Shown: positions 1 through 64,000 of the stretch, in pieces
How the letters are laid out: the number at the start of each line of letters is the position of its first letter
How positions within the stretch are numbered: position 1 is the stretch's first letter
NCBI GenBank assembly: GCA_963728565.1
Contig: CAVSLC010000010.1
Coordinates: 64,001 to 128,000 of the forward strand
Direction: 5' to 3'
Source of the DNA: an uncultured delta proteobacterium
GTDB lineage: Bacteria > Desulfobacterota > Binatia > UBA9968
DNA length: 64,000 nucleotides
The notes under the pieces: model-generated
What the model saw: the letters and a program-made list of their open reading frames with translations, nothing else
What the model was told of the DNA's origin: nothing
Database searches by the model: none
Program-made: the position numbers and the translations under genes

Positions 1-2
1 TC

Positions 3-1379
3 GGTCGAACCGTCCGCGAAATAAATCCTAGCATCGCCGGCGCGGTCGAAACAGTGTGCCGGGAATTGATAGTTACAGGAAAACCTCGTCTCAATGTTCA
101 GATGATAGGCGAGACTGGCGCGCAACCCGGTGTCAAGGGAACATGGCTAAACAGCTATTTCCCATTAAAGGATCTAAATGGCGAGTGTATCGGGGTCAAT
201 GTAGTGATTCAGGATCTCACCGATCAAAAACAACTGGAAGCGAGATTGCGCGAGGCTGACAAACGGAAGGACAAGTTTTTAGCCGTACTCGGGCATGAGT
301 GGCGCAATCCTTTAGGCGTCATCATCAATGCCTTTGAGATGCTGCCCGTTTCGGATACACCGGAAGCGCGAGAAATCAGGGCTATCATCAAGCGGCAGAT
401 CACTCGCATGACACATCTTACTAACGACCTGCTCGACGTTTCGCGGATCTCAGCCGGGCAGATTGAAATTGATAAACAGTCCTGCGATTTCGCGGCGATT
501 GTGCGCGAAGCAGCGGAGGACTATCGAGGGATCCTAGGCTCCGTCGGCATCCGCCTCGCGCTGCAGCTGCCGCAGGATCCTGTCTGGGTCCTAGGGGATT
601 GCAGACGTTTGGGACAGGCGGTTGGAAATCTCTTGCACAATAGCCAGAAGTTCACGCCACCGGGACGGCACGGTGACCATGACCCTAGCCATCGTTCCGA
701 ATCAAGAAACAGCTGTTCTCAAGGTTCGTGATACCGGGATCGGCATGGATGAGAGCACGCTGACCCGATTGTTCGAGCCATTCAGCCAGGTATTGCGAAC
801 TTTCGATCGTAGCCGCGGCGGACTCGGCTTGGGTCTGACTTTAGTCAAGGCATTCATTGAAATGCACGGTGGGACGGTATCGGCGAGCAGTAAGGGACCT
901 GGAAAGGGTTCAGAGTTCATCGTTCGGTTGCCGGTCCAGAGGGATCCTACCGCGCCGCGCGATCCCAATCCTGAATCGAGCGCTTCTCAATCGAAGGATC
1001 CAATCTCATGCCGTGTTCTCATTATCGACGACAATCAGGTTGGAGCTCGAGCCATGCAATTGTTCCTTCAAGATGCTGGCCACCTGGTCGAGATAGCCCA
1101 TAACGGAGTCGAAGCGTTCGTGATCGCGAGAAACCTGAGACCCGATGTCGTGCTCTGCGACATTGCGCTACCCTGGATGGATGGCTACGCGATTGCGCGG
1201 ACGATCCGGCAAGACGCCCAGCTCAAAAATGTTTATCTGATCGCGATCTCGGGGTACGCACAGGACGAGGACCAGCAATTGGCGAAACAGGCCGGTTTTG
1301 ACGAATACTGCGTCAAGCCGGTTGATCTAAAATCCTCGACCGGATGATAAAGAATAGTCTGTGTGCTCGGCCGCGCTAG
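3..1379 (+). CDS. Hybrid sensor histidine kinase/response regulator (PAS-HisKA-HATPase-REC), 5'-truncated by the window, frameshifted
   Basis: Frame is open from the left edge (GRTVREINP, PAS-like). H-box GHEWRNPL, N-box NLLHNSQKFT, then +1 shift near 665 into VRDTGIGM, GGLGLGL and the REC domain (IIDD, DIALP, KP). Adding one A near 1330 would extend the C-terminus (ILDRMIKN) to TAG at 1379. Confidence 0.9.
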
Positions 1380-1391
1380 CGTGCGTGCAGT

Positions 1392-1655
1392 TCATCGCTC
1401 CTTCGAGTGCCAATTGTCTTCCGAGTGTAGCTTCAAGTTCAGGGGCGAGCTTGCGGGACTTTTGAGGTTGCTCGTTTTCTTTGCGGCCTCGACTTGATAG
1501 CGCGCGAACATCAAAAACTGCTTGGCGTTGCCGTTTCGGTGATTGGCCTCATGCTTGTCGATTTTTCCTTCTCTAAGAAGCCGGTTGGTTTCTCTTCTAA
1601 GCCTGATGTATTCTCTGGTGTAGTCGCTGAAAGTTTCTCGCAACTCCCTGCTCAT
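1392..1655 (-). CDS. Small basic hypothetical protein
   Basis: MSRELRETFSDYTREYIRLRRE..., preceded by GGAAGG; helical-looking sequence; no recognised family. Confidence 0.5.
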   Translation of the reverse strand: MSRELRETFSDYTREYIRLRRETNRLLREGKIDKHEANHRNGNAKQFLMFARYQVEAAKKTSNLKSPASSPLNLKLHSEDNWHSKER

Positions 1656-2033
1656 TATCATCCTTCCATGTGCTCTGAGATCATTGCCCGCGCCGTCAAC
1701 GGATTGGTGTACCACGACGAATCAAAGAAGCGCAGCAAAAAGCTTGCATTCCTTTGATCTGATTCGTCGATTAGGAATTTATACGAGTCTAAATAGGCTT
1801 CGTTATCTGAGTCATACTTCCAACCGGTTGCGCAGTCAAGCGCAATTCCCGTCCAGATGCGGCGTTCCGCGATGCGTCATCTCGCAGTGAAATTGGCGAC
1901 TTTCCAAACTACATGCCGGTTGGTTTCACGAGCATACCTATAAGTTGCTTGGTCCTGACGAGCCATGTAGTCGGAGTACCAAAGTCGGCGACCCTTATTG
2001 CCACCGTGGGTTTTATTGTATACAGCAGAAGTG

Positions 2034-2399
2034 ATGCCCGCGACTATTCTCCTCGTCGAAGACAACCCTTTGGCCCGCCGGAATATGATGCTTTTTTTCA
2101 AGATCCACGGTTACGACGTTGTTGAAGCGCAACGCGGAGAAGAAGCTCTCAAATTGATTCGGGACGTTGACAACTTTGATGTCGTGATTACCGATTTGCG
2201 AATGCCGGGAATGGTCGATGGGCTGGAGGTTCTTCGGGTTCAAAACGAAGTATCTCCACGCTCGAAAACTATTCTGGTAACGGCATATGGTTCTAACCAG
2301 ATAAAATTCCAAGCCGCTGCGCTAGGCGCCATGTATCTTGACAAGCCGGTTCAGCTCGATGACCTGCTGGTGCATGTCCGGCAGCTGACGTCTCCATGA
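2034..2399 (+). CDS. Single-domain response regulator (CheY-like receiver)
   Basis: ILLVEDN, VITDLRMP (phospho-acceptor Asp), VTAY and DKP motifs. Confidence 0.92.
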   Translation: MPATILLVEDNPLARRNMMLFFKIHGYDVVEAQRGEEALKLIRDVDNFDVVITDLRMPGMVDGLEVLRVQNEVSPRSKTILVTAYGSNQIKFQAAALGAMYLDKPVQLDDLLVHVRQLTSP

Positions 2400-2495
2400 T
2401 GGAAGGACACCATGAGACTCGATGAGATTGGATACTCCTCTTGAAGCCGGGAAAAGGAACGACTTAGGTCTCCCCGTTGAGATAATCCGCCCTAC

Positions 2496-2642
2496 TTACC
2501 CATTGGTGAAAGCTCGCTCAATCTGACCGATCAATTCACTAATTTCCTGATACTCGCCGTCCTTGAGATCTCCGTCTTCCTTCTGTTTTTGTGCTTCTCG
2601 ACGCAGCTGATCCAGCAGCAGCGTTACGGTAGAATTTTTCAT
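2496..2642 (-). CDS. 48-aa small helical protein (below the ORF-track cutoff)
   Basis: Hand translation gives MKNSTVTLLLDQLRREAQKQKEDGDLKDGEYQEISELIGQIERAFTNG*, with AAGGA 10 nt upstream of the ATG. Confidence 0.55.
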   Translation of the reverse strand: MKNSTVTLLLDQLRREAQKQKEDGDLKDGEYQEISELIGQIERAFTNG

Positions 2643-3051
2643 TGATTATAAATCCTTTCTTTTGGAGATGGTTGTACCATGGAGAGCGGGTTTTTTTTAA
2701 GCGAGCTCTCCACCTTCATCCATGCCCGCTGCACCGTCGGCCGATCTGAAACCGAATGCATACGTTGAGAGAGCCACGGATGGTTATTCCAACCGTAGGA
2801 CATTGAATGGGCGTATGTCACTCATTCGACACGCGTAATCGAAATTGTTTGGGATAACTTTTGGAACGACATTTGCTGTGAAGCCCTACGCCCTCCTGCG
2901 ATAATCTGCATACAGGTAGCTCCTGTCGCTGAGCGGCATACACGTTTGACTTAATCGAGTTACGCGGGCCGCGAAGCGATCGGTCCTGGTTGGAATGCGC
3001 ACCCTGTCTGATGGGGTGCCGCAAAATCCAGCGCACAGGAATAGGAGAACT

Positions 3052-4396
3052 ATGTCTGAAAAGAACTTGGAACCTTTGATTTCCAACAGAGCCGTTGAAC
3101 CTCCCGCCTTGCGCACGAGCCAGATGCCGCCCAGCAGTGGCTCCGCCTATCTCTCCGGTGCGAATGGATCGTCATGCGGCGACAATGATTCCAGTCTAAA
3201 CGCTCGACAGTTGCCTAGATACCGCGAGGATTTCCCGATCGTCGCGCACTCCCACTTACGTTGGGATTTCGTCTGGCAGCGCCCGCAGCAGATACTCTCG
3301 CGGCTTGCTGCGCGTCATCCGATAACTTTCATGGAAGAGCCGATATGGCAGGGTAGCGAGCACCGGCTCGAGATCAGCGAGCCTTATCCCAATGTTGTGC
3401 GGCTGGTACCTGTTCTGCGCGTCGAGGAAAGAAATCACGAGAGCGATACTCAATATGCGGTCGTCTTACCATTGCTGCGCCGCGCGATCAGTGAGCATCC
3501 AGCTGCTCAGGGGGCGATTTGAATCTCCGATTCAGTGGTTTTATTCACCGATGGTCGCGCCGTACTTCCTCGACCGCTTCGATGCCAACGTTACGGTTTA
3601 TGACTGCATGGATGAACTTGCGCAGTTCCGCTACGCGCCGCCATCCCTGAGAGAGCGCGAGCAGTTGTTGTTTTCCAGAGCTGATGTTGTGTTTACCGGT
3701 GGTTATCAACTCTATCAATCGAAGTCCCGTCATCACAGCAATGTGCACTTTTACGGGTGCGGAGTCGATGCGGAGCATTTCAGTAAAGCACGGCAGCCGG
3801 AGACAGACGCGCCGGTGGAAGTTGCGAAATTGCCGCGGCCGATTTTTGGTTACTTTGGGGTGATCGATGAGCGGCTCGATTATGCTCTGCTGGCGCAGAT
3901 TGCACAGGAAATGCCGGATGCCTCCATCGTTATGGTGGGTCCGCTGGCGAAGGTCGAACAGGAGTCGTTGCCCCATCTTCCGAATATCCACTGGCTCGGG
4001 CAGCGCGCTTACACGGACCTGCCCGCGCTGGTTAAATCTTTTGACGTCTGCCTGATGCCGTTCGCTCTCAATGAGGCGACGCAGTACATCAATCCGACCA
4101 AGACACTGGAGTATATGGCAGCCGGCAAGCCCGTCGTCTCAACAGCTGTGCCTGACGTCTTGCATCACTTCACGCCGATCGTCGATGTCGCTCAAACGGC
4201 CGAGGAATTCATCGCAGCGATTCAGCGCGCCGCTCGGAGCCCCCGCGCCGAGTTAATCGAGCAGGGAATAGATCGCGCCAATCGTGCTTCGTGGGACAGC
4301 ATCGTCGGCGCCATGCGCGATCACATGCTCGACGTCGTGCGAGCCGATTGGCACGCCCAGTGTGGCAGAGCGCGTTTCCATAACGGCGATCAGTAA
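3052..4396 (+). CDS. GT-B glycosyltransferase (TuaH-like), frameshifted near 3500
   Basis: AGGAGA RBS; HSHLRWDFVWQRPQQ in frame 1, then YDCMDEL, GYFGVIDER and NPTKTLEYMAAGKPVVS in frame 2. Confidence 0.88.
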
Positions 4397-4506
4397 CTTT
4401 AATGGTTCGCGTTCCCGCATGTTGAGGCTCCCCTCAATTTCGCAGTGGTCTGTTCGATCATCGCCGGGGGCGCGGGGAGCTCAAGAAATATGAAAGGAAG
4501 AATTCA

Positions 4507-5676
4507 ATGAAATTGGACGTCTTAGTTGTCGGCGCCGGCTTCTCCGGATCGGTGGTCGCGGAAAGGCTCGCCGGGCGCGGCTTGGAGGTGCTGCTCATCG
4601 ACAAGCGGCCACACATCGGCGGTAATGCTTACGATACGCTAGACCGTCACGGCGTCTTGATGCATCCGTACGGACCGCACATTTTTCACACGAATGCTCC
4701 GCGAGTAGCGGAATATCTCTCGCTCTTTACCGACTGGAGACCTTACGAGCACCATGTGCTCGCCAAAGTCGGCGAACAGTTTGTGCCGATTCCGATCAAT
4801 ATCGATACCGTTAATCGAGTTTATGGGCTGAAGCTTACCGAAGAGACCATTCAGGCGTTTTATGATCGCGTACGCCAACCGCGCGCGCAGATCAGGACCA
4901 GCGAGGATGTCGTCATCAACGCGGTCGGGCAGGATCTTTACGAAAAATTCTTCCGCGGCTACACGCGCAAACAATGGGGTCTCGATCCTTCGGAGCTTTC
5001 TGCCTCCGTGGCCGCGCGGATTCCCACCCGCACCAATCATGACGATCGTTATTTTACCGACACTTTTCAGAAGATGCCGCTCGATGGATATACCAAGATG
5101 TTTAGACGGATGCTCGACCACCGCAGGATCCATGTCGAGGTGGGGGTTGATTTCTTCGCGATTCAAAAAAAACTTCGCCCAAGCCACATCGTCTTCACCG
5201 GTCCTCTGGATGCGTACTTCGGGTACTGCTATGGCAAGCTGCCGTATCGCTCGATTCGCTTCGAGCACGAACACCTGGCAAACACCTCTCGCTACCAGCC
5301 GGTGGGCACGGTCAACTTTCCCAACGATTACGATTTTACTCGGATCACAGAGTTCAAACATCTCACCGGACAACAGCATGCCGGGACGTCGATTGTCCGG
5401 GAGTACCCGCAGTCTGACGGCGACCCGTACTATCCGATTCCTCGTCCGGAGAACGAGGTGCTGCTCAAGAAATACCAGGCGCTTGCGGCGAAAGAGTCCA
5501 AAGTGACCTTTGTCGGCCGCCTTGGCCAGTATCGCTACTACAATATGGACCAATGCGTCGGCGCCGCGCTCAAGACGGCCGATGAGATCGCTAATGTCAT
5601 GGTGCCCCGAGCGGCTCTGAAGACGGCTGTGAAGCCAGCGGTGGCAGCGGCGCAACAGGCGCGGGCGGGTAGCTGA
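4507..5676 (+). CDS. glf: UDP-galactopyranose mutase
   Basis: VVGAGFSG FAD motif, HIGGNAYD, YGPHIFHT, GRLGQYRYYNMD signature. Confidence 0.97.
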   Translation: MKLDVLVVGAGFSGSVVAERLAGRGLEVLLIDKRPHIGGNAYDTLDRHGVLMHPYGPHIFHTNAPRVAEYLSLFTDWRPYEHHVLAKVGEQFVPIPINIDTVNRVYGLKLTEETIQAFYDRVRQPRAQIRTSEDVVINAVGQDLYEKFFRGYTRKQWGLDPSELSASVAARIPTRTNHDDRYFTDTFQKMPLDGYTKMFRRMLDHRRIHVEVGVDFFAIQKKLRPSHIVFTGPLDAYFGYCYGKLPYRSIRFEHEHLANTSRYQPVGTVNFPNDYDFTRITEFKHLTGQQHAGTSIVREYPQSDGDPYYPIPRPENEVLLKKYQALAAKESKVTFVGRLGQYRYYNMDQCVGAALKTADEIANVMVPRAALKTAVKPAVAAAQQARAGS

Positions 5677-6094
5677 TGAGAGAATATCAACTCTTTATGA
5701 TTCGAGCCGGCCGGCATTGCTTTATCCTGAGCGCCTCGGCAACTGATTGCTCAACTGGCAAGCCTAGCGGTTTAACGATCCGACTCGTTTGTTGCTGATC
5801 GCTGGCATTGCAAACCTCTTTGTCGAACGGAGGTTGCCCCAGCTCATCGCGGCGCCCGCCTATTCGTTTTGAAAACAAATAGCGCCTTCAAGCATTGTCA
5901 GCCCAGGCTCATTTGGGCCGGATGATGACCCTGCGGCCAGGTTGCAATCACGAAATAAAATTCAAACGGCACGTAAAAATCTATGGCGATGTTGATAGTG
6001 CCGGAAGTATAATAGCCCGTTTGCCATCGTTTGTTGTGCCGCCCAAACAGAGCATTGATCGTCGTTAACCAGCGCGCATCGGGAGAAAGTTTCT

Positions 6095-7324
6095 ATGGCT
6101 CTTTTGTTTTCTCCAAGTGGTGATGCTAACTCGGCTCTGCAAGACTCATCGCCGGGCCTCAATGGGAGCGCTGCCCCGAGCGCACAGCGCCAGGAGCCTA
6201 CCTCCAGGCTTTTCGATTCGTTCTGGATGGCTGGTTTTGAATCTTCATCACACATTACTCGAGAGGGCATCCGCCTGGACATGATCGACGCGACCCAACA
6301 CGATCGATTCGTGGCTGAAGACTATCGTCTGCTCCGGCGATTTGGATTTGGCACAATCCGCGATGCTGTGCGCTGGCATTTAATCGAGCGCGGCAGTGGT
6401 TACGATTTCTCTTCATTAGCGCCCATGGTAGAGGCCGCTCAAAAGGAATCTGTTCAGATAATTTGGGACATTTGTCATTACGGCTGGCCCGACGGGGTGG
6501 ATATCTTTTCGCCGGAGTTTGTCGATCGCTTTGAGCGATTTTGCGGTGCGATCGCTAGGTTCATGAAGCAATACAGCGCCCGCACCCCCTTCTATGCACC
6601 GATCAACGAGATTTCGTTTTTTGCTTGGGCCGCCGGCCAAGTAGGGTTCATGCATCCATGTCGGACGGGAGAAGGGGTGGCGCTCAAAGAGCAGTTAGTG
6701 CGCGCTGCAATTGCCGGCATCGAAGCAATCTGGGCAGTTGACAGCCGCGCTCGGATCACACAAATCGATCCCATCATGCACGTTGTCACTCCCCGCCAAC
6801 ATCCCGAACTAGCCACCGCAGCGGCCGCGCAACATGCCAGCCAGTTTGAGGCATGGGACATGCTGTCCGGATTCGTCAAGCCCGAACTTGGTGGCAATCC
6901 GCGTTATCTCGATATAATCGGAGTGAATTATTATCACGCCAACCAGTGGGAATATCCGGACGATCGGTTGCGCTGGGAAGATACACCAAGAGACCAGCGT
7001 TGGATTCCCTTCTCTAACTTGGTGGCGGACGTGTATCGGCGTTACAAGCGGCCGATGTTTGTTGCCGAGACAGGCCATTTCGGCGTCGGGCGCGCCGCTT
7101 GGGCCAGAGAAATTGTTGCTGAGGTTATGCTCGCTAGAGATTCCGGCGTCCCGTTGGAAGGAATATGCTTTTACCCGATCATCGATAGAACGGATTGGGA
7201 AGATCCCAGTCATTGGCATAATTGCGGTCTTTGGGATCTGCAGCGCAATTATGACGGTCGGTTGGAGCGGGTGATTTGCCCGGAGTTTGAGAGCGAGTTG
7301 TCACGTATCATGCACCGAGGATGA
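6095..7324 (+). CDS. GH1-like (clan A) beta-glycosidase
   Basis: FWMAGFESS, PINEIS acid/base, GVNYY and VAETG nucleophile; a family typically found next to glf. Confidence 0.85.
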   Translation: MALLFSPSGDANSALQDSSPGLNGSAAPSAQRQEPTSRLFDSFWMAGFESSSHITREGIRLDMIDATQHDRFVAEDYRLLRRFGFGTIRDAVRWHLIERGSGYDFSSLAPMVEAAQKESVQIIWDICHYGWPDGVDIFSPEFVDRFERFCGAIARFMKQYSARTPFYAPINEISFFAWAAGQVGFMHPCRTGEGVALKEQLVRAAIAGIEAIWAVDSRARITQIDPIMHVVTPRQHPELATAAAAQHASQFEAWDMLSGFVKPELGGNPRYLDIIGVNYYHANQWEYPDDRLRWEDTPRDQRWIPFSNLVADVYRRYKRPMFVAETGHFGVGRAAWAREIVAEVMLARDSGVPLEGICFYPIIDRTDWEDPSHWHNCGLWDLQRNYDGRLERVICPEFESELSRIMHRG

Positions 7325-7401
7325 TTCTGCCTCAGTGCCAGGAACGTCCAGGCCTTCGGATCTATAAGATCTACTGTTCAGATGTTTTGCTCACGGATGC
7401 C

Positions 7402-8457
7402 TTAATCAACTTCGAATCGGTAGACGGTAATTTCTCGATACGTCTCGCGAGGCCTTAACATCGTCGTTGGAAAACTGGGATGGTTCGGCGAGTCTGGAAA
7501 ATGCTGCGTTTCCAGGCACAAGCCGGAATGCCGCTGATAGCGCCGGCCCTGTTTGCCTCGAATGCCGCCATCCAAAAAGTTGCCGCTATAAACCTGGATG
7601 CCGGGCTGCGTGGTAAACACGCTAAGCGCTCGGCCGCTGATCGGCTCATGCAATTGCGCGGCGAGCGGGCAAGCGCCGGACTGTTCGGTTAGTACCCAGC
7701 AGTGATCGTAACCGCCGGCCAGTTGCAATTGCGCTTCATCCGAGCTGATGCCCGATCCGATCGCGCGCGCGTCGGTAAAATCGAAAGGGGTGCCGCGGAC
7801 GGAGCGTTGCTCGCCGAGCGGGATCAACTCCGCATCGACAGGCAGATAGCGCTTGGCAGCGAGGCGCAGCAGGTGATCATGAATCGTTCCAGCGCCGGCT
7901 AGGTTGAAATAGCTATGATGAGTCAGATTGATGACCGTTGTCTGATCCGTGCTGGCGCTATAGTCGAGGCGCAGCTCGTTCTGCGCCGTTAATGTGTAAG
8001 TCACTCTAACCGTTAAGTTGCCAGGATAGCCTTCCTCCCCGGCTCGGCTGAAATGGTTTAGAACGAGCTGCGGTCCGTCAGCTGTTTCGGCGGGTTCTGC
8101 GCCCCACAAGATTTTATCGAAGCCAATTCTTCCGCCGTGCAGGTGGTTGCGCCCGTCATTGGCCGAGAAACAGTAGGCCTTTTCATCAATGGTGAAGCGC
8201 GCGCCGGCGATTCGATTGGCGTACCGGCCGATCAAAGCTCCGAAGTAGGGATGCTGCGAGAGATAAGGCGCAAACTCGTCGAAGCCCAGAACTATGTCGG
8301 CCTGAACTCCGTTCCGATCTGGCGCCCGCAGTGAAACCAGAGTTCCGCCATAGTTCATGATCCTCGCTTCGACACCTTGCTCGTTGGCCAAGGTGTAAAG
8401 CTCGACATCGCGGCCATCCGGCATCTCACCGAAGACTTGTTGCTGGATTTTTGCCAT
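7402..8457 (-). CDS. galM: Aldose 1-epimerase (galactose mutarotase)
   Basis: GRYANRI, HLHGG, NLTHHSYFNL, GYDH and CLETQHFPD motifs; start at MAKIQQQ. Confidence 0.95.
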   Translation of the reverse strand: MAKIQQQVFGEMPDGRDVELYTLANEQGVEARIMNYGGTLVSLRAPDRNGVQADIVLGFDEFAPYLSQHPYFGALIGRYANRIAGARFTIDEKAYCFSANDGRNHLHGGRIGFDKILWGAEPAETADGPQLVLNHFSRAGEEGYPGNLTVRVTYTLTAQNELRLDYSASTDQTTVINLTHHSYFNLAGAGTIHDHLLRLAAKRYLPVDAELIPLGEQRSVRGTPFDFTDARAIGSGISSDEAQLQLAGGYDHCWVLTEQSGACPLAAQLHEPISGRALSVFTTQPGIQVYSGNFLDGGIRGKQGRRYQRHSGLCLETQHFPDSPNHPSFPTTMLRPRETYREITVYRFEVD

Positions 8458-8474
8458 TTGCTGTCGCTGTGCGT

Positions 8475-9453
8475 TTACACGCCCGCGATTTTTCTCTCCC
8501 AATTCCAGGCATGAGACACAATCGTCGAGAGATCCGGGTAAGCCGGTGTCCAACCAAGATGCCTGCGGGCCAGGTTGGCGTCTGCTACCAAACTTGCCGG
8601 GTCGCCGGCGCGTCTGGCGGCATGGATCACTGGCACCGGCTTCATCGTCACCTGACGTACCGTTTCGATCACTTGGCGCACCGAAAACCCGTTGCCGTTG
8701 CCGAGGTTGTAAGCGGCGCTGGGACCGCCGCTCATGAGATGTCTCAGCGCTAAGGAGTGAACCGCGGCTAAATCGAGAACATGAATATAATCTCGAATGC
8801 AGGTGCCATCCGGAGTGTCGTAATCGTCGCCAAAGATCTGCGCCGAATGACGACGCCCCGAGGCAACTTGCAACAGCAATGGGATGAGATGGGTCTCAGG
8901 GTCATGCGTTTCTCCGATGCGGGCTTCGGGATCGGCTCCGGCGGCGTTGAAGTAGCGCAGGCAAACCGACCTTAGCCCGTAGGGGCTGTCGTAGTCTTGC
9001 AGCACCTGTTCGACCATCCATTTGGAGCGGCCGTAGGGATTGATCGGCTGCTTCGGGTGCGCTTCGTCGATCGGAACATATTCCGGCTGGCCGAAGATCG
9101 CGGCGGTGGAAGAGAAAATGAAGTTTTTTAACCTGATGGCGAATCATGGCATCGAGCAGATTGATCGTATGGGTCACGTTGTTACGATAGTACTTGGCCG
9201 GATGCTGAACTGATTCTCCGACTTGAATAAACGATGCGAAGTGCATGACACCATCGAAGTTCTCGTCAGCAAACAAGCGATCGAGCAAACCGGTGTCCTC
9301 GACGCTGCCTTGCACCAGCCTGGCAGACAATACCGCATCGGCATGGCCGGAAGATAGGTCGTCAAGGACGATCACCTGAGCGCCCTGCTGGCCCAACAGC
9401 AATGCCATGTGCGAGCCGATATATCCCGCGCCACCGACAACGAGTACTTTCAT
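8475..9453 (-). CDS. galE: UDP-glucose 4-epimerase, frameshifted in the T-run near 9125
   Basis: GGAGYIGSH and HFASFIQVGES, then FSSTAA, PYGRSK, LRYFNAAG and DGTCIRDYIHV after the shift. Confidence 0.95.
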
Positions 9454-9548
9454 GTTTGTTCCTTGATATCCTTAGAAATATTACGACGTCTGGATTTGCA
9501 GCTTGCGCCAGTTTTCTCAGGATCCGTCGCTTTGAGGACGAGGATTTA

Positions 9549-9620
9549 CTCGCGCAAAGTCCCCAAGACGAGAAGTTCGGAATCGGTTTTCTTACTTTGG
9601 CGCCTGTGCGTCTCGGCGGG
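9549..9620. repeat. Degenerate REP-like intergenic palindrome between galK and galE
   Basis: Left arm CTCGCGCAAAGTCCCCAAGACGAGAAG and right arm CTTTGGCGCCTGTGCGTCTCGGCGGG pair imperfectly. Confidence 0.35.
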
Positions 9621-9642
9621 GAAGCAGCCTGGCGGCATAAGA

Positions 9643-10726
9643 TCAAACGCGAGTGTCGCCGGATGGCGCTACCAAGATCCGACCGCGCTGACCCGCAGTG
9701 TTGTACGCGCCCAGGACTCTTTCAGCTATCGCGAGAGTTTCACCTTCGACACACAGCGCCACGCAAGCGCCGCCAAAGCCCGCCCCTGTCAGCCTGGCGC
9801 CGTGCACCGCAGACTGACTCTGCAGGAGCTCGACCAGTTGATCGAGTTGGGCGATGGAGACTTCGTAGTCGTCGCGCAAGCTCCGATGCGAGGCGTTCAT
9901 CAACTGGCCAAATGCCGCGGCATCGATCATTTCCGCCGCGCGCAGCACCCGATCGTTTTCGCTGACTACGTGGCGCACTCGGCGGCGCAAGGGCTGTGGA
10001 AGCTCTTCGATTGCCGCAGTGTCGGTTACGTCGCGCAGAGCCCTGACGCCGAGCAATTGCGCCGCTTGCTCGCACTCGGCTCGGCGTTCATTGTATTTGC
10101 TCGCGGCCAGCGAGCGGGCGACCCCCGAGTCGATCACAAGAATTTCGGCGCGTGCCGGCAGTGGCAAAACCCGGCGCTGCAGTGTTCGAGTGTCGAGAAA
10201 CAACATGCTGCGGGTATCGGCAAGGCTTGATGCCATCTGGTCCATAATGCCGCAGTTGACATTGGCGTACCGGACCTCGGCTCGTTGCGCCAATTGCGCG
10301 ATAGCAACGTCATCCAATGGTAACTTAAAGAGCTGGCGCAATGCCCGCAAGCTGGCGACTTCGAGCGCGGCGCTTGACGACAAACCGACGCCGATGGGAA
10401 TCGACGATGAAATGTGAATGTCTAAAGGCGGCGCCTCGAAAATATGATCCCGGAGCTCGCGCAGGCAGCCATAAACATAGCTTGCAAAATGCTCATGTGG
10501 CGCTGACTCCATGGTGAATTCGGCGGCTTGCGCGAGCTCGGCGGCGTAAAGCGAAAACCGCTTGCCGGCATTTTCCCGCATCGACACGCAGGTGGTCTGC
10601 GCAATCGCCGTTGGCAATACGTAGCCGTCATTGTAGTCGGTGTGCTCGCCCAGAAGATTGACCCGGCCGGGCGCCTGTGCGCTCACCGCCGGCGGGTTTC
10701 CCGAATACCTCGGCAAACGTCTTCAT
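9643..10726 (-). CDS. galK: Galactokinase, frameshifted near the N-terminus (~10698)
   Basis: MKTFAEVFG then [30 protein letters not shown] and [11 protein letters not shown]. Confidence 0.95.
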
Positions 10727-10739
10727 CGCTAATCTAACA

Positions 10740-11828
10740 TCACAACTCAAGAAATATTTGGATCTGTTGCAGCTCCCGCGCCTTTTCCTCGGGCAGGGCG
10801 TCCATCGCAAAAAATCCTGCAGCCAACTCGGTGCCGGCAAGATACTTGAGCTTGTCCGGTGTGCGGTACGGCGGATAGAACTCGGCATGGAGATGCGATT
10901 CCGGATGGGGCTTGCCGTCGGTAGGCGCCTGGTACCAAGCCATCAGGTATGGAAACGGTCGTTTCCACAAACCGTCGAATTTTAGCAGAACCGTCTTCAG
11001 CGCGCGCGCTAAATCGGCGCGCTGCTCTCCGTTCACATGAGCAAAGTTTTCTACCGGCGCGATCGGCGCGACCCACACCTCATACGGATAGCGCGCGCAT
11101 ACCGGAACGAAAGCGACCGCATGTTCGCCGCTATAGAGCATCCGTGGTCCTGTCAATTCCTTGCTGATGAGATCTTGCAGGACCCCGCTTTGATGGATTT
11201 GGTAATGCGTCACGGCAATCTGCTGCATCCGCGCCGGCACGGGAGGAACCACAGGGTAAGCATAAATCTGACCATGCGGATGATGCAGTGTGACGCCGAC
11301 CTCCGCGCCACGGTTCTCAAACGGCAGCACGTACTCGATACCCGCAAGCTTACCCAAATTCTCGGTTCGGTCCGCCCAAACTTTCAGAACCAACTCCAAA
11401 TGATCGAGAGGCAAAGCACCTAAAGATGAGCGCGTGTCCTGAGTGAAGACAACGACTTCGCATTTTCCTGAAGCCGGAGCGGTCGGGACAATTAGCTCCG
11501 GCGGCTCCCTTGATTGTAGAGACAATGAAGGAAAGCGGTTGTCGAAGACGGCAACATCCCAGTCGCCTGACGGGAGCTCGGTTGGATGCGCCGGGTCGAG
11601 GGTGACAGCCAGAGGATTGTACTCCGGCGGCGGCAAGAATGTGCGGTCCTGCCGATAGGCCGCGTAGGTAATCCACTCGCCGCGCAAAGGATGCCAGCGC
11701 AAATGAGGATTGCCATGCAATGGATCGGGAAACGGGCTCGGCGCTTCAACTTTCCCGGCGCTAAGGGCTTTGCGTCCGTAAAGCGTCAGCTCTCTGCCGT
11801 CAGCCTTGGTGAAAGTCGCTCGATGCAT
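10740..11828 (-). CDS. galT: Galactose-1-phosphate uridylyltransferase
   Basis: FENRGAEVGVTLHHPHGQ (HPHxQ active site), FDNRFPSL and HLHAEFYP. Confidence 0.95.
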   Translation of the reverse strand: MHRATFTKADGRELTLYGRKALSAGKVEAPSPFPDPLHGNPHLRWHPLRGEWITYAAYRQDRTFLPPPEYNPLAVTLDPAHPTELPSGDWDVAVFDNRFPSLSLQSREPPELIVPTAPASGKCEVVVFTQDTRSSLGALPLDHLELVLKVWADRTENLGKLAGIEYVLPFENRGAEVGVTLHHPHGQIYAYPVVPPVPARMQQIAVTHYQIHQSGVLQDLISKELTGPRMLYSGEHAVAFVPVCARYPYEVWVAPIAPVENFAHVNGEQRADLARALKTVLLKFDGLWKRPFPYLMAWYQAPTDGKPHPESHLHAEFYPPYRTPDKLKYLAGTELAAGFFAMDALPEEKARELQQIQIFLEL

Positions 11829-13670
11829 CTAGACTCCGTGGGCTATGTGGCTCCGCGAAGTTTCCGTCGCCTCCCTGATCTCATGGAGGGGGATTTTTGG
11901 CGTCCGGTCGGCGCAGAGAAGTCCGTTGGCTTCCTGAAATGTATCGGTGAACTGGGTGTAACAAAAACCACTGAAGAGAGCCATGCGCGCCACCACATTC
12001 AAGAGCTCGCGATAACGGCGCGCAAACTCCTCCGCGTCCTCGACGACGGAGTAACCCCAGGCGGTTTTTACTCCTGGAGCGCGGCACTTATCGTAAGCAA
12101 TCCCGCCAAACTCAGTTAAGACAATGGGCTGGCCGCGATGAGGATAGCCGTCAAGAGTGAGGATTCGCCCGGCTGGACGCCGACGGTCGAAGAGCTGCTG
12201 AACCGGAATCTCCGGTCCGTAACGCAGGCGAAGGTGTTCGATATTGGCGTCGTAATCGTGAATGCCGATCATATCCGTGGCGCTACTCTCCCAACCGTCG
12301 TTGCCGATCACCGGACGAGTGGCGTCGAGTGTCTTTGTGAGATGATACAAAGCTTCCACCGCATGCCGTTGCTCTGGTGACGAAGGCAAATCCGGCACGC
12401 CCCATGATTCGTTCAATGGCACCCAGACAACCACGCACGGGTGGCTGTAGTCGCGCTCGATCGCTTCGGTCCACTCGCGCACCGTGCGTTTGATCGCGGT
12501 TCGCGTGAACCGATAGGCAGCCGGCATTTCCTCCCAGACAAGCAGCCCAAGTCTGTCAGCCCAGTAGAGGTAACGCGGGTTTTCGATCTTCTGGTGCTTG
12601 CGGACGCCGTTGAAGCCCATCTGCTTGACCAACTCTACATCGTGGCGTAACGCGTCGTCGTTTGGCGCGGCTAGAATCGTATCGGGCCAGTAGCCCTGGT
12701 CCAATACCAGACGAAGCAAATAGGGTCTGCCGTTCAGCACGAATCGATCGCGCACAATCTCGACCGAGCGTAAGGCAGTATACGACTGGCATTGATCGAC
12801 GACCTGGTCGCCGCGTTTCAGGCGGATCTCGGCGTCGAGCAATGTGGGTTGCTCGGGACTCCACAAAATCTCGTTGCGAAAATCATCGATCCCGGGGTCA
12901 GACAAGACAATTCGCCGATTGGCTTCACCGTCCAGCACCTGGTAAGAGTCGCTGGCTAACACTCGGCCATTGTGGCGCAAGTCGATCTCGATTTTGAGGT
13001 CCGGCACCAATTCTCCGGAAACTCTGGCCTCGAAATCCAGCGCGAAGCCAACCATGTGCGGCGTCCAACGAATCTTGCCGATGTACGTCTGCGAGACCCG
13101 CTCCAACCAAACCGTCTGCCAAATTCCAGTTGTGCGGTGATACCAAATCGAGCGGGGTTCGAGATGCCAATCCTGCTTGCCACGAGGTTTGGTTAGATCC
13201 AGCGGATCGTCTTCCACCTGAACGGCGATAGTTTGCTTTTCGGACGGATTGAGCGCCGCGGTAATATCCGCAGAGAAGGGAGTATGACCGCCCTCATGGG
13301 TCGCAACTTCGCGACCGTTTACCCATACCCGGGCGTGATAATCCACCGCGCCAAAATGCAGGATCGTTCGCCCGCTATCGGGCGCCAAGTGAAAGTCCCT
13401 TTCATACCAACACACGCAATGAAAATTACGATCACCGATTCCGCTTTTCTTTGATTCGGGAGGGAACGGCACCTGAATAGTCAGTGGCCATTCTTGAATT
13501 TCCGCGGGGTGCCTAAATTTCTGATCATCGTCGAAACAAAATCTCCAAGGTCCGTTTAAATTGGTCCAATGCTGTCTCTCCAGCTGAGGGCGGGGGTATC
13601 CGGAATCCAAAATATTTTCCTCCGAGATGAAAATTCCGGAATAGTATAACCCACCGCCAACGCTAAACAC
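11829..13670 (-). CDS. Glycoside hydrolase family 2 (beta-galactosidase/glucuronidase-like)
   Basis: HFGAVDY, HEGG, GIWQTVWLE, GFNGVRKHQK, PLNESWG and LTEFGG; start codon uncertain. Confidence 0.9.
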   Translation of the reverse strand: MFSVGGGLYYSGIFISEENILDSGYPRPQLERQHWTNLNGPWRFCFDDDQKFRHPAEIQEWPLTIQVPFPPESKKSGIGDRNFHCVCWYERDFHLAPDSGRTILHFGAVDYHARVWVNGREVATHEGGHTPFSADITAALNPSEKQTIAVQVEDDPLDLTKPRGKQDWHLEPRSIWYHRTTGIWQTVWLERVSQTYIGKIRWTPHMVGFALDFEARVSGELVPDLKIEIDLRHNGRVLASDSYQVLDGEANRRIVLSDPGIDDFRNEILWSPEQPTLLDAEIRLKRGDQVVDQCQSYTALRSVEIVRDRFVLNGRPYLLRLVLDQGYWPDTILAAPNDDALRHDVELVKQMGFNGVRKHQKIENPRYLYWADRLGLLVWEEMPAAYRFTRTAIKRTVREWTEAIERDYSHPCVVVWVPLNESWGVPDLPSSPEQRHAVEALYHLTKTLDATRPVIGNDGWESSATDMIGIHDYDANIEHLRLRYGPEIPVQQLFDRRRPAGRILTLDGYPHRGQPIVLTEFGGIAYDKCRAPGVKTAWGYSVVEDAEEFARRYRELLNVVARMALFSGFCYTQFTDTFQEANGLLCADRTPKIPLHEIREATETSRSHIAHGV

Positions 13671-13957
13671 GAGACAAAAGTTGCGCGCTCCTTAGCGATG
13701 GCGCAGAAGCTCCGAGTAGGAAAAAAGTGTCGCTTCCATCCGAAGAAGTAGTTGAAATGCGGTCCGACGGCAAATGCCGCCCGCCGGCAGATGCTGGGGT
13801 ACTTTTTTACTCGCGGAGCCTTATGATCAATCCCAGGCGCAGGGTCGAGCCCGCTGACGAGCAGGCTCGACCCGAAGAACCTTCACACCGGCCGGAGGCG
13901 ATACTCCGATTGAGATCGTCTCAGCTGGTCGCACCTCTCGGTTGATCTCGTCGGTGA

Positions 13958-14112
13958 GACAGCGCCGAGCCTTTTCCTGCAATTCCACAGCAGATGAAAG
14001 TGATTGAGCTCTTCGCGACAGATCCGCTCCAGCTCTTGAACGGTAGCGCTGCTATCGGCGGTGTCGATGCCTGGGCTTTTTGAATCAAGGTCTCATACAA
14101 ACGCTTGCCGGT
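13958..14112 (-). pseudogene. Fragment of a ferritin-like domain gene
   Basis: TGKRLYETLIQK, a shift, then VQELERICREELNHFHLLWNCRKRLGA (ExxH di-iron helix); no start codon or C-terminal half found. Confidence 0.5.
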
Positions 14113-14291
14113 AAGTCGAGAAGCAATTGTATACCAGAAAATACCTTGCGCTAGTGGCGCGCGCGTATTGCTCGCGAAACAAACCGGCTTCAGTCCGTTA
14201 CGCCTGTGACATATACCAGCGCGATTGCCATGCGAATCGGATTTTGTCGAGGTGTATTCCCGTGAGTCGATAGACTTGATAAGCTGATCTC

Positions 14292-14507
14292 ATGACCAAA
14301 ACACCTAAAGCGCTGCGCTCGGATGCTTACTCCGCACCTGTTGACATATGCGAAGTGGATGGCATCGCTCTCTCCGCGGAAGAAGTGAATCTCGCAAAGC
14401 TGCTGGTTGATAAGTTGGCACGGACTGCGAGGGGCAGCGTGATCGATTTCGGTCGGGCTTCGAAACAGCGCCTAAAGCGAACCAGGTCACCAAATCCCAC
14501 CCGGTAA
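14292..14507 (+). CDS. 71-aa protein resembling C-terminal segments of bacterial Ku
   Basis: EEVNLAKLLVDKLA and VIDFGRASKQRL recall the Ku ELxLAxxLI and VIDLMxALKxSL motifs, followed by a basic tail. Confidence 0.4.
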   Translation: MTKTPKALRSDAYSAPVDICEVDGIALSAEEVNLAKLLVDKLARTARGSVIDFGRASKQRLKRTRSPNPTR

Positions 14508-14684
14508 GTGTCACGGCCGGTTACGGATAGAGCCTCATAGACCCCGATAGCGACTTCAGACATCTTCGCAGAGTTTCCAGCCTAGCAGAACAATTCGTCC
14601 CTTTGATGCACCTTGCATAGATCGTGTTTCGCAGCCCTGCGACATTGATCGAGCTGCTTCGAGCTAAATGCTTGAGCTAAGCGG

Positions 14685-14700
14685 TGGCACAGCCGTTGCG
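14685..14700 (+). promoter_or_regulatory. Sigma-54 -24/-12 promoter
   Basis: TGGCACAGCCGTTGCG (GG-N10-GC), about 87 nt upstream of ATG 14787. Confidence 0.75.
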
Positions 14701-14786
14701 TTGCTACCTGCATTCCCACCGGGCTAACGCTTAATCTCAGATCTCAGAATTCTTTGATCGAGTATTTAAATAAGGAGTGTTTATTT

Positions 14787-15368
14787 ATGGAGAACCAACC
14801 AAGCCAAAGCGCCACGGGTGTAAGCGACGGCGGCGCCGTCCTTATCAATAAGGCGAAGAGCGAGGCCGCCGGAGTGGCGCAGGATGTGAAGCGGCAGGGT
14901 CAGGAACAATTCGAAGCGCGTAAACGGACGGCGGCGGACCAAACTGAAAAGCTGGCCGGCGTGGTCGACCGAGTCTCCGCGGAACTCAAAAGTCAGAATC
15001 AAGAATCATTGGCTGATTACGCGGGTCAGTTGGCAGGCAGTATGAAGGATTTCGCCGAGAGCTTGAGGCAGCGGAATCTCGACGAGCTGGTCAAAGATAC
15101 CCAACAACTGGCGCGCCGCAATCCCACTCTTTTTCTCATGGGAAGTGTAGCGGTCGGCATAGCGCTTTCGAGGTTTTTCAAGGCATCGAGCCAGCGTAGC
15201 GGCGCCGGCCGGTACGACGAATCTGAGCTCTACGGCTCGAGCCAATCGGCCGTACAACCGATCACCTTTGAGTCGCGGCCGTCGGTAATATCCGAATCAG
15301 CGACGACAACACCCTCGTCAACAGCGGAGAGCCCGTCCTTCGCTGACGATCTGGAGAAAGGAGTTTGA
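14787..15368 (+). CDS. Hypothetical general-stress protein (helical, C-terminal membrane anchor)
   Basis: TAAGGAG RBS; ARRNPTLFLMGSVAVGIALSRFFKAS anchor motif typical of genes upstream of holin-X/DUF3618. Confidence 0.8.
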   Translation: MENQPSQSATGVSDGGAVLINKAKSEAAGVAQDVKRQGQEQFEARKRTAADQTEKLAGVVDRVSAELKSQNQESLADYAGQLAGSMKDFAESLRQRNLDELVKDTQQLARRNPTLFLMGSVAVGIALSRFFKASSQRSGAGRYDESELYGSSQSAVQPITFESRPSVISESATTTPSSTAESPSFADDLEKGV

Positions 15369-15370
15369 TC

Positions 15371-15808
15371 ATGGCAAAACAACCGCCATTTCAAGCTACG
15401 CCGGCAAGCGAATCAGCTCGCGTCGACCGGGAACCCGATTCGACAGCCGGCCTGCTAAGTCGTCTCATGGGGGAAGTGTCAACGTTGTTTCGCAAAGAGA
15501 TAGCCCTGGCAAAGGCAGAAGTGTCCGAAGCCGCTTCGGAAGCAAAAGCCGGAGCCGTCAGCCTGGTAGCTGGCGGGGCAATTGTTTTCGCCGCTATTCT
15601 CGTCCTGCTTGGCGCAATTGTCCTGCTGCTGGCCCAAAGGATGGAGCCTTGGTTGGCAGCTCTCATCGTCGCCGTGGTGGTAGGGGTCATTGGCTTTGTG
15701 ACGATCCAAAGCGGCAAGAAGAAGTTAGATCCATTGTCTTTCAAGCCTGAGCGGACTCAGGATGCGCTGCGCAAAGACAAGGAGATGGTTCAAAGGAGGG
15801 CGTCGTGA
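15371..15808 (+). CDS. Holin-X (DUF1469) family membrane protein
   Basis: LFRKEIALAKAE, two TM helices, PERT motif. Confidence 0.85.
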   Translation: MAKQPPFQATPASESARVDREPDSTAGLLSRLMGEVSTLFRKEIALAKAEVSEAASEAKAGAVSLVAGGAIVFAAILVLLGAIVLLLAQRMEPWLAALIVAVVVGVIGFVTIQSGKKKLDPLSFKPERTQDALRKDKEMVQRRAS

Positions 15809-16635
15809 GCGACATAAATAACGCAAGCAACCTCAGAGATGATGCGCGAAAAGATCCGGCAACCCTGGAACGAGAGATCGATCAGACCCGGGCTAACATG
15901 GACCGGACGCTCGGCGCATTGGAACGCAAGTTTTCGCCGGGTCAACTGTTGGATCAGGCAATGGAGTTCGCTCGGGAGAATGGCGGAGAGTTCGCAAACA
16001 ATCTCGGCCGCTCCATTAAGGAGAATCCGGTGCCGGCGCTGTTGACCGCAGTGGGACTCGTCTGGATGGTCGCCTCGAGCAATCGCCCGAGATCGCCGGT
16101 CGCCGATGCTTACGATGACCGCTATGCACGGGATGCTGCCAACGCCGTCGATTTCGACGATACAGGCTATGAGGACGATGCCGGCGATCAGAGGGAAGGG
16201 TTGACCGATAAAGCGCAACGACTCAAAGCCTCTGCCGAGGGAACCTTGAGTGAAGCAGGGCAACGGGTAAAGTCCGCCGCCGCGCAAGCTCGACAGAAGC
16301 TGACAGGCACTAAAGATACAGTGTCAGCGGGACTGAGAAGAACTTCGGGCACCGCACAAGTCCAAACGCAACGAGTGCGTGAGAGTTTCAACAGTCTTCT
16401 CACTGAGCAGCCGCTGCTCCTGGGAGCTTTGGGGATTGCTGTCGGAGCCGCCATCGGCGCTGCTTTGCCGGCGACCGAGCAAGAGGATCGGCTGTTCGGT
16501 TCGGCGCGCGACAAAGCCCTCTCCGAGGTCAAGGAGCGTGGGACCGAAACGTATGAGCAGGTGCGCGACAAGGTTAATGCTGTCGGCCAAGAGGCAAAGC
16601 AATCGATCTCCAATGCGGTCCGGGAATCCACTTAA
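15805..16635 (+). CDS. DUF3618 domain protein
   Basis: LEREIDQTRANMDRTLGALERKFSPGQL, EQPLLLGALGIAVGAAIGAALP and EDRLFG; GTGA overlap with the upstream gene. Confidence 0.85.
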   Translation: MSDINNASNLRDDARKDPATLEREIDQTRANMDRTLGALERKFSPGQLLDQAMEFARENGGEFANNLGRSIKENPVPALLTAVGLVWMVASSNRPRSPVADAYDDRYARDAANAVDFDDTGYEDDAGDQREGLTDKAQRLKASAEGTLSEAGQRVKSAAAQARQKLTGTKDTVSAGLRRTSGTAQVQTQRVRESFNSLLTEQPLLLGALGIAVGAAIGAALPATEQEDRLFGSARDKALSEVKERGTETYEQVRDKVNAVGQEAKQSISNAVREST

Positions 16636-16764
16636 TTGATGTTATTGGACCAAGCCTCACGTCAGACGGTACGAGGCTGCCGTTGAGTCTTATGTTCTGG
16701 GGTTCCGACCCCGGGATGGGCGTTAGTGCCTCTCGAGCTGAAGAGTTGTTCAGGAGTCCGTTAA

Positions 16765-17667
16765 ATGCAACGTAAGTCTATTTTGCAGTTTCTAAAAACC
16801 ACCATCAACGAGTGGGTCGAAGCAGAACCGTTCCAGCTGGCGGCCGCATTATCGTATTACACTCTATTTTCTCTTGCACCACTGCTGCTTATCGCTATCG
16901 GAGTCGCGGGGTTCGTTTTTGGCAGAGAGGCTGCGCAAAATCAGATCGTTGAAACGCTCCAGGGAATGATTGGGCAAGAGAGCGCCCAGACCGTTCAGGA
17001 AATGATCCAGACCTCAAACGAAAAACCGAAAACCGGAATGATCTCTACCGTCATCGGCTTTATCGCCCTTATGTTCGGCGCCGGCGGGGTCGTGGGTCAG
17101 CTGCAAACTTCGCTGAACAAAATTTGGGAAGTGACACCGAAACCGGGCCAGGGCATCTGGGGCTTCTTGCGGCAGCGGTTCTTCTCTTTTGCGATGGTGC
17201 TAGCAATCGGGTTCTTGCTGTTGGTCTCGCTTGTCGTGACCGCTGTTCTGAGTAGCTTCACGTCAATGCTGAGCAGCTTTTTAGGCGACGCGACATTCGT
17301 GGCTCATGCCATTGATATCCTGGTTTCCTTCGGATTTGTCACGTTACTATTTGCCCTGATTTATAAGTACGTGCCGGATGTAGAGATCCAGTGGAGAGAT
17401 GTCTGGGTCGGCGCCGCGTTAACTTCGATACTGTTCACCATAGGGAAGTATCTCATCGGACTCTACATCGGAACCAGCGGCGTCAGCTCGACCTTCGGCG
17501 CCGCGGGTTCGCTGATTACGATTCTCGTCTGGGTCTATTATTCATCTCTGATCTTTTTTCTTGGCGCCGAATTTACCAGAGTGTATGCGACCCAATATGG
17601 ATCCGGCGTTGCCCCTGCTAAAAACGCTCAACCGATGGATGCTGCGCCTCAGTCCGCGAACGCATGA
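16765..17667 (+). CDS. YihY/virulence factor BrkB family membrane protein
   Basis: AAALSYYTLFSLAP, FGAAGSL and WVYYSSLIFFLGAEF. Confidence 0.93.
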   Translation: MQRKSILQFLKTTINEWVEAEPFQLAAALSYYTLFSLAPLLLIAIGVAGFVFGREAAQNQIVETLQGMIGQESAQTVQEMIQTSNEKPKTGMISTVIGFIALMFGAGGVVGQLQTSLNKIWEVTPKPGQGIWGFLRQRFFSFAMVLAIGFLLLVSLVVTAVLSSFTSMLSSFLGDATFVAHAIDILVSFGFVTLLFALIYKYVPDVEIQWRDVWVGAALTSILFTIGKYLIGLYIGTSGVSSTFGAAGSLITILVWVYYSSLIFFLGAEFTRVYATQYGSGVAPAKNAQPMDAAPQSANA

Positions 17668-17811
17668 GAATGGGGGATTTGGGCTGCTTCAGCGAAGATG
17701 AGAGGGTCTATTTTCGCTCACCTAGTTGCATCCAATTTCGTCTCGTCCTTTATTTAAGACGGGATCGGCTTGGCAGGCATTTCGACCAAGAGGACAGGGA
17801 CGGAACGAAGT

Positions 17812-17949
17812 TCAATATGCCGCGCGCCAGTTTACTACCCAACCGTAAACCGCCAACCAGAAGAGCATGCAGGTTCCGAGAATAACCGCCCAACCGGCGA
17901 GCCACTGCAGAAGTGAAAGCGGGTTTTCCAATTCCTGATGTCCGTCCAT
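17812..17949 (-). CDS. 45-aa single-pass membrane protein
   Basis: GGAGG RBS before MDGHQELENPLSLLQWLAGWAVILGTCMLFWLAVYGW. Confidence 0.55.
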   Translation of the reverse strand: MDGHQELENPLSLLQWLAGWAVILGTCMLFWLAVYGWVVNWRAAY

Positions 17950-18249
17950 CGTTGACCTCCAGTCATCGTGTGGGAAGGAGCATACATAAAGGGCAGATAT
18001 GTGCCCCGTTGCCTTGTAAATGCAATTGTCACACCTAAACGAAACGACATAGAAGCTCAAAACAGGGCTAGCGCTCAGAGTTTTCGGCAGGATTGCGTGT
18101 AGGATATTGTCGTGATGATCTTCTGAATGCGCAGGGGCAAGAAATTTCCGCTGGGGGGCAGGAGTCAGCGGTCATCAGTAACGGGTCGAGCTTCCTCCCG
18201 CTGAAGCCAACCGCCTGAATGCTATTCCAATATTAATTCAAGAAGCTGA

Positions 18250-18489
18250 TCAGCCCATCGGGATCAGGAATATTTTCCTGCCATCCCTTTGAGCATACTG
18301 TCGTCCAATTTTAGGGCAGTGCACCCGTTTTTCCCTTAACTCTGCAATAATTGCGGGAGGATCTTTATTGGCAAAAGCCTCCTCGATGCTTTGTTTGCTG
18401 GCCGGCCCTCCATTTAAGCTGACAGTAATGCCAGTCGTATGCAGATCACCACATGCATTGCACACGGCACAGACGTTATACATAGCCAT
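18250..18489 (-). CDS. Small Cys-rich putative Zn-ribbon protein
   Basis: GGAGG RBS; CNACGDLH...HCPKIG. Confidence 0.7.
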   Translation of the reverse strand: MAMYNVCAVCNACGDLHTTGITVSLNGGPASKQSIEEAFANKDPPAIIAELREKRVHCPKIGRQYAQRDGRKIFLIPMG

Positions 18490-18577
18490 GCTGATACCCT
18501 CCGGTTCGCAGTTCCAGCTAAGAAAACCAATCGCCTGTTACTTCGCCGCGTTTGTTTATTCCAGGTTTGCTGCTCAG

Positions 18578-18769
18578 CTACCCCCTTTTAAGTTGAAGTT
18601 CGTCTAAATTAATCTCGCGCGTTTCGAGCCCAAGTTCTCGCGCCTTCTGATTGCATGGATGACACACAAGCATATTGAGCAGTACGCCACCCGGATCCTC
18701 GCTGATCACACGGTAGGCTTTGCCCGTAAGCGTTCGCTCGCAGTGATCGCAAAATAATTCCCTGGCCAT
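18578..18769 (-). CDS. Small CxxC...CxxC Zn-binding protein
   Basis: MARELFCDHC...LVCHPC. Confidence 0.7.
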   Translation of the reverse strand: MARELFCDHCERTLTGKAYRVISEDPGGVLLNMLVCHPCNQKARELGLETREINLDELQLKRG

Positions 18770-18782
18770 GATGAATACGGCG

Positions 18783-18798
18783 AGCAAGGCATATGCCA
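18783..18798 (-). promoter_or_regulatory. Sigma-54 -24/-12 promoter
   Basis: Minus strand TGGCATATGCCTTGCT, immediately upstream of ATG 18769. Confidence 0.7.
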
Positions 18799-19184
18799 TC
18801 TACTAACAAGAAAAAAGATTCTACTTTTGTCGATGATTTCTTCCTCCGCTCAAGAAAAATCGCACTGCTAACAGTTTCCTGAGGGCTCGGCGTCGCGTTG
18901 TTGCGAATGGAATCCCCATTCTGAACTGTAGGCTCGAGCTTCACCAGTTCGCGAGATCACAAACGAGACACTATTGGCCGATCAGAGGAGAAACCCCGCA
19001 AGGAACAGCTAAGTTGATGGGATCGTCGCTGGCTGCTGTACCAATTGTCAGCGAACCACGTCGTACGGCTAAACTGCGGGTCAAGCTGCTATAAGGGGAT
19101 AGCCCGGAACAATATTGACCAAACGGACGAGCTATGATTCGCCACAGGCGCTGATCAGCTGACTGTCATAACTATGCTAACCAA

Positions 19185-20039
19185 CTACACTGATAACCGA
19201 AAGGTAAATTCATGTGAGCGATCTTCACTGGTTTTTCCGCGGGTCTGGTCGTTCACGTATCGATATTTCGACAGTGGGAATTTGCGAGAGGGGACGACCG
19301 GCCAGGCAACTACTTCCTGGAGCCGCGCGAAGTGAGCCAACGGTCTTTGTTCCGGTAGCTCGATTCCGGTCGACTGCGTCATCGTGTTCACGTCCAACTT
19401 CACTTCGGCATGTTGGAGAGCCCAGGGGGGATGATGAATCTCGCCAAAAACCACTCGATCCGGATTCAATGCGGTGAACAGGCAGTACCTCTCGGTGAGC
19501 CAATAATCGAGCGTGCCTGGAGTAGCTCGATACATCGGTCCGGCAGGCGCATAATCGGCGCGGAACTCCGCGCGTGCAGAGTTCTTGTGCTTGCGGACGC
19601 TGTCATAACGAATAATGTCCGCGACAGATTCGACTTTCATGCGCGCGTCGTAATAGGGCAAGCCAAGCCACCGCGCCACTCTAACGGCAACCCAACTCGC
19701 CGCATCGAGACTGAAAAACCATACGCCGCTTTTCCCCGCTGTTTTTACATAGGTTCGGACGTTGAGCTCCGCTAATGACAGTGGCAGCGGAACGTAACGG
19801 GGCCTAACGCCACTCATGTGGAACGGAACGATTCCGATCCAGGACCATCCGTCAAAGGTATCGAGCTCGACCGCTTTGGGGATCAGCGGTCTGATGTATT
19901 CAGGTCGAATCGGCCAATGAAGGAACAGCACATCATGCCAGCGCATGAACATCACCCAGGGGGATTTTGGTAGCGGCCAAGGCCGGTGCGAAGATTGGTC
20001 CGTCACCGGCGGCAGGCGCAAACTGCAACTCGAACTCAT
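19185..20039 (-). CDS. DUF2071 (YqjF) family protein
   Basis: WHDVLFLHW, ELNVRTYV, GVWFFSLDA and WLTERYCL. Confidence 0.9.
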   Translation of the reverse strand: MSSSCSLRLPPVTDQSSHRPWPLPKSPWVMFMRWHDVLFLHWPIRPEYIRPLIPKAVELDTFDGWSWIGIVPFHMSGVRPRYVPLPLSLAELNVRTYVKTAGKSGVWFFSLDAASWVAVRVARWLGLPYYDARMKVESVADIIRYDSVRKHKNSARAEFRADYAPAGPMYRATPGTLDYWLTERYCLFTALNPDRVVFGEIHHPPWALQHAEVKLDVNTMTQSTGIELPEQRPLAHFARLQEVVAWPVVPSRKFPLSKYRYVNDQTRGKTSEDRSHEFTFRLSV

Positions 20040-20142
20040 TGTAGTTGCGCCCGCTGCGAACGCGCCATCAATAACTCCCGTCGATTCACAGCTTGGAAGG
20101 TCATAGGGCTGGTAACGCCACGGCGCGTTGATCGGTGAACAT

Positions 20143-20904
20143 TTACTCGCGCGCATCAGTCGCGCCGGCGCTTGCGCCGATGATCCGATCGGTAATCCAC
20201 TGTAGTAGGAATGATGTAGAAGTTCGCTGCCACGACACGTCGGATAGGCCGTGATCTGCGTCTTTAATCAAACGATGCGTTACCGACCGTGCCCGGGTGA
20301 AAGCGGCCAAGTAATTAGCGATCACCGGATGCGGCACGGTATTGTCCCGCTCGGACTCGACGATCAGCACATCACCGGGAAACGCCGCGCACGCGCGCAG
20401 CGCCCGATTTTCCTCCGGAGCCACGGCCCGCCTGCGGTATGCGCAAAAGTCCGGATCTTCATGAAGCTTGCGCTTGGGCAACTCCCAGCCGGCATCGTTG
20501 TAGAGGGCCGGCGCGCGCAGCGCGACCCAGCGCACCGCTCGCCGAGAGGTCATTATGGCTGCGAGATACGCGCCATAACTGCTGCCGACAACTCCTAGAT
20601 CTGTGGGGTCCAAGCCAGGTTGGCTCGCCAATACATCATAGGCGGCCAAGAGGTCCCTTAGATTGTCTTCACGCGAAACGACCTCTCGTTGTCCATCGCT
20701 ACGCGCGTGACCGCGCAGATCGAAGGTCAAGCAGATAAAACCCAGCTCGGCGACGGCGCGCGCCCGATTGAGGTATTGCTGTTGATTGCCGCCCCAGCCG
20801 TGGACAAACAGCACGGCGGGTCCCGCGCTGACGCCGGCGATCAGCCGGCCCTCGATCCGTTGATCGTCAACCGCGATCTCGATCGGTTCATCATGAATTG
20901 TCAT
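20143..20904 (-). CDS. Alpha/beta hydrolase (S9-like)
   Basis: FVHGWGG, GSSYG nucleophile elbow, D(NTVP) and ADHGL; overlaps the DUF3182 stop. Confidence 0.9.
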   Translation of the reverse strand: MTIHDEPIEIAVDDQRIEGRLIAGVSAGPAVLFVHGWGGNQQQYLNRARAVAELGFICLTFDLRGHARSDGQREVVSREDNLRDLLAAYDVLASQPGLDPTDLGVVGSSYGAYLAAIMTSRRAVRWVALRAPALYNDAGWELPKRKLHEDPDFCAYRRRAVAPEENRALRACAAFPGDVLIVESERDNTVPHPVIANYLAAFTRARSVTHRLIKDADHGLSDVSWQRTSTSFLLQWITDRIIGASAGATDARE

Positions 20905-22039
20905 ACGGCTTGACCTGAGAATATTTGGTGATCGGTCCGACCCGATCATCGATTCCACGGAAATACACCACCGCATCCGGCGGCGCTTGGTTATCGCCAT
21001 AGACTTCGACACATGCTGCGCGCACCGCGCATAGGCTCGGGTCTGCGCGAAAAGCTTCAAGGGCGGCAATCTCCGCAGCGCTGGCACCGCCGATGCGCCA
21101 AGATTGTTCGAGTACGCCGCACGAGCGGCGCCCGTCATCTGCGACGACCTGAGCAACATCGTAGTTGCGCCGGGAGGCTAGCCATCCCGCAAAGGCCCGT
21201 GACGCGGCGGCTTCGTAGGTGCGCGCGTTGTTTATCGCCCATCGCGCCTGTGGCGGCAGCTCGAGTCTGAGCAGATCATCGTAGTCGCCGCGCACTACAA
21301 TTAAATCCGAGCCGCCGTAAACTGTGACGTCGCGGTTGTCTCTGGTCAACAACTGCCTGCCATAGTAGGTCGCCAACAGGTCCGCTACAGAAGTCTGGCC
21401 GACGCTGTAGGTTTCAATCCGATCGAAATTTTGTTCGATCACCGCCCCATAAAGGGCGAGTTCCGCTGGATCGATGTTGTCGAGAAGCGCCTCCAGATCC
21501 GCAGCGGACGTGATCACGGTCTGGCCGCGCCCGCCGATGCCACACGCCGGTTTAAAACGGGCGCGGCCGCGCGCCAGCACCCGTGCCGTTGCGAGGCGCA
21601 GGTCAGCAGGTGCGAATGCGGAAAAGCCAAAAAGAACCACACCCTGAACGCTGCGCGCGAACTCATCTGACCAACCTTCGGGAGCGAACGCGTCGCTCGA
21701 CACTAACGGGTGTGTGATGGTTTTGGTTGCAGCGAACGGATACGGAACGACGCCGCCAAACAAGTCATGATGATCGCGAATACCGAGTTTTCGGATTGAC
21801 TCAGATCCTGTGAGAGTGTCACTCGGAACGAAATACAACGGACCGGCGTAGCGGCGCGCCGCGTCGTAATCTCCGGCGAACTCATAATCCTTCAATGCCG
21901 CGAGCTTTGCCGCAATCATCGAGCGTGTGACGCTCTCGTGTTGAGCCGGCGGCTCGCAGGCACGTTCGGTATATTGAACCACTGCGCCTCGCGGGCACGA
22001 CGAACGAGTCCCGATGTCATCTTTTGTGAGAATCGTCAT
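20891..22039 (-). CDS. DUF3182 family ATP-grasp-like protein
   Basis: LFGGVVPYPFAATKTITHPL, KPACGIGGRGQ, SRRNYDV and LEQSWRIGGAS. Confidence 0.85.
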   Translation of the reverse strand: MTILTKDDIGTRSSCPRGAVVQYTERACEPPAQHESVTRSMIAAKLAALKDYEFAGDYDAARRYAGPLYFVPSDTLTGSESIRKLGIRDHHDLFGGVVPYPFAATKTITHPLVSSDAFAPEGWSDEFARSVQGVVLFGFSAFAPADLRLATARVLARGRARFKPACGIGGRGQTVITSAADLEALLDNIDPAELALYGAVIEQNFDRIETYSVGQTSVADLLATYYGRQLLTRDNRDVTVYGGSDLIVVRGDYDDLLRLELPPQARWAINNARTYEAAASRAFAGWLASRRNYDVAQVVADDGRRSCGVLEQSWRIGGASAAEIAALEAFRADPSLCAVRAACVEVYGDNQAPPDAVVYFRGIDDRVGPITKYSQVKPYDNS

Positions 22040-22478
22040 TTTTCTTTGCAGCGCTTGTGAATGGTCCGCAGCAATCGCATGCCTCTTCTGCGCCGCAAGC
22101 GCACGCCGGCTAAACTGATCGAGTGTCCTAATGTCGGCGCAAAACGAGGGCCATCACAATACTCACGACGCCGCTTCGAATCACCAGGGCCGTGTCCTTA
22201 AATCGGCACACGCCGCATCGGCGTGATCGATCGCGTAATTGAAACATGATTGGTGGTTAATAGTTTCTCCTTTGGGACGATCGAGTAGAAGATGATCTTG
22301 ATCAAGGATCGCTACGCGTAGCAGCATCATTGTTGTTAGTGCTTCGGCATCATCGCGGTCGCAGACAAATCCCGAACGATTGTATGTACCTTCACCAGCA
22401 GCCCGCTTGCGCGTGAGGCGCACACGTCAGATGATCATTGATTCGCCATGTCCGATGTGTGTGCGCGATGTATCCCAG

Positions 22479-22494
22479 TGGCATATTTGTTGCT
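22479..22494 (+). promoter_or_regulatory. Sigma-54 -24/-12 promoter of the glycan cluster
   Basis: TGGCATATTTGTTGCT, about 135 nt upstream of ATG 22630. Confidence 0.78.
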
Positions 22495-22629
22495 GCCGCA
22501 CTCCTTCAGCTGACACCAGCGCACGCTGAACAGAACATTATTCAATCACTTTCGAGTTATCAAAAACTTGGTTCTGTCCCGAGAGTAGCCACACCAGGGA
22601 TAAGAATCCGAGAGGAACTGAGTTGTTGA

Positions 22630-23743
22630 ATGGCTAGAATCCTCATCACCGGCGGAGCTGGATTTATTGGATCTCATTTAGCCGACGAGCTTCTGCACCA
22701 TGGTCATGCCGTCAAAGTACTTCGATCTCCTGTGCTCGCAAGTGCATGGCGCGGGAAAGCAAACGCCTGAATATTTGAATTCTGGTGTCGAACTCGTGCT
22801 TGGCGATGTGCGCGACCGCGCTGCGGTTCAGCGGGCGTTGCAGGGAGTTGACGCGGTCTATCATTTTGCCGCGGCGGTCGGCGTCGGCCAGAGCATGTAC
22901 GAGATCGAGCATTATGCCAGTATCAACGATATCGGCACCGCGGTGCTCCTCGAAGCGCTCATCAAACGTCCAGTCGAACGGCTGATCGTCGCGTCGAGTA
23001 TGAGCGTCTACGGCGAAGGACTTTATCGTTCGCGCCGTGGAAATATTCATAGTGCCGTCGAGCGCAGCCCGACGCAGCTGCGTTCCGCTCGTTGGGATCC
23101 GTTGGATGACGAAGGCGCGGCTCTAGAACCGATCCCCACGCCGGAGACCAAGACGCCGGCGCTCAGTTCGGTTTATGCGCTGTCGAAGTATGTTCAGGAA
23201 CGGATGTGCCTGATGATCGGCCGCGCCTACAATATTTCCACCGTCGCCCTGCGTTTTTTCAACGTGTACGGACCACGCCAGGCGCTATCGAACCCGTATA
23301 CCGGTGTTCTGGCAATTTTCGCCTCTCGTTTGCTCAACGGCAAAGCGCCACTGATTTTTGAGGATGGCGAACAACAACGGGACTTCGTCAATGTCAGAGA
23401 TGTGGTGCAGGCCTGCCGATTGTCTCTCGACGCCGCGGCAGCGCCGGACAACGTTTTCAACATCGGCAGCGGTCAGGCCTTTACTATTTCCGAGTTAGCT
23501 GAACGGATGGCCGACGCACTCGGGAAAAATCTCGAGCCGCAAATCACCGGTAAATATCGCATGGGTGACATACGCCACTGTTTTGCCGATATCGCGCTTG
23601 CCAGGTCGATCCTCGGCTACGCACCCCGGGTAGCGCTCGAAGATGGTGTCATGGAGCTTGCCGAGTGGCTCGAAGGGCAGATTGCCAACGATCACGTCGA
23701 TAGCGCCAGCGCCGAACTGGCAGCTCGAGGATTGACTCTGTGA
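22630..23743 (+). CDS. NAD-dependent epimerase/dehydratase, frameshifted near 22722
   Basis: [16 protein letters not shown] starts at 22630 in a frame missed by the track, then continues [15 protein letters not shown] and NPYTGV. Confidence 0.92.
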
Positions 23744-25932
23744 AGAAGGCGAGGGCCGGTCGAAACGGAGCGGCAGGCATCAAGGCAGATGTCTGCAAGC
23801 ATCCCAGTTTGCGCGCCCAAATCGCCGAAGCCGACAGTGGCGCCGGCGTCCGGATCGGAGTCGTCGAAAGCTTTCGCATCGGCGATCGCGCCGGGGTGGA
23901 AAACGTTCTTGCCGATCTACACGCATTGAGAGTCGCCGACCTCCGTACCACGATATCGTGGGCCGATTGGGACAGCGCCGAAGGCGCAGCCTGGTACAGC
24001 TGGCTCTTGCCGTATTTAGCTAGGCAAGTGAATGTGATTCCGTGCGTGCTCTACACGCCGTTATCGCAGGCGGTGGCGCCGCGTGTGTCCGCGCCGCCTT
24101 GGGATCCCAAGGCCTACGGCGACTTTATCGACGTGCTGATCACCCGTTTGGGCAGCTGTTTTGAATGGATCGAGCTATGGAACGAGCCCGATCGATTGAG
24201 CGAATGGGATCGCACCCTCGATCCGCACTGGCAAACATTCTGCGCCATGATCGGCGGCGCCGCTTATTGGGCGCAGCGCCGCGGCAAGCGCACATTGCTT
24301 GCCGGGCTCAATGCGTTCGACCCTAACTGGCTCGAATTGATGTTCCGGCGCGGCGTGATGCAGTACATCGATGCCGTCGGCATCCATGGATTTCCGGGCA
24401 CCTCTGAAGCCAATTGGGAGAGTTGGCCGGGGGTGGTTCAGAGCGTGCAGCAGATTTTGACGCAGCACCGTTCCGGCGCTGAAATCTGGATCAGCGCCAC
24501 CGGATATTCCACTTGGCGCCACGACGAGTACGAGCAATTGCGCGCCTTCGCCCGGGCTCTGGAAGCGCCGGTGGAGCGACTTTACTGGCTCGGGGCGCGC
24601 GATCTCGACCCGGAATTTTCCACACGCGATGGCTTTCATGCCGACGATCGGGATTATCATTTCGGGCTGCGCCGCAGCGACGGTAGCGAGAAATTACTGG
24701 CGCGACTGTGGGGTGAGGGCGGACTGGACGCGGTCTGTGAAGCGCTCGAACCGCATTCGGGCGCGCGCCGCAGCGCCGCCAAGCCGACACAACCGGTGGT
24801 CATCACCGGCGGCGCCGGTTTTATCGGCACCAATTTGGCGCATCGCCTGGCGAGCGACGGCGAGCGGGTTTTGGTGTTCGATAACTTGTCACGCCCAGGT
24901 GTTGAGCGCAATTTGAGATGGTTGTTGGAAACCCACGCAAAGCGAGTCCAGGTGGAGTTTGCCGACGTGCGCAATCCTTACGCGCTGCGCCGCGCGGTGC
25001 GTAATGCCAAACAGGTATTTCATTTCGCGGCGCAAGTCGCGGTCACCACCAGCTTGGCCAACCCGCGCCACGATTTTGACGTCAACGCGCTTGGAACACT
25101 CAACTTGCTCGAAGCGTTACGCGGCGCCGATGACCCGGCGCCGCTAATATTTACCTCGACCAATAAAGTCTATGGCGGCCTGGACGATGTCCGACTGAGC
25201 TGTGAAGAAGGCGCTTATCACCCGCTCGATCCGTTTTTGCGCGAGCATGGGATCAACGAATCGCGGCCGCTGGATCTGCACAGCCCTTACGGCTGCTCCA
25301 AGGGAGCCGCCGACGAGTACGTCATCGACTACGCCCGAACCTTCGGACTCCCTGCGGCGGTGTTTCGCATGAGCTGCATCTATGGCCCGCATCAAATGGG
25401 CAACGAAGATCAGGGATGGGTGGCGCACTTCTTAATCTGCGCGCTCGAAGACCGCCCGCTGACGCTCTACGGCGACGGCATGCAGGTGCGTGACGTGCTT
25501 TATATCGACGACTTGGTAGAAGCCTTTTTGGCGGCGCGCTCGCAGATGCGCAACATTTCCGGGCAGGCTTTCAACATGGGCGGCGGGCCGCGGCGCGCGC
25601 TGAGCCTTTTAGAGCTCATCGACATGATCGTCGAGCTTCATGGCGAAAGCCCGGCCTGCGAAAGCAGCGACTGGCGCGCCGGAGACCAGCGTTACTATGT
25701 TTCCGATACCCGCAAGTTTCAGAACGCAACCGGTTGGGCGCCGCGCGTCGATCCCGAAGAAGGCGTGCAGAAACTTTATGAATGGTTGCGCCGCGCCCGC
25801 GGCCTGGAACAAGTTCGCGCTCTCGGCGGCGCCTCCCGCAACGGCTCGTTCAGACGGAAAACTGGAATGAGAAGCGGCCTGGTCGCGCAAGATCGACAAG
25901 AACGAGCGGGCAAGGCCTCGCAGCCCTATTGA
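23740..25932 (+). CDS. Fusion of a clan-A glycoside hydrolase-like barrel and a CDP-paratose 2-epimerase-like SDR
   Basis: N-terminal LRTTISWAD, WNEPD and GIHGFPG; C-terminal [25 protein letters not shown] and PYGCSK. Confidence 0.88.
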   Translation: MKKARAGRNGAAGIKADVCKHPSLRAQIAEADSGAGVRIGVVESFRIGDRAGVENVLADLHALRVADLRTTISWADWDSAEGAAWYSWLLPYLARQVNVIPCVLYTPLSQAVAPRVSAPPWDPKAYGDFIDVLITRLGSCFEWIELWNEPDRLSEWDRTLDPHWQTFCAMIGGAAYWAQRRGKRTLLAGLNAFDPNWLELMFRRGVMQYIDAVGIHGFPGTSEANWESWPGVVQSVQQILTQHRSGAEIWISATGYSTWRHDEYEQLRAFARALEAPVERLYWLGARDLDPEFSTRDGFHADDRDYHFGLRRSDGSEKLLARLWGEGGLDAVCEALEPHSGARRSAAKPTQPVVITGGAGFIGTNLAHRLASDGERVLVFDNLSRPGVERNLRWLLETHAKRVQVEFADVRNPYALRRAVRNAKQVFHFAAQVAVTTSLANPRHDFDVNALGTLNLLEALRGADDPAPLIFTSTNKVYGGLDDVRLSCEEGAYHPLDPFLREHGINESRPLDLHSPYGCSKGAADEYVIDYARTFGLPAAVFRMSCIYGPHQMGNEDQGWVAHFLICALEDRPLTLYGDGMQVRDVLYIDDLVEAFLAARSQMRNISGQAFNMGGGPRRALSLLELIDMIVELHGESPACESSDWRAGDQRYYVSDTRKFQNATGWAPRVDPEEGVQKLYEWLRRARGLEQVRALGGASRNGSFRRKTGMRSGLVAQDRQERAGKASQPY

Positions 25933-25935
25933 CCC

Positions 25936-26940
25936 ATGACGCTCGACCATTCTAATCGCCGGACCATGCGCGCGGCACGAATCGTCGCGCCGCGGCAGGT
26001 CGAAATCGATGAAATCGCGGTGCCCGAACCGGGTGCCGGCGAAGTGCGGATTCAAGTGGATGGTTGCGGCGTCTGCGGATCGAACTTATCGCTGTGGCGC
26101 GGCCAGCCCTGGTTTCACTACCCGATCGAACCGGGCGCGCCCGGTCACGAGGGATGGGGGCGGGTTGATCAGGTCGGGGAGCAGGTCGATAGCGTCCGGC
26201 CCGGAGAGCGGGTTGCATTCGTATCCAACCGAGCTTACGCCGAGTACGACATCGCCCGCGCCGACAGCCTGGTGCGCGTTCCTGCAAGCACTGAAATATT
26301 CCCGGGCGAGGCATTGGGCTGCGCGATGAATATTTTTCAGCGCTGCGGCATCGAGCCGGAGCAGACGGTCGCGGTTGTCGGGATCGGATTTTTGGGCGCG
26401 CTCCTGATCCAGCTTGCGGTTGCTGCGGGCGCGCAGGTTCTCGCTATTTCGCGCCGCCCGTTCGCGTTGCAGGTGGCGCGCCGCTACGGCGCTGCAGAGG
26501 CGCTGGCTAGTAGCGATTCGACGGCGGTGATTGCGCGGATCATGGAACGGACCGATGGATCGGGCTGCCCGCGTGTCATCGAAGCCGCCGGCCAGCAGGA
26601 GACGCTCGACCTGGCAAGCGAGCTCGTCGGTATTCGCGGCCGGCTGGTGATTGCGGGCTATCATCAGGACGCGCCGCGCCGGGTGAATATGCAGCTTTGG
26701 AACTGGCGCGGCATCGATGTCATCAACGCTCACGAGCGCGATCCGGGCCGCTATGTCGCAGGGATGAAAGCGGCGGCCGAGCGGGTGGCGCAAGGGGCGC
26801 TGAAGACCGAATCTCTCTACACTCACGGTTTTCCACTCGAGAACATCAGCGCCGCATTTGCCGCGCTCGACGAGCGGCCGGAAGGATTTCTAAAAGCATG
26901 GATACAACCGCGCCCCAATCAGGCGAGCGTCCAAGAATGA
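25936..26940 (+). CDS. Zinc-binding (MDR) dehydrogenase
   Basis: CGVCGS, GHEGWG and VVGIGFLG. Confidence 0.9.
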
Positions 26941-28061
26941 GCAACAGAAAAGTGAGAGTGGCCGTCATCGGCGTCGGAAACTGCGCCTCGTCCCTGGTTC
27001 AGGGAGTGCAATTTTACAAAAGCGCCGATCCCAATCAATTTGTGCCCGGGCTGATGCACGTGAGCCTGGGCGGCTATCACGTGCGCGATGTCGAATTCAG
27101 CGCCGCGTTCGATATCGATAGCAACAAAGTGGGCAAGGACCTGTCGGAGGCGATTTTCGCCGAACCGAACAACACCTACCGCTTTAGCGATGTGCCGCGC
27201 AGCGGCGTAGAAGTTCGGCGCGGCATGACCCATGACGGTCTCGGCAAATACCTGAGCCAAAAAATCCGCAAGGCGCCGGGCTCGACCAGCGATATCGTCG
27301 GAACGCTGCGTTCCACACGCACTGACGTGGTTGTCTCTTACCTGCCGGTGGGTTCCGAGATGGCGACCAAGTGGTACGTCGAGCAGATCCTCGAAGCCGG
27401 ATGCGCGTTCGTCAATTGCATACCGGTATTCATCGCCTCACAGCCCTATTGGCGCAAGCGCTTTAAAGAACGCGGCCTGCCGATCATCGGCGACGACATC
27501 AAATCGCAACTCGGCGCGACGATTACGCACCGGATGCTGGCGAACCTGTTTCGCGAGCGCGGCGTACGCCTGGACCGAACCTATCAACTGAATTTCGGCG
27601 GCAACACCGACTTCCTCAACATGCTCGAACGCGAGCGGCTGGAATCGAAAAAAATTTCCAAAACCAACGCGGTGACCAGCCAGCTCGATTACCCGATGTC
27701 GAGCGATGATGCGCATGTCGGTCCGAGCGACTACGTGCCGTGGCTGCACGACCGCAAGTGGTGCTACATCCGCTTGGAAGGCACCACCTTCGGCAACGTG
27801 CCGCTCAACTGCGAGGTGAAGCTCGAAGTTTGGGATTCGCCCAATTCTGCGGGCGTCGTGATCGACGCGGTGCGCTGCGCCAAACTGGCCCTCGACCGCG
27901 GTATGGGCGGCGCCGTGATCGGCCCGTCGAGTTACTTTATGAAATCGCCGCCGCAGCAATTTACCGATAATGAAGCGCGCGAGCGCACCGAAGCATTCAT
28001 TCGCAATCATCAATCGACGACCGTCAGAGCAACGCCGCGGCCGGTCAGAAAGCGAGCTTGA
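26937..28061 (+). CDS. ino1: Myo-inositol-1-phosphate synthase
   Basis: [39 protein letters not shown] and VWDSPNSAG. Confidence 0.95.
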
Positions 28062-28120
28062 CGACGCCGCATGAGCGAATCCTCAAGCGTGCGATCCGGA
28101 ATACTGGGAATGGCGGAGAC

Positions 28121-29245
28121 ATGAAGCTGGTTATTTTTGGCCTGACGATCAGCTCGTCTTGGGGCAACGGCCATGCTACGGTTTGGCGCGGCTTGTGTCG
28201 GGAGTTGGCGCGCCTGGGGCACCAGGTGATTTTTTTCGAAAAGAACGTTGCCTATTATGCGGCGCACCGCGATTTTCACGACATTCCCGGCGGCAAGCTC
28301 ATTCTTTATGAGACCTGGAGCGAAGCGCTCTCCCACGCCCGGCAGCATCTGGCCGATGCGGAGGTGGCGATCGTCACGTCCTATTGCCCCGACGGGATGG
28401 CCGCTACCGAGGTCGTTGTCAGCTCGCGGCCGTTGAGGGTCTTCTATGATCTCGACACCCCGGTGACTTTGGAACGGATCGCAGCCGGCCATGGCGTCGG
28501 TTACATCGGCGCTTCGGGATTGCGCGATTTTGACATCGTCTTGAGTTTTACCGGCGGGCGCGCGCTGCTGGACCTCCGGAGCCGGCTCGGCGCCAAGCGG
28601 GCGGTGGCGCTTTACGGCAGTGTTGATCCCGCTGTCCATCGACCGGTAATGGCGCGGGAAAGCTACCGCGCCGACTTGTCGTATATCGGCACTTACGCCG
28701 ATGATCGCCAAGCAATGCTCGACGCGCTCTTTCTCGAGCCGGCGCGGCGCCTGCCGGAGCGGCGTTTTTTAATCGCCGGAGCGCAATACCCGCCGGCCTT
28801 CGCTTGGCTGCAAAACCTTTTTTTCGTGCGCCACATCGCGCCGCCGGATCATCCGGCGCTTTACTCGTCATCACGCCTGACTCTCAACGTCACCCGTCGC
28901 GCCATGGCGCAGTCAGGCTATTGCCCGTCCGGGCGACTCTTCGAAGCTGCGGCATGCGGCACGCCCATCGTCACCGACTGTTGGGCCGGTCTGGAAAGCT
29001 TTTTTCAACCGGGCGAAGAGATCCTCGTAGCGACTCAAACTGCCGATGTTATGGCAGCGTTGGAATTGAGCGATGATCAACTGGCGCGCATTGCCGGGCG
29101 CGCGCGGCAACGCGCTATCGAGGAGCATTGCGCCGCCAGAAGGGCGCGGCAACTCGAAGCCATCCTCGATAGCGTTGCGGCTGATGGGCCGGAGCCGCTT
29201 GCGGGCGCAGCAGAAAATTGCCGTGTCCTGCGGGGAGAAGCCTGA
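28121..29245 (+). CDS. CgeB family glycosyltransferase
   Basis: GLTISSSWGNGHAT, YDLDTP and RLFEAAACG. Confidence 0.9.
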   Translation: MKLVIFGLTISSSWGNGHATVWRGLCRELARLGHQVIFFEKNVAYYAAHRDFHDIPGGKLILYETWSEALSHARQHLADAEVAIVTSYCPDGMAATEVVVSSRPLRVFYDLDTPVTLERIAAGHGVGYIGASGLRDFDIVLSFTGGRALLDLRSRLGAKRAVALYGSVDPAVHRPVMARESYRADLSYIGTYADDRQAMLDALFLEPARRLPERRFLIAGAQYPPAFAWLQNLFFVRHIAPPDHPALYSSSRLTLNVTRRAMAQSGYCPSGRLFEAAACGTPIVTDCWAGLESFFQPGEEILVATQTADVMAALELSDDQLARIAGRARQRAIEEHCAARRARQLEAILDSVAADGPEPLAGAAENCRVLRGEA

Positions 29246-29247
29246 GA

Positions 29248-30003
29248 ATGTGGGGAATCATTCCGGCCGCCGGTGCCGGCCGCCGAATTCAACCGCTGGC
29301 GTTTTCTAAAGAACTGCTGCCGGTAGGGAGCCGCTTCGATGGCGAGACCGAGCGGCCTCGGGCGGTCAGCGAATACATTATGGAACGCATGGTTCGGGCC
29401 GGCGCCAGCCGAATCTGCTTCATTATCTCGCCCGGCAAATGTGACATTCTCGAATACTACGGCGCCAGCTTCGGGCCTGCGCGTTTGTGTTATGTTGTGC
29501 AGCCCCAGGCGTCGGGTTTGTGCGACGCGCTGTTCTGCGCGCTGCCGCTAATCGGCGCCGATGACCCGGTGATGATCGGCCTGCCCGATACCATCTGGTT
29601 TCCAGAAGATGGTTTCTGCTCACTACCGCGCGATGCTTTAGCGTTTCTGCTTTTTCCCGTGAGCCGTCCAGAATTGTTCGACGCCGTTCTGACCGACGAA
29701 GTGGGTCGCGTGCGCCAGATTCGGGTCAAGTCGCGTGAGCCGTTATCGCAGTGGGTGTGGGGCGCCTTCCAGATGCCCGGTTCTGTCATGATCAAGCTGC
29801 ATGAGTTGTGGTGCCGGCGCGGTCGCGCCGACGAGTACGTAGGCACTCTGGTCAATGCCTATCTCGGCGAAGGCGGTCAGGCATGGGGCATCCGCGCCGG
29901 CAGCGCTTATGTCGATGTTGGCACTCTGTACGGTTACCGGGAAGCGATCCGGCTGCTCAGCGGTTCCGAGCAGCGCTCAGAACTTCAGGAGATCAAAGCG
30001 TGA
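29248..30003 (+). CDS. Sugar-phosphate nucleotidyltransferase
   Basis: IIPAAGAGRRIQPLAFSKELLP and YVDVGT. Confidence 0.9.
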   Translation: MWGIIPAAGAGRRIQPLAFSKELLPVGSRFDGETERPRAVSEYIMERMVRAGASRICFIISPGKCDILEYYGASFGPARLCYVVQPQASGLCDALFCALPLIGADDPVMIGLPDTIWFPEDGFCSLPRDALAFLLFPVSRPELFDAVLTDEVGRVRQIRVKSREPLSQWVWGAFQMPGSVMIKLHELWCRRGRADEYVGTLVNAYLGEGGQAWGIRAGSAYVDVGTLYGYREAIRLLSGSEQRSELQEIKA

Positions 30004-30779
30004 ATCGGCTTGCGGTTCCTCGGCGGAAGATGACCCGCGATGAAATCGAAACTCAAGTGCGCCGGCTCGGCCCCTGGTTTCACAACCTCGATCTGGCGGG
30101 CGTGCAGACCGCCCCGGAGCATTTTCTTGGAGATTACCCGCGCGTGAAGTGGCAACGCTTTGCCCACGCGATCCCCGACAATCTCGCGGACAAAACGGTT
30201 CTCGACATCGGTTGCAATGGCGGCTTTTACTCCATCGAGATGAAACGCCGTGGCGCGGCGCGGGTGGTCGGCATCGATTCGGACGATGACTATTTGCTTC
30301 AGGCGCGCCTGGCCGCGGAGATCTGCGGCGTTGACATCGAGCTCCGCAAGCTTTCGGTCTACGATGTCGGCGCGCTGGCGGAGAAGTTCGATGTCGTGCT
30401 CTTCATGGGCGTTCTCTATCATCTGCGCCACCCGCTGCTGGCTCTGGATTTGATTCGCCGACATGTGGCCAAGGATTTGTTCGTCTTTCAATCGATGCAA
30501 CGTGGCAGCAATGAAGTCGCCTCTCTGGAGGACGACTATGAATTCTGGAACGAGGATATTTTCGAGAAGCCCGGGTTCCCGCGCTTGTGCTTCATCGAAA
30601 AAAAATACTCCGGCGATCCGACCAACTGGTGGGTGCCCAATCGCGCCTGCAGCGAGGCGATGCTGCGCAGCGCCGGTTTCACCATCGAAGCCAATCCCGA
30701 AGCCGAAGTGTACGTCTGCCGGTGCGCGGCAATCACTGCTGGCGGCCGTCACTGGCCCGGCGAAATAAAGGAGCCCTAA
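30000..30779 (+). CDS. TIGR04290-family SAM methyltransferase
   Basis: GPWFHNLDL, TAPEHFLGDYP, LDIGCNGG, GVLYHLRHP and DPTNWW. Confidence 0.9.
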   Translation: MNRLAVPRRKMTRDEIETQVRRLGPWFHNLDLAGVQTAPEHFLGDYPRVKWQRFAHAIPDNLADKTVLDIGCNGGFYSIEMKRRGAARVVGIDSDDDYLLQARLAAEICGVDIELRKLSVYDVGALAEKFDVVLFMGVLYHLRHPLLALDLIRRHVAKDLFVFQSMQRGSNEVASLEDDYEFWNEDIFEKPGFPRLCFIEKKYSGDPTNWWVPNRACSEAMLRSAGFTIEANPEAEVYVCRCAAITAGGRHWPGEIKEP

Positions 30780-31810
30780 TGGTCGAAGCGGTAATGTTTT
30801 GGAACGAGCCTAACAACAAATCACATTGGGATTTTTCGCTCGATCCGGAGTGGCGTGTCTATGGCGAAATGGTCAAGCTGGCGGCGGCCGCCGTAACGGC
30901 TGAAAATCCCCGGCTTGTCCGGGTGCTCGGCGGCATTTCTCCCATAGACGCCGCTTTCATCCTCAATATGCAGTCACAGCACGTGCTCGAAAGTCTCGAC
31001 GCAGTGGCGGTTCATGGTTTTCCGCTGGATTGGAATCACTGGAATATTCATGAGTGGCCGGCAAAGCTCGATGAGATTCGCGCGGTGACGGATTTGCCGA
31101 TCTGGGTTTCAGAAGTCGGCGTCTCGAGCTTCGGCGCCGAAGAAGTTCAGGAGTGGGGCTTGCAGCGCACCGCCGATCTGCTGATCGGCCGCGCCCCGCG
31201 GATACACTGGTATAGCCTTTATGATCTGCCGCGCGCGTGGCCGGCCACGACACGCCATCGCGAGGCCGAGGGCTCATCATACTACCGCCACTTTTACATG
31301 GGACTGCTTCATGAGGACGGCACGCCCAAGCTGGCGCTCAAACATTTTCCGCCGTACACGCCCGAGCTCGGCATCTGCCAATGGTTTCATTTCGAGGATT
31401 ACCGGCTGGATCAAGCGGTGCGCTGGCTGCGCACACTGAATGTTCGTTATCTACGTACCGGCTTGAGCTGGTCAGACAGCCTGCGCCCGGGAGCCATGGA
31501 ATGGTTTGACCGGCAGATGCGCGCTCTCGAGGAGTTCGATGTCACTTTGACGATGTGCTTTACGCCGGAATCGCGCGGGGTCCAGCCGCACCATACCAGC
31601 CCGCCGCAGCGCGCCGAGGAGTTCGCCGATTTCTGCGCGCGTATGGTGCATCGTTACAGCTCGGCAGCAACGGCAACGAATGAATCGACCAGAAAGAAAT
31701 CCACTGCGGAGGGTGACTCATGGCCAGTAGAAGCCAATCCAGAACCGCCACCGACCACGACGAAATCCGTCAATGGGTCGAAGCCCGCGGCGGACGCCCC
31801 GCGGTCGTGA
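30779..31810 (+). CDS. Clan-A glycoside hydrolase ('beta-xylosidase'-like), circularly permuted
   Basis: FWNEPNN at the N-terminus, WVSEVG nucleophile, and LRTGLSWSD in the C-terminal third. Confidence 0.85.
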
Positions 31811-32155
31811 AAAGCACCCGCGGCCGAGGGAATGATAGCGGAATTCTGGGCAGCGATTTTCCCGGTTACAGCGGCTCCGTTCCGGGGAGGAAATCTCGTG
31901 GGAGGAATTCTTCGAACAATTCCATCAAGAAAAACTCGCCCGGTGTATCAGGACACCACCGCGCGGGGGCAGAAGAGTAGTTTCCACAAGATCGTCAGCC
32001 GCGAGAGTGGGACCGGCGCGCCGCGCGCAAGCGTTCCGGCGCCGCCAAAATCAGCGCGCGCAGATCGACCGGCCGCAAAGCCGCTAACGCGCCTCGCGCA
32101 GCCGGTGACGGTCGATCTGGACGTTGGCATCGGCCGTAGCCGTTATCGTTCCTAG
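31720..32155 (+). pseudogene. Small conserved TDHDEIR-type protein with two or more frameshifts
   Basis: [18 protein letters not shown]...DFPGY / [15 protein letters not shown] / [20 protein letters not shown] lie in three different frames. Confidence 0.7.
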
Positions 32156-32194
32156 GAACCACGCAGCAGCTGTGCTGCGGCAGAATGACGCGAA

Positions 32195-32740
32195 ATGACA
32201 ATTCGTTTTTCTCTGGAGCTAGAGCTGGAGATTCGCCAATGCGCGCGCCGCGATTTGCGGCAACTCGAATGGTTCGGTCTTCATACCGAATATCGCCAAT
32301 TGATCGAGGAGGCTTTTCGACGTCAGCAAGCTGGCGAGGTGATGATGCTGGTGGCTGATCTCGACGATTTTCCGGTCGGTCAGGTATGGCTCGACCTGAG
32401 CGTTCGAGAAACCGATTCAGTGGGCGTGATCTGGGCACTGCGGGTGTTTCCGCCGTTGCGCAATCACGGCATCGGCTCCCGTCTGATGATTGCCGCGGAA
32501 CGATTACTGTTCGAGCGAGGTTATCGTTGGAGCGAGCTGACGGTGGATCAACGAGAGCCGCGCGCGCGCCGCCTTTATGAGCGCCTCGGTTATCGCTCGG
32601 CGGGTTCCACCGAAGGGTTGCTCAGTTACACTACACCGGAAAGAAAATTCGTGGCGCTGAATCTCCAACTGTGGATTTTTCGCAAGCGCCTGCGCCCGAG
32701 GGCAATGGAATGGGAGGTTTCTCAAACCAGCCGCGAATAG
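32195..32740 (+). CDS. GNAT family N-acetyltransferase
   Basis: LRVFPPLRNHGIGSRL and ARRLYERLGY. Confidence 0.9.
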   Translation: MTIRFSLELELEIRQCARRDLRQLEWFGLHTEYRQLIEEAFRRQQAGEVMMLVADLDDFPVGQVWLDLSVRETDSVGVIWALRVFPPLRNHGIGSRLMIAAERLLFERGYRWSELTVDQREPRARRLYERLGYRSAGSTEGLLSYTTPERKFVALNLQLWIFRKRLRPRAMEWEVSQTSRE

Positions 32741-32802
32741 TCTAGCAGGAAAGCAGCGCGGCCTTCAGGGGCTCACTGGAATTAACGAAACCTTGCGCAG
32801 CA

Positions 32803-33496
32803 ATGATGATCTTCTTCGATATCGATCAGACCCTGATTGACCAGCGGAAAGCCGAGGCCGCAGCGGCGCGCGAGTTGCTGGCGGTCTATCACGACTCACT
32901 GGGTCGAAATTATTCGGTGGTCAGCTTCTGCCGGATTTGGGATTTCTTGCGCGACAAGCATGCGCGCGCGTTTTTCGCCGGCGTCATTACCAGCCAAGAG
33001 CAGCGCCGGTTGCGAGTGCGCGAGCTGTTCGGTCGCATCGGTTGGGAACTCTCCGATCGCGAAGCCGATGACTGCTTTGCGCTCTACGAGCGGCACTATC
33101 GCCGGCACTGGACTCTGTTTGACGACGTGCTGCCTTGCCTGCACGGCGTTATCGCAGCACCCGATCGGCATCATTTCCAACGGCAGCGCCGAGCACCAAA
33201 GGCGCAAGCTGGCAGAAACCGGCATCGCGGCTTTCTTTGCGGTGACCGTGGTGTCACAGGAAGTGGGCGCCGCTAAGCCACATCCTGATATTTTTCGCGC
33301 TGCCTGCCGAATCGCCGGCTGTGCGGCCGAACAATCGATCTATGTCGGCGATCGCCTCCATGTCGATGCGCTGGCGAGCCAGGCAGCGGGCATGCGGGGC
33401 GTTTGGCTCGATCGACGGCGCACGCAACGCCCGGCGGCAGTGCAGGTGGTCAGTTCATTGACCGAGCTCTGCGCCGAGTTATGTGACGCGCCATGA
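32803..33496 (+). CDS. HAD family hydrolase, frameshifted near 33142
   Basis: FDIDQTL motif I; ISNG, KPHPDIF and VGDRLHVD after the shift. Confidence 0.9.
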
Positions 33497-34095
33497 CACG
33501 GTTGCTCTTTATCCGGCACGCTGCCACCGATTGCGTTGCAAGTCGTCTTGCCGGCCGGGACTCAAACGTGCATCTGAACGCTGCCGGCAAAGTTCAGGGC
33601 CAACGCCTGGCGCATTCCTTGAAGCAACTGCGGATCGGTAAAATCTACAGCAGTCCCCAACCAAGAGCGCGGCAGACCGCAGAGTTCTTGGCGGAGCTCA
33701 CTGGCGAGACTGTTACCATCGCACCGCAGCTCGACGAGATCGATTATGGCGAATGGACCGGGCAGAGCTTCGACGACTTGCGTGGCATCGCCCAATGGCG
33801 AAATTTTAATTCGCTGCGTAGCTGCACGCGCATTCCCGGTGGCGAGCTGATGATCGAGGTTCAAGCCCGGGTGCTTGCCCTGATGGAGATCCTGTGCCGG
33901 CGCCACCCGGCGATGACCATTGCGCTGGTCAGTCATGCCGACGTTATCCGCGGCGCGCTGGCGCATTGTTTGGGCATGCCGCTCGATCTTGTGCTTCGGC
34001 TCGAGGTCAGTCCGGCATCGATCAGCATCGTTGCCATGCAGCAGTACGGGCCGCGGGTTTTATGCATCAACAACACGGAAGAAATTAGTGACTAG
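33493..34095 (+). CDS. Histidine phosphatase (PGAM) family protein
   Basis: IRHAAT, SSPQPRARQTA and VSHADVI. Confidence 0.9.
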   Translation: MTRLLFIRHAATDCVASRLAGRDSNVHLNAAGKVQGQRLAHSLKQLRIGKIYSSPQPRARQTAEFLAELTGETVTIAPQLDEIDYGEWTGQSFDDLRGIAQWRNFNSLRSCTRIPGGELMIEVQARVLALMEILCRRHPAMTIALVSHADVIRGALAHCLGMPLDLVLRLEVSPASISIVAMQQYGPRVLCINNTEEISD

Positions 34096-35140
34096 TCACT
34101 TCGATAAATCGGCCGAACCTTGCTCGCGCATTGCTGACGCGTCACTACGGCCGCGAGTGGGATTTCTCGGCGTCGGCTGGATCGGCCGTCATCGCCTGCA
34201 ATCGATTTGCGAAAGCGGCGCGGTCGAAATCGCGGCGGTGGCGGATTTTGATACCGCTGCCGCAAACGAGGTTGCGGCGCAAATTCCCGGTGCGGTGGCG
34301 GCGCCGTCACTGGATGCTTTGCTCGAATTGCAGCTCGATGGTGTGGTGATCGCCACGCCGACGGCGTTACATGCCGAGCAAGCTATCGCGGCCCTGCAGA
34401 GCGGCACGGCCGTTTTCTGCCAGAAGCCGCTGGGAAGAAGCGCCGATGAGACGGCGCGGGTGATTCGGGCTGCGCGGCTGGCGGACCGGCTCTTAGCTGT
34501 CGACCTATCCTATCGCTTGGTTCGCGCCGTTCAAAAAATCAAACAGATGATCAGCGCAGGGGAGATCGGCACAATCTATGTTGCTGATCTTGTATTTCAT
34601 AATGCGTATGGGCCGGACAAAGCCTGGTACTATGACCGCAAGTTTTCCGGCGGCGGTTGCATGATCGATCTCGGCATTCACCTGATTGATCTGGCGTTAT
34701 GGATGCTCGATTTCCCTGCAGTTGAGAAAGTTTCGAGCCGCTTGTTCAGCCAGGGCAGACCGGTGCAGCGGGCTGCAGGCGCTCTCGAAGATTATGCTCT
34801 GGCGCGCCTGGATCTGGCGACCGGCGCGACCGTCAACCTGGCCTGCTCCTGGGGACTGCCCGCGGGCCGCGATGCGATGATTGGCGCATCTTTCTTCGGC
34901 ACCGCAGGCGGTTTGTCCGTAAAAAATGTCGGCGGTTCTTTCTACGATTTTCGCGCCGAACGTTTTCAAGGCACCAGTCGGATGCTTCTCGACCAGCCTC
35001 CAGATCCGTGGGGTGGGCGCGCCGCGGTTGCCTGGGCCCAACAGCTGAGCGCCGATCCAACATTTGATGCGCGGATTGAACCCGCGCACCTGGTCGCTGA
35101 AGTAATCGACGAAATCTACCGGCAGAATGTCTCGGATTGA
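34088..35140 (+). CDS. Gfo/Idh/MocA family oxidoreductase
   Basis: GFLGVGWIG, IATPTALH, CQKPL and DLGIH. Confidence 0.9.
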   Translation: MTSHFDKSAEPCSRIADASLRPRVGFLGVGWIGRHRLQSICESGAVEIAAVADFDTAAANEVAAQIPGAVAAPSLDALLELQLDGVVIATPTALHAEQAIAALQSGTAVFCQKPLGRSADETARVIRAARLADRLLAVDLSYRLVRAVQKIKQMISAGEIGTIYVADLVFHNAYGPDKAWYYDRKFSGGGCMIDLGIHLIDLALWMLDFPAVEKVSSRLFSQGRPVQRAAGALEDYALARLDLATGATVNLACSWGLPAGRDAMIGASFFGTAGGLSVKNVGGSFYDFRAERFQGTSRMLLDQPPDPWGGRAAVAWAQQLSADPTFDARIEPAHLVAEVIDEIYRQNVSD

Positions 35141-35158
35141 ACGGGAGGAATACTGCGA

Positions 35159-36289
35159 GTGGTGTTACCGACGCGGCCGATACTGATGACCGCCGATCCC
35201 ATCGGCGGAGTCTGGCAATACTCGCTGGAGCTTTGCCGGGAACTGGCCAAGAGAGACGTCAACGTGGTGCTGGCAACCATGGGCAGGCAGCTCGAGCGCG
35301 GCGAGCGAGCTTTGATTTGCGATTTGCAGAACGTCGAGCTGCGCGAGAGCAGCTACAAGCTCGAGTGGATGAATGAGCCATGGAGCGATGTGGAAGCAGC
35401 CGGCCAATGGTTGCTCGAACTCGAAGCGCGCTTTCAACCAAGCCTGATCCATCTAAATCAATATAGCCAGGGCGCCATTGCCTGGAATGTTCCGGTTCTG
35501 GTGGTCGGCCACTCGTGTGTTTACTCGTGGTTCGAAGCCGTCAAAGGCGCGCCGCCCGGCCCGGAATGGCGATCTTACCGGAAAGCCGTGCGATTGGGTC
35601 TGCAAGGCGCGGATTTAGTGACGGCGCCTAGCCGCTCGATGCTGTCGTCCTTGGAAAAACACTATGGACGCTTTGCCGCAGCAGAGCCAATCTACAACGG
35701 CCGCAGCGGCGCGCGCTTCGCTCCGGGGAAAAAGGAGGACTACATCTTTACCGCCGGTCGGCTGTGGGACGAGGCCAAGAACATCGCGAGCCTGAACTCG
35801 ATCGTCGGAAAGGTTCCCTGGCCGATTTATGCCGCTGGGGAGAGCCGCGCGCCCGACGGAAAACAGGCGCTCGTTAAGGGTCCCAAATTACTGGGCCGCC
35901 TCGATCCGGAAATGCTCGGGCAGTGGCTTCGCCGCGCGGCGATTTTTATTTTGCCGGCGCGCTACGAGCCATTTGGCTTATCCGCGCTGGAGGCTGCGCT
36001 CTGCGGCTGCGCTCTGGTTCTGGGAGACACTGAAAGCTTGCGCGAAATCTGGGATGACGCCGCGCTTTTTGTTCGGCCGCAAGATGCCGAGCATATTCGC
36101 GCGACGCTTGTCGAATTGATTGCAAACCCATCCTTACGCGAGGATTTCTCCCGGCGCGGGAGAAAACGGGCGGATTCGTTTACACCGGAGCGGATGGCCC
36201 AGGCGTATTTGGAGATCTACGCCAAACTGCTGCGAGCGCAACGCGGCCTGTTCTCGGAACAAATGACCCACGGCGAGTACCCATCATGA
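35159..36289 (+). CDS. Glycosyltransferase family 4
   Basis: MTADPIGGVW, AGRLWDEAKN and YEPFGLSALEA. Confidence 0.92.
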   Translation: MVLPTRPILMTADPIGGVWQYSLELCRELAKRDVNVVLATMGRQLERGERALICDLQNVELRESSYKLEWMNEPWSDVEAAGQWLLELEARFQPSLIHLNQYSQGAIAWNVPVLVVGHSCVYSWFEAVKGAPPGPEWRSYRKAVRLGLQGADLVTAPSRSMLSSLEKHYGRFAAAEPIYNGRSGARFAPGKKEDYIFTAGRLWDEAKNIASLNSIVGKVPWPIYAAGESRAPDGKQALVKGPKLLGRLDPEMLGQWLRRAAIFILPARYEPFGLSALEAALCGCALVLGDTESLREIWDDAALFVRPQDAEHIRATLVELIANPSLREDFSRRGRKRADSFTPERMAQAYLEIYAKLLRAQRGLFSEQMTHGEYPS

Positions 36290-37425
36290 ATATCGCTTTT
36301 TTTTATCATTCGCTGGTTTCGGATTGGAATCACGGCAACGCGCACTTCTTGCGCGGTGTCGCCTGGGAGGTTCAGCGGCGCGGCCACACGCTGCGGATCT
36401 TTGAACCGGCCGACGGATGGAGTCGTACAAATTTATTGCGAGAGCACGGCCAAGCGCCGATCGAGGCATTCCGAGAGATCTATCCCGGCTTGGGCAGCAC
36501 CTTTTACAATCCGGCAACTCTCGATCTGGATCGCGCGCTCGATCGGATCGATCTCGTCATCGTTCACGAATGGAATGACCCGGCGTTGGTCCGGCGAATC
36601 GGCGCGCACCATAGAATCAAGGGCGAATACCGCTTGCTGTTTCATGACACGCATCATCGGTCCGTTACCGAACCCGAGAAAATGGCGGGCTACGACTTGG
36701 CGGACTATGATGGTGTTCTCGTTTTCGGTAGAGCAATTGCGGAAATTTATCGTTCGCGCAATTGGGCCGAGCGCGTTTGGGTGTGGCATGAAGCCGCCGA
36801 CACGAGAGTTTTCATGCCGCTGCCCGATGAGAAAAAAGAGGGCGATCTGGTCTGGATCGGCAACTGGGGCGATGAAGAACGCACGGCGGAACTCCACGAG
36901 TTTCTTCTCGAGCCGGTAAGAGCGCTGGGTCTCAAAGCGCGCGTTTACGGCGTCCGTTATCCGGCAGAAGCATTGGCGGCGCTTTCAGACGCGGGTATCG
37001 AGTACGGCGGCTGGTTGCCCAACTTCCGAGTGCCCGTCACAATGGCCCGCTTCCGATTCACGGTTCACATCCCGCGCCGGCCCTACGTCAAAGCTTTGCC
37101 CGGTGTTCCGACCATTCGTCCATTTGAAGCGCTGGCCTGCGGCATTCCTCTGGTTTGCGCGCCCTGGGAAGACAGCGAACATCTATTCACCGCTGGCGAA
37201 GATTATCTGGTCGCCCGCGATGGTGCGGAGATGAAGCGGCAGCTGCAGCGTCTGCTCGCCGATCCTCAACTCGCCGGCCGATTGTCGGCGCATGGGCGCA
37301 AGACAATTCTGCAGCGTCATACCTGCGCCCACCGGCTCGACGAACTGATCGAGATCTACCAGCGCATCGATTCGCCGGTCCCATCAGATCACGCCATGGA
37401 GCAACCGCCCGAGAAGCACCTATGA
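36286..37425 (+). CDS. CgeB family glycosyltransferase
   Basis: HSLVSDWNHGNAHFLRG, FHDTHHR and RPFEALACG. Confidence 0.9.
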   Translation: MNIAFFYHSLVSDWNHGNAHFLRGVAWEVQRRGHTLRIFEPADGWSRTNLLREHGQAPIEAFREIYPGLGSTFYNPATLDLDRALDRIDLVIVHEWNDPALVRRIGAHHRIKGEYRLLFHDTHHRSVTEPEKMAGYDLADYDGVLVFGRAIAEIYRSRNWAERVWVWHEAADTRVFMPLPDEKKEGDLVWIGNWGDEERTAELHEFLLEPVRALGLKARVYGVRYPAEALAALSDAGIEYGGWLPNFRVPVTMARFRFTVHIPRRPYVKALPGVPTIRPFEALACGIPLVCAPWEDSEHLFTAGEDYLVARDGAEMKRQLQRLLADPQLAGRLSAHGRKTILQRHTCAHRLDELIEIYQRIDSPVPSDHAMEQPPEKHL

Positions 37426-38495
37426 AGATTGCGTTTTTCGGATCGAGTTTGCTGTCGGCGTACTGGAACGGCGCGGCAACGTATTACCGGGGAATTTTGA
37501 GCGCGCTCTTTGAGCGGGGGCATCGGATCGTCTTTTATGAGCCTGATGCTTGGGACCGGCAGCGGCACCGGGATCTTACCGAAACGCCCTATGCGCAGAC
37601 GGTGGTGTATGCGGTTGATGGGGAGTCAGCCGTTATCGAGATGGTTCAGAAAGCCGCGCGCGAATCGGATTTGTTGGTGAAGGCCAGCGGCGTGGGTGTC
37701 TTCGATGCGCTTCTGGAACAGGCTGTTCTGGAGTTGCGCCGCGCTGACAGCATTGTTGCCTTTTGGGATGTCGATGCCGCGGCGACACTGGAACGAATCG
37801 CTCGGGACGAGGCCGATCCGTTTCGCTCGCTGATTCCGCTCTACGATCTGGTTCTTACCTATGGCGGCGGCGATGCGGTGGTGCAGAGCTATCAGCAACT
37901 TGGCGCGCGGCGATGCTTTCCGATATACAACGCCTTGGACCCGAGCACGCATCATCCGGCGCCCGCCGATCCGAGCTATGACGGCGCGCTGAGCTTTCTC
38001 GGCAATCGCCTGCCGGATCGCGAGGCGCGGGTCTTCGAATTTTTTTTCCGACCGGCCCAAGCCAATCGGCGCATGCGCTTTATTCTCGGCGGCAGCGGTT
38101 GGGACGATGCGGTGCCGGCTTATGCCAATGTCGCCTATCTTGGCCACGTCTATACCGCAGCACACAATGCCTTCAATTCAACGCCCATGGCCGTTCTGAA
38201 TGTCTGCCGGGAAAGCATGGCGCGCTGCGGCTACTCTCCGCCGACTCGCCTGTTCGAGGTCGCCGGCGCCGCGGGCTGTCTGATTACCGATGCCTGGGAT
38301 GGTATCGAAGATTTTCTCGAGCCGGGTCGCGAGTGTTTAGTTGCCAAGGATGGCGACGAGGTCGGCGAACAGCTGCGTCATTTAACGAGAGCTCAAGCTA
38401 AAGAGATCGGGCAAGCTGCTTTGCGCCGAGTCCTCGGCGAGCATACTTACGCGCACCGGGCCGCTGAGCTGGAATCGTTGCTGCAGAGTCTATGA
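37422..38495 (+). CDS. CgeB family glycosyltransferase
   Basis: GSSLLSAYWNGAATYYRG, WDVDA and RLFEVAGAA. Confidence 0.9.
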   Translation: MKIAFFGSSLLSAYWNGAATYYRGILSALFERGHRIVFYEPDAWDRQRHRDLTETPYAQTVVYAVDGESAVIEMVQKAARESDLLVKASGVGVFDALLEQAVLELRRADSIVAFWDVDAAATLERIARDEADPFRSLIPLYDLVLTYGGGDAVVQSYQQLGARRCFPIYNALDPSTHHPAPADPSYDGALSFLGNRLPDREARVFEFFFRPAQANRRMRFILGGSGWDDAVPAYANVAYLGHVYTAAHNAFNSTPMAVLNVCRESMARCGYSPPTRLFEVAGAAGCLITDAWDGIEDFLEPGRECLVAKDGDEVGEQLRHLTRAQAKEIGQAALRRVLGEHTYAHRAAELESLLQSL

Positions 38496-39571
38496 ATACT
38501 CAATCGCTCAACATCGTGATCCTCGGTCTTTCGATTACTTCGTCCTGGGGCAATGGACATGCGACCACTTACCGGGCTCTGGTGCGCGGACTCGAACAGC
38601 GCGGCCATCGGGTTTTATTTCTCGAACGCGATATGCCCTGGTATGCCGCCGCTCGCGATCAAACCCATGCCCGTCGGGGCCGAACGTTTCTCTACCGCAG
38701 CTTGGACCAACTCAGGAAACGTTTTTACGATACGGTGCGCGATGCCGATCTGGTGGTGGTGGGCTCGTATGTGCCCGACGGCATTGAACTCGGGCAATGG
38801 GTCGTGGAAACCGCCCGCGGCGTCACGGCCTTTTATGATATCGATACGCCGGTGACTCTGGCTTCTGTGGAGCGCGGCGATTCATTTTACCTCTCCGCCG
38901 ACCTAATCCGAAAATATCAACTGTATCTCTCGTTTACCGGAGGGCCGATTCTAGAGCGACTGGAACGGCAGTATGGAGCGACAATGGCCCGGGCGCTGTA
39001 TTGCGCTGTCGATGCCGATTTATACAGACCACTGGCGCTGCCCACGCGGTGGGACTTGGGCTACATGGGCACTTACAGCGCCGATCGCCAGCAGGTTCTG
39101 CAACAACTGCTGCTCGATCCGGCCAGCCGTCGCCCTGATGCGCGCATGGTGGTTGCCGGCCCGCAGTATCCCAGCTCCATCGAGTGGCCTGCAAATGTCG
39201 AGCGCATCGAGCATCTGGCGCCATGCGCGCATCCGGCTTTTTACAACCAACAAACTTTTACCCTCAATCTAACTCGGGCCACTATGGTTGACGCCGGTTA
39301 TTCACCAAGTATCCGGCTGTTTGAAGCGGCTGCCTGTGGATGCCCGATCATCAGCGATTGGTGGGAGGGGCTGGATGCTTTTTTCAAGGTGGGGGACGAG
39401 ATTCTGGTAGCCGACTCGGCGGAAAAGACACTCGAATACCTTTTCGAACTAAGCGCCCAAGAACGTAAACACATCGGGCAACGAGCCCGTGAGCGCGTTC
39501 TCTCTGAACACACGGCATTGCGCCGCGCCGCGGAGCTTGAAGGCTACGCTCGTCAGGCGCTTGATTTGTAA
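38492..39571 (+). CDS. CgeB family glycosyltransferase
   Basis: GLSITSSWGNGHATTYR, YDIDTP and RLFEAAACG. Confidence 0.9.
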   Translation: MNTQSLNIVILGLSITSSWGNGHATTYRALVRGLEQRGHRVLFLERDMPWYAAARDQTHARRGRTFLYRSLDQLRKRFYDTVRDADLVVVGSYVPDGIELGQWVVETARGVTAFYDIDTPVTLASVERGDSFYLSADLIRKYQLYLSFTGGPILERLERQYGATMARALYCAVDADLYRPLALPTRWDLGYMGTYSADRQQVLQQLLLDPASRRPDARMVVAGPQYPSSIEWPANVERIEHLAPCAHPAFYNQQTFTLNLTRATMVDAGYSPSIRLFEAAACGCPIISDWWEGLDAFFKVGDEILVADSAEKTLEYLFELSAQERKHIGQRARERVLSEHTALRRAAELEGYARQALDL

Positions 39572-39610
39572 GCTCCTTGAATATCTCAGCGCTTCAGAGG
39601 TGCAAATGCC

Positions 39611-39640
39611 AAGCAGGGAAGCCTTGGCGCCTCCCTGCTT
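39611..39640. terminator. Hairpin between convergent genes
   Basis: AAGCAGGGA-N12-TCCCTGCTT, a 9-bp perfect stem; U-tract weak. Confidence 0.45.
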
Positions 39641-39733
39641 GTGTAGACTGATTGGTGCCGGTTAAGACCTGAGCCAAGTAGAGATAAACGCAACGCCACC
39701 GCGCTTATCACCTTATGACTTCGTACTCGACGA

Positions 39734-40615
39734 TCAGCTGCCGGAGGAACCACTGGATGAGCCACTTCCGGAGGAACCGCTCGATCCGTTGTTGGAACCG
39801 CTCTTGGACGAGCCGCCACTCGACGATCCGCCGCCGGAACCGCTTTTAGACGAGCCGCTGCCGGAAGCGTCGCTTCCCGATGAGCCGCCGGTGCCCAACG
39901 AGCTGCCTGACGAACCGCTGCTCGACGGGCTGGTAGAGGAGCCGCCGGAGGATGATTTGTCGCTGGACGAGCTACGCCCCGACGAGGAAGCTCCGCTTCC
40001 CGACGAGCTTTTGTCGCTGCTTGACGAAGCTCCGCTGGGCGATGAACTTTTTCCGCTCCCCGAAGCATCCACTCCAAGCGCGCTGGCGGTCTTATCGTCC
40101 AGGCGTCCAGTTGCCTGCATACCGCTCTCTTTTTGAAAGGCACGCAGAGCTTGCTGCGTTTTCGGTCCCATCACGCCGTCTGCCGGACCTGGATCGTGTC
40201 CTTTATTTTTTAGCGCTTCTTGAACCTGCTTGATGTTTTCGCTCGATTTTCCGCCCATTGCGCGCGCGCTGGATTGGCCGCTCATGCTGCCGCTGCCTCC
40301 TGCCCGATCCATTTGACTCCCGCTACCGGATCTGCTTGATCCTGTAGCAGAACTGCCAGCCGACCCACCAGAAGCGCTACCTGATCCTGTAGCAGAACCG
40401 CTCGATCCACCAGCCGAGCCGCTTTTATCCTGACTGCTTGAAGGCGACGAGGATGCGCCGCTTCCTTTTTGGCTCGTGGGCTTATCTGAACTTTCCTGTC
40501 CGGCAGCCCCTGGGGTCCCGCTCGAACTTTTTGTTTGTGACCATACCAGATTGCCGTTCAGTGCAATCGTGCCGCTAAAAACAATACCCGATAAAATCAA
40601 CAGTTTTCGATGCAT
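39734..40615 (-). CDS. Secreted Ser/Gly-rich protein with a peptidoglycan-binding domain
   Basis: Signal peptide MHRKLLILSG...; PG_binding_1 motif VQEALKNKGHDPGPADGVMGPKTQQALRAFQ; low-complexity S/G arms on both sides. Confidence 0.88.
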   Translation of the reverse strand: MHRKLLILSGIVFSGTIALNGNLVWSQTKSSSGTPGAAGQESSDKPTSQKGSGASSSPSSSQDKSGSAGGSSGSATGSGSASGGSAGSSATGSSRSGSGSQMDRAGGSGSMSGQSSARAMGGKSSENIKQVQEALKNKGHDPGPADGVMGPKTQQALRAFQKESGMQATGRLDDKTASALGVDASGSGKSSSPSGASSSSDKSSSGSGASSSGRSSSSDKSSSGGSSTSPSSSGSSGSSLGTGGSSGSDASGSGSSKSGSGGGSSSGGSSKSGSNNGSSGSSGSGSSSGSSGS

Positions 40616-40667
40616 CAGTTTTTTCTCCTTTTCTATGACCTTGTGGCGTTGCGTCCGTAAAGGATTG

Positions 40668-40683
40668 TGCAACCGATATGCCA
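40668..40683 (-). promoter_or_regulatory. Sigma-54 -24/-12 promoter
   Basis: Minus strand TGGCATATCGGTTGCA, about 53 nt upstream of ATG 40615. Confidence 0.78.
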
Positions 40684-41105
40684 CGCATGTAGAGATTAAT
40701 CTGTTGCATTCTCGATGCTGCTCCCTGAGGATTCGATTGTTACCGCGATTTATGTCCCAAACGCGGGTAAATCAGCAGCAAGTGCCTTGCGCAAATGGGA
40801 CGAGGTTCTCAAGTGGTTTGAACAAGGGAGTCAACAGGAATGTGGCTGATCCGGGTGTGCCGCGCTGCGCGCTTAGCATACCCGGGGTACGGTAGCGACA
40901 TCGGTCGGCAGTTTTTCAGGATCGGCAATTGGCGGAGACAAGGCTGCGCCAAACCTTGATGAGCTTGACGCTTTAGCTCGCGCGGGGGCGCGTGCCGAGT
41001 GGAACCGCGCAGATTAAACCCAACCTAGGAGTTGTGAAGTTCCTCGGTCGCAAGACCTTCTAGATCAAGGACGAGGATTGCAGACCGGTATTATGCTGGC
41101 ACGAA

Positions 41106-42059
41106 CTAGAGCCGCGGCAGAATCTTGCGCTCGTAGAATTGAAAAAAGCCTTCCTGATCAGCACCGACTTGATGGACAAAAACATGATCGTAACCCGCCC
41201 GCTCATACTCCTGAATCGCTTCCCAGTGACGTTCGGGATCGGGTCCGCAGATGACGGTTTTTGCCACTTCGGTCTTATCGATCATCGTGGCTGCTTGTTC
41301 GAAATAATTCGGCAGCGCCAACTCAGACATTAACGGCCCGCTCAGTCCTGAAATCGGCCACTGCTTGTAGGCGGTCGCCTCAGCTTGACTTTGGTTTTCG
41401 GCCCAGCAGACGGTGAGCTCGCCGTATCGTGGGTTTCCGCTGCCGCCCGAGCGATTGAAAGCATCGATGACCGCCGCGTCGGCGGTAGTGCCGACAAAAC
41501 CATCGCCGATTTCTGCCGCCAGCTTGGCCGCGTTTGAGCCACTGCCGGCCAATGCGATTGGCGGCAGCTCGTCCGGTAAGGTATAGAGGCGCGCGTTCTC
41601 TACTTGGTAATACGCGCCGGAGAAATTTTCCTGCTTGCCGCTCCAAAGCAAGCGGATGATTTCCACGGCTTCCTTAAGCATGGCATGGCGAATGCGCACC
41701 GGCGGCCACCGATCCCCGAAAATATGTTCATTGAGATTCTCGCCGGCTCCCAGACCAAGGATGAAGCGCCCCGGCATCATGGAAGCGGCGGTAGCCGCCG
41801 CTTGCGCAATGATGCCGGGATGTATTCTGATGGTCGGACAAGTCACCGCGGTGCCAAGCAGCAGTTTGCTGGTCGTTTGAGCGATGGCACCAATCACCGG
41901 CCATACGAAAGGGCTCTGACCTTGCGCATCGATCCATGGGTGAAAGTGATCGGAGATCATTGCGAAGCTGAATCCGCATTGTTCTGCTCGCCGTGCTTGA
42001 GCGACTAGATCCTGTGGCCGATGCTCCTCGCTCGACAGCTTGTATCCGATTTTGAGCAT
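41106..42059 (-). CDS. LLM-class F420-dependent oxidoreductase, G6PDH family (TIGR03557-like)
   Basis: LSSEEH, SDHFHPW, AVTCPT and GAGENLNEH. Confidence 0.88.
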   Translation of the reverse strand: MLKIGYKLSSEEHRPQDLVAQARRAEQCGFSFAMISDHFHPWIDAQGQSPFVWPVIGAIAQTTSKLLLGTAVTCPTIRIHPGIIAQAAATAASMMPGRFILGLGAGENLNEHIFGDRWPPVRIRHAMLKEAVEIIRLLWSGKQENFSGAYYQVENARLYTLPDELPPIALAGSGSNAAKLAAEIGDGFVGTTADAAVIDAFNRSGGSGNPRYGELTVCWAENQSQAEATAYKQWPISGLSGPLMSELALPNYFEQAATMIDKTEVAKTVICGPDPERHWEAIQEYERAGYDHVFVHQVGADQEGFFQFYERKILPRL

Positions 42060-42137
42060 GCAATATTATCCGTTGGCCTGCCGGAGAAACGACTTGATGG
42101 AGGCCTGATTGAAAGCTATGCGCGTTGAACGTTAGAA

Positions 42138-42191
42138 GTTCAAGGCTCAAACGTCAGCCTTTTACAGGCCGCCACCGCTGGAGCCTTGAAC
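42138..42191. repeat. 11-bp perfect inverted repeat (intergenic hairpin)
   Basis: GTTCAAGGCTC ... GAGCCTTGAAC with a 32-nt spacer. Confidence 0.5.
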
Positions 42192-42231
42192 CCGAACGCC
42201 GAACGATGAAGGGGTTAACGGTTGGCCGCGA

Positions 42232-42492
42232 TTAAACAGTGCGCCGTCGCCCGATTACGGCGCGATAGATCGCCAGCAAAATGATCGCGCCGATCACCGC
42301 CATGATGAAGCCGGCTGGCTCCCCTTCTTGATAAAACCCGAGAGCGCGCCCGACGAAGCCGCCCAGCAAGGCGCCGGCGATGCCTAGCAGAATTGTAACG
42401 ATAAATCCTCCGGGGTCGCGCCCCGGCATCAAGAACTTGCCGACGATTCCGACAATCAGTCCGAAGATAATCCATCCAATCCATCCAAGCAT
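42232..42492 (-). CDS. GlsB/YeaQ/YmgE family stress-response membrane protein
   Basis: WIIFGLIVG...MPGRDPGG...LGIAGALLGG. Confidence 0.93.
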   Translation of the reverse strand: MLGWIGWIIFGLIVGIVGKFLMPGRDPGGFIVTILLGIAGALLGGFVGRALGFYQEGEPAGFIMAVIGAIILLAIYRAVIGRRRTV

Positions 42493-42537
42493 AGTAGTTC
42501 CTTTCTTCTGTTGAGTTTGTCTAGCCGATTGAATAGC

Positions 42538-43092
42538 TCAATGTTTATCTTGCTCCGTGCCCAATTCCTGTAACAAGGTGACGAGGTCGTCAGCGTGCTC
42601 TTCTTCCACCGCCAGGATTTCTTCCATCAAACGACGGCTGGTGGAGTCATTTTCGCCGAGATAATGCGCCATCTCCCGATAGCTGTCGATGGCAATGCGC
42701 TCGGCCACCAGATCCTCTTTAATCATGTCGAGGAGGGTTTCGCCTTCGACATACTCTGCGTGACTGCGGGTCATCAAGCCGTCGGGCGATAAGTCAGGAG
42801 CGCCGCCGAGCTGAACGATACGCTGGGCGATTTGATCGGCATGTCCCTGTTCTTGGTTGGCGTGCTCGAGAAACTCCTGAGCCACTGCCTGAGCATGGAT
42901 TCCCGAAGCCATGTAGTAGTGTCGCTTGTAGCGCAGTGTGCACACGATCTCCGTCGCCAGCGCTTCATTGAGTAGTTTAACCACGGTATCGCGGTCGGCT
43001 TTGTAACCCGGCGTGATGGCGCCTTGTTCGATATGTTGACGCGCCCGCTCTCGGAGCGTCTTGATATCGGTTAAAAAAGGCTTATCAGCCAT
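42538..43092 (-). CDS. Ferritin-like/bacterioferritin-related protein
   Basis: LNEALATE, EQGHAD, EDLVAERIAIDSY and EEEHADD di-iron motifs; AGGAGG RBS. Confidence 0.9.
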   Translation of the reverse strand: MADKPFLTDIKTLRERARQHIEQGAITPGYKADRDTVVKLLNEALATEIVCTLRYKRHYYMASGIHAQAVAQEFLEHANQEQGHADQIAQRIVQLGGAPDLSPDGLMTRSHAEYVEGETLLDMIKEDLVAERIAIDSYREMAHYLGENDSTSRRLMEEILAVEEEHADDLVTLLQELGTEQDKH

Positions 43093-43218
43093 AACTCCTC
43101 CTTTCACAGTGAACTCATCACCGCTTATAGCCAGATTGTCGGCGGCGGCGCAAGTCGGATAATTGTTCGCTTTGGGCTCTATTATCGGCGGCAGTGCCAG
43201 CCCAATACGGCCTCTATG

Positions 43219-43845
43219 TTAAGCTCGCCGCCTGGAGCGGTTTCCTGATTTCTTAGTTGCCTTGCGCCCGCTGCTCTTTTTCGTGCTGCCGGTTTTACGC
43301 GCCGCAGTCTTGCTGCTTGCGGACTTTTTGCTGGCAGCCTTGCGCGCGCTGGATTTGGAGGCAGCGCTTTTGCGGCCGGCCGGGGCATTTGATGCCTTTT
43401 TAGTTGCCCGACCGCTGTTCTGCATTTGCTGCTTTCGTTGCGCCATCTGCTGACCCAGCGAGTTCAGGTCGAGCTGGCTCTCCTCAACCTTGGGCAGCAT
43501 CTCGTTCTCTTCTTCCTCAACGTGGTGCTGTACATTCTCCATTAGCTGGGAGAATTGCGATTCAAATTCTTGATTCGCTTCTTCCATCCGTTTAAGCTCG
43601 CTGATCAGTTGTTTGACGGTTTGGTGCTCCTCGATCGCCTCCTGGACCATCGAGCCGTCGTCGACTTCGGTTTTCACCGCAGGGTAGAAGATTTCCTCCT
43701 CGAGAGCGGCGTGAACTTCGAGCTCAGCCATGGCATTCTCAGCCAAGCGCCGCTTGGCTTGCGCGCCTTTCGTCTGCTCAAATTTTTTGAATAACCCTTC
43801 GACTTTTTTGTGGTCCTGACGGATCATCTGTGTTGCATTAGGCAT
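43219..43845 (-). CDS. Hemerythrin-domain protein with a basic histone-like tail
   Basis: QDH, HAALEEEIFYP, EEH and HHVEEEE; about 60-aa K/A/S/R-rich tail. Confidence 0.9.
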   Translation of the reverse strand: MPNATQMIRQDHKKVEGLFKKFEQTKGAQAKRRLAENAMAELEVHAALEEEIFYPAVKTEVDDGSMVQEAIEEHQTVKQLISELKRMEEANQEFESQFSQLMENVQHHVEEEENEMLPKVEESQLDLNSLGQQMAQRKQQMQNSGRATKKASNAPAGRKSAASKSSARKAASKKSASSKTAARKTGSTKKSSGRKATKKSGNRSRRRA

Positions 43846-43881
43846 AATTGGCTCCTCCATCGTTTGGTGAAATTGGTTGCT

Positions 43882-44988
43882 TTACTGCGATGCGCCCTGT
43901 ACGTGTACCAGCTCGGGTTTGTCTACCGGCGGCCGGGTTATTTCTTGTTCCATTCCCGGTCTCTGCCGTTTGCTATAGGGTTCCAGTTGTACGACGCTGC
44001 CGATTTCCGCCGAACCGTAGAGTGCGCGGATAACGCGCACATCGGCCAATCCTTCCGCTCCGGATGGTTCCGGATCGACATTATCGATAATGCAGTTGGA
44101 AAAATAGATTAGCTCCGGGGCAAATTGATCCCGGCTGGAAAAAGTCCGTTCGCGGGTTTTGCCTTTAACCGTGAGGCGGTGCTTGAGCTCTCCAACATAC
44201 TCATAAGCCGGCTCAACGCGCAGGCTACCCTCGGTGCCGACCAGCTCATAGGCCGATACATCCGCGGCTCCAAAGCTGCAGGTGAATGATGCTAATCGCT
44301 CTTCGGGAAAACGCAAAACGGCGCCGGTCATCTCATCGACTTCCCCGAAGCGCGGGTCTTTACCGCTGATGCTGAACGCGTGGACTTCCGACGGCTCGGC
44401 CTGAAACAGGGAGCGCGCCGCATTGATGCAGTACACGCCGATATCGTAGAGCGTGCCGCCGCCGAGCTCTCGTTTCAGCCGAATGTTATCTTCCTTCACT
44501 TGCATCGCAAACACCGAAGAGAAGAATCGCGGCTCACCGAGTTTGCCGGAACGCGCAATCTCGACCGCTTCAAGGTTGGCCTTCTCGAAATGAAGCCGAT
44601 AGGCAATCATCAGCTTCACTCCGCCGTTTTGGGCGGCCGAAATCATCTTCTCGCAGTCATCTTCAGTCACCGCCATCGGCTTTTCACAGAGAACATGAAT
44701 GCCGGCTCGGGCGGCGCGCACGGTAAAGTCACGGTGGAGGTTATTAGGCAGCGCGATATAGACGGCATCGACAGCGCCGCTGCTCAGGCACTTGTCATAC
44801 TCCTCATACGAATAAGTATGTTGGACTTTGTATTTACTGCGGAGTTTCTCATGCTTGGCCGGATCATCCGACACCAAGGCGGTGAGCTGGGAATTCTGAC
44901 GGGCGTGAGCGAATGCAGGCAAGACGGCAACTTGCGCGATGTGCCCGAGGCCGACCACGGCATATCTGATTTTAGCTCGTTCAACCAT
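43882..44988 (-). CDS. Gfo/Idh/MocA oxidoreductase (glucose-fructose oxidoreductase-like)
   Basis: YAVVGLG, ALPNNLH, CEKPMA, AYRLH and DIGVY. Confidence 0.9.
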   Translation of the reverse strand: MVERAKIRYAVVGLGHIAQVAVLPAFAHARQNSQLTALVSDDPAKHEKLRSKYKVQHTYSYEEYDKCLSSGAVDAVYIALPNNLHRDFTVRAARAGIHVLCEKPMAVTEDDCEKMISAAQNGGVKLMIAYRLHFEKANLEAVEIARSGKLGEPRFFSSVFAMQVKEDNIRLKRELGGGTLYDIGVYCINAARSLFQAEPSEVHAFSISGKDPRFGEVDEMTGAVLRFPEERLASFTCSFGAADVSAYELVGTEGSLRVEPAYEYVGELKHRLTVKGKTRERTFSSRDQFAPELIYFSNCIIDNVDPEPSGAEGLADVRVIRALYGSAEIGSVVQLEPYSKRQRPGMEQEITRPPVDKPELVHVQGASQ

Positions 44989-45364
44989 GGTGCTGCCGGC
45001 TTGGAAGAACGGTTGCGGTGCGGCCACTTGGTTTTACTTCAATTTGATCGTTCACCGTCAATCCTGAATCGACGCTCTTGGCCAGATCGATTGCTTTGGA
45101 ACGCAACTCCTCAGATTCTACTGACCCTGAGAGAGTAATCTCGCTGTTAGTCGAATCGGCGCTGACGCCGAGCTCCGCCGATCTCAACTGTTCGTCGGCT
45201 TTGAACTTCGCTTTAACTGCACTCTCGAGGTCCGCATTGCTTCGCGCCATGGCTGTCGTTTCGCTGAGCGAGGGTGCTTGGTTGTCGGAATTACCGGATC
45301 TGTTGCAGGCAACCGCTGCGATGGCCAGCAGGAACACAACCACTGCCAGTAATTTCTGGATCAT
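44981..45364 (-). CDS. BON-domain lipoprotein
   Basis: Lipobox AVAC; ITLSGSV...VNDQIEV. Confidence 0.85.
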   Translation of the reverse strand: MIQKLLAVVVFLLAIAAVACNRSGNSDNQAPSLSETTAMARSNADLESAVKAKFKADEQLRSAELGVSADSTNSEITLSGSVESEELRSKAIDLAKSVDSGLTVNDQIEVKPSGRTATVLPSRQHHG

Positions 45365-45402
45365 GAAACGCTCCGGGATCTCTCGTAATTTAGAATGATA
45401 GG

Positions 45403-45418
45403 GGCAAAAAATATGCCA
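45403..45418 (-). promoter_or_regulatory. Sigma-54 -24/-12 promoter
   Basis: Minus strand TGGCATATTTTTTGCC, about 39 nt upstream of the BON gene ATG. Confidence 0.75.
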
Positions 45419-45606
45419 CGAAGCGGGTGTTTTCACCCTCGATGTTTGCCCCACGTTATCCTTGAGTGTCGCGCCAGCGCGGATTTCTCGTCCCAAAGCC
45501 GGTACGAGCGCACGAAGCTCGCATGCAGAACTGGGACGACAATCGTTGGTCAAGGATCATGGATGCGCATGAGTGCGCCCAGCGCAACCGGGCGATCTGC
45601 GGTGAG

Positions 45607-46341
45607 CTATTCTTTTCGATCAATGTCGATGCAGGCATGCAGCGGCAGATGATCTGATGCGACGCGAGTTAGCGGAGTGATGCAGCGGCGCACGCTGATC
45701 AGCGCTCGCTGCGGTTTGACCCAGATTCTATCGAGCGAAAAGATCGGCGCAGGCGAGGGGAAGGTTCGTAAGGCGGGTGCTCTGCCGAACTCTTCATTGA
45801 AGCGGAGAATGGGAAAGCCCCAGGGGAACCACTCATTGAAATCGAGCAGGACGATCACCGGCGTGGTGGCTTCTTTAGCGATACCGCCCAGGAGACGTTT
45901 GGTTTGGTAGATGCGCTCGCGTACCCGCAACCCCAGGTGAGAAACAATCACCCGCAGTACGCCATTGCCGGTATCGATATCGACGTCGATGGCGCCGCGC
46001 GCTTCTCTCCCGGGAACGCTCAAGTCGAGACGACGCGCGTTGATCACCGGATGACGCGACAGCAGTACGTTGCCGTACTCGCCGTTAGCTCGGGCGATCA
46101 TCGGTCCGGCGATGGCGATCCGTCCTGTAGCTTCGGCCAGATACTGCATCTGGTGCGACTCCCCGGTGCCATTGTTTTCAGAGTGGACTTCCTGCAGGCC
46201 GATCACATCGGCATCGAGTTCATTAAGAACTTGAGCAATCCTTGCCGGGCTGCGCTGGCGATCGATGCCGACGCACTGATGGATGTTGTAGCTAACCGCG
46301 GAAAATAGCGTGCTCGTTTCTTTGACTTTGTGCAGTTTCAA
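45607..46341 (-). CDS. Endonuclease/exonuclease/phosphatase family protein
   Basis: SYNIH, LQEV, DFNEW, LDRIW and SDHLP. Confidence 0.92.
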   Translation of the reverse strand: MKLHKVKETSTLFSAVSYNIHQCVGIDRQRSPARIAQVLNELDADVIGLQEVHSENNGTGESHQMQYLAEATGRIAIAGPMIARANGEYGNVLLSRHPVINARRLDLSVPGREARGAIDVDIDTGNGVLRVIVSHLGLRVRERIYQTKRLLGGIAKEATTPVIVLLDFNEWFPWGFPILRFNEEFGRAPALRTFPSPAPIFSLDRIWVKPQRALISVRRCITPLTRVASDHLPLHACIDIDRKE

Positions 46342-46484
46342 CGGTGATCGAACCGACAGTTTAGAGCCAGCCCTCCGCGCAGTGACTGTCCGTGGGTGTC
46401 AGAATCAGACAAGCCAGATCCTTACAACTGCATCAAACCAACGAGAAATGGTAGCAGTACGCTCGCAAATGGCAAGGCGCCTCG

Positions 46485-46766
46485 TCAGCGGGTGAGATAA
46501 TCACTGAGAGTGAAGGTGATAAAATGCAGCAACCATATGAGGCCGGCTCCGGCAAATACACGGGCCAGAAAAGTGCTGTGTCTAAGATGCATGAAGTAGA
46601 TCATCACCAGCGCCGCTTTGGTCATGGCGATGGCCAGTGCAGCCGGCGTGTTAAGCGGCCCCAGATTGATGAAGGCCATTCCCGTGGTGATGAGGGTAAG
46701 AAGCAGGAGCGCGCCGAATACCAGGAGATAAGTTTTTCTTTGTGCTGCTGCGGCGTGCGGGTCCAT
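46485..46766 (-). CDS. ctaF: Cytochrome c oxidase subunit IV
   Basis: Three TM helices; KAALVMIYFMHL. Confidence 0.88.
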   Translation of the reverse strand: MDPHAAAAQRKTYLLVFGALLLLTLITTGMAFINLGPLNTPAALAIAMTKAALVMIYFMHLRHSTFLARVFAGAGLIWLLHFITFTLSDYLTR

Positions 46767-47413
46767 CAGTGCCGTCCAATCAGGTAAAGCAGGGGGAAGA
46801 GAAAAATCCATACGATATCAACGAAATGCCAGTAGAGGCCGACCATTTCCACGGGAGTATAATAGCTCGCGGAAAATTCTCCGCGCCAGGCGCGCAGTGC
46901 CGTCCAGATAATCAGCCCGGCGCCGATCACCATGTGAAGAGCATGCATGCCGGTCATAGCGAAATAGAGCGAGAAAAAAATCGCCGCGTGACGCGGATCG
47001 GCATCACTAAATTGAAAACCGGGGCCGGGAACCAGGTGCTCATGGAATTTGTGCTGGTACTCAACACCCTTGATGCCGAGGAAAACCAGACCCAGCGCTA
47101 ACGTTGCCGCAAGAAAGAGGATCTGGCCGCGCCGCCGGCCCAGCTGCGCGCTGTAAACCGCCAGGACCATTGTCAGGCTGCTGCCGATCAAAACTCCTGT
47201 GTTGATCGTGCCAAGAGTAACATCAAGATGGTGGCTGGCGGCGGCGAACGCCTGCGGAAAGGACAGGCGATAGACGATGTAAGCGACAAACAAGCCGCCA
47301 AAAAAAAGAACTTCGGTAGCCAGAAACGTCCACATGCCGAGGGTGGACGCTTCGACCTGCTGCTCGGGATCGTCGAATTGATGCGCCAGCGCGGCGCCAT
47401 GTATCTCAGCCAA
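46766..47413 (-). CDS. ctaE: Cytochrome c oxidase subunit III
   Basis: [16 protein letters not shown] and YWHFVD; TTG start with GAGGAG RBS. Confidence 0.93.
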
Positions 47414-49044
47414 CTTTCTGCTCCTCCTCGTAGGCGTACGCCGGTTGCGATACTCGCGGCTTATAGTCGAAGTTATCGGTTGGCGGCGGCGAAGCTGTGG
47501 TCCACTCCAAGCCTCTGGCGTCCCAAGGATTGGCGCCGGCGTACGGGCCATAGCGCATCGACCAGAAGAAATAGATCAACGGAATCAGGTAGCCCACGCC
47601 GAGGATCGAAGCGCCGGCCGATGACATGACGTTAAGCACTTGAAACTCGTCAGGATAGGCGGCATAGCGCCGCGGCATGCCGAGATAACCTAAAATAAAT
47701 TGCGGAAAAAACGTCAGGTTAAAGCCGACGAAGATAACCAGGGCGGAGAAGCGCGCCCATCCTTCCGGATAGAGCCTGCCGGTGATCTTCGGCCACCAGA
47801 AATGGAGGCCGCCGAGATACCCCATAATAGCTCCGCCGACCATGATGTAATGAAAGTGAGCGACTATGAAATAGGTATCATGCACATGCACGTCGATCGG
47901 CAGAGTAGCAACGAAGATCCCGGTCAACCCGCCAATTGTGAACAGACCGATAAATCCGAGCGCATAAAACAATGGCGTGCGATAAACGATCGAGCCTTTG
48001 TAAAGCGTCGCTGTCCAATTAAATACCTTGATCGCCGACGGAATTGCCACCAGCATACTGAGAAAGGAAAAGACCAACCCGGCGTAAACTGATTGGCTGC
48101 TGACGAACAGGTGGTGACCCCAGACAAAAAAGCCAAGGACTGCAATGGCAATGCTGGAGAAAGCGATAAACGTATAGCCAAAAATCCGCTTGCGCGAGAA
48201 GCACGGAACGATCTCGCTGACCACGCCCATGGCCGGCAGGATCATGATGTAAACCGCAGGATGGGAATAAAACCAAAATAGATGCTGGAACAGTACCGGA
48301 TCGCCGCCCTAAACGCGGATCGAAGATGCCTAAGTGAAACAACCGCTCCAGGGCAACCAGAACCAGGCTGATGGCCAAAACCGGAGTGCCCAGTACCATG
48401 ATCAGGCTGGTAGCATAGTGGGACCAAATGAAAAGCGGCAGGCGCAGCCAGGTCATTCCCGGCGCCCGCATTTTGTGAATCGTCACGATAAAGTTCAGGC
48501 CGGTCAGGATCGAGGAGAAGCCGGTAATGAAAGCTCCTGTCACGGTAAGAGCGACGTAACTATTAGCATAGGTGCTGCTGTACGGGGTGTAGAAGGTCCA
48601 GCCGGTATCGACTCCTCCCATGATGGCGGCCATCAACGTGAACAGACCGCCGATAATGAACACGTACCAACTCAAGAGATTCAACTTGGGGAACGCCAAA
48701 TCGCGCGCGCCGATCATCAACGGCACGAGAAAATTTCCCAGCACCGCGGGTATCGATGGAATCAGAAAAAAGAAGATCATCACCAATCCGTGCAGGGTGA
48801 AAAGCTTGTTGTAGGTTTCGGCTTCAAAAAGATCGGATTGCGGCGTGAGCAATTCCAGGCGAAACAGCACCGCCGCGGCGCCGCCCAGAAAAAAGAATAA
48901 AGTGATCGCAACCAGATACAGCAATGCGATGCGCTTGTGATCGACGGTCAATAGCCAGGAACGAACGCCGTAGTTGACGTTCAAGTAATGCCGTCGCGGC
49001 GGACGCGCCTGCGAGGCGACGGATCTTTCGGCTATCACACTCAT
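47406..49044 (-). CDS. ctaD: Cytochrome c oxidase subunit I (type A2), frameshifted in a G-run near 48308
   Basis: [31 protein letters not shown] and GMPRR. Confidence 0.96.
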
Positions 49045-49994
49045 GATGGGTTCTTTTCCTCCGGCGCTCTGCCGAGCGTCCTTAGATAAACGAGGATCTG
49101 ATGCAGCGCATCTTCGCTGATCTGGCCTTGATAGGTCGGCATAATCGGCCGGTATCCGGAGACGAGCTTGCTGTTGGGATTGAGGATTGATTCACGGATG
49201 TACGCCTCATCGGCCACCACAGACTCGCCCGAATCGAGTTTGACCCGACGGCCGAACAGGCCAGTCAACGCCGGGCCCTGCGCCGTGGATGTGGTCTGGT
49301 GACAGTTTTCACACCCGAGTTGCTGAAATAGCCGCTCGCCGCTGACCGCGATCGGTTCCTCACCAGCTTGCGAGGTAAGCCACTTCTGGTAGTCCACGGG
49401 CTTCATGGCGACCACTCTGCCGATCATTCCGGAATGTTGCGTGCCGCAGTATTCGGCGCAGAACAGGTGAAACTCGCCTTCCCGGTTGGCTTCGAACCAA
49501 GTCGTGGTATATCGGCCCGGAACGACGTCCATCTTGATGCGAAAGGCCGGCACGTAAAAACTATGGATGACATCTTCCGAGGCGAGGATAACTTTGACCG
49601 GCTGGCCCACCGGAATATGCATTTGATTTATTTCCCGGGCTCCGCTTGGGTGTTGAAGCTTCCACATCCACTGGCGTCCCACCGCGCGCAACTCCAGGGC
49701 GTCCTGCGGCGCTTGGGACATATGGACGAACAGGCTGGCGCCCCAGCCGAAACTGATCATGACCAGGATCAACGGGACAATCGACCAGAGAATTTCCAGG
49801 CGCATGTCGATGTGGATCGGCGGCGGCCGCTCGGTCGCGGAGCGGCGGCGATACTTAGCCGTAAAGTAAATCACCGTGCCGAATATGAGAGCGACGAAAA
49901 AAGTGGCCATCGCCACTAAGAAGAAATAGAGCGCATCGACTTGGCCGGCGAAGGTCGAGGCTGGCACCGGGAACAGCGGAAGGTCTTCGAACAC
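49041..49994 (-). CDS. ctaC: Cytochrome c oxidase subunit II with a fused cytochrome c (caa3 type)
   Basis: DVIHSF, CuA motif [12 protein letters not shown], and CENCH heme c site. Confidence 0.96.
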
Positions 49995-49996
49995 CG

Positions 49997-50860
49997 CTAA
50001 GCCTCCGCTTCCTCGTGTGAGCCGCGCCGCTCGCGCCGCAGCATGGTGATGATAAAGGTTGCCATCGCCAGCACAGTTGACACTCCGGCCAGCCGTAGAG
50101 CAGCCATGATGACGAATCCATACTTTCCGGTGAGCGGATTATAGTGATAGCAGTAGAGCAGCAGTTGATCGATGGCGCTGCCGATGGTGCCGTCGCCCGC
50201 TTCCACCAATGCCAGACGGATGTCGCGCGTCGTATAGTCGATGCCGTAGAGCACCCGGGCTATATTTCCCTGCGGCGTAAGAACGAAAATCCCGGATGCG
50301 TGCACGTACTGCTGGCTGGCCTCGTCCCAGGCATAAGTAAATCCGGCGCTTCGGGTCACTTCTTCGATGGCGCTTTTCTCTCCGGTGAGAAAGTGCCAGC
50401 CGATCTCGCTGTCATCCCGGCCATAGCGATTGATGATCTCGAGTTGTTTTTTTTGCGCCATCTCCGGACCATCCCGCTCATCGATGCTGACCACGATCAC
50501 GTCGAAATCGCGGCCCGCATTGAGCGACAAAGGTTTGAGGCTCCGCACCAATCCCTCAAGCACCAGAGGACAGAGCATGGGGCAATCGAAATAAGAAAAA
50601 ACCAGCACTGCGGGTTTACCGGATAAAGCTGATTGCAGCGAAACCGACGCGCCGGTTTGATCGCGAAAGCCTGTTTCTAGCGGCAGCCGGGTGCCGAGCT
50701 TTTGTTCAATCCCGACGTTCTTAAAGATCTCCGGTTGATTGTGCGAGGAAATCGGCGCGACTTTGTCGTCATGCGGGCGCGCAGCTTCCGGCGCCACGAT
50801 GTGGGTCATGGCGAGCGCAAAAATCGCCGCCGAAAATCCCCTCCAAAGATCAGACTTCAC
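49997..50860 (-). CDS. SCO family copper chaperone
   Basis: CPMLC motif, conserved His (YVHAS), C-terminal TM helix. Confidence 0.92.
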   Translation of the reverse strand: MKSDLWRGFSAAIFALAMTHIVAPEAARPHDDKVAPISSHNQPEIFKNVGIEQKLGTRLPLETGFRDQTGASVSLQSALSGKPAVLVFSYFDCPMLCPLVLEGLVRSLKPLSLNAGRDFDVIVVSIDERDGPEMAQKKQLEIINRYGRDDSEIGWHFLTGEKSAIEEVTRSAGFTYAWDEASQQYVHASGIFVLTPQGNIARVLYGIDYTTRDIRLALVEAGDGTIGSAIDQLLLYCYHYNPLTGKYGFVIMAALRLAGVSTVLAMATFIITMLRRERRGSHEEAEA

Positions 50861-51264
50861 GGTTGCTCCTGTTTGCTTTGCGGCCTCTTTACCGGTGACT
50901 TTTGCGCCGGCAATCCGCGGCCGGCGAGAATTTCCATGGCACGTTCGATCGGTATCGCGGCAATGCCGGCCTCTCGATCGACCCAGCGGTAACTGTGCAA
51001 TTGCGCCTCTTCGGCGGCTCGTATCTCCTGATAATCACGGGAAGACGCCACCTGGAGGTCCGGCTCCGGCGACATATTGGGCGCGGGTACGCTGGGAGTG
51101 ACGACTCCTTGGCCGGGCAGCCGCCCACCGCTGAGAAACCACAACAGGGCGCCCATTGATACAAGAACCATCACCGCCAACACTGCCAGCCCGGCGCTGA
51201 ACCAGCGGACTCCACGCGGGCTGAAATCCTCGGTCTCGTACTTCACGTTATCGGCGTCAGCCAT
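50857..51264 (-). CDS. actG: Alternative complex III small subunit (ActG-like)
   Basis: Single TM helix; LHSYRWVDR...IPIERAM; lies between actF and the SCO gene. Confidence 0.7.
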   Translation of the reverse strand: MADADNVKYETEDFSPRGVRWFSAGLAVLAVMVLVSMGALLWFLSGGRLPGQGVVTPSVPAPNMSPEPDLQVASSRDYQEIRAAEEAQLHSYRWVDREAGIAAIPIERAMEILAGRGLPAQKSPVKRPQSKQEQP

Positions 51265-52426
51265 GGGCGTTTGTTTCCTCCGCGAGCAGCGCTACATGCA
51301 GCGGCAACAACGGCATCTTTTGCAATTGCCAGAGAAAGACTCCGAGCCATATTCCGCCCATACCGATCATCAGGGTAACATCCAGCCAGTGGATAGCGGA
51401 GTTTTCGAAGCCCGGCACAATCATCCAGTAAGTGTCCAAAAGCCGCATCACCAGCACGCCCGCAGCCACCCAAACCAGGACATTGGGGTTGCGCTTGATG
51501 TCCCTCATGAGAAGCAGGAACAGCGGCACAAAGAAATGAAAAATCACCAGCAGCGGCGGCAGCCAGCTCCACAGCCCCTCGGTGCGGGCAATGTACCAGG
51601 GAATTTCTTCGGCCAGGTTACCCGACCAGATAATCAGATATTGCGAAAACATCATGTAAGCCCAGAGCATGATGAACGCGAGCAACAGATTGCCCAAATC
51701 TTGAAAGTGGCTAGGACGCAGTCGCATTGCCAGCGGTTCGCGCGCCCCAAGCCATGCCAGTCCGACGATGGCGAAGGCCAGAGCGGCGACTCCTTGATTG
51801 ATGACCCAGATGACGCCGTATCCCGTCGAATACCAATGCGGTTCAATGGACATGATCCAGTCCACGGATGCGAAGCTCATCGTGAGAAGATAAATCAGCA
51901 ACCCGGGACCGCTAAGGCGGCGCATGCGTTTGCCGGCGGGCAGTTCCGCGGATGCATCTTGCTCCCGCGACCAGCGGTTTAGAAAATAACCCAATACTCC
52001 CCAGAGACCGAGGTACAAAATCGTTCTGGCGATAAAAAAGGGTACATTCAGGTACGCGGATTTTTGGCGCAGAATTTCATCCTCGGCGACATGCCCGGGA
52101 CTGGCCCAAGGGTAAACCGCTTGGAGTCCAAACAGCAGCGGCACAAACAACAGGGTCACAAGGGGCAAGGTGCGGGTTGCCGATTCGAGCAGGCGCCGGA
52201 TCATCACGCCCCATCTGCCGCCGACGAGAAAGTGCAGCATCAGAAAGGCCAAAGAGCCGAGCGGAATCGCCAGCCAAAAGATATAAGCCACGATGTACGA
52301 GCGAAAAAATTGCGCGCTATCGAAGAAGCCGCCGATGACCGAGATAGCCGCGCCGACGACGCCGGCGATAAAAGCCTGGCGCGCCAGGCCTTCGATTGTC
52401 CATTCGCTAGTGGCAGAGTTGGTCAC
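51257..52426 (-). CDS. actF: Alternative complex III subunit F
   Basis: DWIMSIEPHWYST, DLGNLL and QYLIIWSGNLAEE; GTG start overlapping the actE stop. Confidence 0.92.
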   Translation of the reverse strand: MTNSATSEWTIEGLARQAFIAGVVGAAISVIGGFFDSAQFFRSYIVAYIFWLAIPLGSLAFLMLHFLVGGRWGVMIRRLLESATRTLPLVTLLFVPLLFGLQAVYPWASPGHVAEDEILRQKSAYLNVPFFIARTILYLGLWGVLGYFLNRWSREQDASAELPAGKRMRRLSGPGLLIYLLTMSFASVDWIMSIEPHWYSTGYGVIWVINQGVAALAFAIVGLAWLGAREPLAMRLRPSHFQDLGNLLLAFIMLWAYMMFSQYLIIWSGNLAEEIPWYIARTEGLWSWLPPLLVIFHFFVPLFLLLMRDIKRNPNVLVWVAAGVLVMRLLDTYWMIVPGFENSAIHWLDVTLMIGMGGIWLGVFLWQLQKMPLLPLHVALLAEETNAHG

Positions 52427-53049
52427 TTGGTCTCTTTCATCTTTGCGCGATCTTCCGGCGGCAATTGATCCAGGCGCACATTTCGACTGAACTGAAGAGC
52501 GCGAATGTATGCGATGACAGCCCACCGGTCCCGCTCCGAGAGTTGATTTGCATACGAAGGCATCTGGCCAAAACCCTGCGTCATGATCTCGAAGAAATGG
52601 CCCGCCGGGGCATCGCGCAGCCTGGGGTCGTGAAACGATCGCGCCGGCGTAAAACCGCGCCGGACGATCATTCCCTGGCCGGTGCCGAGCCGATCGTGAC
52701 ACGGCGAGCAAAATATTTCATAGCGGTCCTGGCCGCGCCCCAGCACTTCCATGGTCACCTCGAATGGGAAAGCATCGACCAGCTTGCCGTCGACTTTGCT
52801 ATCGAAACGCGCGCCGTTCTGCTCTTTCCCGGCGCGCGCCACCGTGCCCGGCTCGACCGGCCGCGAAGCCATGCCGTCATCAAAAAAGTTGCTTGGCTCT
52901 AATGGTCGCTGGTGCGGCTGATCCGCCATTTGCTGCCGGCAACCGGCAATGGCGAATATCGCCACCGAGGTAAGCATCATCAACTTTTCGAGCAGTTTCA
53001 ACATAATCAACGATGAGCGCTCAATTTCTTCGTCATGGTTCCACTTCAT
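52423..53049 (-). CDS. actE: Alternative complex III monoheme cytochrome c lipoprotein
   Basis: Lipobox IAGC, CSPCH, MPSYA and DRWAVIAYIRALQ. Confidence 0.92.
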   Translation of the reverse strand: MKWNHDEEIERSSLIMLKLLEKLMMLTSVAIFAIAGCRQQMADQPHQRPLEPSNFFDDGMASRPVEPGTVARAGKEQNGARFDSKVDGKLVDAFPFEVTMEVLGRGQDRYEIFCSPCHDRLGTGQGMIVRRGFTPARSFHDPRLRDAPAGHFFEIMTQGFGQMPSYANQLSERDRWAVIAYIRALQFSRNVRLDQLPPEDRAKMKETK

Positions 53050-53572
53050 GAATCGAGCTCGGGTTTAAGCTGCGCAAAAATTCCACAGTCTTATCGACAT
53101 CGAACTTCGGATCCGCCGCCTCGATGCATAGGAAAAAACGGTCGCGGCTCGCCAGTGCGAAACGCTCGACGTTGAATACCGGATGATACGGCATCGGCAA
53201 CCCGTTCAATCCGAGCATGCCCAAAACCGCGGCCAGGGCGGCGCCCAGAATTGTCGTCTCGAAAGTGACCGGAATAAAGGCGGGCCAGCTGTTATACGGC
53301 TTGCCCCCGACAATCAGCGGATAGTCGATCACCGATGTCCAATACTGCAGGTAGAAACCGCCGATGCCGCCGAGGAGGCCGCCGATCAGCACGATCAACG
53401 GTAGCTGTGTGCGTTTAAAGCCGATCACTTCGGCCAATCCTTCAACCGGAAACGGGCTGTACGCATCCATCCGCCGGTAGCCGGCGGCGTGGGCGCGCTC
53501 GGCGCCGACGCGGAGCATTTCCGGACTATCGAATTCGGCCATTAGGCCATAAATTAGCGGCGCCTGTTTCAC
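53033..53572 (-). CDS. actD: Alternative complex III subunit D (DUF3341)
   Basis: DAYSPFPVEG, GGKPYNSWPAFIPVTFE and DRFFLCIE. Confidence 0.93.
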   Translation of the reverse strand: MKQAPLIYGLMAEFDSPEMLRVGAERAHAAGYRRMDAYSPFPVEGLAEVIGFKRTQLPLIVLIGGLLGGIGGFYLQYWTSVIDYPLIVGGKPYNSWPAFIPVTFETTILGAALAAVLGMLGLNGLPMPYHPVFNVERFALASRDRFFLCIEAADPKFDVDKTVEFLRSLNPSSIHEVEP

Positions 53573-54952
53573 TCAGCTCTCCTCCCGTTCCTCATGCACC
53601 AATTCGCGCATCTCGAAGATTGAGATCATCGGCAGCACCCGGATAAAAAGAAAAAGCAACGAAAGAAAAAGACCCACAGTGCCTATAAACGTGGCCCAGT
53701 CCCAGATGGTCCCCGAATACATGCCCCAGGACGAAGGCAGAAAATCGCGATGAAGGCTGGTGACAACGATGATGTAGCGTTCAAGCCACATACCCAGGCT
53801 GACCACCAGAGAAATGACAAAAAGCAGCGGCACCGATGCGCGCAGCCGTGGCGACCACAGCAGTTGCGGCACCAGGCCATTGCAAATCAGCAGGAGCCAA
53901 TACATAGGCGCATACGGTCCGGTGGCGCGATTGGACATCATGTAAGCCTCATTGGGGTTGGCGCTGTACCAGGCAAAGAATGCCTCCATGATGTAGCCAT
54001 AAAAGACAAACAGCCCGGTGGTCAGCATCACCTTGGCCATGTTGTCGAGGTGGTGCATGGTGATCAGATCTTCGAGCCGGTAGGCAGCGCGCAACGGGAT
54101 CGCCAGGGTCAGCACCATGGCAAAGCCGGCGTAGATCGCTCCGGCGACGAAGTAGGGCGGGAAGATCGTCGAATGCCAGCCCGGCAAAAGGCTCACGGCA
54201 AAATCCAGGCTGACGATGCTGTGAACCGAAATCACCAGCGGTGTCGCCAAGCCGGCGAGCAGCAGGTAAGCGGTTTCATAGCGATGCCAATGAACCGCCG
54301 AGCCGCGCCAGCCCATCGCCAGCATGCCATACGCCATTCGCGCGAAACGGTGCCGGGCGCGGTCGCGCAAGGTCGCCAAGTCCGGGATCAAGCCAATGTA
54401 CCAGAACAGGAAAGAAACGGTGGCGTAGGTCGATACCGCAAAAACATCCCAGACCAGCGGGCTGCGAAACTGCGGCCAGAGGCCCATCGTGTTGGGATAA
54501 GGGAAGAGCCAGTAGGCGAATCCCGGACGACCCAGATGGAGAATTGGATAGAGGCCCGCGCACGCCACGGCGAAAAGCGTCATCGCTTCGGCGAAACGGT
54601 TAATCGAAGTGCGCCAGCGCTGGCGCAGCAGCAGCAGGATCGCCGAGATCAAGGTCCCCGCATGACCGATACCAATCCACCAGACGAAGTTAATAATCGC
54701 AAAGCCCCACGCCACCGGGACATTGACCCCCCAGATGCCGATGCCGCTAATCAACAGATGCGCGACCGCGACAAACAGGAGATTCATCAAAAGAAACGAG
54801 ATGCCGAAACCAATCCACCAACCCTTGGGTGTTTTGCGCGTCAGAACGATCTCGCTGATTTTGTCGGTAATCGAACCGGGAGTATGACCAGGCCCGATCA
54901 CATCGTAGCGACGGTCGCGTGTTCCGGTGTCAGCTGCGGCGGGTTCGGTCAC
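53573..54952 (-). CDS. actC: Alternative complex III quinol-binding subunit (NrfD family)
   Basis: [30 protein letters not shown] and SVHSIVS. Confidence 0.95.
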
Positions 54953-57900
54953 TTTTTCTTGGCTCCGAGGTCCGGATTAGGATTTTTAAGCCGGGCCAGA
55001 TATGTTGTTCGCGGCCGGGTGTTGAGCTCGGCCAGCATTGCATAGTTGAGCGGATCCTTCTTCAGCTTTGACACCGCGGCGCCGGCATCGCTCATATCGC
55101 CGAAGATGATCGCTTCGGTTGGACAAGCCTGCGCGCAGGCGGTGACGACTTCGCCGTCGCGTATCGGTCGATTTTCCTTTTTCGCTTCGATGCGGCCATG
55201 GTTGATCCGTTGCACGCAATACGTACATTTTTCCATAACGCCCCGGCTTCTGACCGTGACGTCGGGGTTGTAACCCAGCTTGCGCACTTCGGTTCGGAAA
55301 TCGGCATACTGATAGAAATTGAAGCGTCGAACTTTATAAGGACAGTTGTTGGAACAATAGCGGGTGCCGACGCAGCGGTTGTAAACCATGTCGTTTAAGC
55401 CCTCGGTGCTGTGTGCCGTGGCGCCTACCGGACAAACCGGTTCACAGGGCGCGTTCTCGCAATGCATGCACGGCACCGGCTGGAACAGAACGTCGGGGTT
55501 TTCCGCGGGCCCTTCGTAGTAACGATCGACTCTCAACCAAAGCATCTCCCGGCCTCGGGCAACTTCCGCTTTGCCGACCACTGGAATGTTGTTTTCCGCT
55601 TGGCAGGCGACGACGCAGGCGTTGCAGCCGATGCATACACTGGTGTCAATCACCATGGCCCAAGCGCTGCCATCGAACTTGTGCTGGGGATAGAGCGACA
55701 AATCGGCCGGCGGTTCATGGGCCATCTCATGAACGAACTCCGGATGCTCACGGAACTGTTCCAAGGTGCCGCTGCGAACCAGGGGCCGTCCTACCATCGT
55801 ATGATGGCCCTGCGTGGTGACAAGATCGTGGCGTCGGCCGGTTTTGCTTATCTGCAAGCCGCCGGCAAACCACGGCTGGCCGGTGGTACGCAGAGGATAA
55901 GCGTTGAAGCCGAGTGCGCTGCCCACCTTGCCGGCGCGGGTGCGGCCATAGCCCAGATGCACGGTGACAGACTGATCAGCTTGGCCCGGGTTGATCCAAA
56001 CCGGCGCGGCGATCGCAGAATCGCCCAAGCGGAGTTCGACGACGTCGCCATTGTGCAATGTCAGACGTTGCGCCGTGCGCGGACTGATCAATGCCGCATT
56101 GTCCCAGGTCATCTTGCTCAACGGTTTCGGCAATTCCTGGAGCCAAGCGTTGTTGGCGAAACGGCCGTCCCAAATCGTCGGATCGGGCCGAAAAACCAGC
56201 TCCAAACCTTCCGCCGCATTTGCCCCAGCAGCGTCCGGCCTCGACGGCGCCGCAGTCTGCGCGCCAACGGCGGCGGTCCTGCGCCTTGCGCCGCTATCGG
56301 GAATAAACCCGTCATGCAAAGCGCGGCGCCACCATTCGTCAAAATCGGCGCCGCCGATGCGGCCGCGCCAGAATTGGCGCACGATGTCATGAGCGGATGT
56401 CTCCGCGCTACCGTTGAGCGCCGCGAATAACTCATGCGGCGATTTGCCGCCATAGAGCGGCGCGATCAACGGCTGCTGAATAGTTACGATGCCGTCGAAG
56501 CTTCGGGCATCGCCCCAGGTCTCCAAGAAATGAGCTTGCGGAACATGCCACTGGCACAGCGCCGAGGTCTCATCTTCATATTCGCCAAAATGCGTGCGAA
56601 ACCGAACTTTAGACAGCGATTCGGCAAAACGCAGATCCGCCGGCGCGCTGTAAACCGGGTTAGTTCCGATGATGAACAGCGCTTCGACAGCGCCTTGCGC
56701 CATGTCGCGCGCGAGCCCTTGGAGGGAGCTTGCGCCGCCGTCGAGTGATTCCTCGGCAGGCTCGGCATAAACCACCGTGGTCCCGACGTTGCCAAGCAGT
56801 TGGTTCATCGAGTGGGCTAGAGCGTGCACCCCGGGGGGCTGAAATTCGCCGGCGATAACCAGGCTCGAGCCGCGATGCTGTTGCAGGTCTGCGGCAACCG
56901 TGTCGATCCAGGCTTTGTACGGCGCAAGTTCTTGAGCATCCTCGGCGCCGGGCTGTTTGGCGCCCAGGCGGCGCGCCACCGCCTGCGCCAGCGATCCGAT
57001 CCGGCCCGCGGCTATGGCGAGGCGATGATCCGCGATTGACCCGGTTATCGACGGCGTCGGTTCGGCGACATAGAGCCGATTTATTTCCGCCTGCTCGCCG
57101 CGCACTTTTCTGCGATTGGAGAAATCACGCGCATAGCGAAGTGAGCCGGGCTCGCTGAAGAGAAAATCCGAGTCCAGTGAGAGAATTACATCGGCGCCAT
57201 CGAAACGGTAAAGGCTCTCGGCTTCCTGTCCCAGGGCGATCCGAGCGCCGTCGCGAGTGTTATCGCGCGACACCGGTTCGTAGGCATGCCACTTTGCCTG
57301 CGGGAATTGCTTTAACAGAGTCCTGATCTGTTCTCCCAGAGTCGGCGAGGTTACGGTGCCTGTGAGCAAGCGCAGCCCCGCTCCTCCTGACCGGGCGCAG
57401 GGAATCAAGTCGCGTGCGCGCCGTCCGGACGAAGTCCTCCCAGGTGGTGATGGCGCTGGAGTGGCGCACGACTTGAGAACGTTCCGGATCGTAAAGGCTT
57501 AGAATCGATGCCTGGATGAATGGGTTGGTGCCGCCCAAACTCGCCGGATGCTGCGGGTTGCCTTCAATCTTGATCGGCCTGCCTTCATAGCTCTTGACCA
57601 GAATCCCGGTCGCAACTCCTGCCAGTGTGAATGCGCTGGCGTAATCGAGAGTTTCACCGGCGGTGCGCTCCTCGGGAGACTGAACGTAGGGGACGATTTG
57701 CTCGGTGGGCCGCTCAGCGCATGCGCCGAGACCGGCCAGAGCCAGTGAAGCGCCCATGATCCGTAAAAACTCGCGCCGGCTCAGTCCATTGCTCAACAAC
57801 GAAGCGGCGCCGGGAAACTCTCCTTCGACAATTCGCTCGAATTCATCGCTTTGCGCCAGCTCTTCCAAGCTGCGCCAGTAGCGCCGGCCCTGCAGTCCGG

Positions 57901-57955
57901 ACAGCCGCTGGCGCCATTGCGTGGCGACTTGATTCGTGGTTCCGAGTTGACTCAC
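54949..57955 (-). CDS. actB: Alternative complex III subunit B (molybdopterin-oxidoreductase fold plus Fe-S), frameshifted near 57395
   Basis: YWRSLEEL, Tat motif [15 protein letters not shown]; C-terminal [23 protein letters not shown] and EKCTYC. Confidence 0.95.
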
Positions 57956-57965
57956 CTGGTTATCC

Positions 57966-58622
57966 TCATCTATGGCAAACCGAGCAGTCGGTTAGCTGTT
58001 CAGTGCGAACGTTGTATTTTCGAACCAGCTCCATGCCGAGCTCCGACTGGTTCGCCGGCGCAGTCCAGGACATGTTGAAGACTTCCTCGCGGGGACGGAG
58101 GTATTGCTCGGGATTGCGATGACAATCCAGGCACCATTCCATCAGCAGCGATTTTTCCTGGGCAACCAGCGGCATCTGATCGACCGCTCCATGACAAGTC
58201 GCGCAGCCGACGCCCTTGTTCACATGGATGCTGTGATTGAAATAGGCAAACTCCGCCAGGTTGTGAACCCGGGTCCAGCGCAGCGGTCGACCGGTGCGGT
58301 AACTTTCGCGCACCGGTTCGAGCATCGGACTGTTAGTCCAAATCTGTGAATGGCAATTCATGCAGATCGACGTTGACGGAATCCCCGCGAATGCGCTTTG
58401 CTCCACTGCGGTGTGGCAATATCGGCAATCGATGCCGAGCCCGCTGACATGATGCTTGTGGCTGAACGGGACTGGTTGCGGGCGCACCACGTTTGCCTGA
58501 GTGACATAAGATGATCGGTTCAGCTCCGCGAGTAGCCATAAGAGCCCGCCGATCAGAAACACGGCGCCAAAAATAGTTAATTTGGAGACCGTGTTGGTGC
58601 TGGGATGAAATATTTGAGCCAT
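57966..58622 (-). CDS. actA: Alternative complex III pentaheme cytochrome c
   Basis: Five CxxCH motifs (CRYCH, CMNCH, CATCH, CLDCH, CSVCH) and an N-terminal TM helix. Confidence 0.95.
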   Translation of the reverse strand: MAQIFHPSTNTVSKLTIFGAVFLIGGLLWLLAELNRSSYVTQANVVRPQPVPFSHKHHVSGLGIDCRYCHTAVEQSAFAGIPSTSICMNCHSQIWTNSPMLEPVRESYRTGRPLRWTRVHNLAEFAYFNHSIHVNKGVGCATCHGAVDQMPLVAQEKSLLMEWCLDCHRNPEQYLRPREEVFNMSWTAPANQSELGMELVRKYNVRTEQLTDCSVCHR

Positions 58623-58635
58623 TCACCCGCTGTGA

Positions 58636-59139
58636 TTAAGGTTTGCGCCCGGTTGCGCTCCAGGCGATGTTGCGCTTTTCGTCGTACATAACGATCGCGG
58701 GAAGCTCGTCAGGATCAAGGCCGATGCCCATGCGCAGATTGCCTTGGCTGTCGGCCAATCCCATGTCCGGCGAACCGGCGTCCTTCAAACCCACAATCAG
58801 CCGCGGTTTTCCATTGGCATCGCCGAACGCAATGCCGGCGTTGCCGTCGTTGGCCACTTTGAATTCAGCGCGAATCTTGCCGCTCTGATCCGCCAAAACC
58901 AGAGTCGATGCTTCCGTCTTGCTGTCCACGGCGAGGGTGCCGCGCACATTGCCGCTCTTGTCTCGCAAAACGAAACTTTGCGCTTCGACGACGCTTGCCA
59001 CGTTGGGCTTGCTTTGACCCATAAGGAAGGCGGCCATAATCAAGACGGCGAGGCCCACGCTCGTGAGGCGATAACGAAAATTCTGCTGCTCGAGATTTGC
59101 CAGCCGCTGGAGAATTTCTGCGGTTTCTAAGTCAGCCAT
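58636..59139 (-). CDS. Membrane-anchored hypothetical protein with ~22-aa beta repeats
   Basis: TM helix followed by LRDKSGNVR, LADQSGKIR, FGDANGKPR, LADSQGNLR and MYDEKRNI repeats. Confidence 0.8.
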   Translation of the reverse strand: MADLETAEILQRLANLEQQNFRYRLTSVGLAVLIMAAFLMGQSKPNVASVVEAQSFVLRDKSGNVRGTLAVDSKTEASTLVLADQSGKIRAEFKVANDGNAGIAFGDANGKPRLIVGLKDAGSPDMGLADSQGNLRMGIGLDPDELPAIVMYDEKRNIAWSATGRKP

Positions 59140-59155
59140 TTCTGATCCTCGGCGA

Positions 59156-60450
59156 TTAAAGTTCGAGTAACATCCGCACCGGATCCTCGACCGCTGTTTT
59201 TATCTGTTTTAAAAAGGTGACCGCCTCGCGCCCGTCGATGAGGCGATGATCGTAGCTCAAGGCCACATACATCATCGGCCGGATTACAACAGCGCCGTCA
59301 CGCGCCACCGGCCGCTCCTGCATCGCGTGCATTCCCAGGATAGCGCTCTGCGGCGGGTTGATAATCGGCGTTGACAGCAGCGATCCGTAAACGCCGCCGT
59401 TAGTGATCGTAAAAGTACCGCCTTGCAATTCGTCCGGCTTCAACTTGTTCTCCCGAGCGCGGCGGGCAAAGTCGCCGATGGCGATTTCGATTGCCGCAAA
59501 GCTCATGCTTTGGGCATCGCGCAGCACCGGCACGACCAGCCCGCGCCCGCCGCCCACGGCTACGCCAATGTCGAAATAGTTCCGGTACACGATACTACCG
59601 TCGCGTATTTCCGCGTTGACCTCCGGAATAAGCTTGAGCGCTTCAATTGCCGCTCTGACAAAAAAAGACATCAAGCCGAGTCTGACGTTGTATTTTTCCT
59701 TGAAAGCATCTTGATGGATCTGCCGCAGCTGATTGACGATCGACATGTCGATCTCGTTAAAAGTCGTCAGCAGGGCGGCAGTTTGCTGTGCCTGGACTAA
59801 CCGTTCGGCAAGTCGGCGGCGCAACTGGCTCATCGGCACGAGTTTTTCCTGCCGCTCGCTTCGGCTATCCCTGGCAATAGGCGATACTGAAATCTCGGCA
59901 GGCCGCGTCTGCTCTGACGGCGCCTCACGATCGGGAACCGATGGCCTGGCCTCTAGCTCAATTTCAGCGCCTTGGGTTGGTCGCGGCCGGCGCGCTCGTT
60001 TGGCCTTGTTGCGGCGGTTGCTCGATGAAAACTTGCAGTGGGCTCAGTAGCGCTGGGTCGCGCATCCGGCCCGTCCTCGGAATCCGCTTCGCCGGCGCTG
60101 ACCGGCTGTTCCGGCTTGGTTACTTTAGCCCGGCGGCCCTTTGGTTTTTTTGCTTCCGATGATTCAGCGACGCTCGTCTGATCTTCTCCAGCTCCATCGA
60201 CACTGGTATCTCCAGCCTGGTCCAGATGGCCGATAACTTCGCCGACTTGCGCGGTTTCTCCGCTGGCTTTTAAAATCTTGCTGAGCCTGCCTGCTTGCGG
60301 CGCAACAATTTCAACCGTCGCCTTGTCGGTTTCGATGACGACGAGATCCTCATCCTGCTGCACCGAGTCGCCGACGGCTTTGAGCCAATCACCAATTTCA
60401 ACCTCGGTGATTGATTCGCCGACCTCGGGAACCTTAACCTCAATGGTCAT
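59156..60450 (-). CDS. sucB: Dihydrolipoamide succinyltransferase (E2o), frameshifted in the linker
   Basis: Lipoyl motif ETDKA; [23 protein letters not shown] and YDHRLIDG. Confidence 0.93.
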
Positions 60451-60502
60451 TGCCCACCTTATGGAATTGACCGGTCCTCAACAGCATTAAAGCTAGCGCT
60501 CG

Positions 60503-63292
60503 CTACTGGTTTCCGAAAGCGGCGGCCAGCAGCTCGGTTTGTTGCTGATGATGCCGGCTTGCCGAGCCGGTTGCCGGACTGGCGGAAGCGGCGCGCGCGA
60601 CCACCGAAAAAGGAAATCGATCGAAAAGCTTGTTGCCGAGCTGAAGGTGCCAAAAGCATGCGGCGCCCATGTTGCGAGGTTCTTCTTGAATCCACACTAC
60701 CGGCGTGCCGGCGCCGTAGCCTTGCAGAACCCCCCGCAGCCGCTCTTCCGGCACCGGATAAAATTGCTCGATGCGCACGATGGCGACGTCATCGCGGTTC
60801 ATCTCCGCGCGCCTTTTCTCCAGGTCGTAATAAACTTTGCCGCTGCACAAGAGAATTCTCCGACAATCCTGGCGCCCGCTAAGATCGCCGATGACGGTTT
60901 CAAACTCTCCATCAGCCAAGGCGTCGAGATCGGAGACTGCCCCCGGATGACGCAGCAAACTTTTGGGAGTCATAATCACCAACGGCTTACGCCATCTGCG
61001 CAGCACTTGTCGGCGCAGGCAATGAAAGTATTGCGCTGGCGTTGTCGGATAAACCACCTGGAGATTATCCTTGGAGCAAAGCTGCAGAAACCGTTCGATG
61101 CGCGCGCTCGAGTGCTCCGGTCCCATGCCTTCAAAGCCATGCGGGAGTAACAAAACCAAGCCGCTCAGCCTGCGCCATTTTTCTTCGGCGCTGGTGATGA
61201 ATTGGTCGATGATGACTTGCGCGGCATTGACGAAATCGCCGAACTGCGCTTCCCACAAAGTCAGAGCCTCGGGATAGTCAAGACTGTAGCCGTATTCGAA
61301 ACCCAATACGCCGGTTTCGGAAAGCGGGCTGTTGATGATCTCCACCGGAGCTTGCCCGCGCTGCAGGTGCTGCAGCGGAACATAGGCGTGCCCATCGTGG
61401 TAATCACGCAGCACCCCATGGCGATGGCTGAAAGTCCCGCGCGCGCTGTCCTGCCCGGACAAGCGTACCCTGATTCCTTGGACGGCCAAACTCGCAAACG
61501 CCAAGGCTTCTGCTGCGGACCAGTCGATGGGCCGTGTTCCACGGGCCATTTCCTGACGCAGCTCTAGCCCGCGTTTGATCTTTGGGTGCGGCTGAAAATC
61601 TTTAGGGATGCGCGCCAGAGCTTCAAGCAATGCCGAGAGCCGTTCTCGCTTCACCGCCGTGGGGACCGGTGCTGCTGCCGGTTCGAGTCCGCCGGAATAC
61701 CCGGCCCAGAAGCTGCCAAAACTCTGCGGCGTCGGAACGGCGCTGGTGCTGCGCGCCTGCGCCAATTCGTTCTCCAAATCGCTCCGGCGCTGCGCCACCA
61801 ACCGGTTTGCTTCACCGGCATCGATGATTTTTTCCCGCAGCAGTTTTTCCAAATAGAGATCGCGCACCGGCCGATGCTTCTTAATCGCTTGATAGAGTCT
61901 CGGTTGCGTAAACGTCGGTTCATCGCCCTCGTTGTGGCCCCAGCGGCGATAGCCATACATATCGATCACCGCATCGCGTTTGAACGTGCGCCGGAAATCC
62001 ATCGCCAGGCCGACGACCTGCGCGACCGCTTCGGGATCATCGCCGTTGACGTGAAAAATAGGCACCTGCAACATCTTGGCAATGTCGGTGGCGTAACGGC
62101 TGGAGCGCGCTTCTTTCGGGGATGTCGTGAAACCGATTTGGTTGTTTATCACCACGTGCAGCACACCGCCGATGCTATAGCCCTCCAGCTGACTCAGGTT
62201 GAGGGTTTCCTGAGTCACTCCTTCGCCGGCGAAAGCCGCGTCGCCATGAATCAGCAGCGCCATGCCACGGCCGTGTTGCTGGTCGCCCGTACGGTCCTGC
62301 TTGGCGCGCATACGTCCGATCGCTACCGGATTAACGAACTCGAGATGGCTCGGGTTGAAACAAAGGGAAAGATGTATTTTCTTCCCGGACGCGGTTTCGT
62401 AGTCATTGCTGTAGCCCAGGTGGTATTTCACATCGCCGCCGCCACTCTCGGCGGTGAGAGGATCGTCGAATTCACGAAAAATCTCCCACGCACTCTTGCC
62501 GATAATATTGGCGAGGACATTCAAGCGGCCGCGGTGGGCCATCGCCAGGACGATTTCCTGCAAACCGTCACGCGCCGCGTGATCGATGGCAAAATCCAGC
62601 AGCGGTATGAGGCTTTCGGCGCCTTCCAGTGAAAAGCTTTTGGCGCCAACGAATTTTTTTCTGACGAATTCTTCGAACGTCACCGCGTCGGTGAGACGCG
62701 CGAGAATCCTCAGCTTTTGCTTATGATCCAGCTCAAGGTGATTTTGGCTTTCTTCCATGCGCCGCTGCAGCCAATTTCGAATTGCCGGCTCGTCGATATG
62801 CATGAACTCGACACCGATGGCGCCGCAGTAAGTACGACGCAACCGTTCGACAATCTCGCCGATAGTCAACGGGCCGTTCCAGGGCAACCCAACGGCGGGA
62901 AAAAGCCGCTTCATGTCATCGACGGTGAGGCCGTAAAACTCCGGGTCGAGAGAAGGTTGCGGATCATTGGATAAGCCGAGCGGATCGATGCTGGCCGCTT
63001 TATGCCCAAGACTGCGAAACGCTCTGATCATCTCGTTGACTTGTTCTTGTAAGGTAGAGGCGCGGGACGCGACGCTGGTTGCCGAGCCGCTTGCATGCGC
63101 GACGCCGCCATTGCTTTCACTGCTCGGCGGCATCGGCGTGGTTTGGCCGTCGGAGCCATCGCCGTTGAGCGCGGCGAAGTAGGCGCGCCAGTCCTGATCT
63201 ACCGATGATGGATCGACAACGTAAGCGGCGTAAAGCGCTTCTATATAAGCCAGATTAGCTGAATTGGAGACCTGTTGGATCCTGCTGTTCAT
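60503..63292 (-). CDS. sucA: 2-oxoglutarate dehydrogenase E1
   Basis: FSLEG, MAHRGRLN, DVKYHLG, HGDAAF, GHNEGD and WEAQFGDF. Confidence 0.97.
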   Translation of the reverse strand: MNSRIQQVSNSANLAYIEALYAAYVVDPSSVDQDWRAYFAALNGDGSDGQTTPMPPSSESNGGVAHASGSATSVASRASTLQEQVNEMIRAFRSLGHKAASIDPLGLSNDPQPSLDPEFYGLTVDDMKRLFPAVGLPWNGPLTIGEIVERLRRTYCGAIGVEFMHIDEPAIRNWLQRRMEESQNHLELDHKQKLRILARLTDAVTFEEFVRKKFVGAKSFSLEGAESLIPLLDFAIDHAARDGLQEIVLAMAHRGRLNVLANIIGKSAWEIFREFDDPLTAESGGGDVKYHLGYSNDYETASGKKIHLSLCFNPSHLEFVNPVAIGRMRAKQDRTGDQQHGRGMALLIHGDAAFAGEGVTQETLNLSQLEGYSIGGVLHVVINNQIGFTTSPKEARSSRYATDIAKMLQVPIFHVNGDDPEAVAQVVGLAMDFRRTFKRDAVIDMYGYRRWGHNEGDEPTFTQPRLYQAIKKHRPVRDLYLEKLLREKIIDAGEANRLVAQRRSDLENELAQARSTSAVPTPQSFGSFWAGYSGGLEPAAAPVPTAVKRERLSALLEALARIPKDFQPHPKIKRGLELRQEMARGTRPIDWSAAEALAFASLAVQGIRVRLSGQDSARGTFSHRHGVLRDYHDGHAYVPLQHLQRGQAPVEIINSPLSETGVLGFEYGYSLDYPEALTLWEAQFGDFVNAAQVIIDQFITSAEEKWRRLSGLVLLLPHGFEGMGPEHSSARIERFLQLCSKDNLQVVYPTTPAQYFHCLRRQVLRRWRKPLVIMTPKSLLRHPGAVSDLDALADGEFETVIGDLSGRQDCRRILLCSGKVYYDLEKRRAEMNRDDVAIVRIEQFYPVPEERLRGVLQGYGAGTPVVWIQEEPRNMGAACFWHLQLGNKLFDRFPFSVVARAASASPATGSASRHHQQQTELLAAAFGNQ

Positions 63293-63470
63293 GATCGCAT
63301 CAAATCAGAAAAAAAATTCCAATCAACAGACAAGATTCTTCCCGGAATAGAGTTGGGCAATTGGCGCCGAGGTATTCATGAGCCTCTATTTGGTTAGGGG
63401 AGCGATGGAGTATGTCAATATGAAGCGCCGGTCACCACGCCGGTGTTAACAGTTTGCTAATCAAAAATTC

Positions 63471-63486
63471 AGCAAGGTATATGCCA
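63471..63486 (-). promoter_or_regulatory. Sigma-54 -24/-12 promoter of the suc-act-cta operon
   Basis: Minus strand TGGCATATACCTTGCT, about 180 nt upstream of sucA. Confidence 0.75.
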
Positions 63487-63623
63487 CGACCTGTGCGTCG
63501 CTTGTCGTATGACAACTTTTGGGTTGGCGATCATGCGTCCTGCTGCCGCTACAACGAGAGTGCTTCCTGTCCGATCCGCGCTACATGAGAATCACGGAGC
63601 TGCGTTCTGTCTCCTAAAGACAA

Positions 63624-63639
63624 TGGCATATTTGTTGCG
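63624..63639 (+). promoter_or_regulatory. Sigma-54 -24/-12 promoter of the sigma-70 gene
   Basis: TGGCATATTTGTTGCG; first 15 nt identical to the 22479 site. Confidence 0.78.
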
Positions 63640-63698
63640 CTCCTCAAACGCGTCTCATCCTGCCTGTGTGTTGTTGTTTTGCCGAGGAGTTGATTACG

Positions 63699-64000
63699 AT
63701 GGATTCAGAGTCCGCTCTGCGCGCGAACTGCGCTTCCGTTGCCAGTGCTCTGAAAAATTTTCGCACAGAAGATCAGCCCGAGGAGGATCGGCCGGAAGTC
63801 GATCTGGCTGACGGATTAGCGATCGACTCCGATAGCATCTCCGGTGACGGGCGGCGGGAGGCGGAGGAAACGGAAGCGAGCGTCGGCAAAGAGTCCTTGT
63901 CGATCTACTTGAACGAAATTCGCTCGTTTCAGTTGCTCACGCATCAGCAGGAGATTGACATTGCCAAACTCAGAGAAGACGGCGAATCCAAAATCCTCGA
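63699..64000 (+). CDS. Sigma-70 family RNA polymerase sigma factor (RpoD/RpoS-like), 3'-truncated
   Basis: Not in the ORF track. GAGGAG RBS, acidic N-terminus, then region 1.2 ESLSIYLNEIRSFQLLTHQQEIDIAK. Confidence 0.85.
   Translation, partial: MDSESALRANCASVASALKNFRTEDQPEEDRPEVDLADGLAIDSDSISGDGRREAEETEASVGKESLSIYLNEIRSFQLLTHQQEIDIAKLREDGESKIL

Follow-up and report, generated by a model that had tools for sequence, protein, structure and literature searches.

Sigma-54 promoters of a putative general stress regulon in a genomic island of an uncultured Binatia bacterium

The window, a 64,000-nucleotide stretch of contig C10 from an uncultured Binatia bacterium (genome G000), carries seven GG-N10-GC elements which, judged by their sequence, are real sigma-54 (-24/-12) sites. 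They belong to a stress island of roughly 180 kb and, across the genome, to a set of about 80 sites, and it is rather likely that they serve as promoters in a general stress response (GSR) regulon under one NtrC-type activator, probably the enhancer-binding protein bEBP-B. Much of what the earlier note had proposed is thereby retained, namely RpoN promoters, one activator programme, a stress function, an accessory respiratory chain, and a second sigma factor. Its self-contained "resting-cell differentiation island" is not, since the block measures about 180 kb and the regulon reaches contigs other than that of the island.

All seven sites were found where they had been placed (Table 1), each intergenic and in the sense orientation, with 86, 13, 135, 52, 38, 178, and 59 nt between the 16-mer and the first ATG, in agreement with the 14–180 nt given before. 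Six of the seven read TGGCATAT-N3-TTGC, and the sites at 22479 and 63624 have 15 identical nucleotides in common. TGGCAY-N5-TTGC occurs seven times in the window against 0.39 ± 0.62 expected, a number reached in none of 100 shuffles, so that elements of exact GG-N10-GC spacing lie above chance, as is required of sigma-54 promoters. The start codon downstream of 22479, at 22630, is absent from the ORF lists because a frameshift hides it. The sites are also kept upstream of orthologues in related species, with one exception, promoter 5 in G003, in which the GC of the -12 element is altered. Promoter 1 is retained even where the upstream neighbour gene differs, as is promoter 3 in G003 and G007 despite different upstream genes, and G010 and G018 have sigma-54 and enhancer promoters of their own ahead of sucA. 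Two variant sigma-54 sites, 2862(+) and 22153(-), each accompanied by an in-phase enhancer match, come in addition to the seven.

Table 1. Features of the window (strand cell empty where no strand is assigned)
Feature	Position	Strand	Remarks
Variant sigma-54 site TGGAAC..TTTGC	2862..2877	+	before GT/UDP-galactopyranose mutase unit; enhancer match at -46
Enhancer pair of promoter 1 (-89, -58)	14596..14644	+	footprint in 4 species; PWM
Sigma-54 promoter 1	14685..14700	+	kept in G004, G005, G006, G007
NdiA-like/holin-X/DUF3618/YihY unit	14787..17667	+	homologous to S. meliloti SMb20227-29
Two small Cys-rich proteins (63, 79 aa)	18250..18769	-	without Pfam family
Sigma-54 promoter 2	18783..18798	-	nearly leaderless; kept in G004, G005, G006
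DUF3182/alpha-beta hydrolase/DUF2071 unit	19185..21982	-	
Variant sigma-54 site of DUF3182 unit	22138..22153	-	enhancer match at -57
Enhancer pair of promoter 3, 32 bp apart, -217	22230..22279		conserved footprint
Sigma-54 promoter 3	22479..22494	+	kept in 6/6 genomes having the operon
TIGR04290 (Rta_06860) neighbourhood	22630..39571	+	orthologous to SMb20239-51
Secreted Ser/Gly-rich protein with PG_binding_1 domain	39734..40615	-	
Sigma-54 promoter 4	40668..40683	-	kept in G004, G005
Enhancer pair of promoter 4 (-87, -119)	40753..40802		PWM
BON lipoprotein, Gfo/Idh/MocA, hemerythrin, ferritin-like, transglycosylase-associated protein, LLM oxidoreductase unit	41106..45364	-	
Sigma-54 promoter 5	45403..45418	-	kept in G002, G004, G005, G006, G007
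Enhancer pair of promoter 5 (-88, -120)	45489..45538		strong footprint, 4/4 aligned species
sucA-sucB-(167-aa unknown)-actABCDEF(G)-SCO-caa3 operon	46485..63292	-	
Sigma-54 promoter 6 (sucA)	63471..63486	-	kept in G001, G002, G004, G005, G006
Enhancer pair common to divergent promoters 6 and 7 (-67/-99, -88/-56)	63536..63585		footprint, PWM
Sigma-54 promoter 7	63624..63639	+	kept in G001, G002, G004, G005, G006
RpoD-like sigma-70 paralogue, 520 aa, 5' end	63699..64000	+	regions 1.2-4, no 1.1

Genome-wide, the motif is present at 95 sites, of which 83 are intergenic and 72 lie in sense orientation within 400 nt of a gene; wrong-spacing controls give 15–24 matches, 2–4 of them intergenic. The seven window sites compare with 1.34 expected from the genome (P = 5e-4) and lie inside a block of 21 sites at C10:24–182 kb. 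The earlier note had regarded a genome without rpoN as fatal to its reading, and rpoN is indeed not found in the host assembly (80.6% complete), but the lptB-rpoN-hpf-ptsN-rapZ locus is missing from it as a whole and all 30 of 30 relatives carry rpoN, so its absence is probably due to an assembly gap.

An 18-bp enhancer element, YGTCYCA-N4-TGRGACR, is located at most window promoters, often in helically phased pairs whose members lie 31–32 bp from each other. When a PWM was trained exclusively on 14 flanking promoters, with those of the window held out, it gave the seven window promoters higher scores than 1435 background regions (p = 8e-5); it also ranks promoters of a second sigma-54 island, on C23, and others over background, and de novo motif discovery in the 14 training promoters alone gave no significant motif (LL 54.9; 2 of 15 random sets higher). 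Phasing at 10.5 bp amounts to R = 0.66 for 43 held-out matches, 0.92 for the eight window matches, and 0.02 for background, and a pair spacing of 30–33 bp is seen in 16/68 versus 21/212. In the pair of promoter 3, all six aligned species agree at GGGACG and ACA; the match at promoter 2, at -110, is weak. A G-type half-site is found at 6/7 window but 2/12 C23-island promoters and a T-type one at 1/7 and 8/12, respectively, the G-type pattern having been picked after the window footprints were viewed. Thirteen promoters of G018, a member of another genus, yield the consensus TGTCnCA-N4-TGnGACA (p = 6e-8, R = 0.72); the enhancers of G010 show no significant phasing (R = 0.22). Enhancer-plus-promoter matches account for 92 of 920 sites (6.7–14% per genome) in the nine family genomes that carry sucA and for 15 of 669 (0–4%) in the nine without it.

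No bEBP is encoded among the 63 window ORFs scanned, as had been noted earlier; the genome search returned about 18 bEBP loci. The sites could thus be real and still be divided among several independent bEBP regulons, the island being merely sigma-54-rich, as is usual in deltaproteobacteria-like genomes. This number of bEBPs, the 59–149 sites counted in each of 17 out of 18 genomes of the family, the weak enhancers at promoters 2 and 3, and the C23 island, with an activator and a motif of its own, speak for such a division, which is nonetheless unlikely given the palindrome type, pair spacing, and phase common to most window promoters and the co-occurrence of the sites with bEBP-B.

bEBP-B, an orphan REC-AAA-HTH protein encoded at C10:132910, 4.9 kb to the right of the window, is probably the activator of the window promoters. 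Its C-terminal 139 aa are 97–99% identical within the genus, and its gene is preceded by its own sigma-54 site and by two near-perfect palindromes (in G000, G002, G005, G006, G007, and G018), the best enhancer palindromes of all. Its helix SRSSLY differs from SLSTLY of the C23-island paralogue in an Arg/Leu exchange. The bEBP-B helix type, the enhancer, sucA, and the ACIII type of the window co-occur across relatives, a match covering three genera only; bEBP-B was not found in the G003 assembly, although G003 has the sites.

At the edge of the island lies an RsbR/S/T/X cluster, with hybrid kinases after it and a REC-bEBP at its flank; the island contains a hybrid kinase linked to the stressosome and further PAS kinases. 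The stressosome is present in 6 of 7 genomes of the genus and in none of the 11 others of the family (G010 and G018 included). The island resembles the SigB regulon and stressosome of Bacillus in RsbR/S/T/X and in its CsbD-type targets, and it differs from them in having no SigB/F/G over the cut-off, in the hybrid kinases downstream of the stressosome, and in the flanking REC-bEBP. The stressosome-linked bEBP at C10:9915, adjoining RsbRSTX in 5 of 6 relatives with RsbR and 87–99% conserved, might instead of bEBP-B directly activate a single programme. We consider this very improbable, in view of its atypical helix, of the sigma-54 site with a B-type enhancer heading its own operon (G003, G007), and of the location of the best palindromes at the bEBP-B gene.

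GAFTGA bEBPs and upstream enhancer sites are thus both present at the level of sequence. In the mechanism proposed, stress kinases, with the stressosome-linked hybrid kinase and the other PAS kinases as candidates, would phosphorylate bEBP-B, which would bind the paired YGTCYCA-N4-TGRGACR sites and open sigma-54 complexes by the established bEBP chemistry. It would turn on its own gene, to judge from the promoter of the latter, and further CsbD, BON, trehalose/glycogen genes, LigD, TopIB, ferritin, hemerythrin, NdiAB, and the TIGR04290 cassette, as well as an accessory NAD-linked 2-oxoglutarate dehydrogenase (OGDH) with ACIII-caa3. The RpoD-like second sigma would extend the programme.

Typical GSR target genes lie downstream of the sigma-54 sites, and orthologues of two of the units belong to a GSR regulon elsewhere. 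The TIGR04290 unit comprises epimerases, a Zn-ADH, inositol-3-P synthase, a methyltransferase (382 over a TIGR04290 cut-off of 300), phosphatases, a GT4, and four CgeB-type GTs. It resembles the Rta_06860 neighbourhood in its TIGR04290 methyltransferase, inositol-3-P synthase, epimerases, and CgeB-type GTs; the TIGR04295 radical SAM gene was not seen in the window's glycan cluster. Among the remaining products, the 63-aa Cys-rich protein has three paralogues in the genome, and the hemerythrin is PA2171-like, below cut-off. Sinorhizobium meliloti carries orthologues of the glycan cassette (SMb20239-51, 38–70% identity) and homologues of the NdiA-like/holin-X unit (SMb20227-29, 28–34%). According to the available part of PMC3616915 (supplement 5), the orthologues are induced by RpoE2, with RpoE2 transcription start sites mapped for SMb20245 and SMb20249. 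The cassette forms split EcfG-driven units there and one sigma-54 operon here: an ECF sigma, an anti-sigma partner switch, and GGAAC..GTT promoters in the former case, and -24/-12 promoters, enhancers, and a predicted ATPase activator in the latter.

In the earlier note the programme, its CgeB-type glycan included, was taken as a candidate for resting-cell or desiccation differentiation; a coat-like glycan, a wall protein, and the second sigma would then make a resting cell or cyst. S. meliloti is not known to form cysts. The CgeB-type GTs, the PG-binding protein, trehalose genes, and the sigma-54 to sigma-70 cascade fit that idea, as do the name of TIGR04290, taken from a gene of the cyst former Ramlibacter, and the use of sigma-54 activators in myxobacterial development, as far as the available accounts go. 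It is improbable, however: the cluster is a known TIGR04290 neighbourhood and in S. meliloti, as far as the available text of PMC3616915 goes, nothing more than an RpoE2 target, the remaining genes are generic to GSR, and the accessible text of PMC3164672 does not link Rta_06860 or RpoN to cysts. Beyond the CgeB-type GTs, Pfam scans of the island recognised no morphogenetic genes of resting forms.

The OGDH-ACIII-caa3 chain, whose operon contains several frameshifts resembling assembly errors and in which no E3 gene was found, would act beside the ferredoxin-type oxoacid oxidoreductases, cytochrome b complex, and second oxidase that belong to the lineage, perhaps as an oxygen-robust route. sucA is present in 9 of 30 relatives and the ferredoxin oxidoreductase family in 29 of 30. 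All Binatota are said to encode ACIII (PMC8262859), which would make it housekeeping and counts against its place in a stress regulon; a search for the ACIII type of the window found it in no more than 9 of 30 relatives, with one further, distant match. Of five alphaproteobacteria, four (Bradyrhizobium, Rhizobium, Mesorhizobium, and Nitrobacter) have the EcfG motif, as a motif only, ahead of the homologous ACIII operon.

The programme might also be a narrower one that answers an oxidative shift or exposure to air in drying soil. This would fit the combination of OGDH with ferredoxin-type enzymes, the presence of caa3, hemerythrin, and ferritin, and Gram-negative stressosomes, described as O2 sensors in the accounts available. 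Such a response has a precedent in Myxococcus xanthus NmpRSTU, where, in the accessible part of PMC11841059, an NtrC-like activator, paired palindromes, and sigma-54 sites govern dispersed oxygen-use operons linked to O2. The likeness extends to each of these features, the activator being a candidate here. As described there, NmpRSTU has GCGCA-N5-TGCGC with 14–15 nt between sites, seven promoters, and 23 genes; here the 18-mer is another one, the promoters number in the dozens, and the gene content is that of a GSR; on the same partial account, the C23 island looks nearer to it. With osmotic, DNA-repair, and envelope genes under the same promoters and the Usp/CBS hypoxia-type genes in the separate C23 island, the narrower response is quite unlikely, and a general stress regulon is preferred.

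The second sigma scores under the cut-offs for RpoD and RpoS (RpoS model 239 bits, cut-off 379) and is preceded by the sigma-54 site 63624, conserved in five relatives. In the Rrp2-RpoN-RpoS cascade of Borrelia burgdorferi, as given in the available text of PMC4014564, a bEBP and sigma-54 likewise transcribe a second sigma-70-family factor; here this factor is an RpoD-like paralogue, not RpoS, and stress genes are predicted to be direct sigma-54 targets as well.

The window promoters are of the -24/-12 type, not of the SigB, RpoS, or EcfG type. Three factors of the sigma-70 family, SigB, RpoS, and EcfG, are known to run general stress responses. No SigB/F/G was above cut-off in 5 of 5 genomes, no RpoS among four long sigmas scanned, and six ECFs fell below every named equivalog cut-off in a scan that is not EcfG-specific. 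In the literature searched, no such sigma-54-run general stress regulon was found. It is conceivable, and we suggest it tentatively, that sigma-54 with an autoregulated activator constitutes a fourth, widespread GSR route in soil lineages, acting on mobile cassettes that alphaproteobacteria run from EcfG. The route would take in Binatia and probably some Planctomycetota, Acidobacteriota, and Burkholderiaceae, and one cassette may be a stress-specific ACIII-caa3 chain with OGDH replacing ferredoxin-linked enzymes. If so, a sigma-54 GSR would stay off until its ATPase fires, with kinases instead of anti-sigmas, and this would account for the protection of a common soil lineage, as yet uncultured, without SigB, RpoS, or EcfG. 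The same cassettes, which follow EcfG promoters in rhizobia, follow sigma-54 promoters here and so offer a natural comparison, by which both the orphan glycan cassette of TIGR04290 and this type of ACIII would be assigned to stress physiology. Outside Binatia the picture is patchy: a strict sigma-54 site lies within 200 nt of csbD at 3 of 30 loci, versus 3 of 770 control tiles, and in betaproteobacteria sigma-54-like sites precede ACIII in 2 of 2 cases, the one in P. sabiae being below the PWM threshold.

The seven sigma-54 promoters claimed for the window all match the strict −24/−12 motif TGGCAY-N5-TTGC, against 0.39 matches in shuffled sequences, and their sequence likeness also holds, with six of the seven reading TGGCATAT and two having 15 nt in common; they lie 13–178 nt from the first ATG. 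Scanning with a PWM derived from sites beyond the window gives 12 matches within it, namely the seven strict sites, two intergenic variants (2862+ and 22153−), and three in coding sequence. Counting the variants, the galactose operon is the sole larger unit of the window with no candidate site. The host assembly (4.53 Mb, 80.6% complete) contains 95 strict sites, of which, by gene calls made in this analysis, 83 are intergenic and 72 lie in sense orientation at most 400 nt from a gene, while wrong-spacing controls give 15–24 matches genome-wide, 2–4 of them intergenic. Chance or base composition as the source of the sites is ruled out by the shuffles and the spacing controls. Strict sites are concentrated in two regions, one on the contig of the window, which itself spans C10:64001–128000 (C10:24–182 kb, 21 vs. 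3.3 expected) and the other on contig C23 (197–283 kb, 12 vs. 1.8 expected).

The close relative G005 retains all seven window sites. Site 22479, the promoter of the TIGR04290 glycan cassette, is found in 6/6 genomes with the cassette, G003 and G007 having different upstream genes; as judged from sequence, this promoter travels with its operon. For the GGTTCTGTCCCGA element in the leader of the same operon, a downstream half-site and an RNA element are both conceivable. The divergent promoter pair of sucA and the second sigma gene (63471/63624) is present in all five genus genomes having that sequence, with the sigma protein down to 55% identity, and the −12 GC is lost at one site in G003. A sigma-54 site lies within 900 nt of csbD at 17 of the 18 loci in the genus, and at the remaining one the upstream sequence is limited to 14 nt; the same pattern finds no site at csbD loci of other genera (n = 5), the locus in G018, of another genus of the family, carrying a GGGCAT variant. 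Among 28 named genomes surveyed, csbD loci of Anaeromyxobacter, Nannocystis, Pseudomonas, Azotobacter, Nevskia, Cupriavidus, and B. latens have no strict site.

Most of the window promoters share a putative enhancer, an 18-bp palindrome (YGTCYCA-N4-TGRGACR), which cross-species alignments reveal as conserved 18-mers in pairs 31–32 bp apart. Dyad enumeration on one genome gave weak matches only (TGT-12-ACA, 5/21), and motif discovery in 14 promoters flanking the window gave TGTctCa-N4-tGagACA, alone not significant (2 of 15 random sets scored higher). The promoters of the C23 island yielded a different, strong motif, TTCtCA-N4-TGaGAA, far above the null. On held-out promoters, the flanking-promoter matrix places the window above background (p = 8e-5), and it also scores the C23 and other promoter groups above background because the motif cores are alike. 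The G-type half-site occurs in 6/7 window promoters vs. 2/12 in the C23 island and the T-type in 1/7 vs. 8/12, a pattern picked after the window footprints were known; independent of that choice is helical phasing at 10.5 bp, with R = 0.66 in held-out matches vs. 0.02 in the background. The same consensus and phase come from 13 promoters in G018; in G010, of a third genus, six promoters give the consensus, with phase not significant, and no enhancer signal was found in the three promoters tested in G008 and G017. Among the relatives compared, sucA is confined to the seven genus genomes, G010, and G018, in the latter two ca. 6 kb from the activator gene described below. In a whole-genome test of the prediction that this set should be richer in the enhancer, enhancer-plus-promoter matches comprise 92/920 sites in these nine genomes vs. 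15/669 in nine other family genomes, and the per-genome shares of the two sets do not overlap, with a P value that is too strong, as the nine sucA genomes represent three genera.

An rpoN gene, whose absence the earlier note regarded as fatal to its reading, was indeed not found in the host assembly, but orthologues of lptB, hpf, and rapZ are missing as well, and 30/30 relatives have rpoN. True loss was rejected as the likelier reading, since these essential neighbours are also missing from the assembly. In several relatives a ferredoxin oxidoreductase family lies 7–19 kb away from rpoN; within the genus, it is missing from the host assembly alone, so that both absences fit one assembly gap. 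Activators, none of which had been seen in the window, are encoded at ca. 18 loci of the assembly. Two of them flank the island. The first adjoins two kinases and RsbR, S, T, and X; the second, bEBP-B, the probable activator of the regulon, is an orphan REC-AAA-HTH protein with the GAFTGA motif. The C-terminal 139 aa of bEBP-B are 97–99% identical in 6/7 genus genomes (it was not found in the G003 assembly), 78% in G018, and 65% in G010, and in six genomes its gene has its own sigma-54 site and two near-perfect palindromes. The helix of bEBP-B reads SRSSLY vs. SLSTLY in the C23 paralogue, and by analogy with the NtrC family the Arg may read the G of TGT. No close relative of bEBP-B was found on plasmids (best 41%); named activator homologues among the 120 matches listed belong to Ca. 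Binatia (3), Deltaproteobacteria (2), Eisenbacteria (1), and Udaeobacter (1), which makes Binatia the probable class of the host.

The flanks of the island encode CsbD, BON, DUF1328, DUF3309, DUF748, PRC-barrel, TamAB, AI-2E, and PLD proteins, as well as topoisomerase IB, LigD, TreS/GlgE/GlgB, OtsAB, and Hsp20, a content that we take to be the usual general-stress set. Genes following sites on other contigs code for DUF4142, GlgX, YihY, holin-X, hemerythrin, and SRPBCC proteins; glnK-amtB also follows one, so not every one of the 95 sites belongs to this regulon. The claim of a single programme is well supported by these sequence data, and it is fairly probable that sigma-54 with an activator drives one programme working like a general stress response. 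The regulon would resemble the SigB/EcfG response in working, but with the defining sigma factor replaced by sigma-54 and an activator, and for this reason it is not a member of that system; no SigB/F/G was found in 5/5 genomes. The resting-cell differentiation proposed earlier is possible as a dormant-cell programme and unsupported. Of 24 soil metatranscriptomes, none contains more than 0.16 of the words; RNA contigs from four runs, mostly 90–99% alike, span 30/30 bins of window 44–64 kb, and as they give no starts, strand, or levels they were left out as support.

No general stress regulon run by sigma-54 was found in the full-text literature covered, mostly outside subscription papers, as judged from titles and the openings of abstracts. 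The main-text passages available from a cross-phylum sigma-54 survey report Usp enrichment in Planctomycetia, with general stress, CsbD, trehalose, and Binatia unmentioned (PMC12316311). In the available parts of PMC4676750, rpoN2 has no phenotype and the word 'stress' is absent; those of PMC3164672 do not mention RpoN, and those of PMC6180224 hold nothing further on such a regulon.

Similar cassettes occur under other sigma factors. In S. meliloti 1021, the glycan cassette and the 14787 unit (NdiA-like/YihY) both have their orthologues on pSymB, close to each other; according to supplement 5 of PMC3616915, rpoE2 overexpression raises SMb20227-29, 20239, 20241-43, 20245-47, and 20249-51, with mapped RpoE2 promoters at SMb20245 and SMb20249. 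A four-word search of the RpoE2 table turned up neither an oxidase nor an oxoglutarate or ferritin gene. The product of the first gene after site 22479 shares 51% identity with SMb20245. In a plasmid ACIII survey (8 of 19 matched loci compared), an EcfG motif precedes ACIII in 4/5 alphaproteobacterial loci and a sigma-54-like site in 2/2 betaproteobacterial ones (among 335 background tiles, 20 and 11 match, respectively); neither precedes it in Methylobacterium and Planctomyces.

In the assembly, sucA and ACIII are each present once, alongside another cytochrome b, another COX1, and, elsewhere, one E3 gene. In G018, ACIII and sucAB lie apart, each with its own sigma-54 promoter and enhancers, and in G010 sucA likewise has such a promoter with enhancers, none being seen ahead of ACIII. 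This separate arrangement and the second cytochrome b and COX1 support an accessory nature of the OGDH-ACIII-caa3 unit, in which OGDH may replace an oxygen-labile ferredoxin enzyme. A passage of PMC8262859 states that all Binatota encode ACIII, which a search for the window's ACIII type did not reproduce. Among 80 distant genomes, sucAB adjoins ACIII in two and no sigma-54 site precedes sucA (several loci are partial); this gene order thus occurs elsewhere without the promoter. A locus labelled Bifidobacterium, probably wrongly, has the order ACIII-caa3-sucAB (40–71% identity to the window proteins). Besides RpoD, the assembly encodes an RpoH-like factor, six or more ECFs, and two RpoD-like paralogues; conserved sigma-54 sites at both of these paralogues support control of a second sigma factor by sigma-54. 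Atlas searches with the 63-aa and 167-aa window proteins returned unnamed clusters only.

Location of features in the window, elsewhere in the host assembly, and on a plasmid of another species
Feature	Location	Remarks
Block	window 2.7–14.5 kb	missing at syntenic place in G005, present in G004
Galactose utilisation operon	window 7402–13670	GH2, galT, galK, galE, galM; no sigma-54 site
63-aa CxxC..CxxC protein	window 18578–18769	at least this and the C5 copy start 13–14 nt behind a sigma-54 site
Its paralogues	C10:8401, C9:99417, C5:35217	C10 copy is first gene of the stressosome-linked bEBP operon
GGTTCTGTCCCGA element	window 22570–22582	5' leader of glycan operon; conserved across 6 aligned species
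167-aa gene	window 58636–59139	between sucB and actA; missing there in G002, G003, G007
Frameshifts in conserved genes	window 622–731, 8902–9017, 22630–22700, 48019–48245, 57260–57408, 59839–59953	probably assembly errors, as COX1 is intact in relatives and RNA contigs are one base shorter at 57390
Stressosome-linked bEBP	C10:9915	
bEBP-B	C10:132910	4.9 kb right of window
Second sigma-54 island	C23:195000–285000	12 strict sites; Usp, CBS, Hsp20, RtcB, NAPRTase, PDH, NrfAH; PAS-GAF kinase and bEBP-B paralogue
Second RpoD-like paralogue	C5:115317–116960	sigma-54-like TGGCAT..TTCGC, kept in G004, G005, G007; enhancer match at ca. −57 in host assembly, G005, G007
Paralogue of stressosome-linked bEBP	C18:40813–43657	between two identical outward-facing sigma-54 sites, each preceding a 61-aa gene
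Sigma-54-like site on an Azospirillum brasilense plasmid	L327:12231	TGGAAT..TTGC between divergent TIGR04290 cassette genes; no EcfG motif

Follow-up and report, generated by a model that had tools for sequence, protein, structure and literature searches.

How can two barrel proteins encoded in the same sugar-assembly cluster carry the same sequence blocks in opposite order, and what does each of them do there? The question is raised by two genes, here called A and B, in a window of 64,000 nucleotides (the whole stretch of DNA that was analyzed). Besides these genes, the cluster contains four CgeB-like glycosyltransferases, a GT4 glycosyltransferase, an NDP-sugar enzyme set, an inositol-3-phosphate synthase, and a TIGR04290 methyltransferase. 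A preliminary description read GVVESF, LRTTISWAD, YTP, SAPP, and YGDF followed by WNEPD, HGFP, IWIS, and FGL in A, and FWNEPNN, HGFP, IWVSE, and MGL followed by a C-terminal block, [32 protein letters not shown], in B. All of these motifs are present in the translations, at the coordinates given for them. From their exchanged order it proposed a natural circular permutation of a clan-A barrel, kept beside its unpermuted paralog and possibly paired with it. Our overall reading, which we regard as likely, is that B is a permuted PslG/GH39-like retaining glycosidase barrel of single origin, and that A is a separate normal-order paralog with a selected role.

Gene A has the following parts:

23740..25932, plus strand: gene A (730 amino acids), a fusion of a normal-order barrel and an SDR epimerase domain
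23848..24717, plus strand: residues 37-326, a PslG-like barrel in canonical order
24184-24186, plus strand: acid/base residue E149, kept, in LWNEPD
24190-24192, plus strand: Asp151, in place of the usual Asn after NEP
24496-24498, plus strand: Ala253 at the nucleophile position, in IWISATG
24796..25794, plus strand: residues 353-685, an extended SDR domain resembling CDP-tyvelose 2-epimerase (Pfam PF01370, E 4.9e-48)

The GTG start of A overlaps the stop codon of an upstream SDR gene (GTGA). Its relatives number 1,046 at E ≤ 0.001, and the best 120 are mostly 650-745 amino acids long and carry epimerase Pfam domains. The closest solved relatives of the C-terminal domain are CDP-tyvelose 2-epimerases (PDB 9rl0, E 3.3e-86; 1orr, E 4.4e-82). 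Their chains of 340-347 residues correspond roughly to the epimerase domain alone and thus, unlike A, have no N-terminal barrel. Gene B and its surroundings are as follows:

30030..30779, plus strand: methyltransferase of the TIGR04290 family (381.7 bits, above the cut-off of 300)
30767..30773, plus strand: Shine-Dalgarno sequence AAAGGAG, 5 nt before the ATG of B, read from the sequence
30779..31810, plus strand: gene B, a circularly permuted PslG-like clan GH-A barrel, 343 amino acids (open reading frame and translation)
30779..31333, plus strand: residues 1-185, canonical barrel strands 4 to 8, aligning to A142-319, to the normal-order protein P0192, and to PslG
30806-30808, plus strand: acid/base residue E10, in FWNEPN
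31112-31114, plus strand: nucleophile E112, in IWVSEVG
31334..31366, plus strand: residues 186-196, an 11-residue linker from the old C terminus to the old N terminus, between the two aligned blocks
31367..31660, plus strand: residues 197-294, canonical strands 1 to 3 and helix 3, [23 protein letters not shown]
31661..31807, plus strand: residues 295-343, a variable low-complexity tail (pLDDT below 50 at 297-323 and 325-340)

The start of B at 30779 is well supported because its ATG shares an A with the TAA stop (30777-30779) of the upstream methyltransferase gene (a 1-base overlap, TAATG), because AAAGGAG lies 5 nt upstream, and because the family has a common start. The start point is identical in 28 of 29 aligned members, and the remaining one lacks only the first five residues. 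The linker is likewise conserved in length across the aligned family. The tail (295-343) is missing or unalignable in most aligned members, and B has neither a signal sequence nor an extra domain.

Several lines of evidence show that the two barrels are related by circular permutation. In a BLASTP comparison of A with B, there were two significant segments in exchanged order: A142-319 matched B3-185 (27% identity, E 1e-17), and A39-140 matched B197-296 (25% identity, E 6e-7). The second of these is the match between the C-terminal third of B and the N-terminal segment of A on which the preliminary description had staked its proposal. In addition, segment HMMs built from normal-order sequences only (A-type and stand-alone) recovered both parts of B, with the strand 4-8 model matching B3-191 (5.6e-45) and the strand 1-helix 3 model matching B195-296 (5e-24). 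With these HMMs, the C-terminal segment preceded the N-terminal segment in 21 of 21 permuted sequences, while the opposite order was found in all 35 others. The blocks are clearer still against P0192, where B1-185 aligned with residues 111-293 (40% identity, E 2e-40) and B197-294 with residues 10-109 (38% identity, E 2e-18), so that they abut without overlap at a 109/111 junction. Similarly, a profile of the B family matched the PslG sequence in two stretches of swapped order with a 130/132 junction (whole-sequence E 2.5e-7).

Predicted structures lead to the same conclusion. The AlphaFold2 model of B (mean pLDDT 85.5) is one compact domain with eight strands, in which 243 residues reach a pLDDT of at least 90 and the linker is confident (10-residue blocks across 181-200 average 97 and 98). 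This model resembles PslG only over positions 1..195/219 against chain positions 156..356 (Z 12.4-12.5, rmsd 2.2-2.3, 175 residues, 21% identity). The model of A (mean pLDDT 85.7), on the other hand, is colinear with PslG (Z 27.6-28.0 over 299-305 residues) and aligns with GH39-like, GH1, and GH39 chains at Z 24-28 over 280-305 residues. Both predicted models have the (beta/alpha)8 fold of clan GH-A, yet strands run in the order 1 to 8 in A and as 4-8 followed by 1-3 in B. The two significant, swapped, and nonoverlapping blocks within one domain are thus seen in the sequence, the segment HMMs, and the predicted model. With the tree described below in agreement, the evidence supports the original proposal of natural circular permutation: B is a permuted clan GH-A barrel when set against the barrel of A, and also against all other relatives.

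The new termini of B were cut in the short loop between helix 3 and strand 4. As modeled, the chain would pass from strand 4 (E10, in the NEP motif) to strand 7 (E112) and strand 8, and then through the linker to strands 1-3 and helix 3. In TIM barrels, the helix 3-strand 4 loop is on the face opposite the active site, which should therefore have been rebuilt unchanged in B. We found no tandem-duplicate or split intermediate of the permutation. Few enzyme barrels are circularly permuted in nature, and those that are help to reveal how rewiring of the chain is tolerated by a fold. Among glycoside hydrolase (beta/alpha)8 barrels, the standard example is the GH70 glucansucrases, which are circularly permuted relative to GH13. 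These belong to clan GH-H, of the alpha-amylase type, and are large multidomain extracellular enzymes, unlike B. The permutation of B concerns GH-A, which is the largest of the glycosidase clans; we know of no other permuted barrel in this clan, and a literature search returned no published description of this permutation.

The family of permuted proteins is both very large and highly conserved, with 70-78% identity across phyla. There were at least 8,000 homologues among the matches listed, the best 120 being 71-95% identical to B, and the family is found in at least 588 species genomes. All 80 genome loci that were fetched have the architecture of B, including complete chromosomes of Sorangium and isolates of Variovorax, Azospirillum, and Hymenobacter. 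The family is missed by current Pfam and NCBIfam models. Pfam PF11790 (Glyco_hydro_cc) covers only residues 3-121 of B, at 17.6 bits, below its gathering cut-off of 21, and has no match on the barrel of A; PF01229 (GH39) is not among the Pfam matches, and no NCBIfam model matches B. JGI labels the family "beta-xylosidase," which is an automatic name. When the B profile was compared with GH39 beta-xylosidase chains, E values were 0.015-0.75, against 2.5e-7 for PslG.

Our phylogenetic analysis indicates where the permuted form came from. All 21 permuted sequences fell into one clade (support 100/99), which was recovered in 100% of 200 bootstrap trees, and stand-alone normal-order forms were paraphyletic around it. 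The root of this tree depends on a single outgroup branch of great length (3.9 changes per column); stronger grounds for a change from normal to permuted order are that PslG, and the other GH-A chains that are colinear with the model of A, have the normal order. The stand-alone relatives (P0192, P0207, P0241, P0246, P0260, P0269, P0270, and a gene of genome G038) are 35-41% identical to B and, like B, have both catalytic glutamates and a length of about 310-340 amino acids. Unlike B, they retain the strand order 1 to 8, and their branches are longer (0.6-1.4, compared with 0.05-0.2 in the core permuted clade). Thus, while A is homologous to B and in that sense its paralog, as had been suggested, it is a distant one (27% identity), and the nearest normal-order relatives of B are these stand-alone proteins. 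In 48 of the 74 genome loci with at least 1 kb of upstream sequence, the upstream neighbor of B, no more than 400 bp away, is a TIGR04290 methyltransferase, and in G038 a normal-order barrel fills the same slot after a methyltransferase of this type. On this evidence, the permutation took place a single time, in stand-alone ancestors of normal order that occupied that slot, and the states before and after the permutation can be compared directly.

What might B do in the cluster? In B (E10) as in A (E149), strand 4 ends with the acid/base residue in an N-E-P motif, and the glutamate ending strand 7 of B, E112, aligns with the glutamate of IWSTEWG in PslG. The acid/base column is Glu in 118 of 121 B-family members and the nucleophile column in all 121. 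Since both catalytic glutamates are kept throughout the family, we infer that B is a working enzyme, putatively a glycosidase or transglycosidase that acts in the cytoplasm as part of a sugar-assembly cluster that is soluble and widespread. Among solved structures, both barrels are closest to PslG of Pseudomonas aeruginosa (PDB 5bx9, 4zn2, and 9g17), an endoglycosidase that is encoded inside the Psl exopolysaccharide cluster, just as B is encoded within a cluster for sugar-polymer synthesis. PslG shares with B the NEP acid/base and the strand-7 Glu; it differs in its normal strand order, as strands 1-3 are C-terminal in B, and identity is only 17-21%. By the numbering offset between alignments, E10 corresponds to E165 of PslG and E112 to E276, and the E165Q/E276Q variant of PslG is reported to be inactive (bioRxiv 10.1101/032714). 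A second parallel, of role only, is the mycobacterial endomannosidase MmpH, a hydrolase that, like B, is encoded in a cytoplasmic cluster of glycosyltransferase and methyltransferases; in the account given of 3-O-methylmannose polysaccharide, its cleavage of the polymer supplies the primers on which new chains are built (PMC9883506). MmpH may serve as a working model for a glycosidase kept beside a methyltransferase in a soluble sugar-building cluster. By analogy with PslG and MmpH, B could trim or re-prime the glycan of its cluster.

The barrel of A is a different matter. Ala253 stands where an active member of clan GH-A, PslG included, has its nucleophile Glu, so A and B are not equivalent enzymes. 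Among 121 A-family sequences, the nucleophile column contains E in 66, A in 34, S in 14, D in 5, and Q in 2, and the acid/base column is E in 114. Of the 48 members with Ala or Ser at the nucleophile position, 47 keep the acid/base Glu and all 48 have NEPD, compared with NEPN in 97% of the 66 Glu-type members. In six nucleophile-less genes (dS 0.85-1.7, near saturation), dN/dS was 0.06-0.20 for the barrel and 0.05-0.195 for the epimerase domain, and mean pairwise identity was 72% and 75%, respectively. The barrel of A is therefore under purifying selection despite loss of the nucleophile. In this lineage it has exchanged Glu for Ala and gained an Asp after NEP while selection was retained. Going by these residues, it is better not classed among the standard retaining hydrolases; it is probably one no longer, yet with a selected role, which may be something such as binding glycan on behalf of the epimerase to which it is fused, or an altered chemistry. 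A normal-order, epimerase-fused barrel that has Ala at the nucleophile position and is still under purifying selection is new here, and it makes A a candidate natural pseudo-glycosidase or repurposed barrel. For the experimenter, knowing which barrel is active tells which protein to use as a probe of the cluster product.

The distribution of the two genes bears on how they might be connected. A and B share one cluster in this window and at two other loci (L089 and L095). The epimerase ortholog is in view at 24 genome loci that carry B; at 17 of them there is no space for a barrel on it, at 2 it comes with a barrel or a remnant of one, and 5 are cut. Conversely, a second barrel was found in 0 of 25 metagenome loci with a Glu-type A fusion and at least 6 kb downstream, as judged within about 9 kb of flank, while B was present at both Ala-type loci with that much downstream sequence. 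Co-retention is the exception, and the permutant kept beside its unpermuted paralog describes this window better than the family at large. At locus L043, from an independent lineage, the fused barrel lacks both catalytic residues and B is present, and at L006 only a degenerate barrel remnant lies upstream of the epimerase. G038 is a counterexample, with both catalytic glutamates in its fused barrel and a second, normal-order barrel besides. In these few cases (two independent pairs, sign test p 0.5), nucleophile loss in A accompanies the presence of B. It seems that a cluster requires one competent barrel, and the fused barrel tends to lose its catalytic residues where B is present. A full division of labor is a more speculative step, which we put forward only tentatively. 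Here B would cut the glycan, and A, with its Glu-to-Ala/Ser and NEP Asn-to-Asp changes, would be a selected nonhydrolytic domain, either a glycan holder feeding the 2-epimerase or a glycosynthase-like or inverting catalyst, possibly in contact with B. If true, nature would here have converted a glycosidase to another use once its work had passed to a permuted paralog.

Alternatively, B could have made the barrel of A superfluous, leaving it to decay as a relic with no function of its own. Loss of the nucleophile in 48 of 121 members would fit such decay, as would the remnant at L006 and the loss of both residues at L043. Nevertheless, we consider it unlikely, given that the barrel equals the epimerase domain in dN/dS, that its mean identity is 72% against 75%, that the acid/base Glu persists with a fixed Asn-to-Asp change alongside the loss, and that its predicted model is confident. 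The pairing raised in the preliminary description, a regular heteromer in which the dead barrel of A is the noncatalytic partner of B, could account for the three shared clusters, for the purifying selection on A, and for the coincidence of nucleophile loss with B. However, B mostly occurs without the barrel of A and A mostly without B, so that, as a rule, each protein can do without the other. Furthermore, a fusion of the A barrel to B was absent among 27 longer matches, which did include B-LmbE and B-methyltransferase fusions. On this gene distribution, a regular heteromer is unlikely and we give it little credence. Less probable again is that B is not a single permuted barrel at all, being a domain-swapped dimer with another B chain or two half-barrel pieces. 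A closed monomer does rest on prediction, but that prediction is a compact eight-strand domain with a confident linker, and the conserved linker length also argues against an open form. Finally, although the draft genome is 80.6% complete with 5.8% contamination and two neighboring genes look frameshifted, the chance that the swapped order is an assembly or gene-calling artifact of this metagenome-derived genome is negligible, since the same architecture, start, and end recur among the thousands of matches listed and in every fetched locus, complete chromosomes and isolates included, and contigs of four independent public runs carry the architecture of B. As an indication of presence only, RNA-library contigs from three soil studies cover the barrel of A and the junction between the methyltransferase and B at about 93-97% likeness.

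Our results show that the product of gene B is a circular permutant, that the swapped order extends across its family, and that the catalytic pair has stayed intact. The gene sits in a single co-directional cluster of soluble sugar-metabolism genes at 22.6-39.6 kb of the window:

Gene 1, 22630-23743: SDR epimerase
Gene 2, 23740-25932 (+): gene A, 730 aa, an N-terminal domain without annotation and an extended SDR domain (PF01370, E 4.9e-48)
Gene 3: zinc alcohol dehydrogenase
Gene 4: inositol-3-phosphate synthase (TIGR03450, E 3.6e-165, yet under its cut-off)
Gene 5: CgeB-like glycosyltransferase (PF13524)
Gene 6: nucleotidyltransferase
Gene 7: TIGR04290 methyltransferase (381.7 bits, cut-off 300)
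Gene 8, 30779-31810 (+): gene B, 343 aa, with PF11790 as its only Pfam hit, sub-threshold at 17.6 bits against 21
Gene 9: GNAT
Gene 10, 32803-33496: HAD hydrolase
Gene 11: histidine phosphatase
Gene 12: GFO/IDH/MocA oxidoreductase
Gene 13: GT4
Genes 14-16: three further PF13524 glycosyltransferases

Gene B had no match among the NCBIfam models. Its start codon, ATG, overlaps the stop codon of the methyltransferase gene and has a strong Shine-Dalgarno sequence 5 nt upstream. RNA libraries from three soil studies contain contigs, about 93-97% similar, that extend over A's barrel and span the methyltransferase/B junction; they show only that close relatives are present in RNA libraries and are silent on transcript ends or levels.

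The preliminary description had proposed, from motifs in swapped order, that the barrels of A and B are circular permutations of each other. All of the motifs were found in the translations, and BLASTP bore the proposal out with two significant segments whose order is swapped: A142-319 aligned with B3-185 (E 1e-17) and A39-140 with B197-296 (E 6e-7). The signal from B was far stronger against closer normal-order relatives, which were retrieved by searching 1.84 billion representatives exhaustively (1192 matches at E <= 0.001). Several 50%-cluster representatives from this search (P0160, P0201, P0124, P0134, P0142, P0137) were frameshifted and left out. B1-185 matched residues 111-293 of P0192, a stand-alone normal-order barrel of 318 aa, at 40% identity (E 2e-40), while B197-294 matched residues 10-109 at 38% identity (E 2e-18); the blocks adjoin at 109/111 with no duplicated residues. 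In addition, two segment HMMs trained on normal-order sequences only, one for strand 1 to helix 3 and the other for strands 4 to 8, matched B195-296 (5e-24) and B3-191 (5.6e-45), respectively. With these HMMs, the C-block preceded the N-block in 21/21 sequences labelled as permuted, and the N-block came first in the 35/35 others. Alignment of the A and B family profiles with hhalign reported the top block only (180 columns, probability 100%), and the second block was tested with the segment HMMs. As a single sequence, B gave only chance-level matches among PDB sequences (E 0.22-0.4); the match to PslG, the Pseudomonas aeruginosa endoglycosidase that is the closest solved relative of both barrels, came with the B-family profile, in two swapped stretches adjoining at 130/132 (whole-sequence E 2.5e-7, the N-block stretch alone being weak at 9 bits).

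Predicted structures point the same way. The AlphaFold2 model of B, built from an alignment of 30 sequences, is one compact domain (mean pLDDT 85.5, with 243 residues at 90 or more) with strands at 2-7, 47-53, 75-80, 108-113, 142-145, 197-200, 224-230, and 254-260, a last helix at 279-294, and a disordered tail at 297-343. Residues 1-351 of A were modelled as a barrel (mean pLDDT 85.7) that is colinear with PslG throughout (Z 27.6-28.0 over 299-305 residues, model 32..351 to chain 37..431). B aligned tightly with PslG over its first part only, model 1..195/219 to chain 156..356 (Z 12.4-12.5, rmsd 2.2-2.3, 175 residues, 21% identity). Full for A and partial for B, these model alignments show the contrast expected of a permutation. 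Whole-length matches of B, drawn from a Foldseek-seeded list and 48,161 PDB representatives, were generic barrels at 5-11% identity; the best was a designed TIM barrel (Z 13.6, 10% identity), followed by GH20/GH84 and epimerases. No GH-A-like chain colinear with all of B was found among the 48,161 representatives, a weak or missing match there being no proof of absence.

To place the permutation on a tree, the two blocks were aligned separately and joined in canonical order (57 rows, 288 columns, IQ-TREE), leaving out the barrel remnant of locus L006 as too degenerate. All 21/21 permuted sequences fell in one clade (ultrafast bootstrap 100, SH-aLRT 99, in 100% of 200 bootstrap trees) and 27/27 A-type fused barrels in another (98/91), with eight stand-alone normal-order proteins paraphyletic around both. 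A is a more distant paralog and not the direct counterpart of B. The outgroup was a third, distant GH-A paralog on contig C7 of the same genome (L004 1405-2553, minus strand, 382 aa); its branch is very long, and a better guide to the direction of change is therefore the normal order seen in PslG and in the other GH-A chains that are colinear with A's model. This outgroup protein carries YNEQN and IWINEMG motifs and is unrelated to the cluster; it is probably exported, given its hydrophobic N-terminal stretch. In a genome of the same class, G038, the whole cluster is present (L085, G038:C31:364000-383000), including an A-type fusion that retains both catalytic Glu; the gene that follows the methyltransferase, at the position of B in the window, encodes a normal-order barrel, also with the two Glu. 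In another genome, G081, the permuted form occupies this position, and we conclude that the gene located there was permuted a single time. No intermediate with a tandem duplication or a double barrel was seen among 27 longer proteins; one candidate of 616 aa, P0406, was ruled out as a frameshifted read-through. Branches within the core permuted clade measure 0.05-0.2 across many phyla and those of normal-order relatives 0.6-1.4. Such short branches mean that the clade is either under exceptional constraint or has spread recently via gene transfer.

The catalytic residues set the two families apart. PslG residues carry the structure entry's own numbers, which differ by 26 from the sequence index; with this offset, E10 of B (FWNEPN) falls on E165 of PslG and E112 (IWVSEVG) on E276, and the E165Q/E276Q variant of PslG is described as catalytically inactive (bioRxiv 10.1101/032714). 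Among 121 sequences per family, window protein included, the B family has Glu at the acid/base column in 118, the remaining 3 being N-terminally cut, and at the nucleophile column in all 121. The A family has Glu at the acid/base column in 114, and its nucleophile column holds Glu in 66, Ala in 34, Ser in 14, Asp in 5, and Gln in 2. Window A has Ala253 at this position (IWISATG). Furthermore, NEPD occurs in 48/48 A-family barrels with Ala or Ser, and NEPN in 97% of the 66 Glu members (residues 149-151 of A, at 24184-24192); the Asp gained beside the acid/base in NEPD barrels might be relevant to altered chemistry. The NEPD barrels also carry two milder clade-specific changes: Glu gives way to Asp near residue 49, and Ala to Gly near residue 127. 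In six nucleophile-less A genes, dN/dS was 0.06-0.20 for the barrel versus 0.05-0.195 for the epimerase domain, with dS near saturation, and mean pairwise identity was 72% versus 75%. By these sequence measures the nucleophile-less barrel is not decaying: our analysis shows A's barrel to be a normal-order paralog that lacks the nucleophile and is under selection. It probably has a non-hydrolytic or altered role beside the CDP-tyvelose-2-epimerase-like domain, whose closest solved chains are 9rl0 and 1orr.

The preliminary description had also held that B is kept alongside its normal-order paralog, possibly as a heteromer. The first part stands for the window; as a general arrangement the pairing is unusual. 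A's epimerase domain has an ortholog, at 50% identity or above, in 24/80 B-bearing genome loci. In 17/24 of these, the upstream SDR gene lies 15-73 bp from the ortholog and leaves no space for a barrel; the rest comprise L006 with its degenerate remnant, L043, whose barrel is truncated where the locus ends, and 5 that could not be judged. Conversely, 80/80 metagenome loci retrieved with the A-barrel alignment have a normal-order barrel (epimerase fusion flagged in 70), and only two, L089 and L095, have permuted B downstream. Both are closely related to the window and have Ala in place of the nucleophile. A regular A-B heteromer is unlikely, because each protein mostly occurs without the other. 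A complex prediction for A35-340 and B1-297 scored 0.00 in two runs (mark 0.32), was run without controls, and carries no weight either way on binding.

In the few cases seen, loss of the nucleophile in A accompanies B. Among loci whose downstream flank spans 6 kb or more, B was found in 2/2 with Ala at the nucleophile column and a second barrel in 0/25 with Glu; the Glu-type loci lacked one even where the sequence continued for 1.6-2.7 kb past the methyltransferase. In L043, which has B, both catalytic residues were lost independently (LWNRPS, IWITATG); its sister L103 (99 SH-aLRT) kept the Glu and has no B. Two independent contrasts thus agree in direction (sign test p 0.5), with G038 as one counter-example. 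They form a suggestive pattern and not an established result, with the hint that one competent barrel per cluster suffices.

Permuted B is widespread. It has at least 8000 significant relatives in the protein search, and the best 120 of these share 71-95% identity and are mostly 290-345 aa. At least 588 genomes encode a relative among 600 pattern matches listed (one genome per species). The 80 B loci that were kept come from Binatia (96% identity) and, at 62-78% identity, from Myxococcota including Sorangium, Acidobacteriota, Verrucomicrobiota, Gemmatimonadota, Nitrospirota, Planctomycetota, Bacteroidota, Armatimonadota, and Alpha-, Beta-, and Gammaproteobacteria. In the window's own phylum, A's barrel was matched in only 3/151 genomes, a rarity that fits a patchy, transferred cluster. 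Aligned B-family members start with M-x-E-A-x-x-x-W-N-E-P and end shortly past R-R-Y. The upstream neighbor within 400 bp of B (74 loci) was a TIGR04290-type methyltransferase in 48, a nucleotidyltransferase in 10, and an inositol-phosphate synthase in 9. Longer relatives are fused to an LmbE deacetylase (PF02585; P0394-P0398, P0401, and P0402, seven proteins), a methyltransferase (P0399 and P0404), or a PF04230 pyruvyl-transferase-like domain (P0400). Such fusions hint at N-acetyl-sugar substrates and at a tight functional tie to the methyltransferase.

We infer that B serves the cluster as its active cytoplasmic glycosidase or transglycosidase. Nothing resembling a signal peptide opens either A or B. 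Two analogies, PslG within the Psl cluster and MmpH, which is described as cutting methylmannose polysaccharide into primers (PMC9883506), suggest that B may trim the glycan of the cluster or re-prime it. Literature searches on circularly permuted glycoside hydrolases or TIM barrels and on GH39, with most subscription journals outside coverage, yielded no paper on circular permutation in clan GH-A among those listed, and the same coverage included none on TIGR04290; circular permutation combined with GH39 matched only one review, through its reference to PgaB, a CE4 esterase. What the window adds is the pairing of B with a nucleophile-less normal-order paralog, the NEPD signature, and the hint of one competent barrel per cluster.

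Several features of the surrounding sequence deserve mention. The SDR gene at the head of the cluster looks frameshifted: a short frame at 22630-22770 encodes its Rossmann N-terminus ([15 protein letters not shown]...), and another frame, from 22682/22700 to 23743, encodes the remainder; this could be a genuine break or a draft-assembly error. The HAD-type hydrolase gene likewise lies in two overlapping frames, 32803-33276 with the N-terminal DxD motif region and 32837-33496 with the C-terminal HAD domain (PF13419, residues 107-190). Over 27250-27789, in the inositol-3-phosphate synthase gene, summed contig depth was very high in all four runs (up to 1262 versus about 20-80 elsewhere), with many loose ends, most likely as copies of a conserved gene from many organisms stacked up. 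Upstream of the cluster, 19185-22039 on the minus strand encodes a DUF2071 protein, an alpha/beta hydrolase, and a DUF3182 protein (PF11379, E 1.4e-137), all of uncharacterized families.
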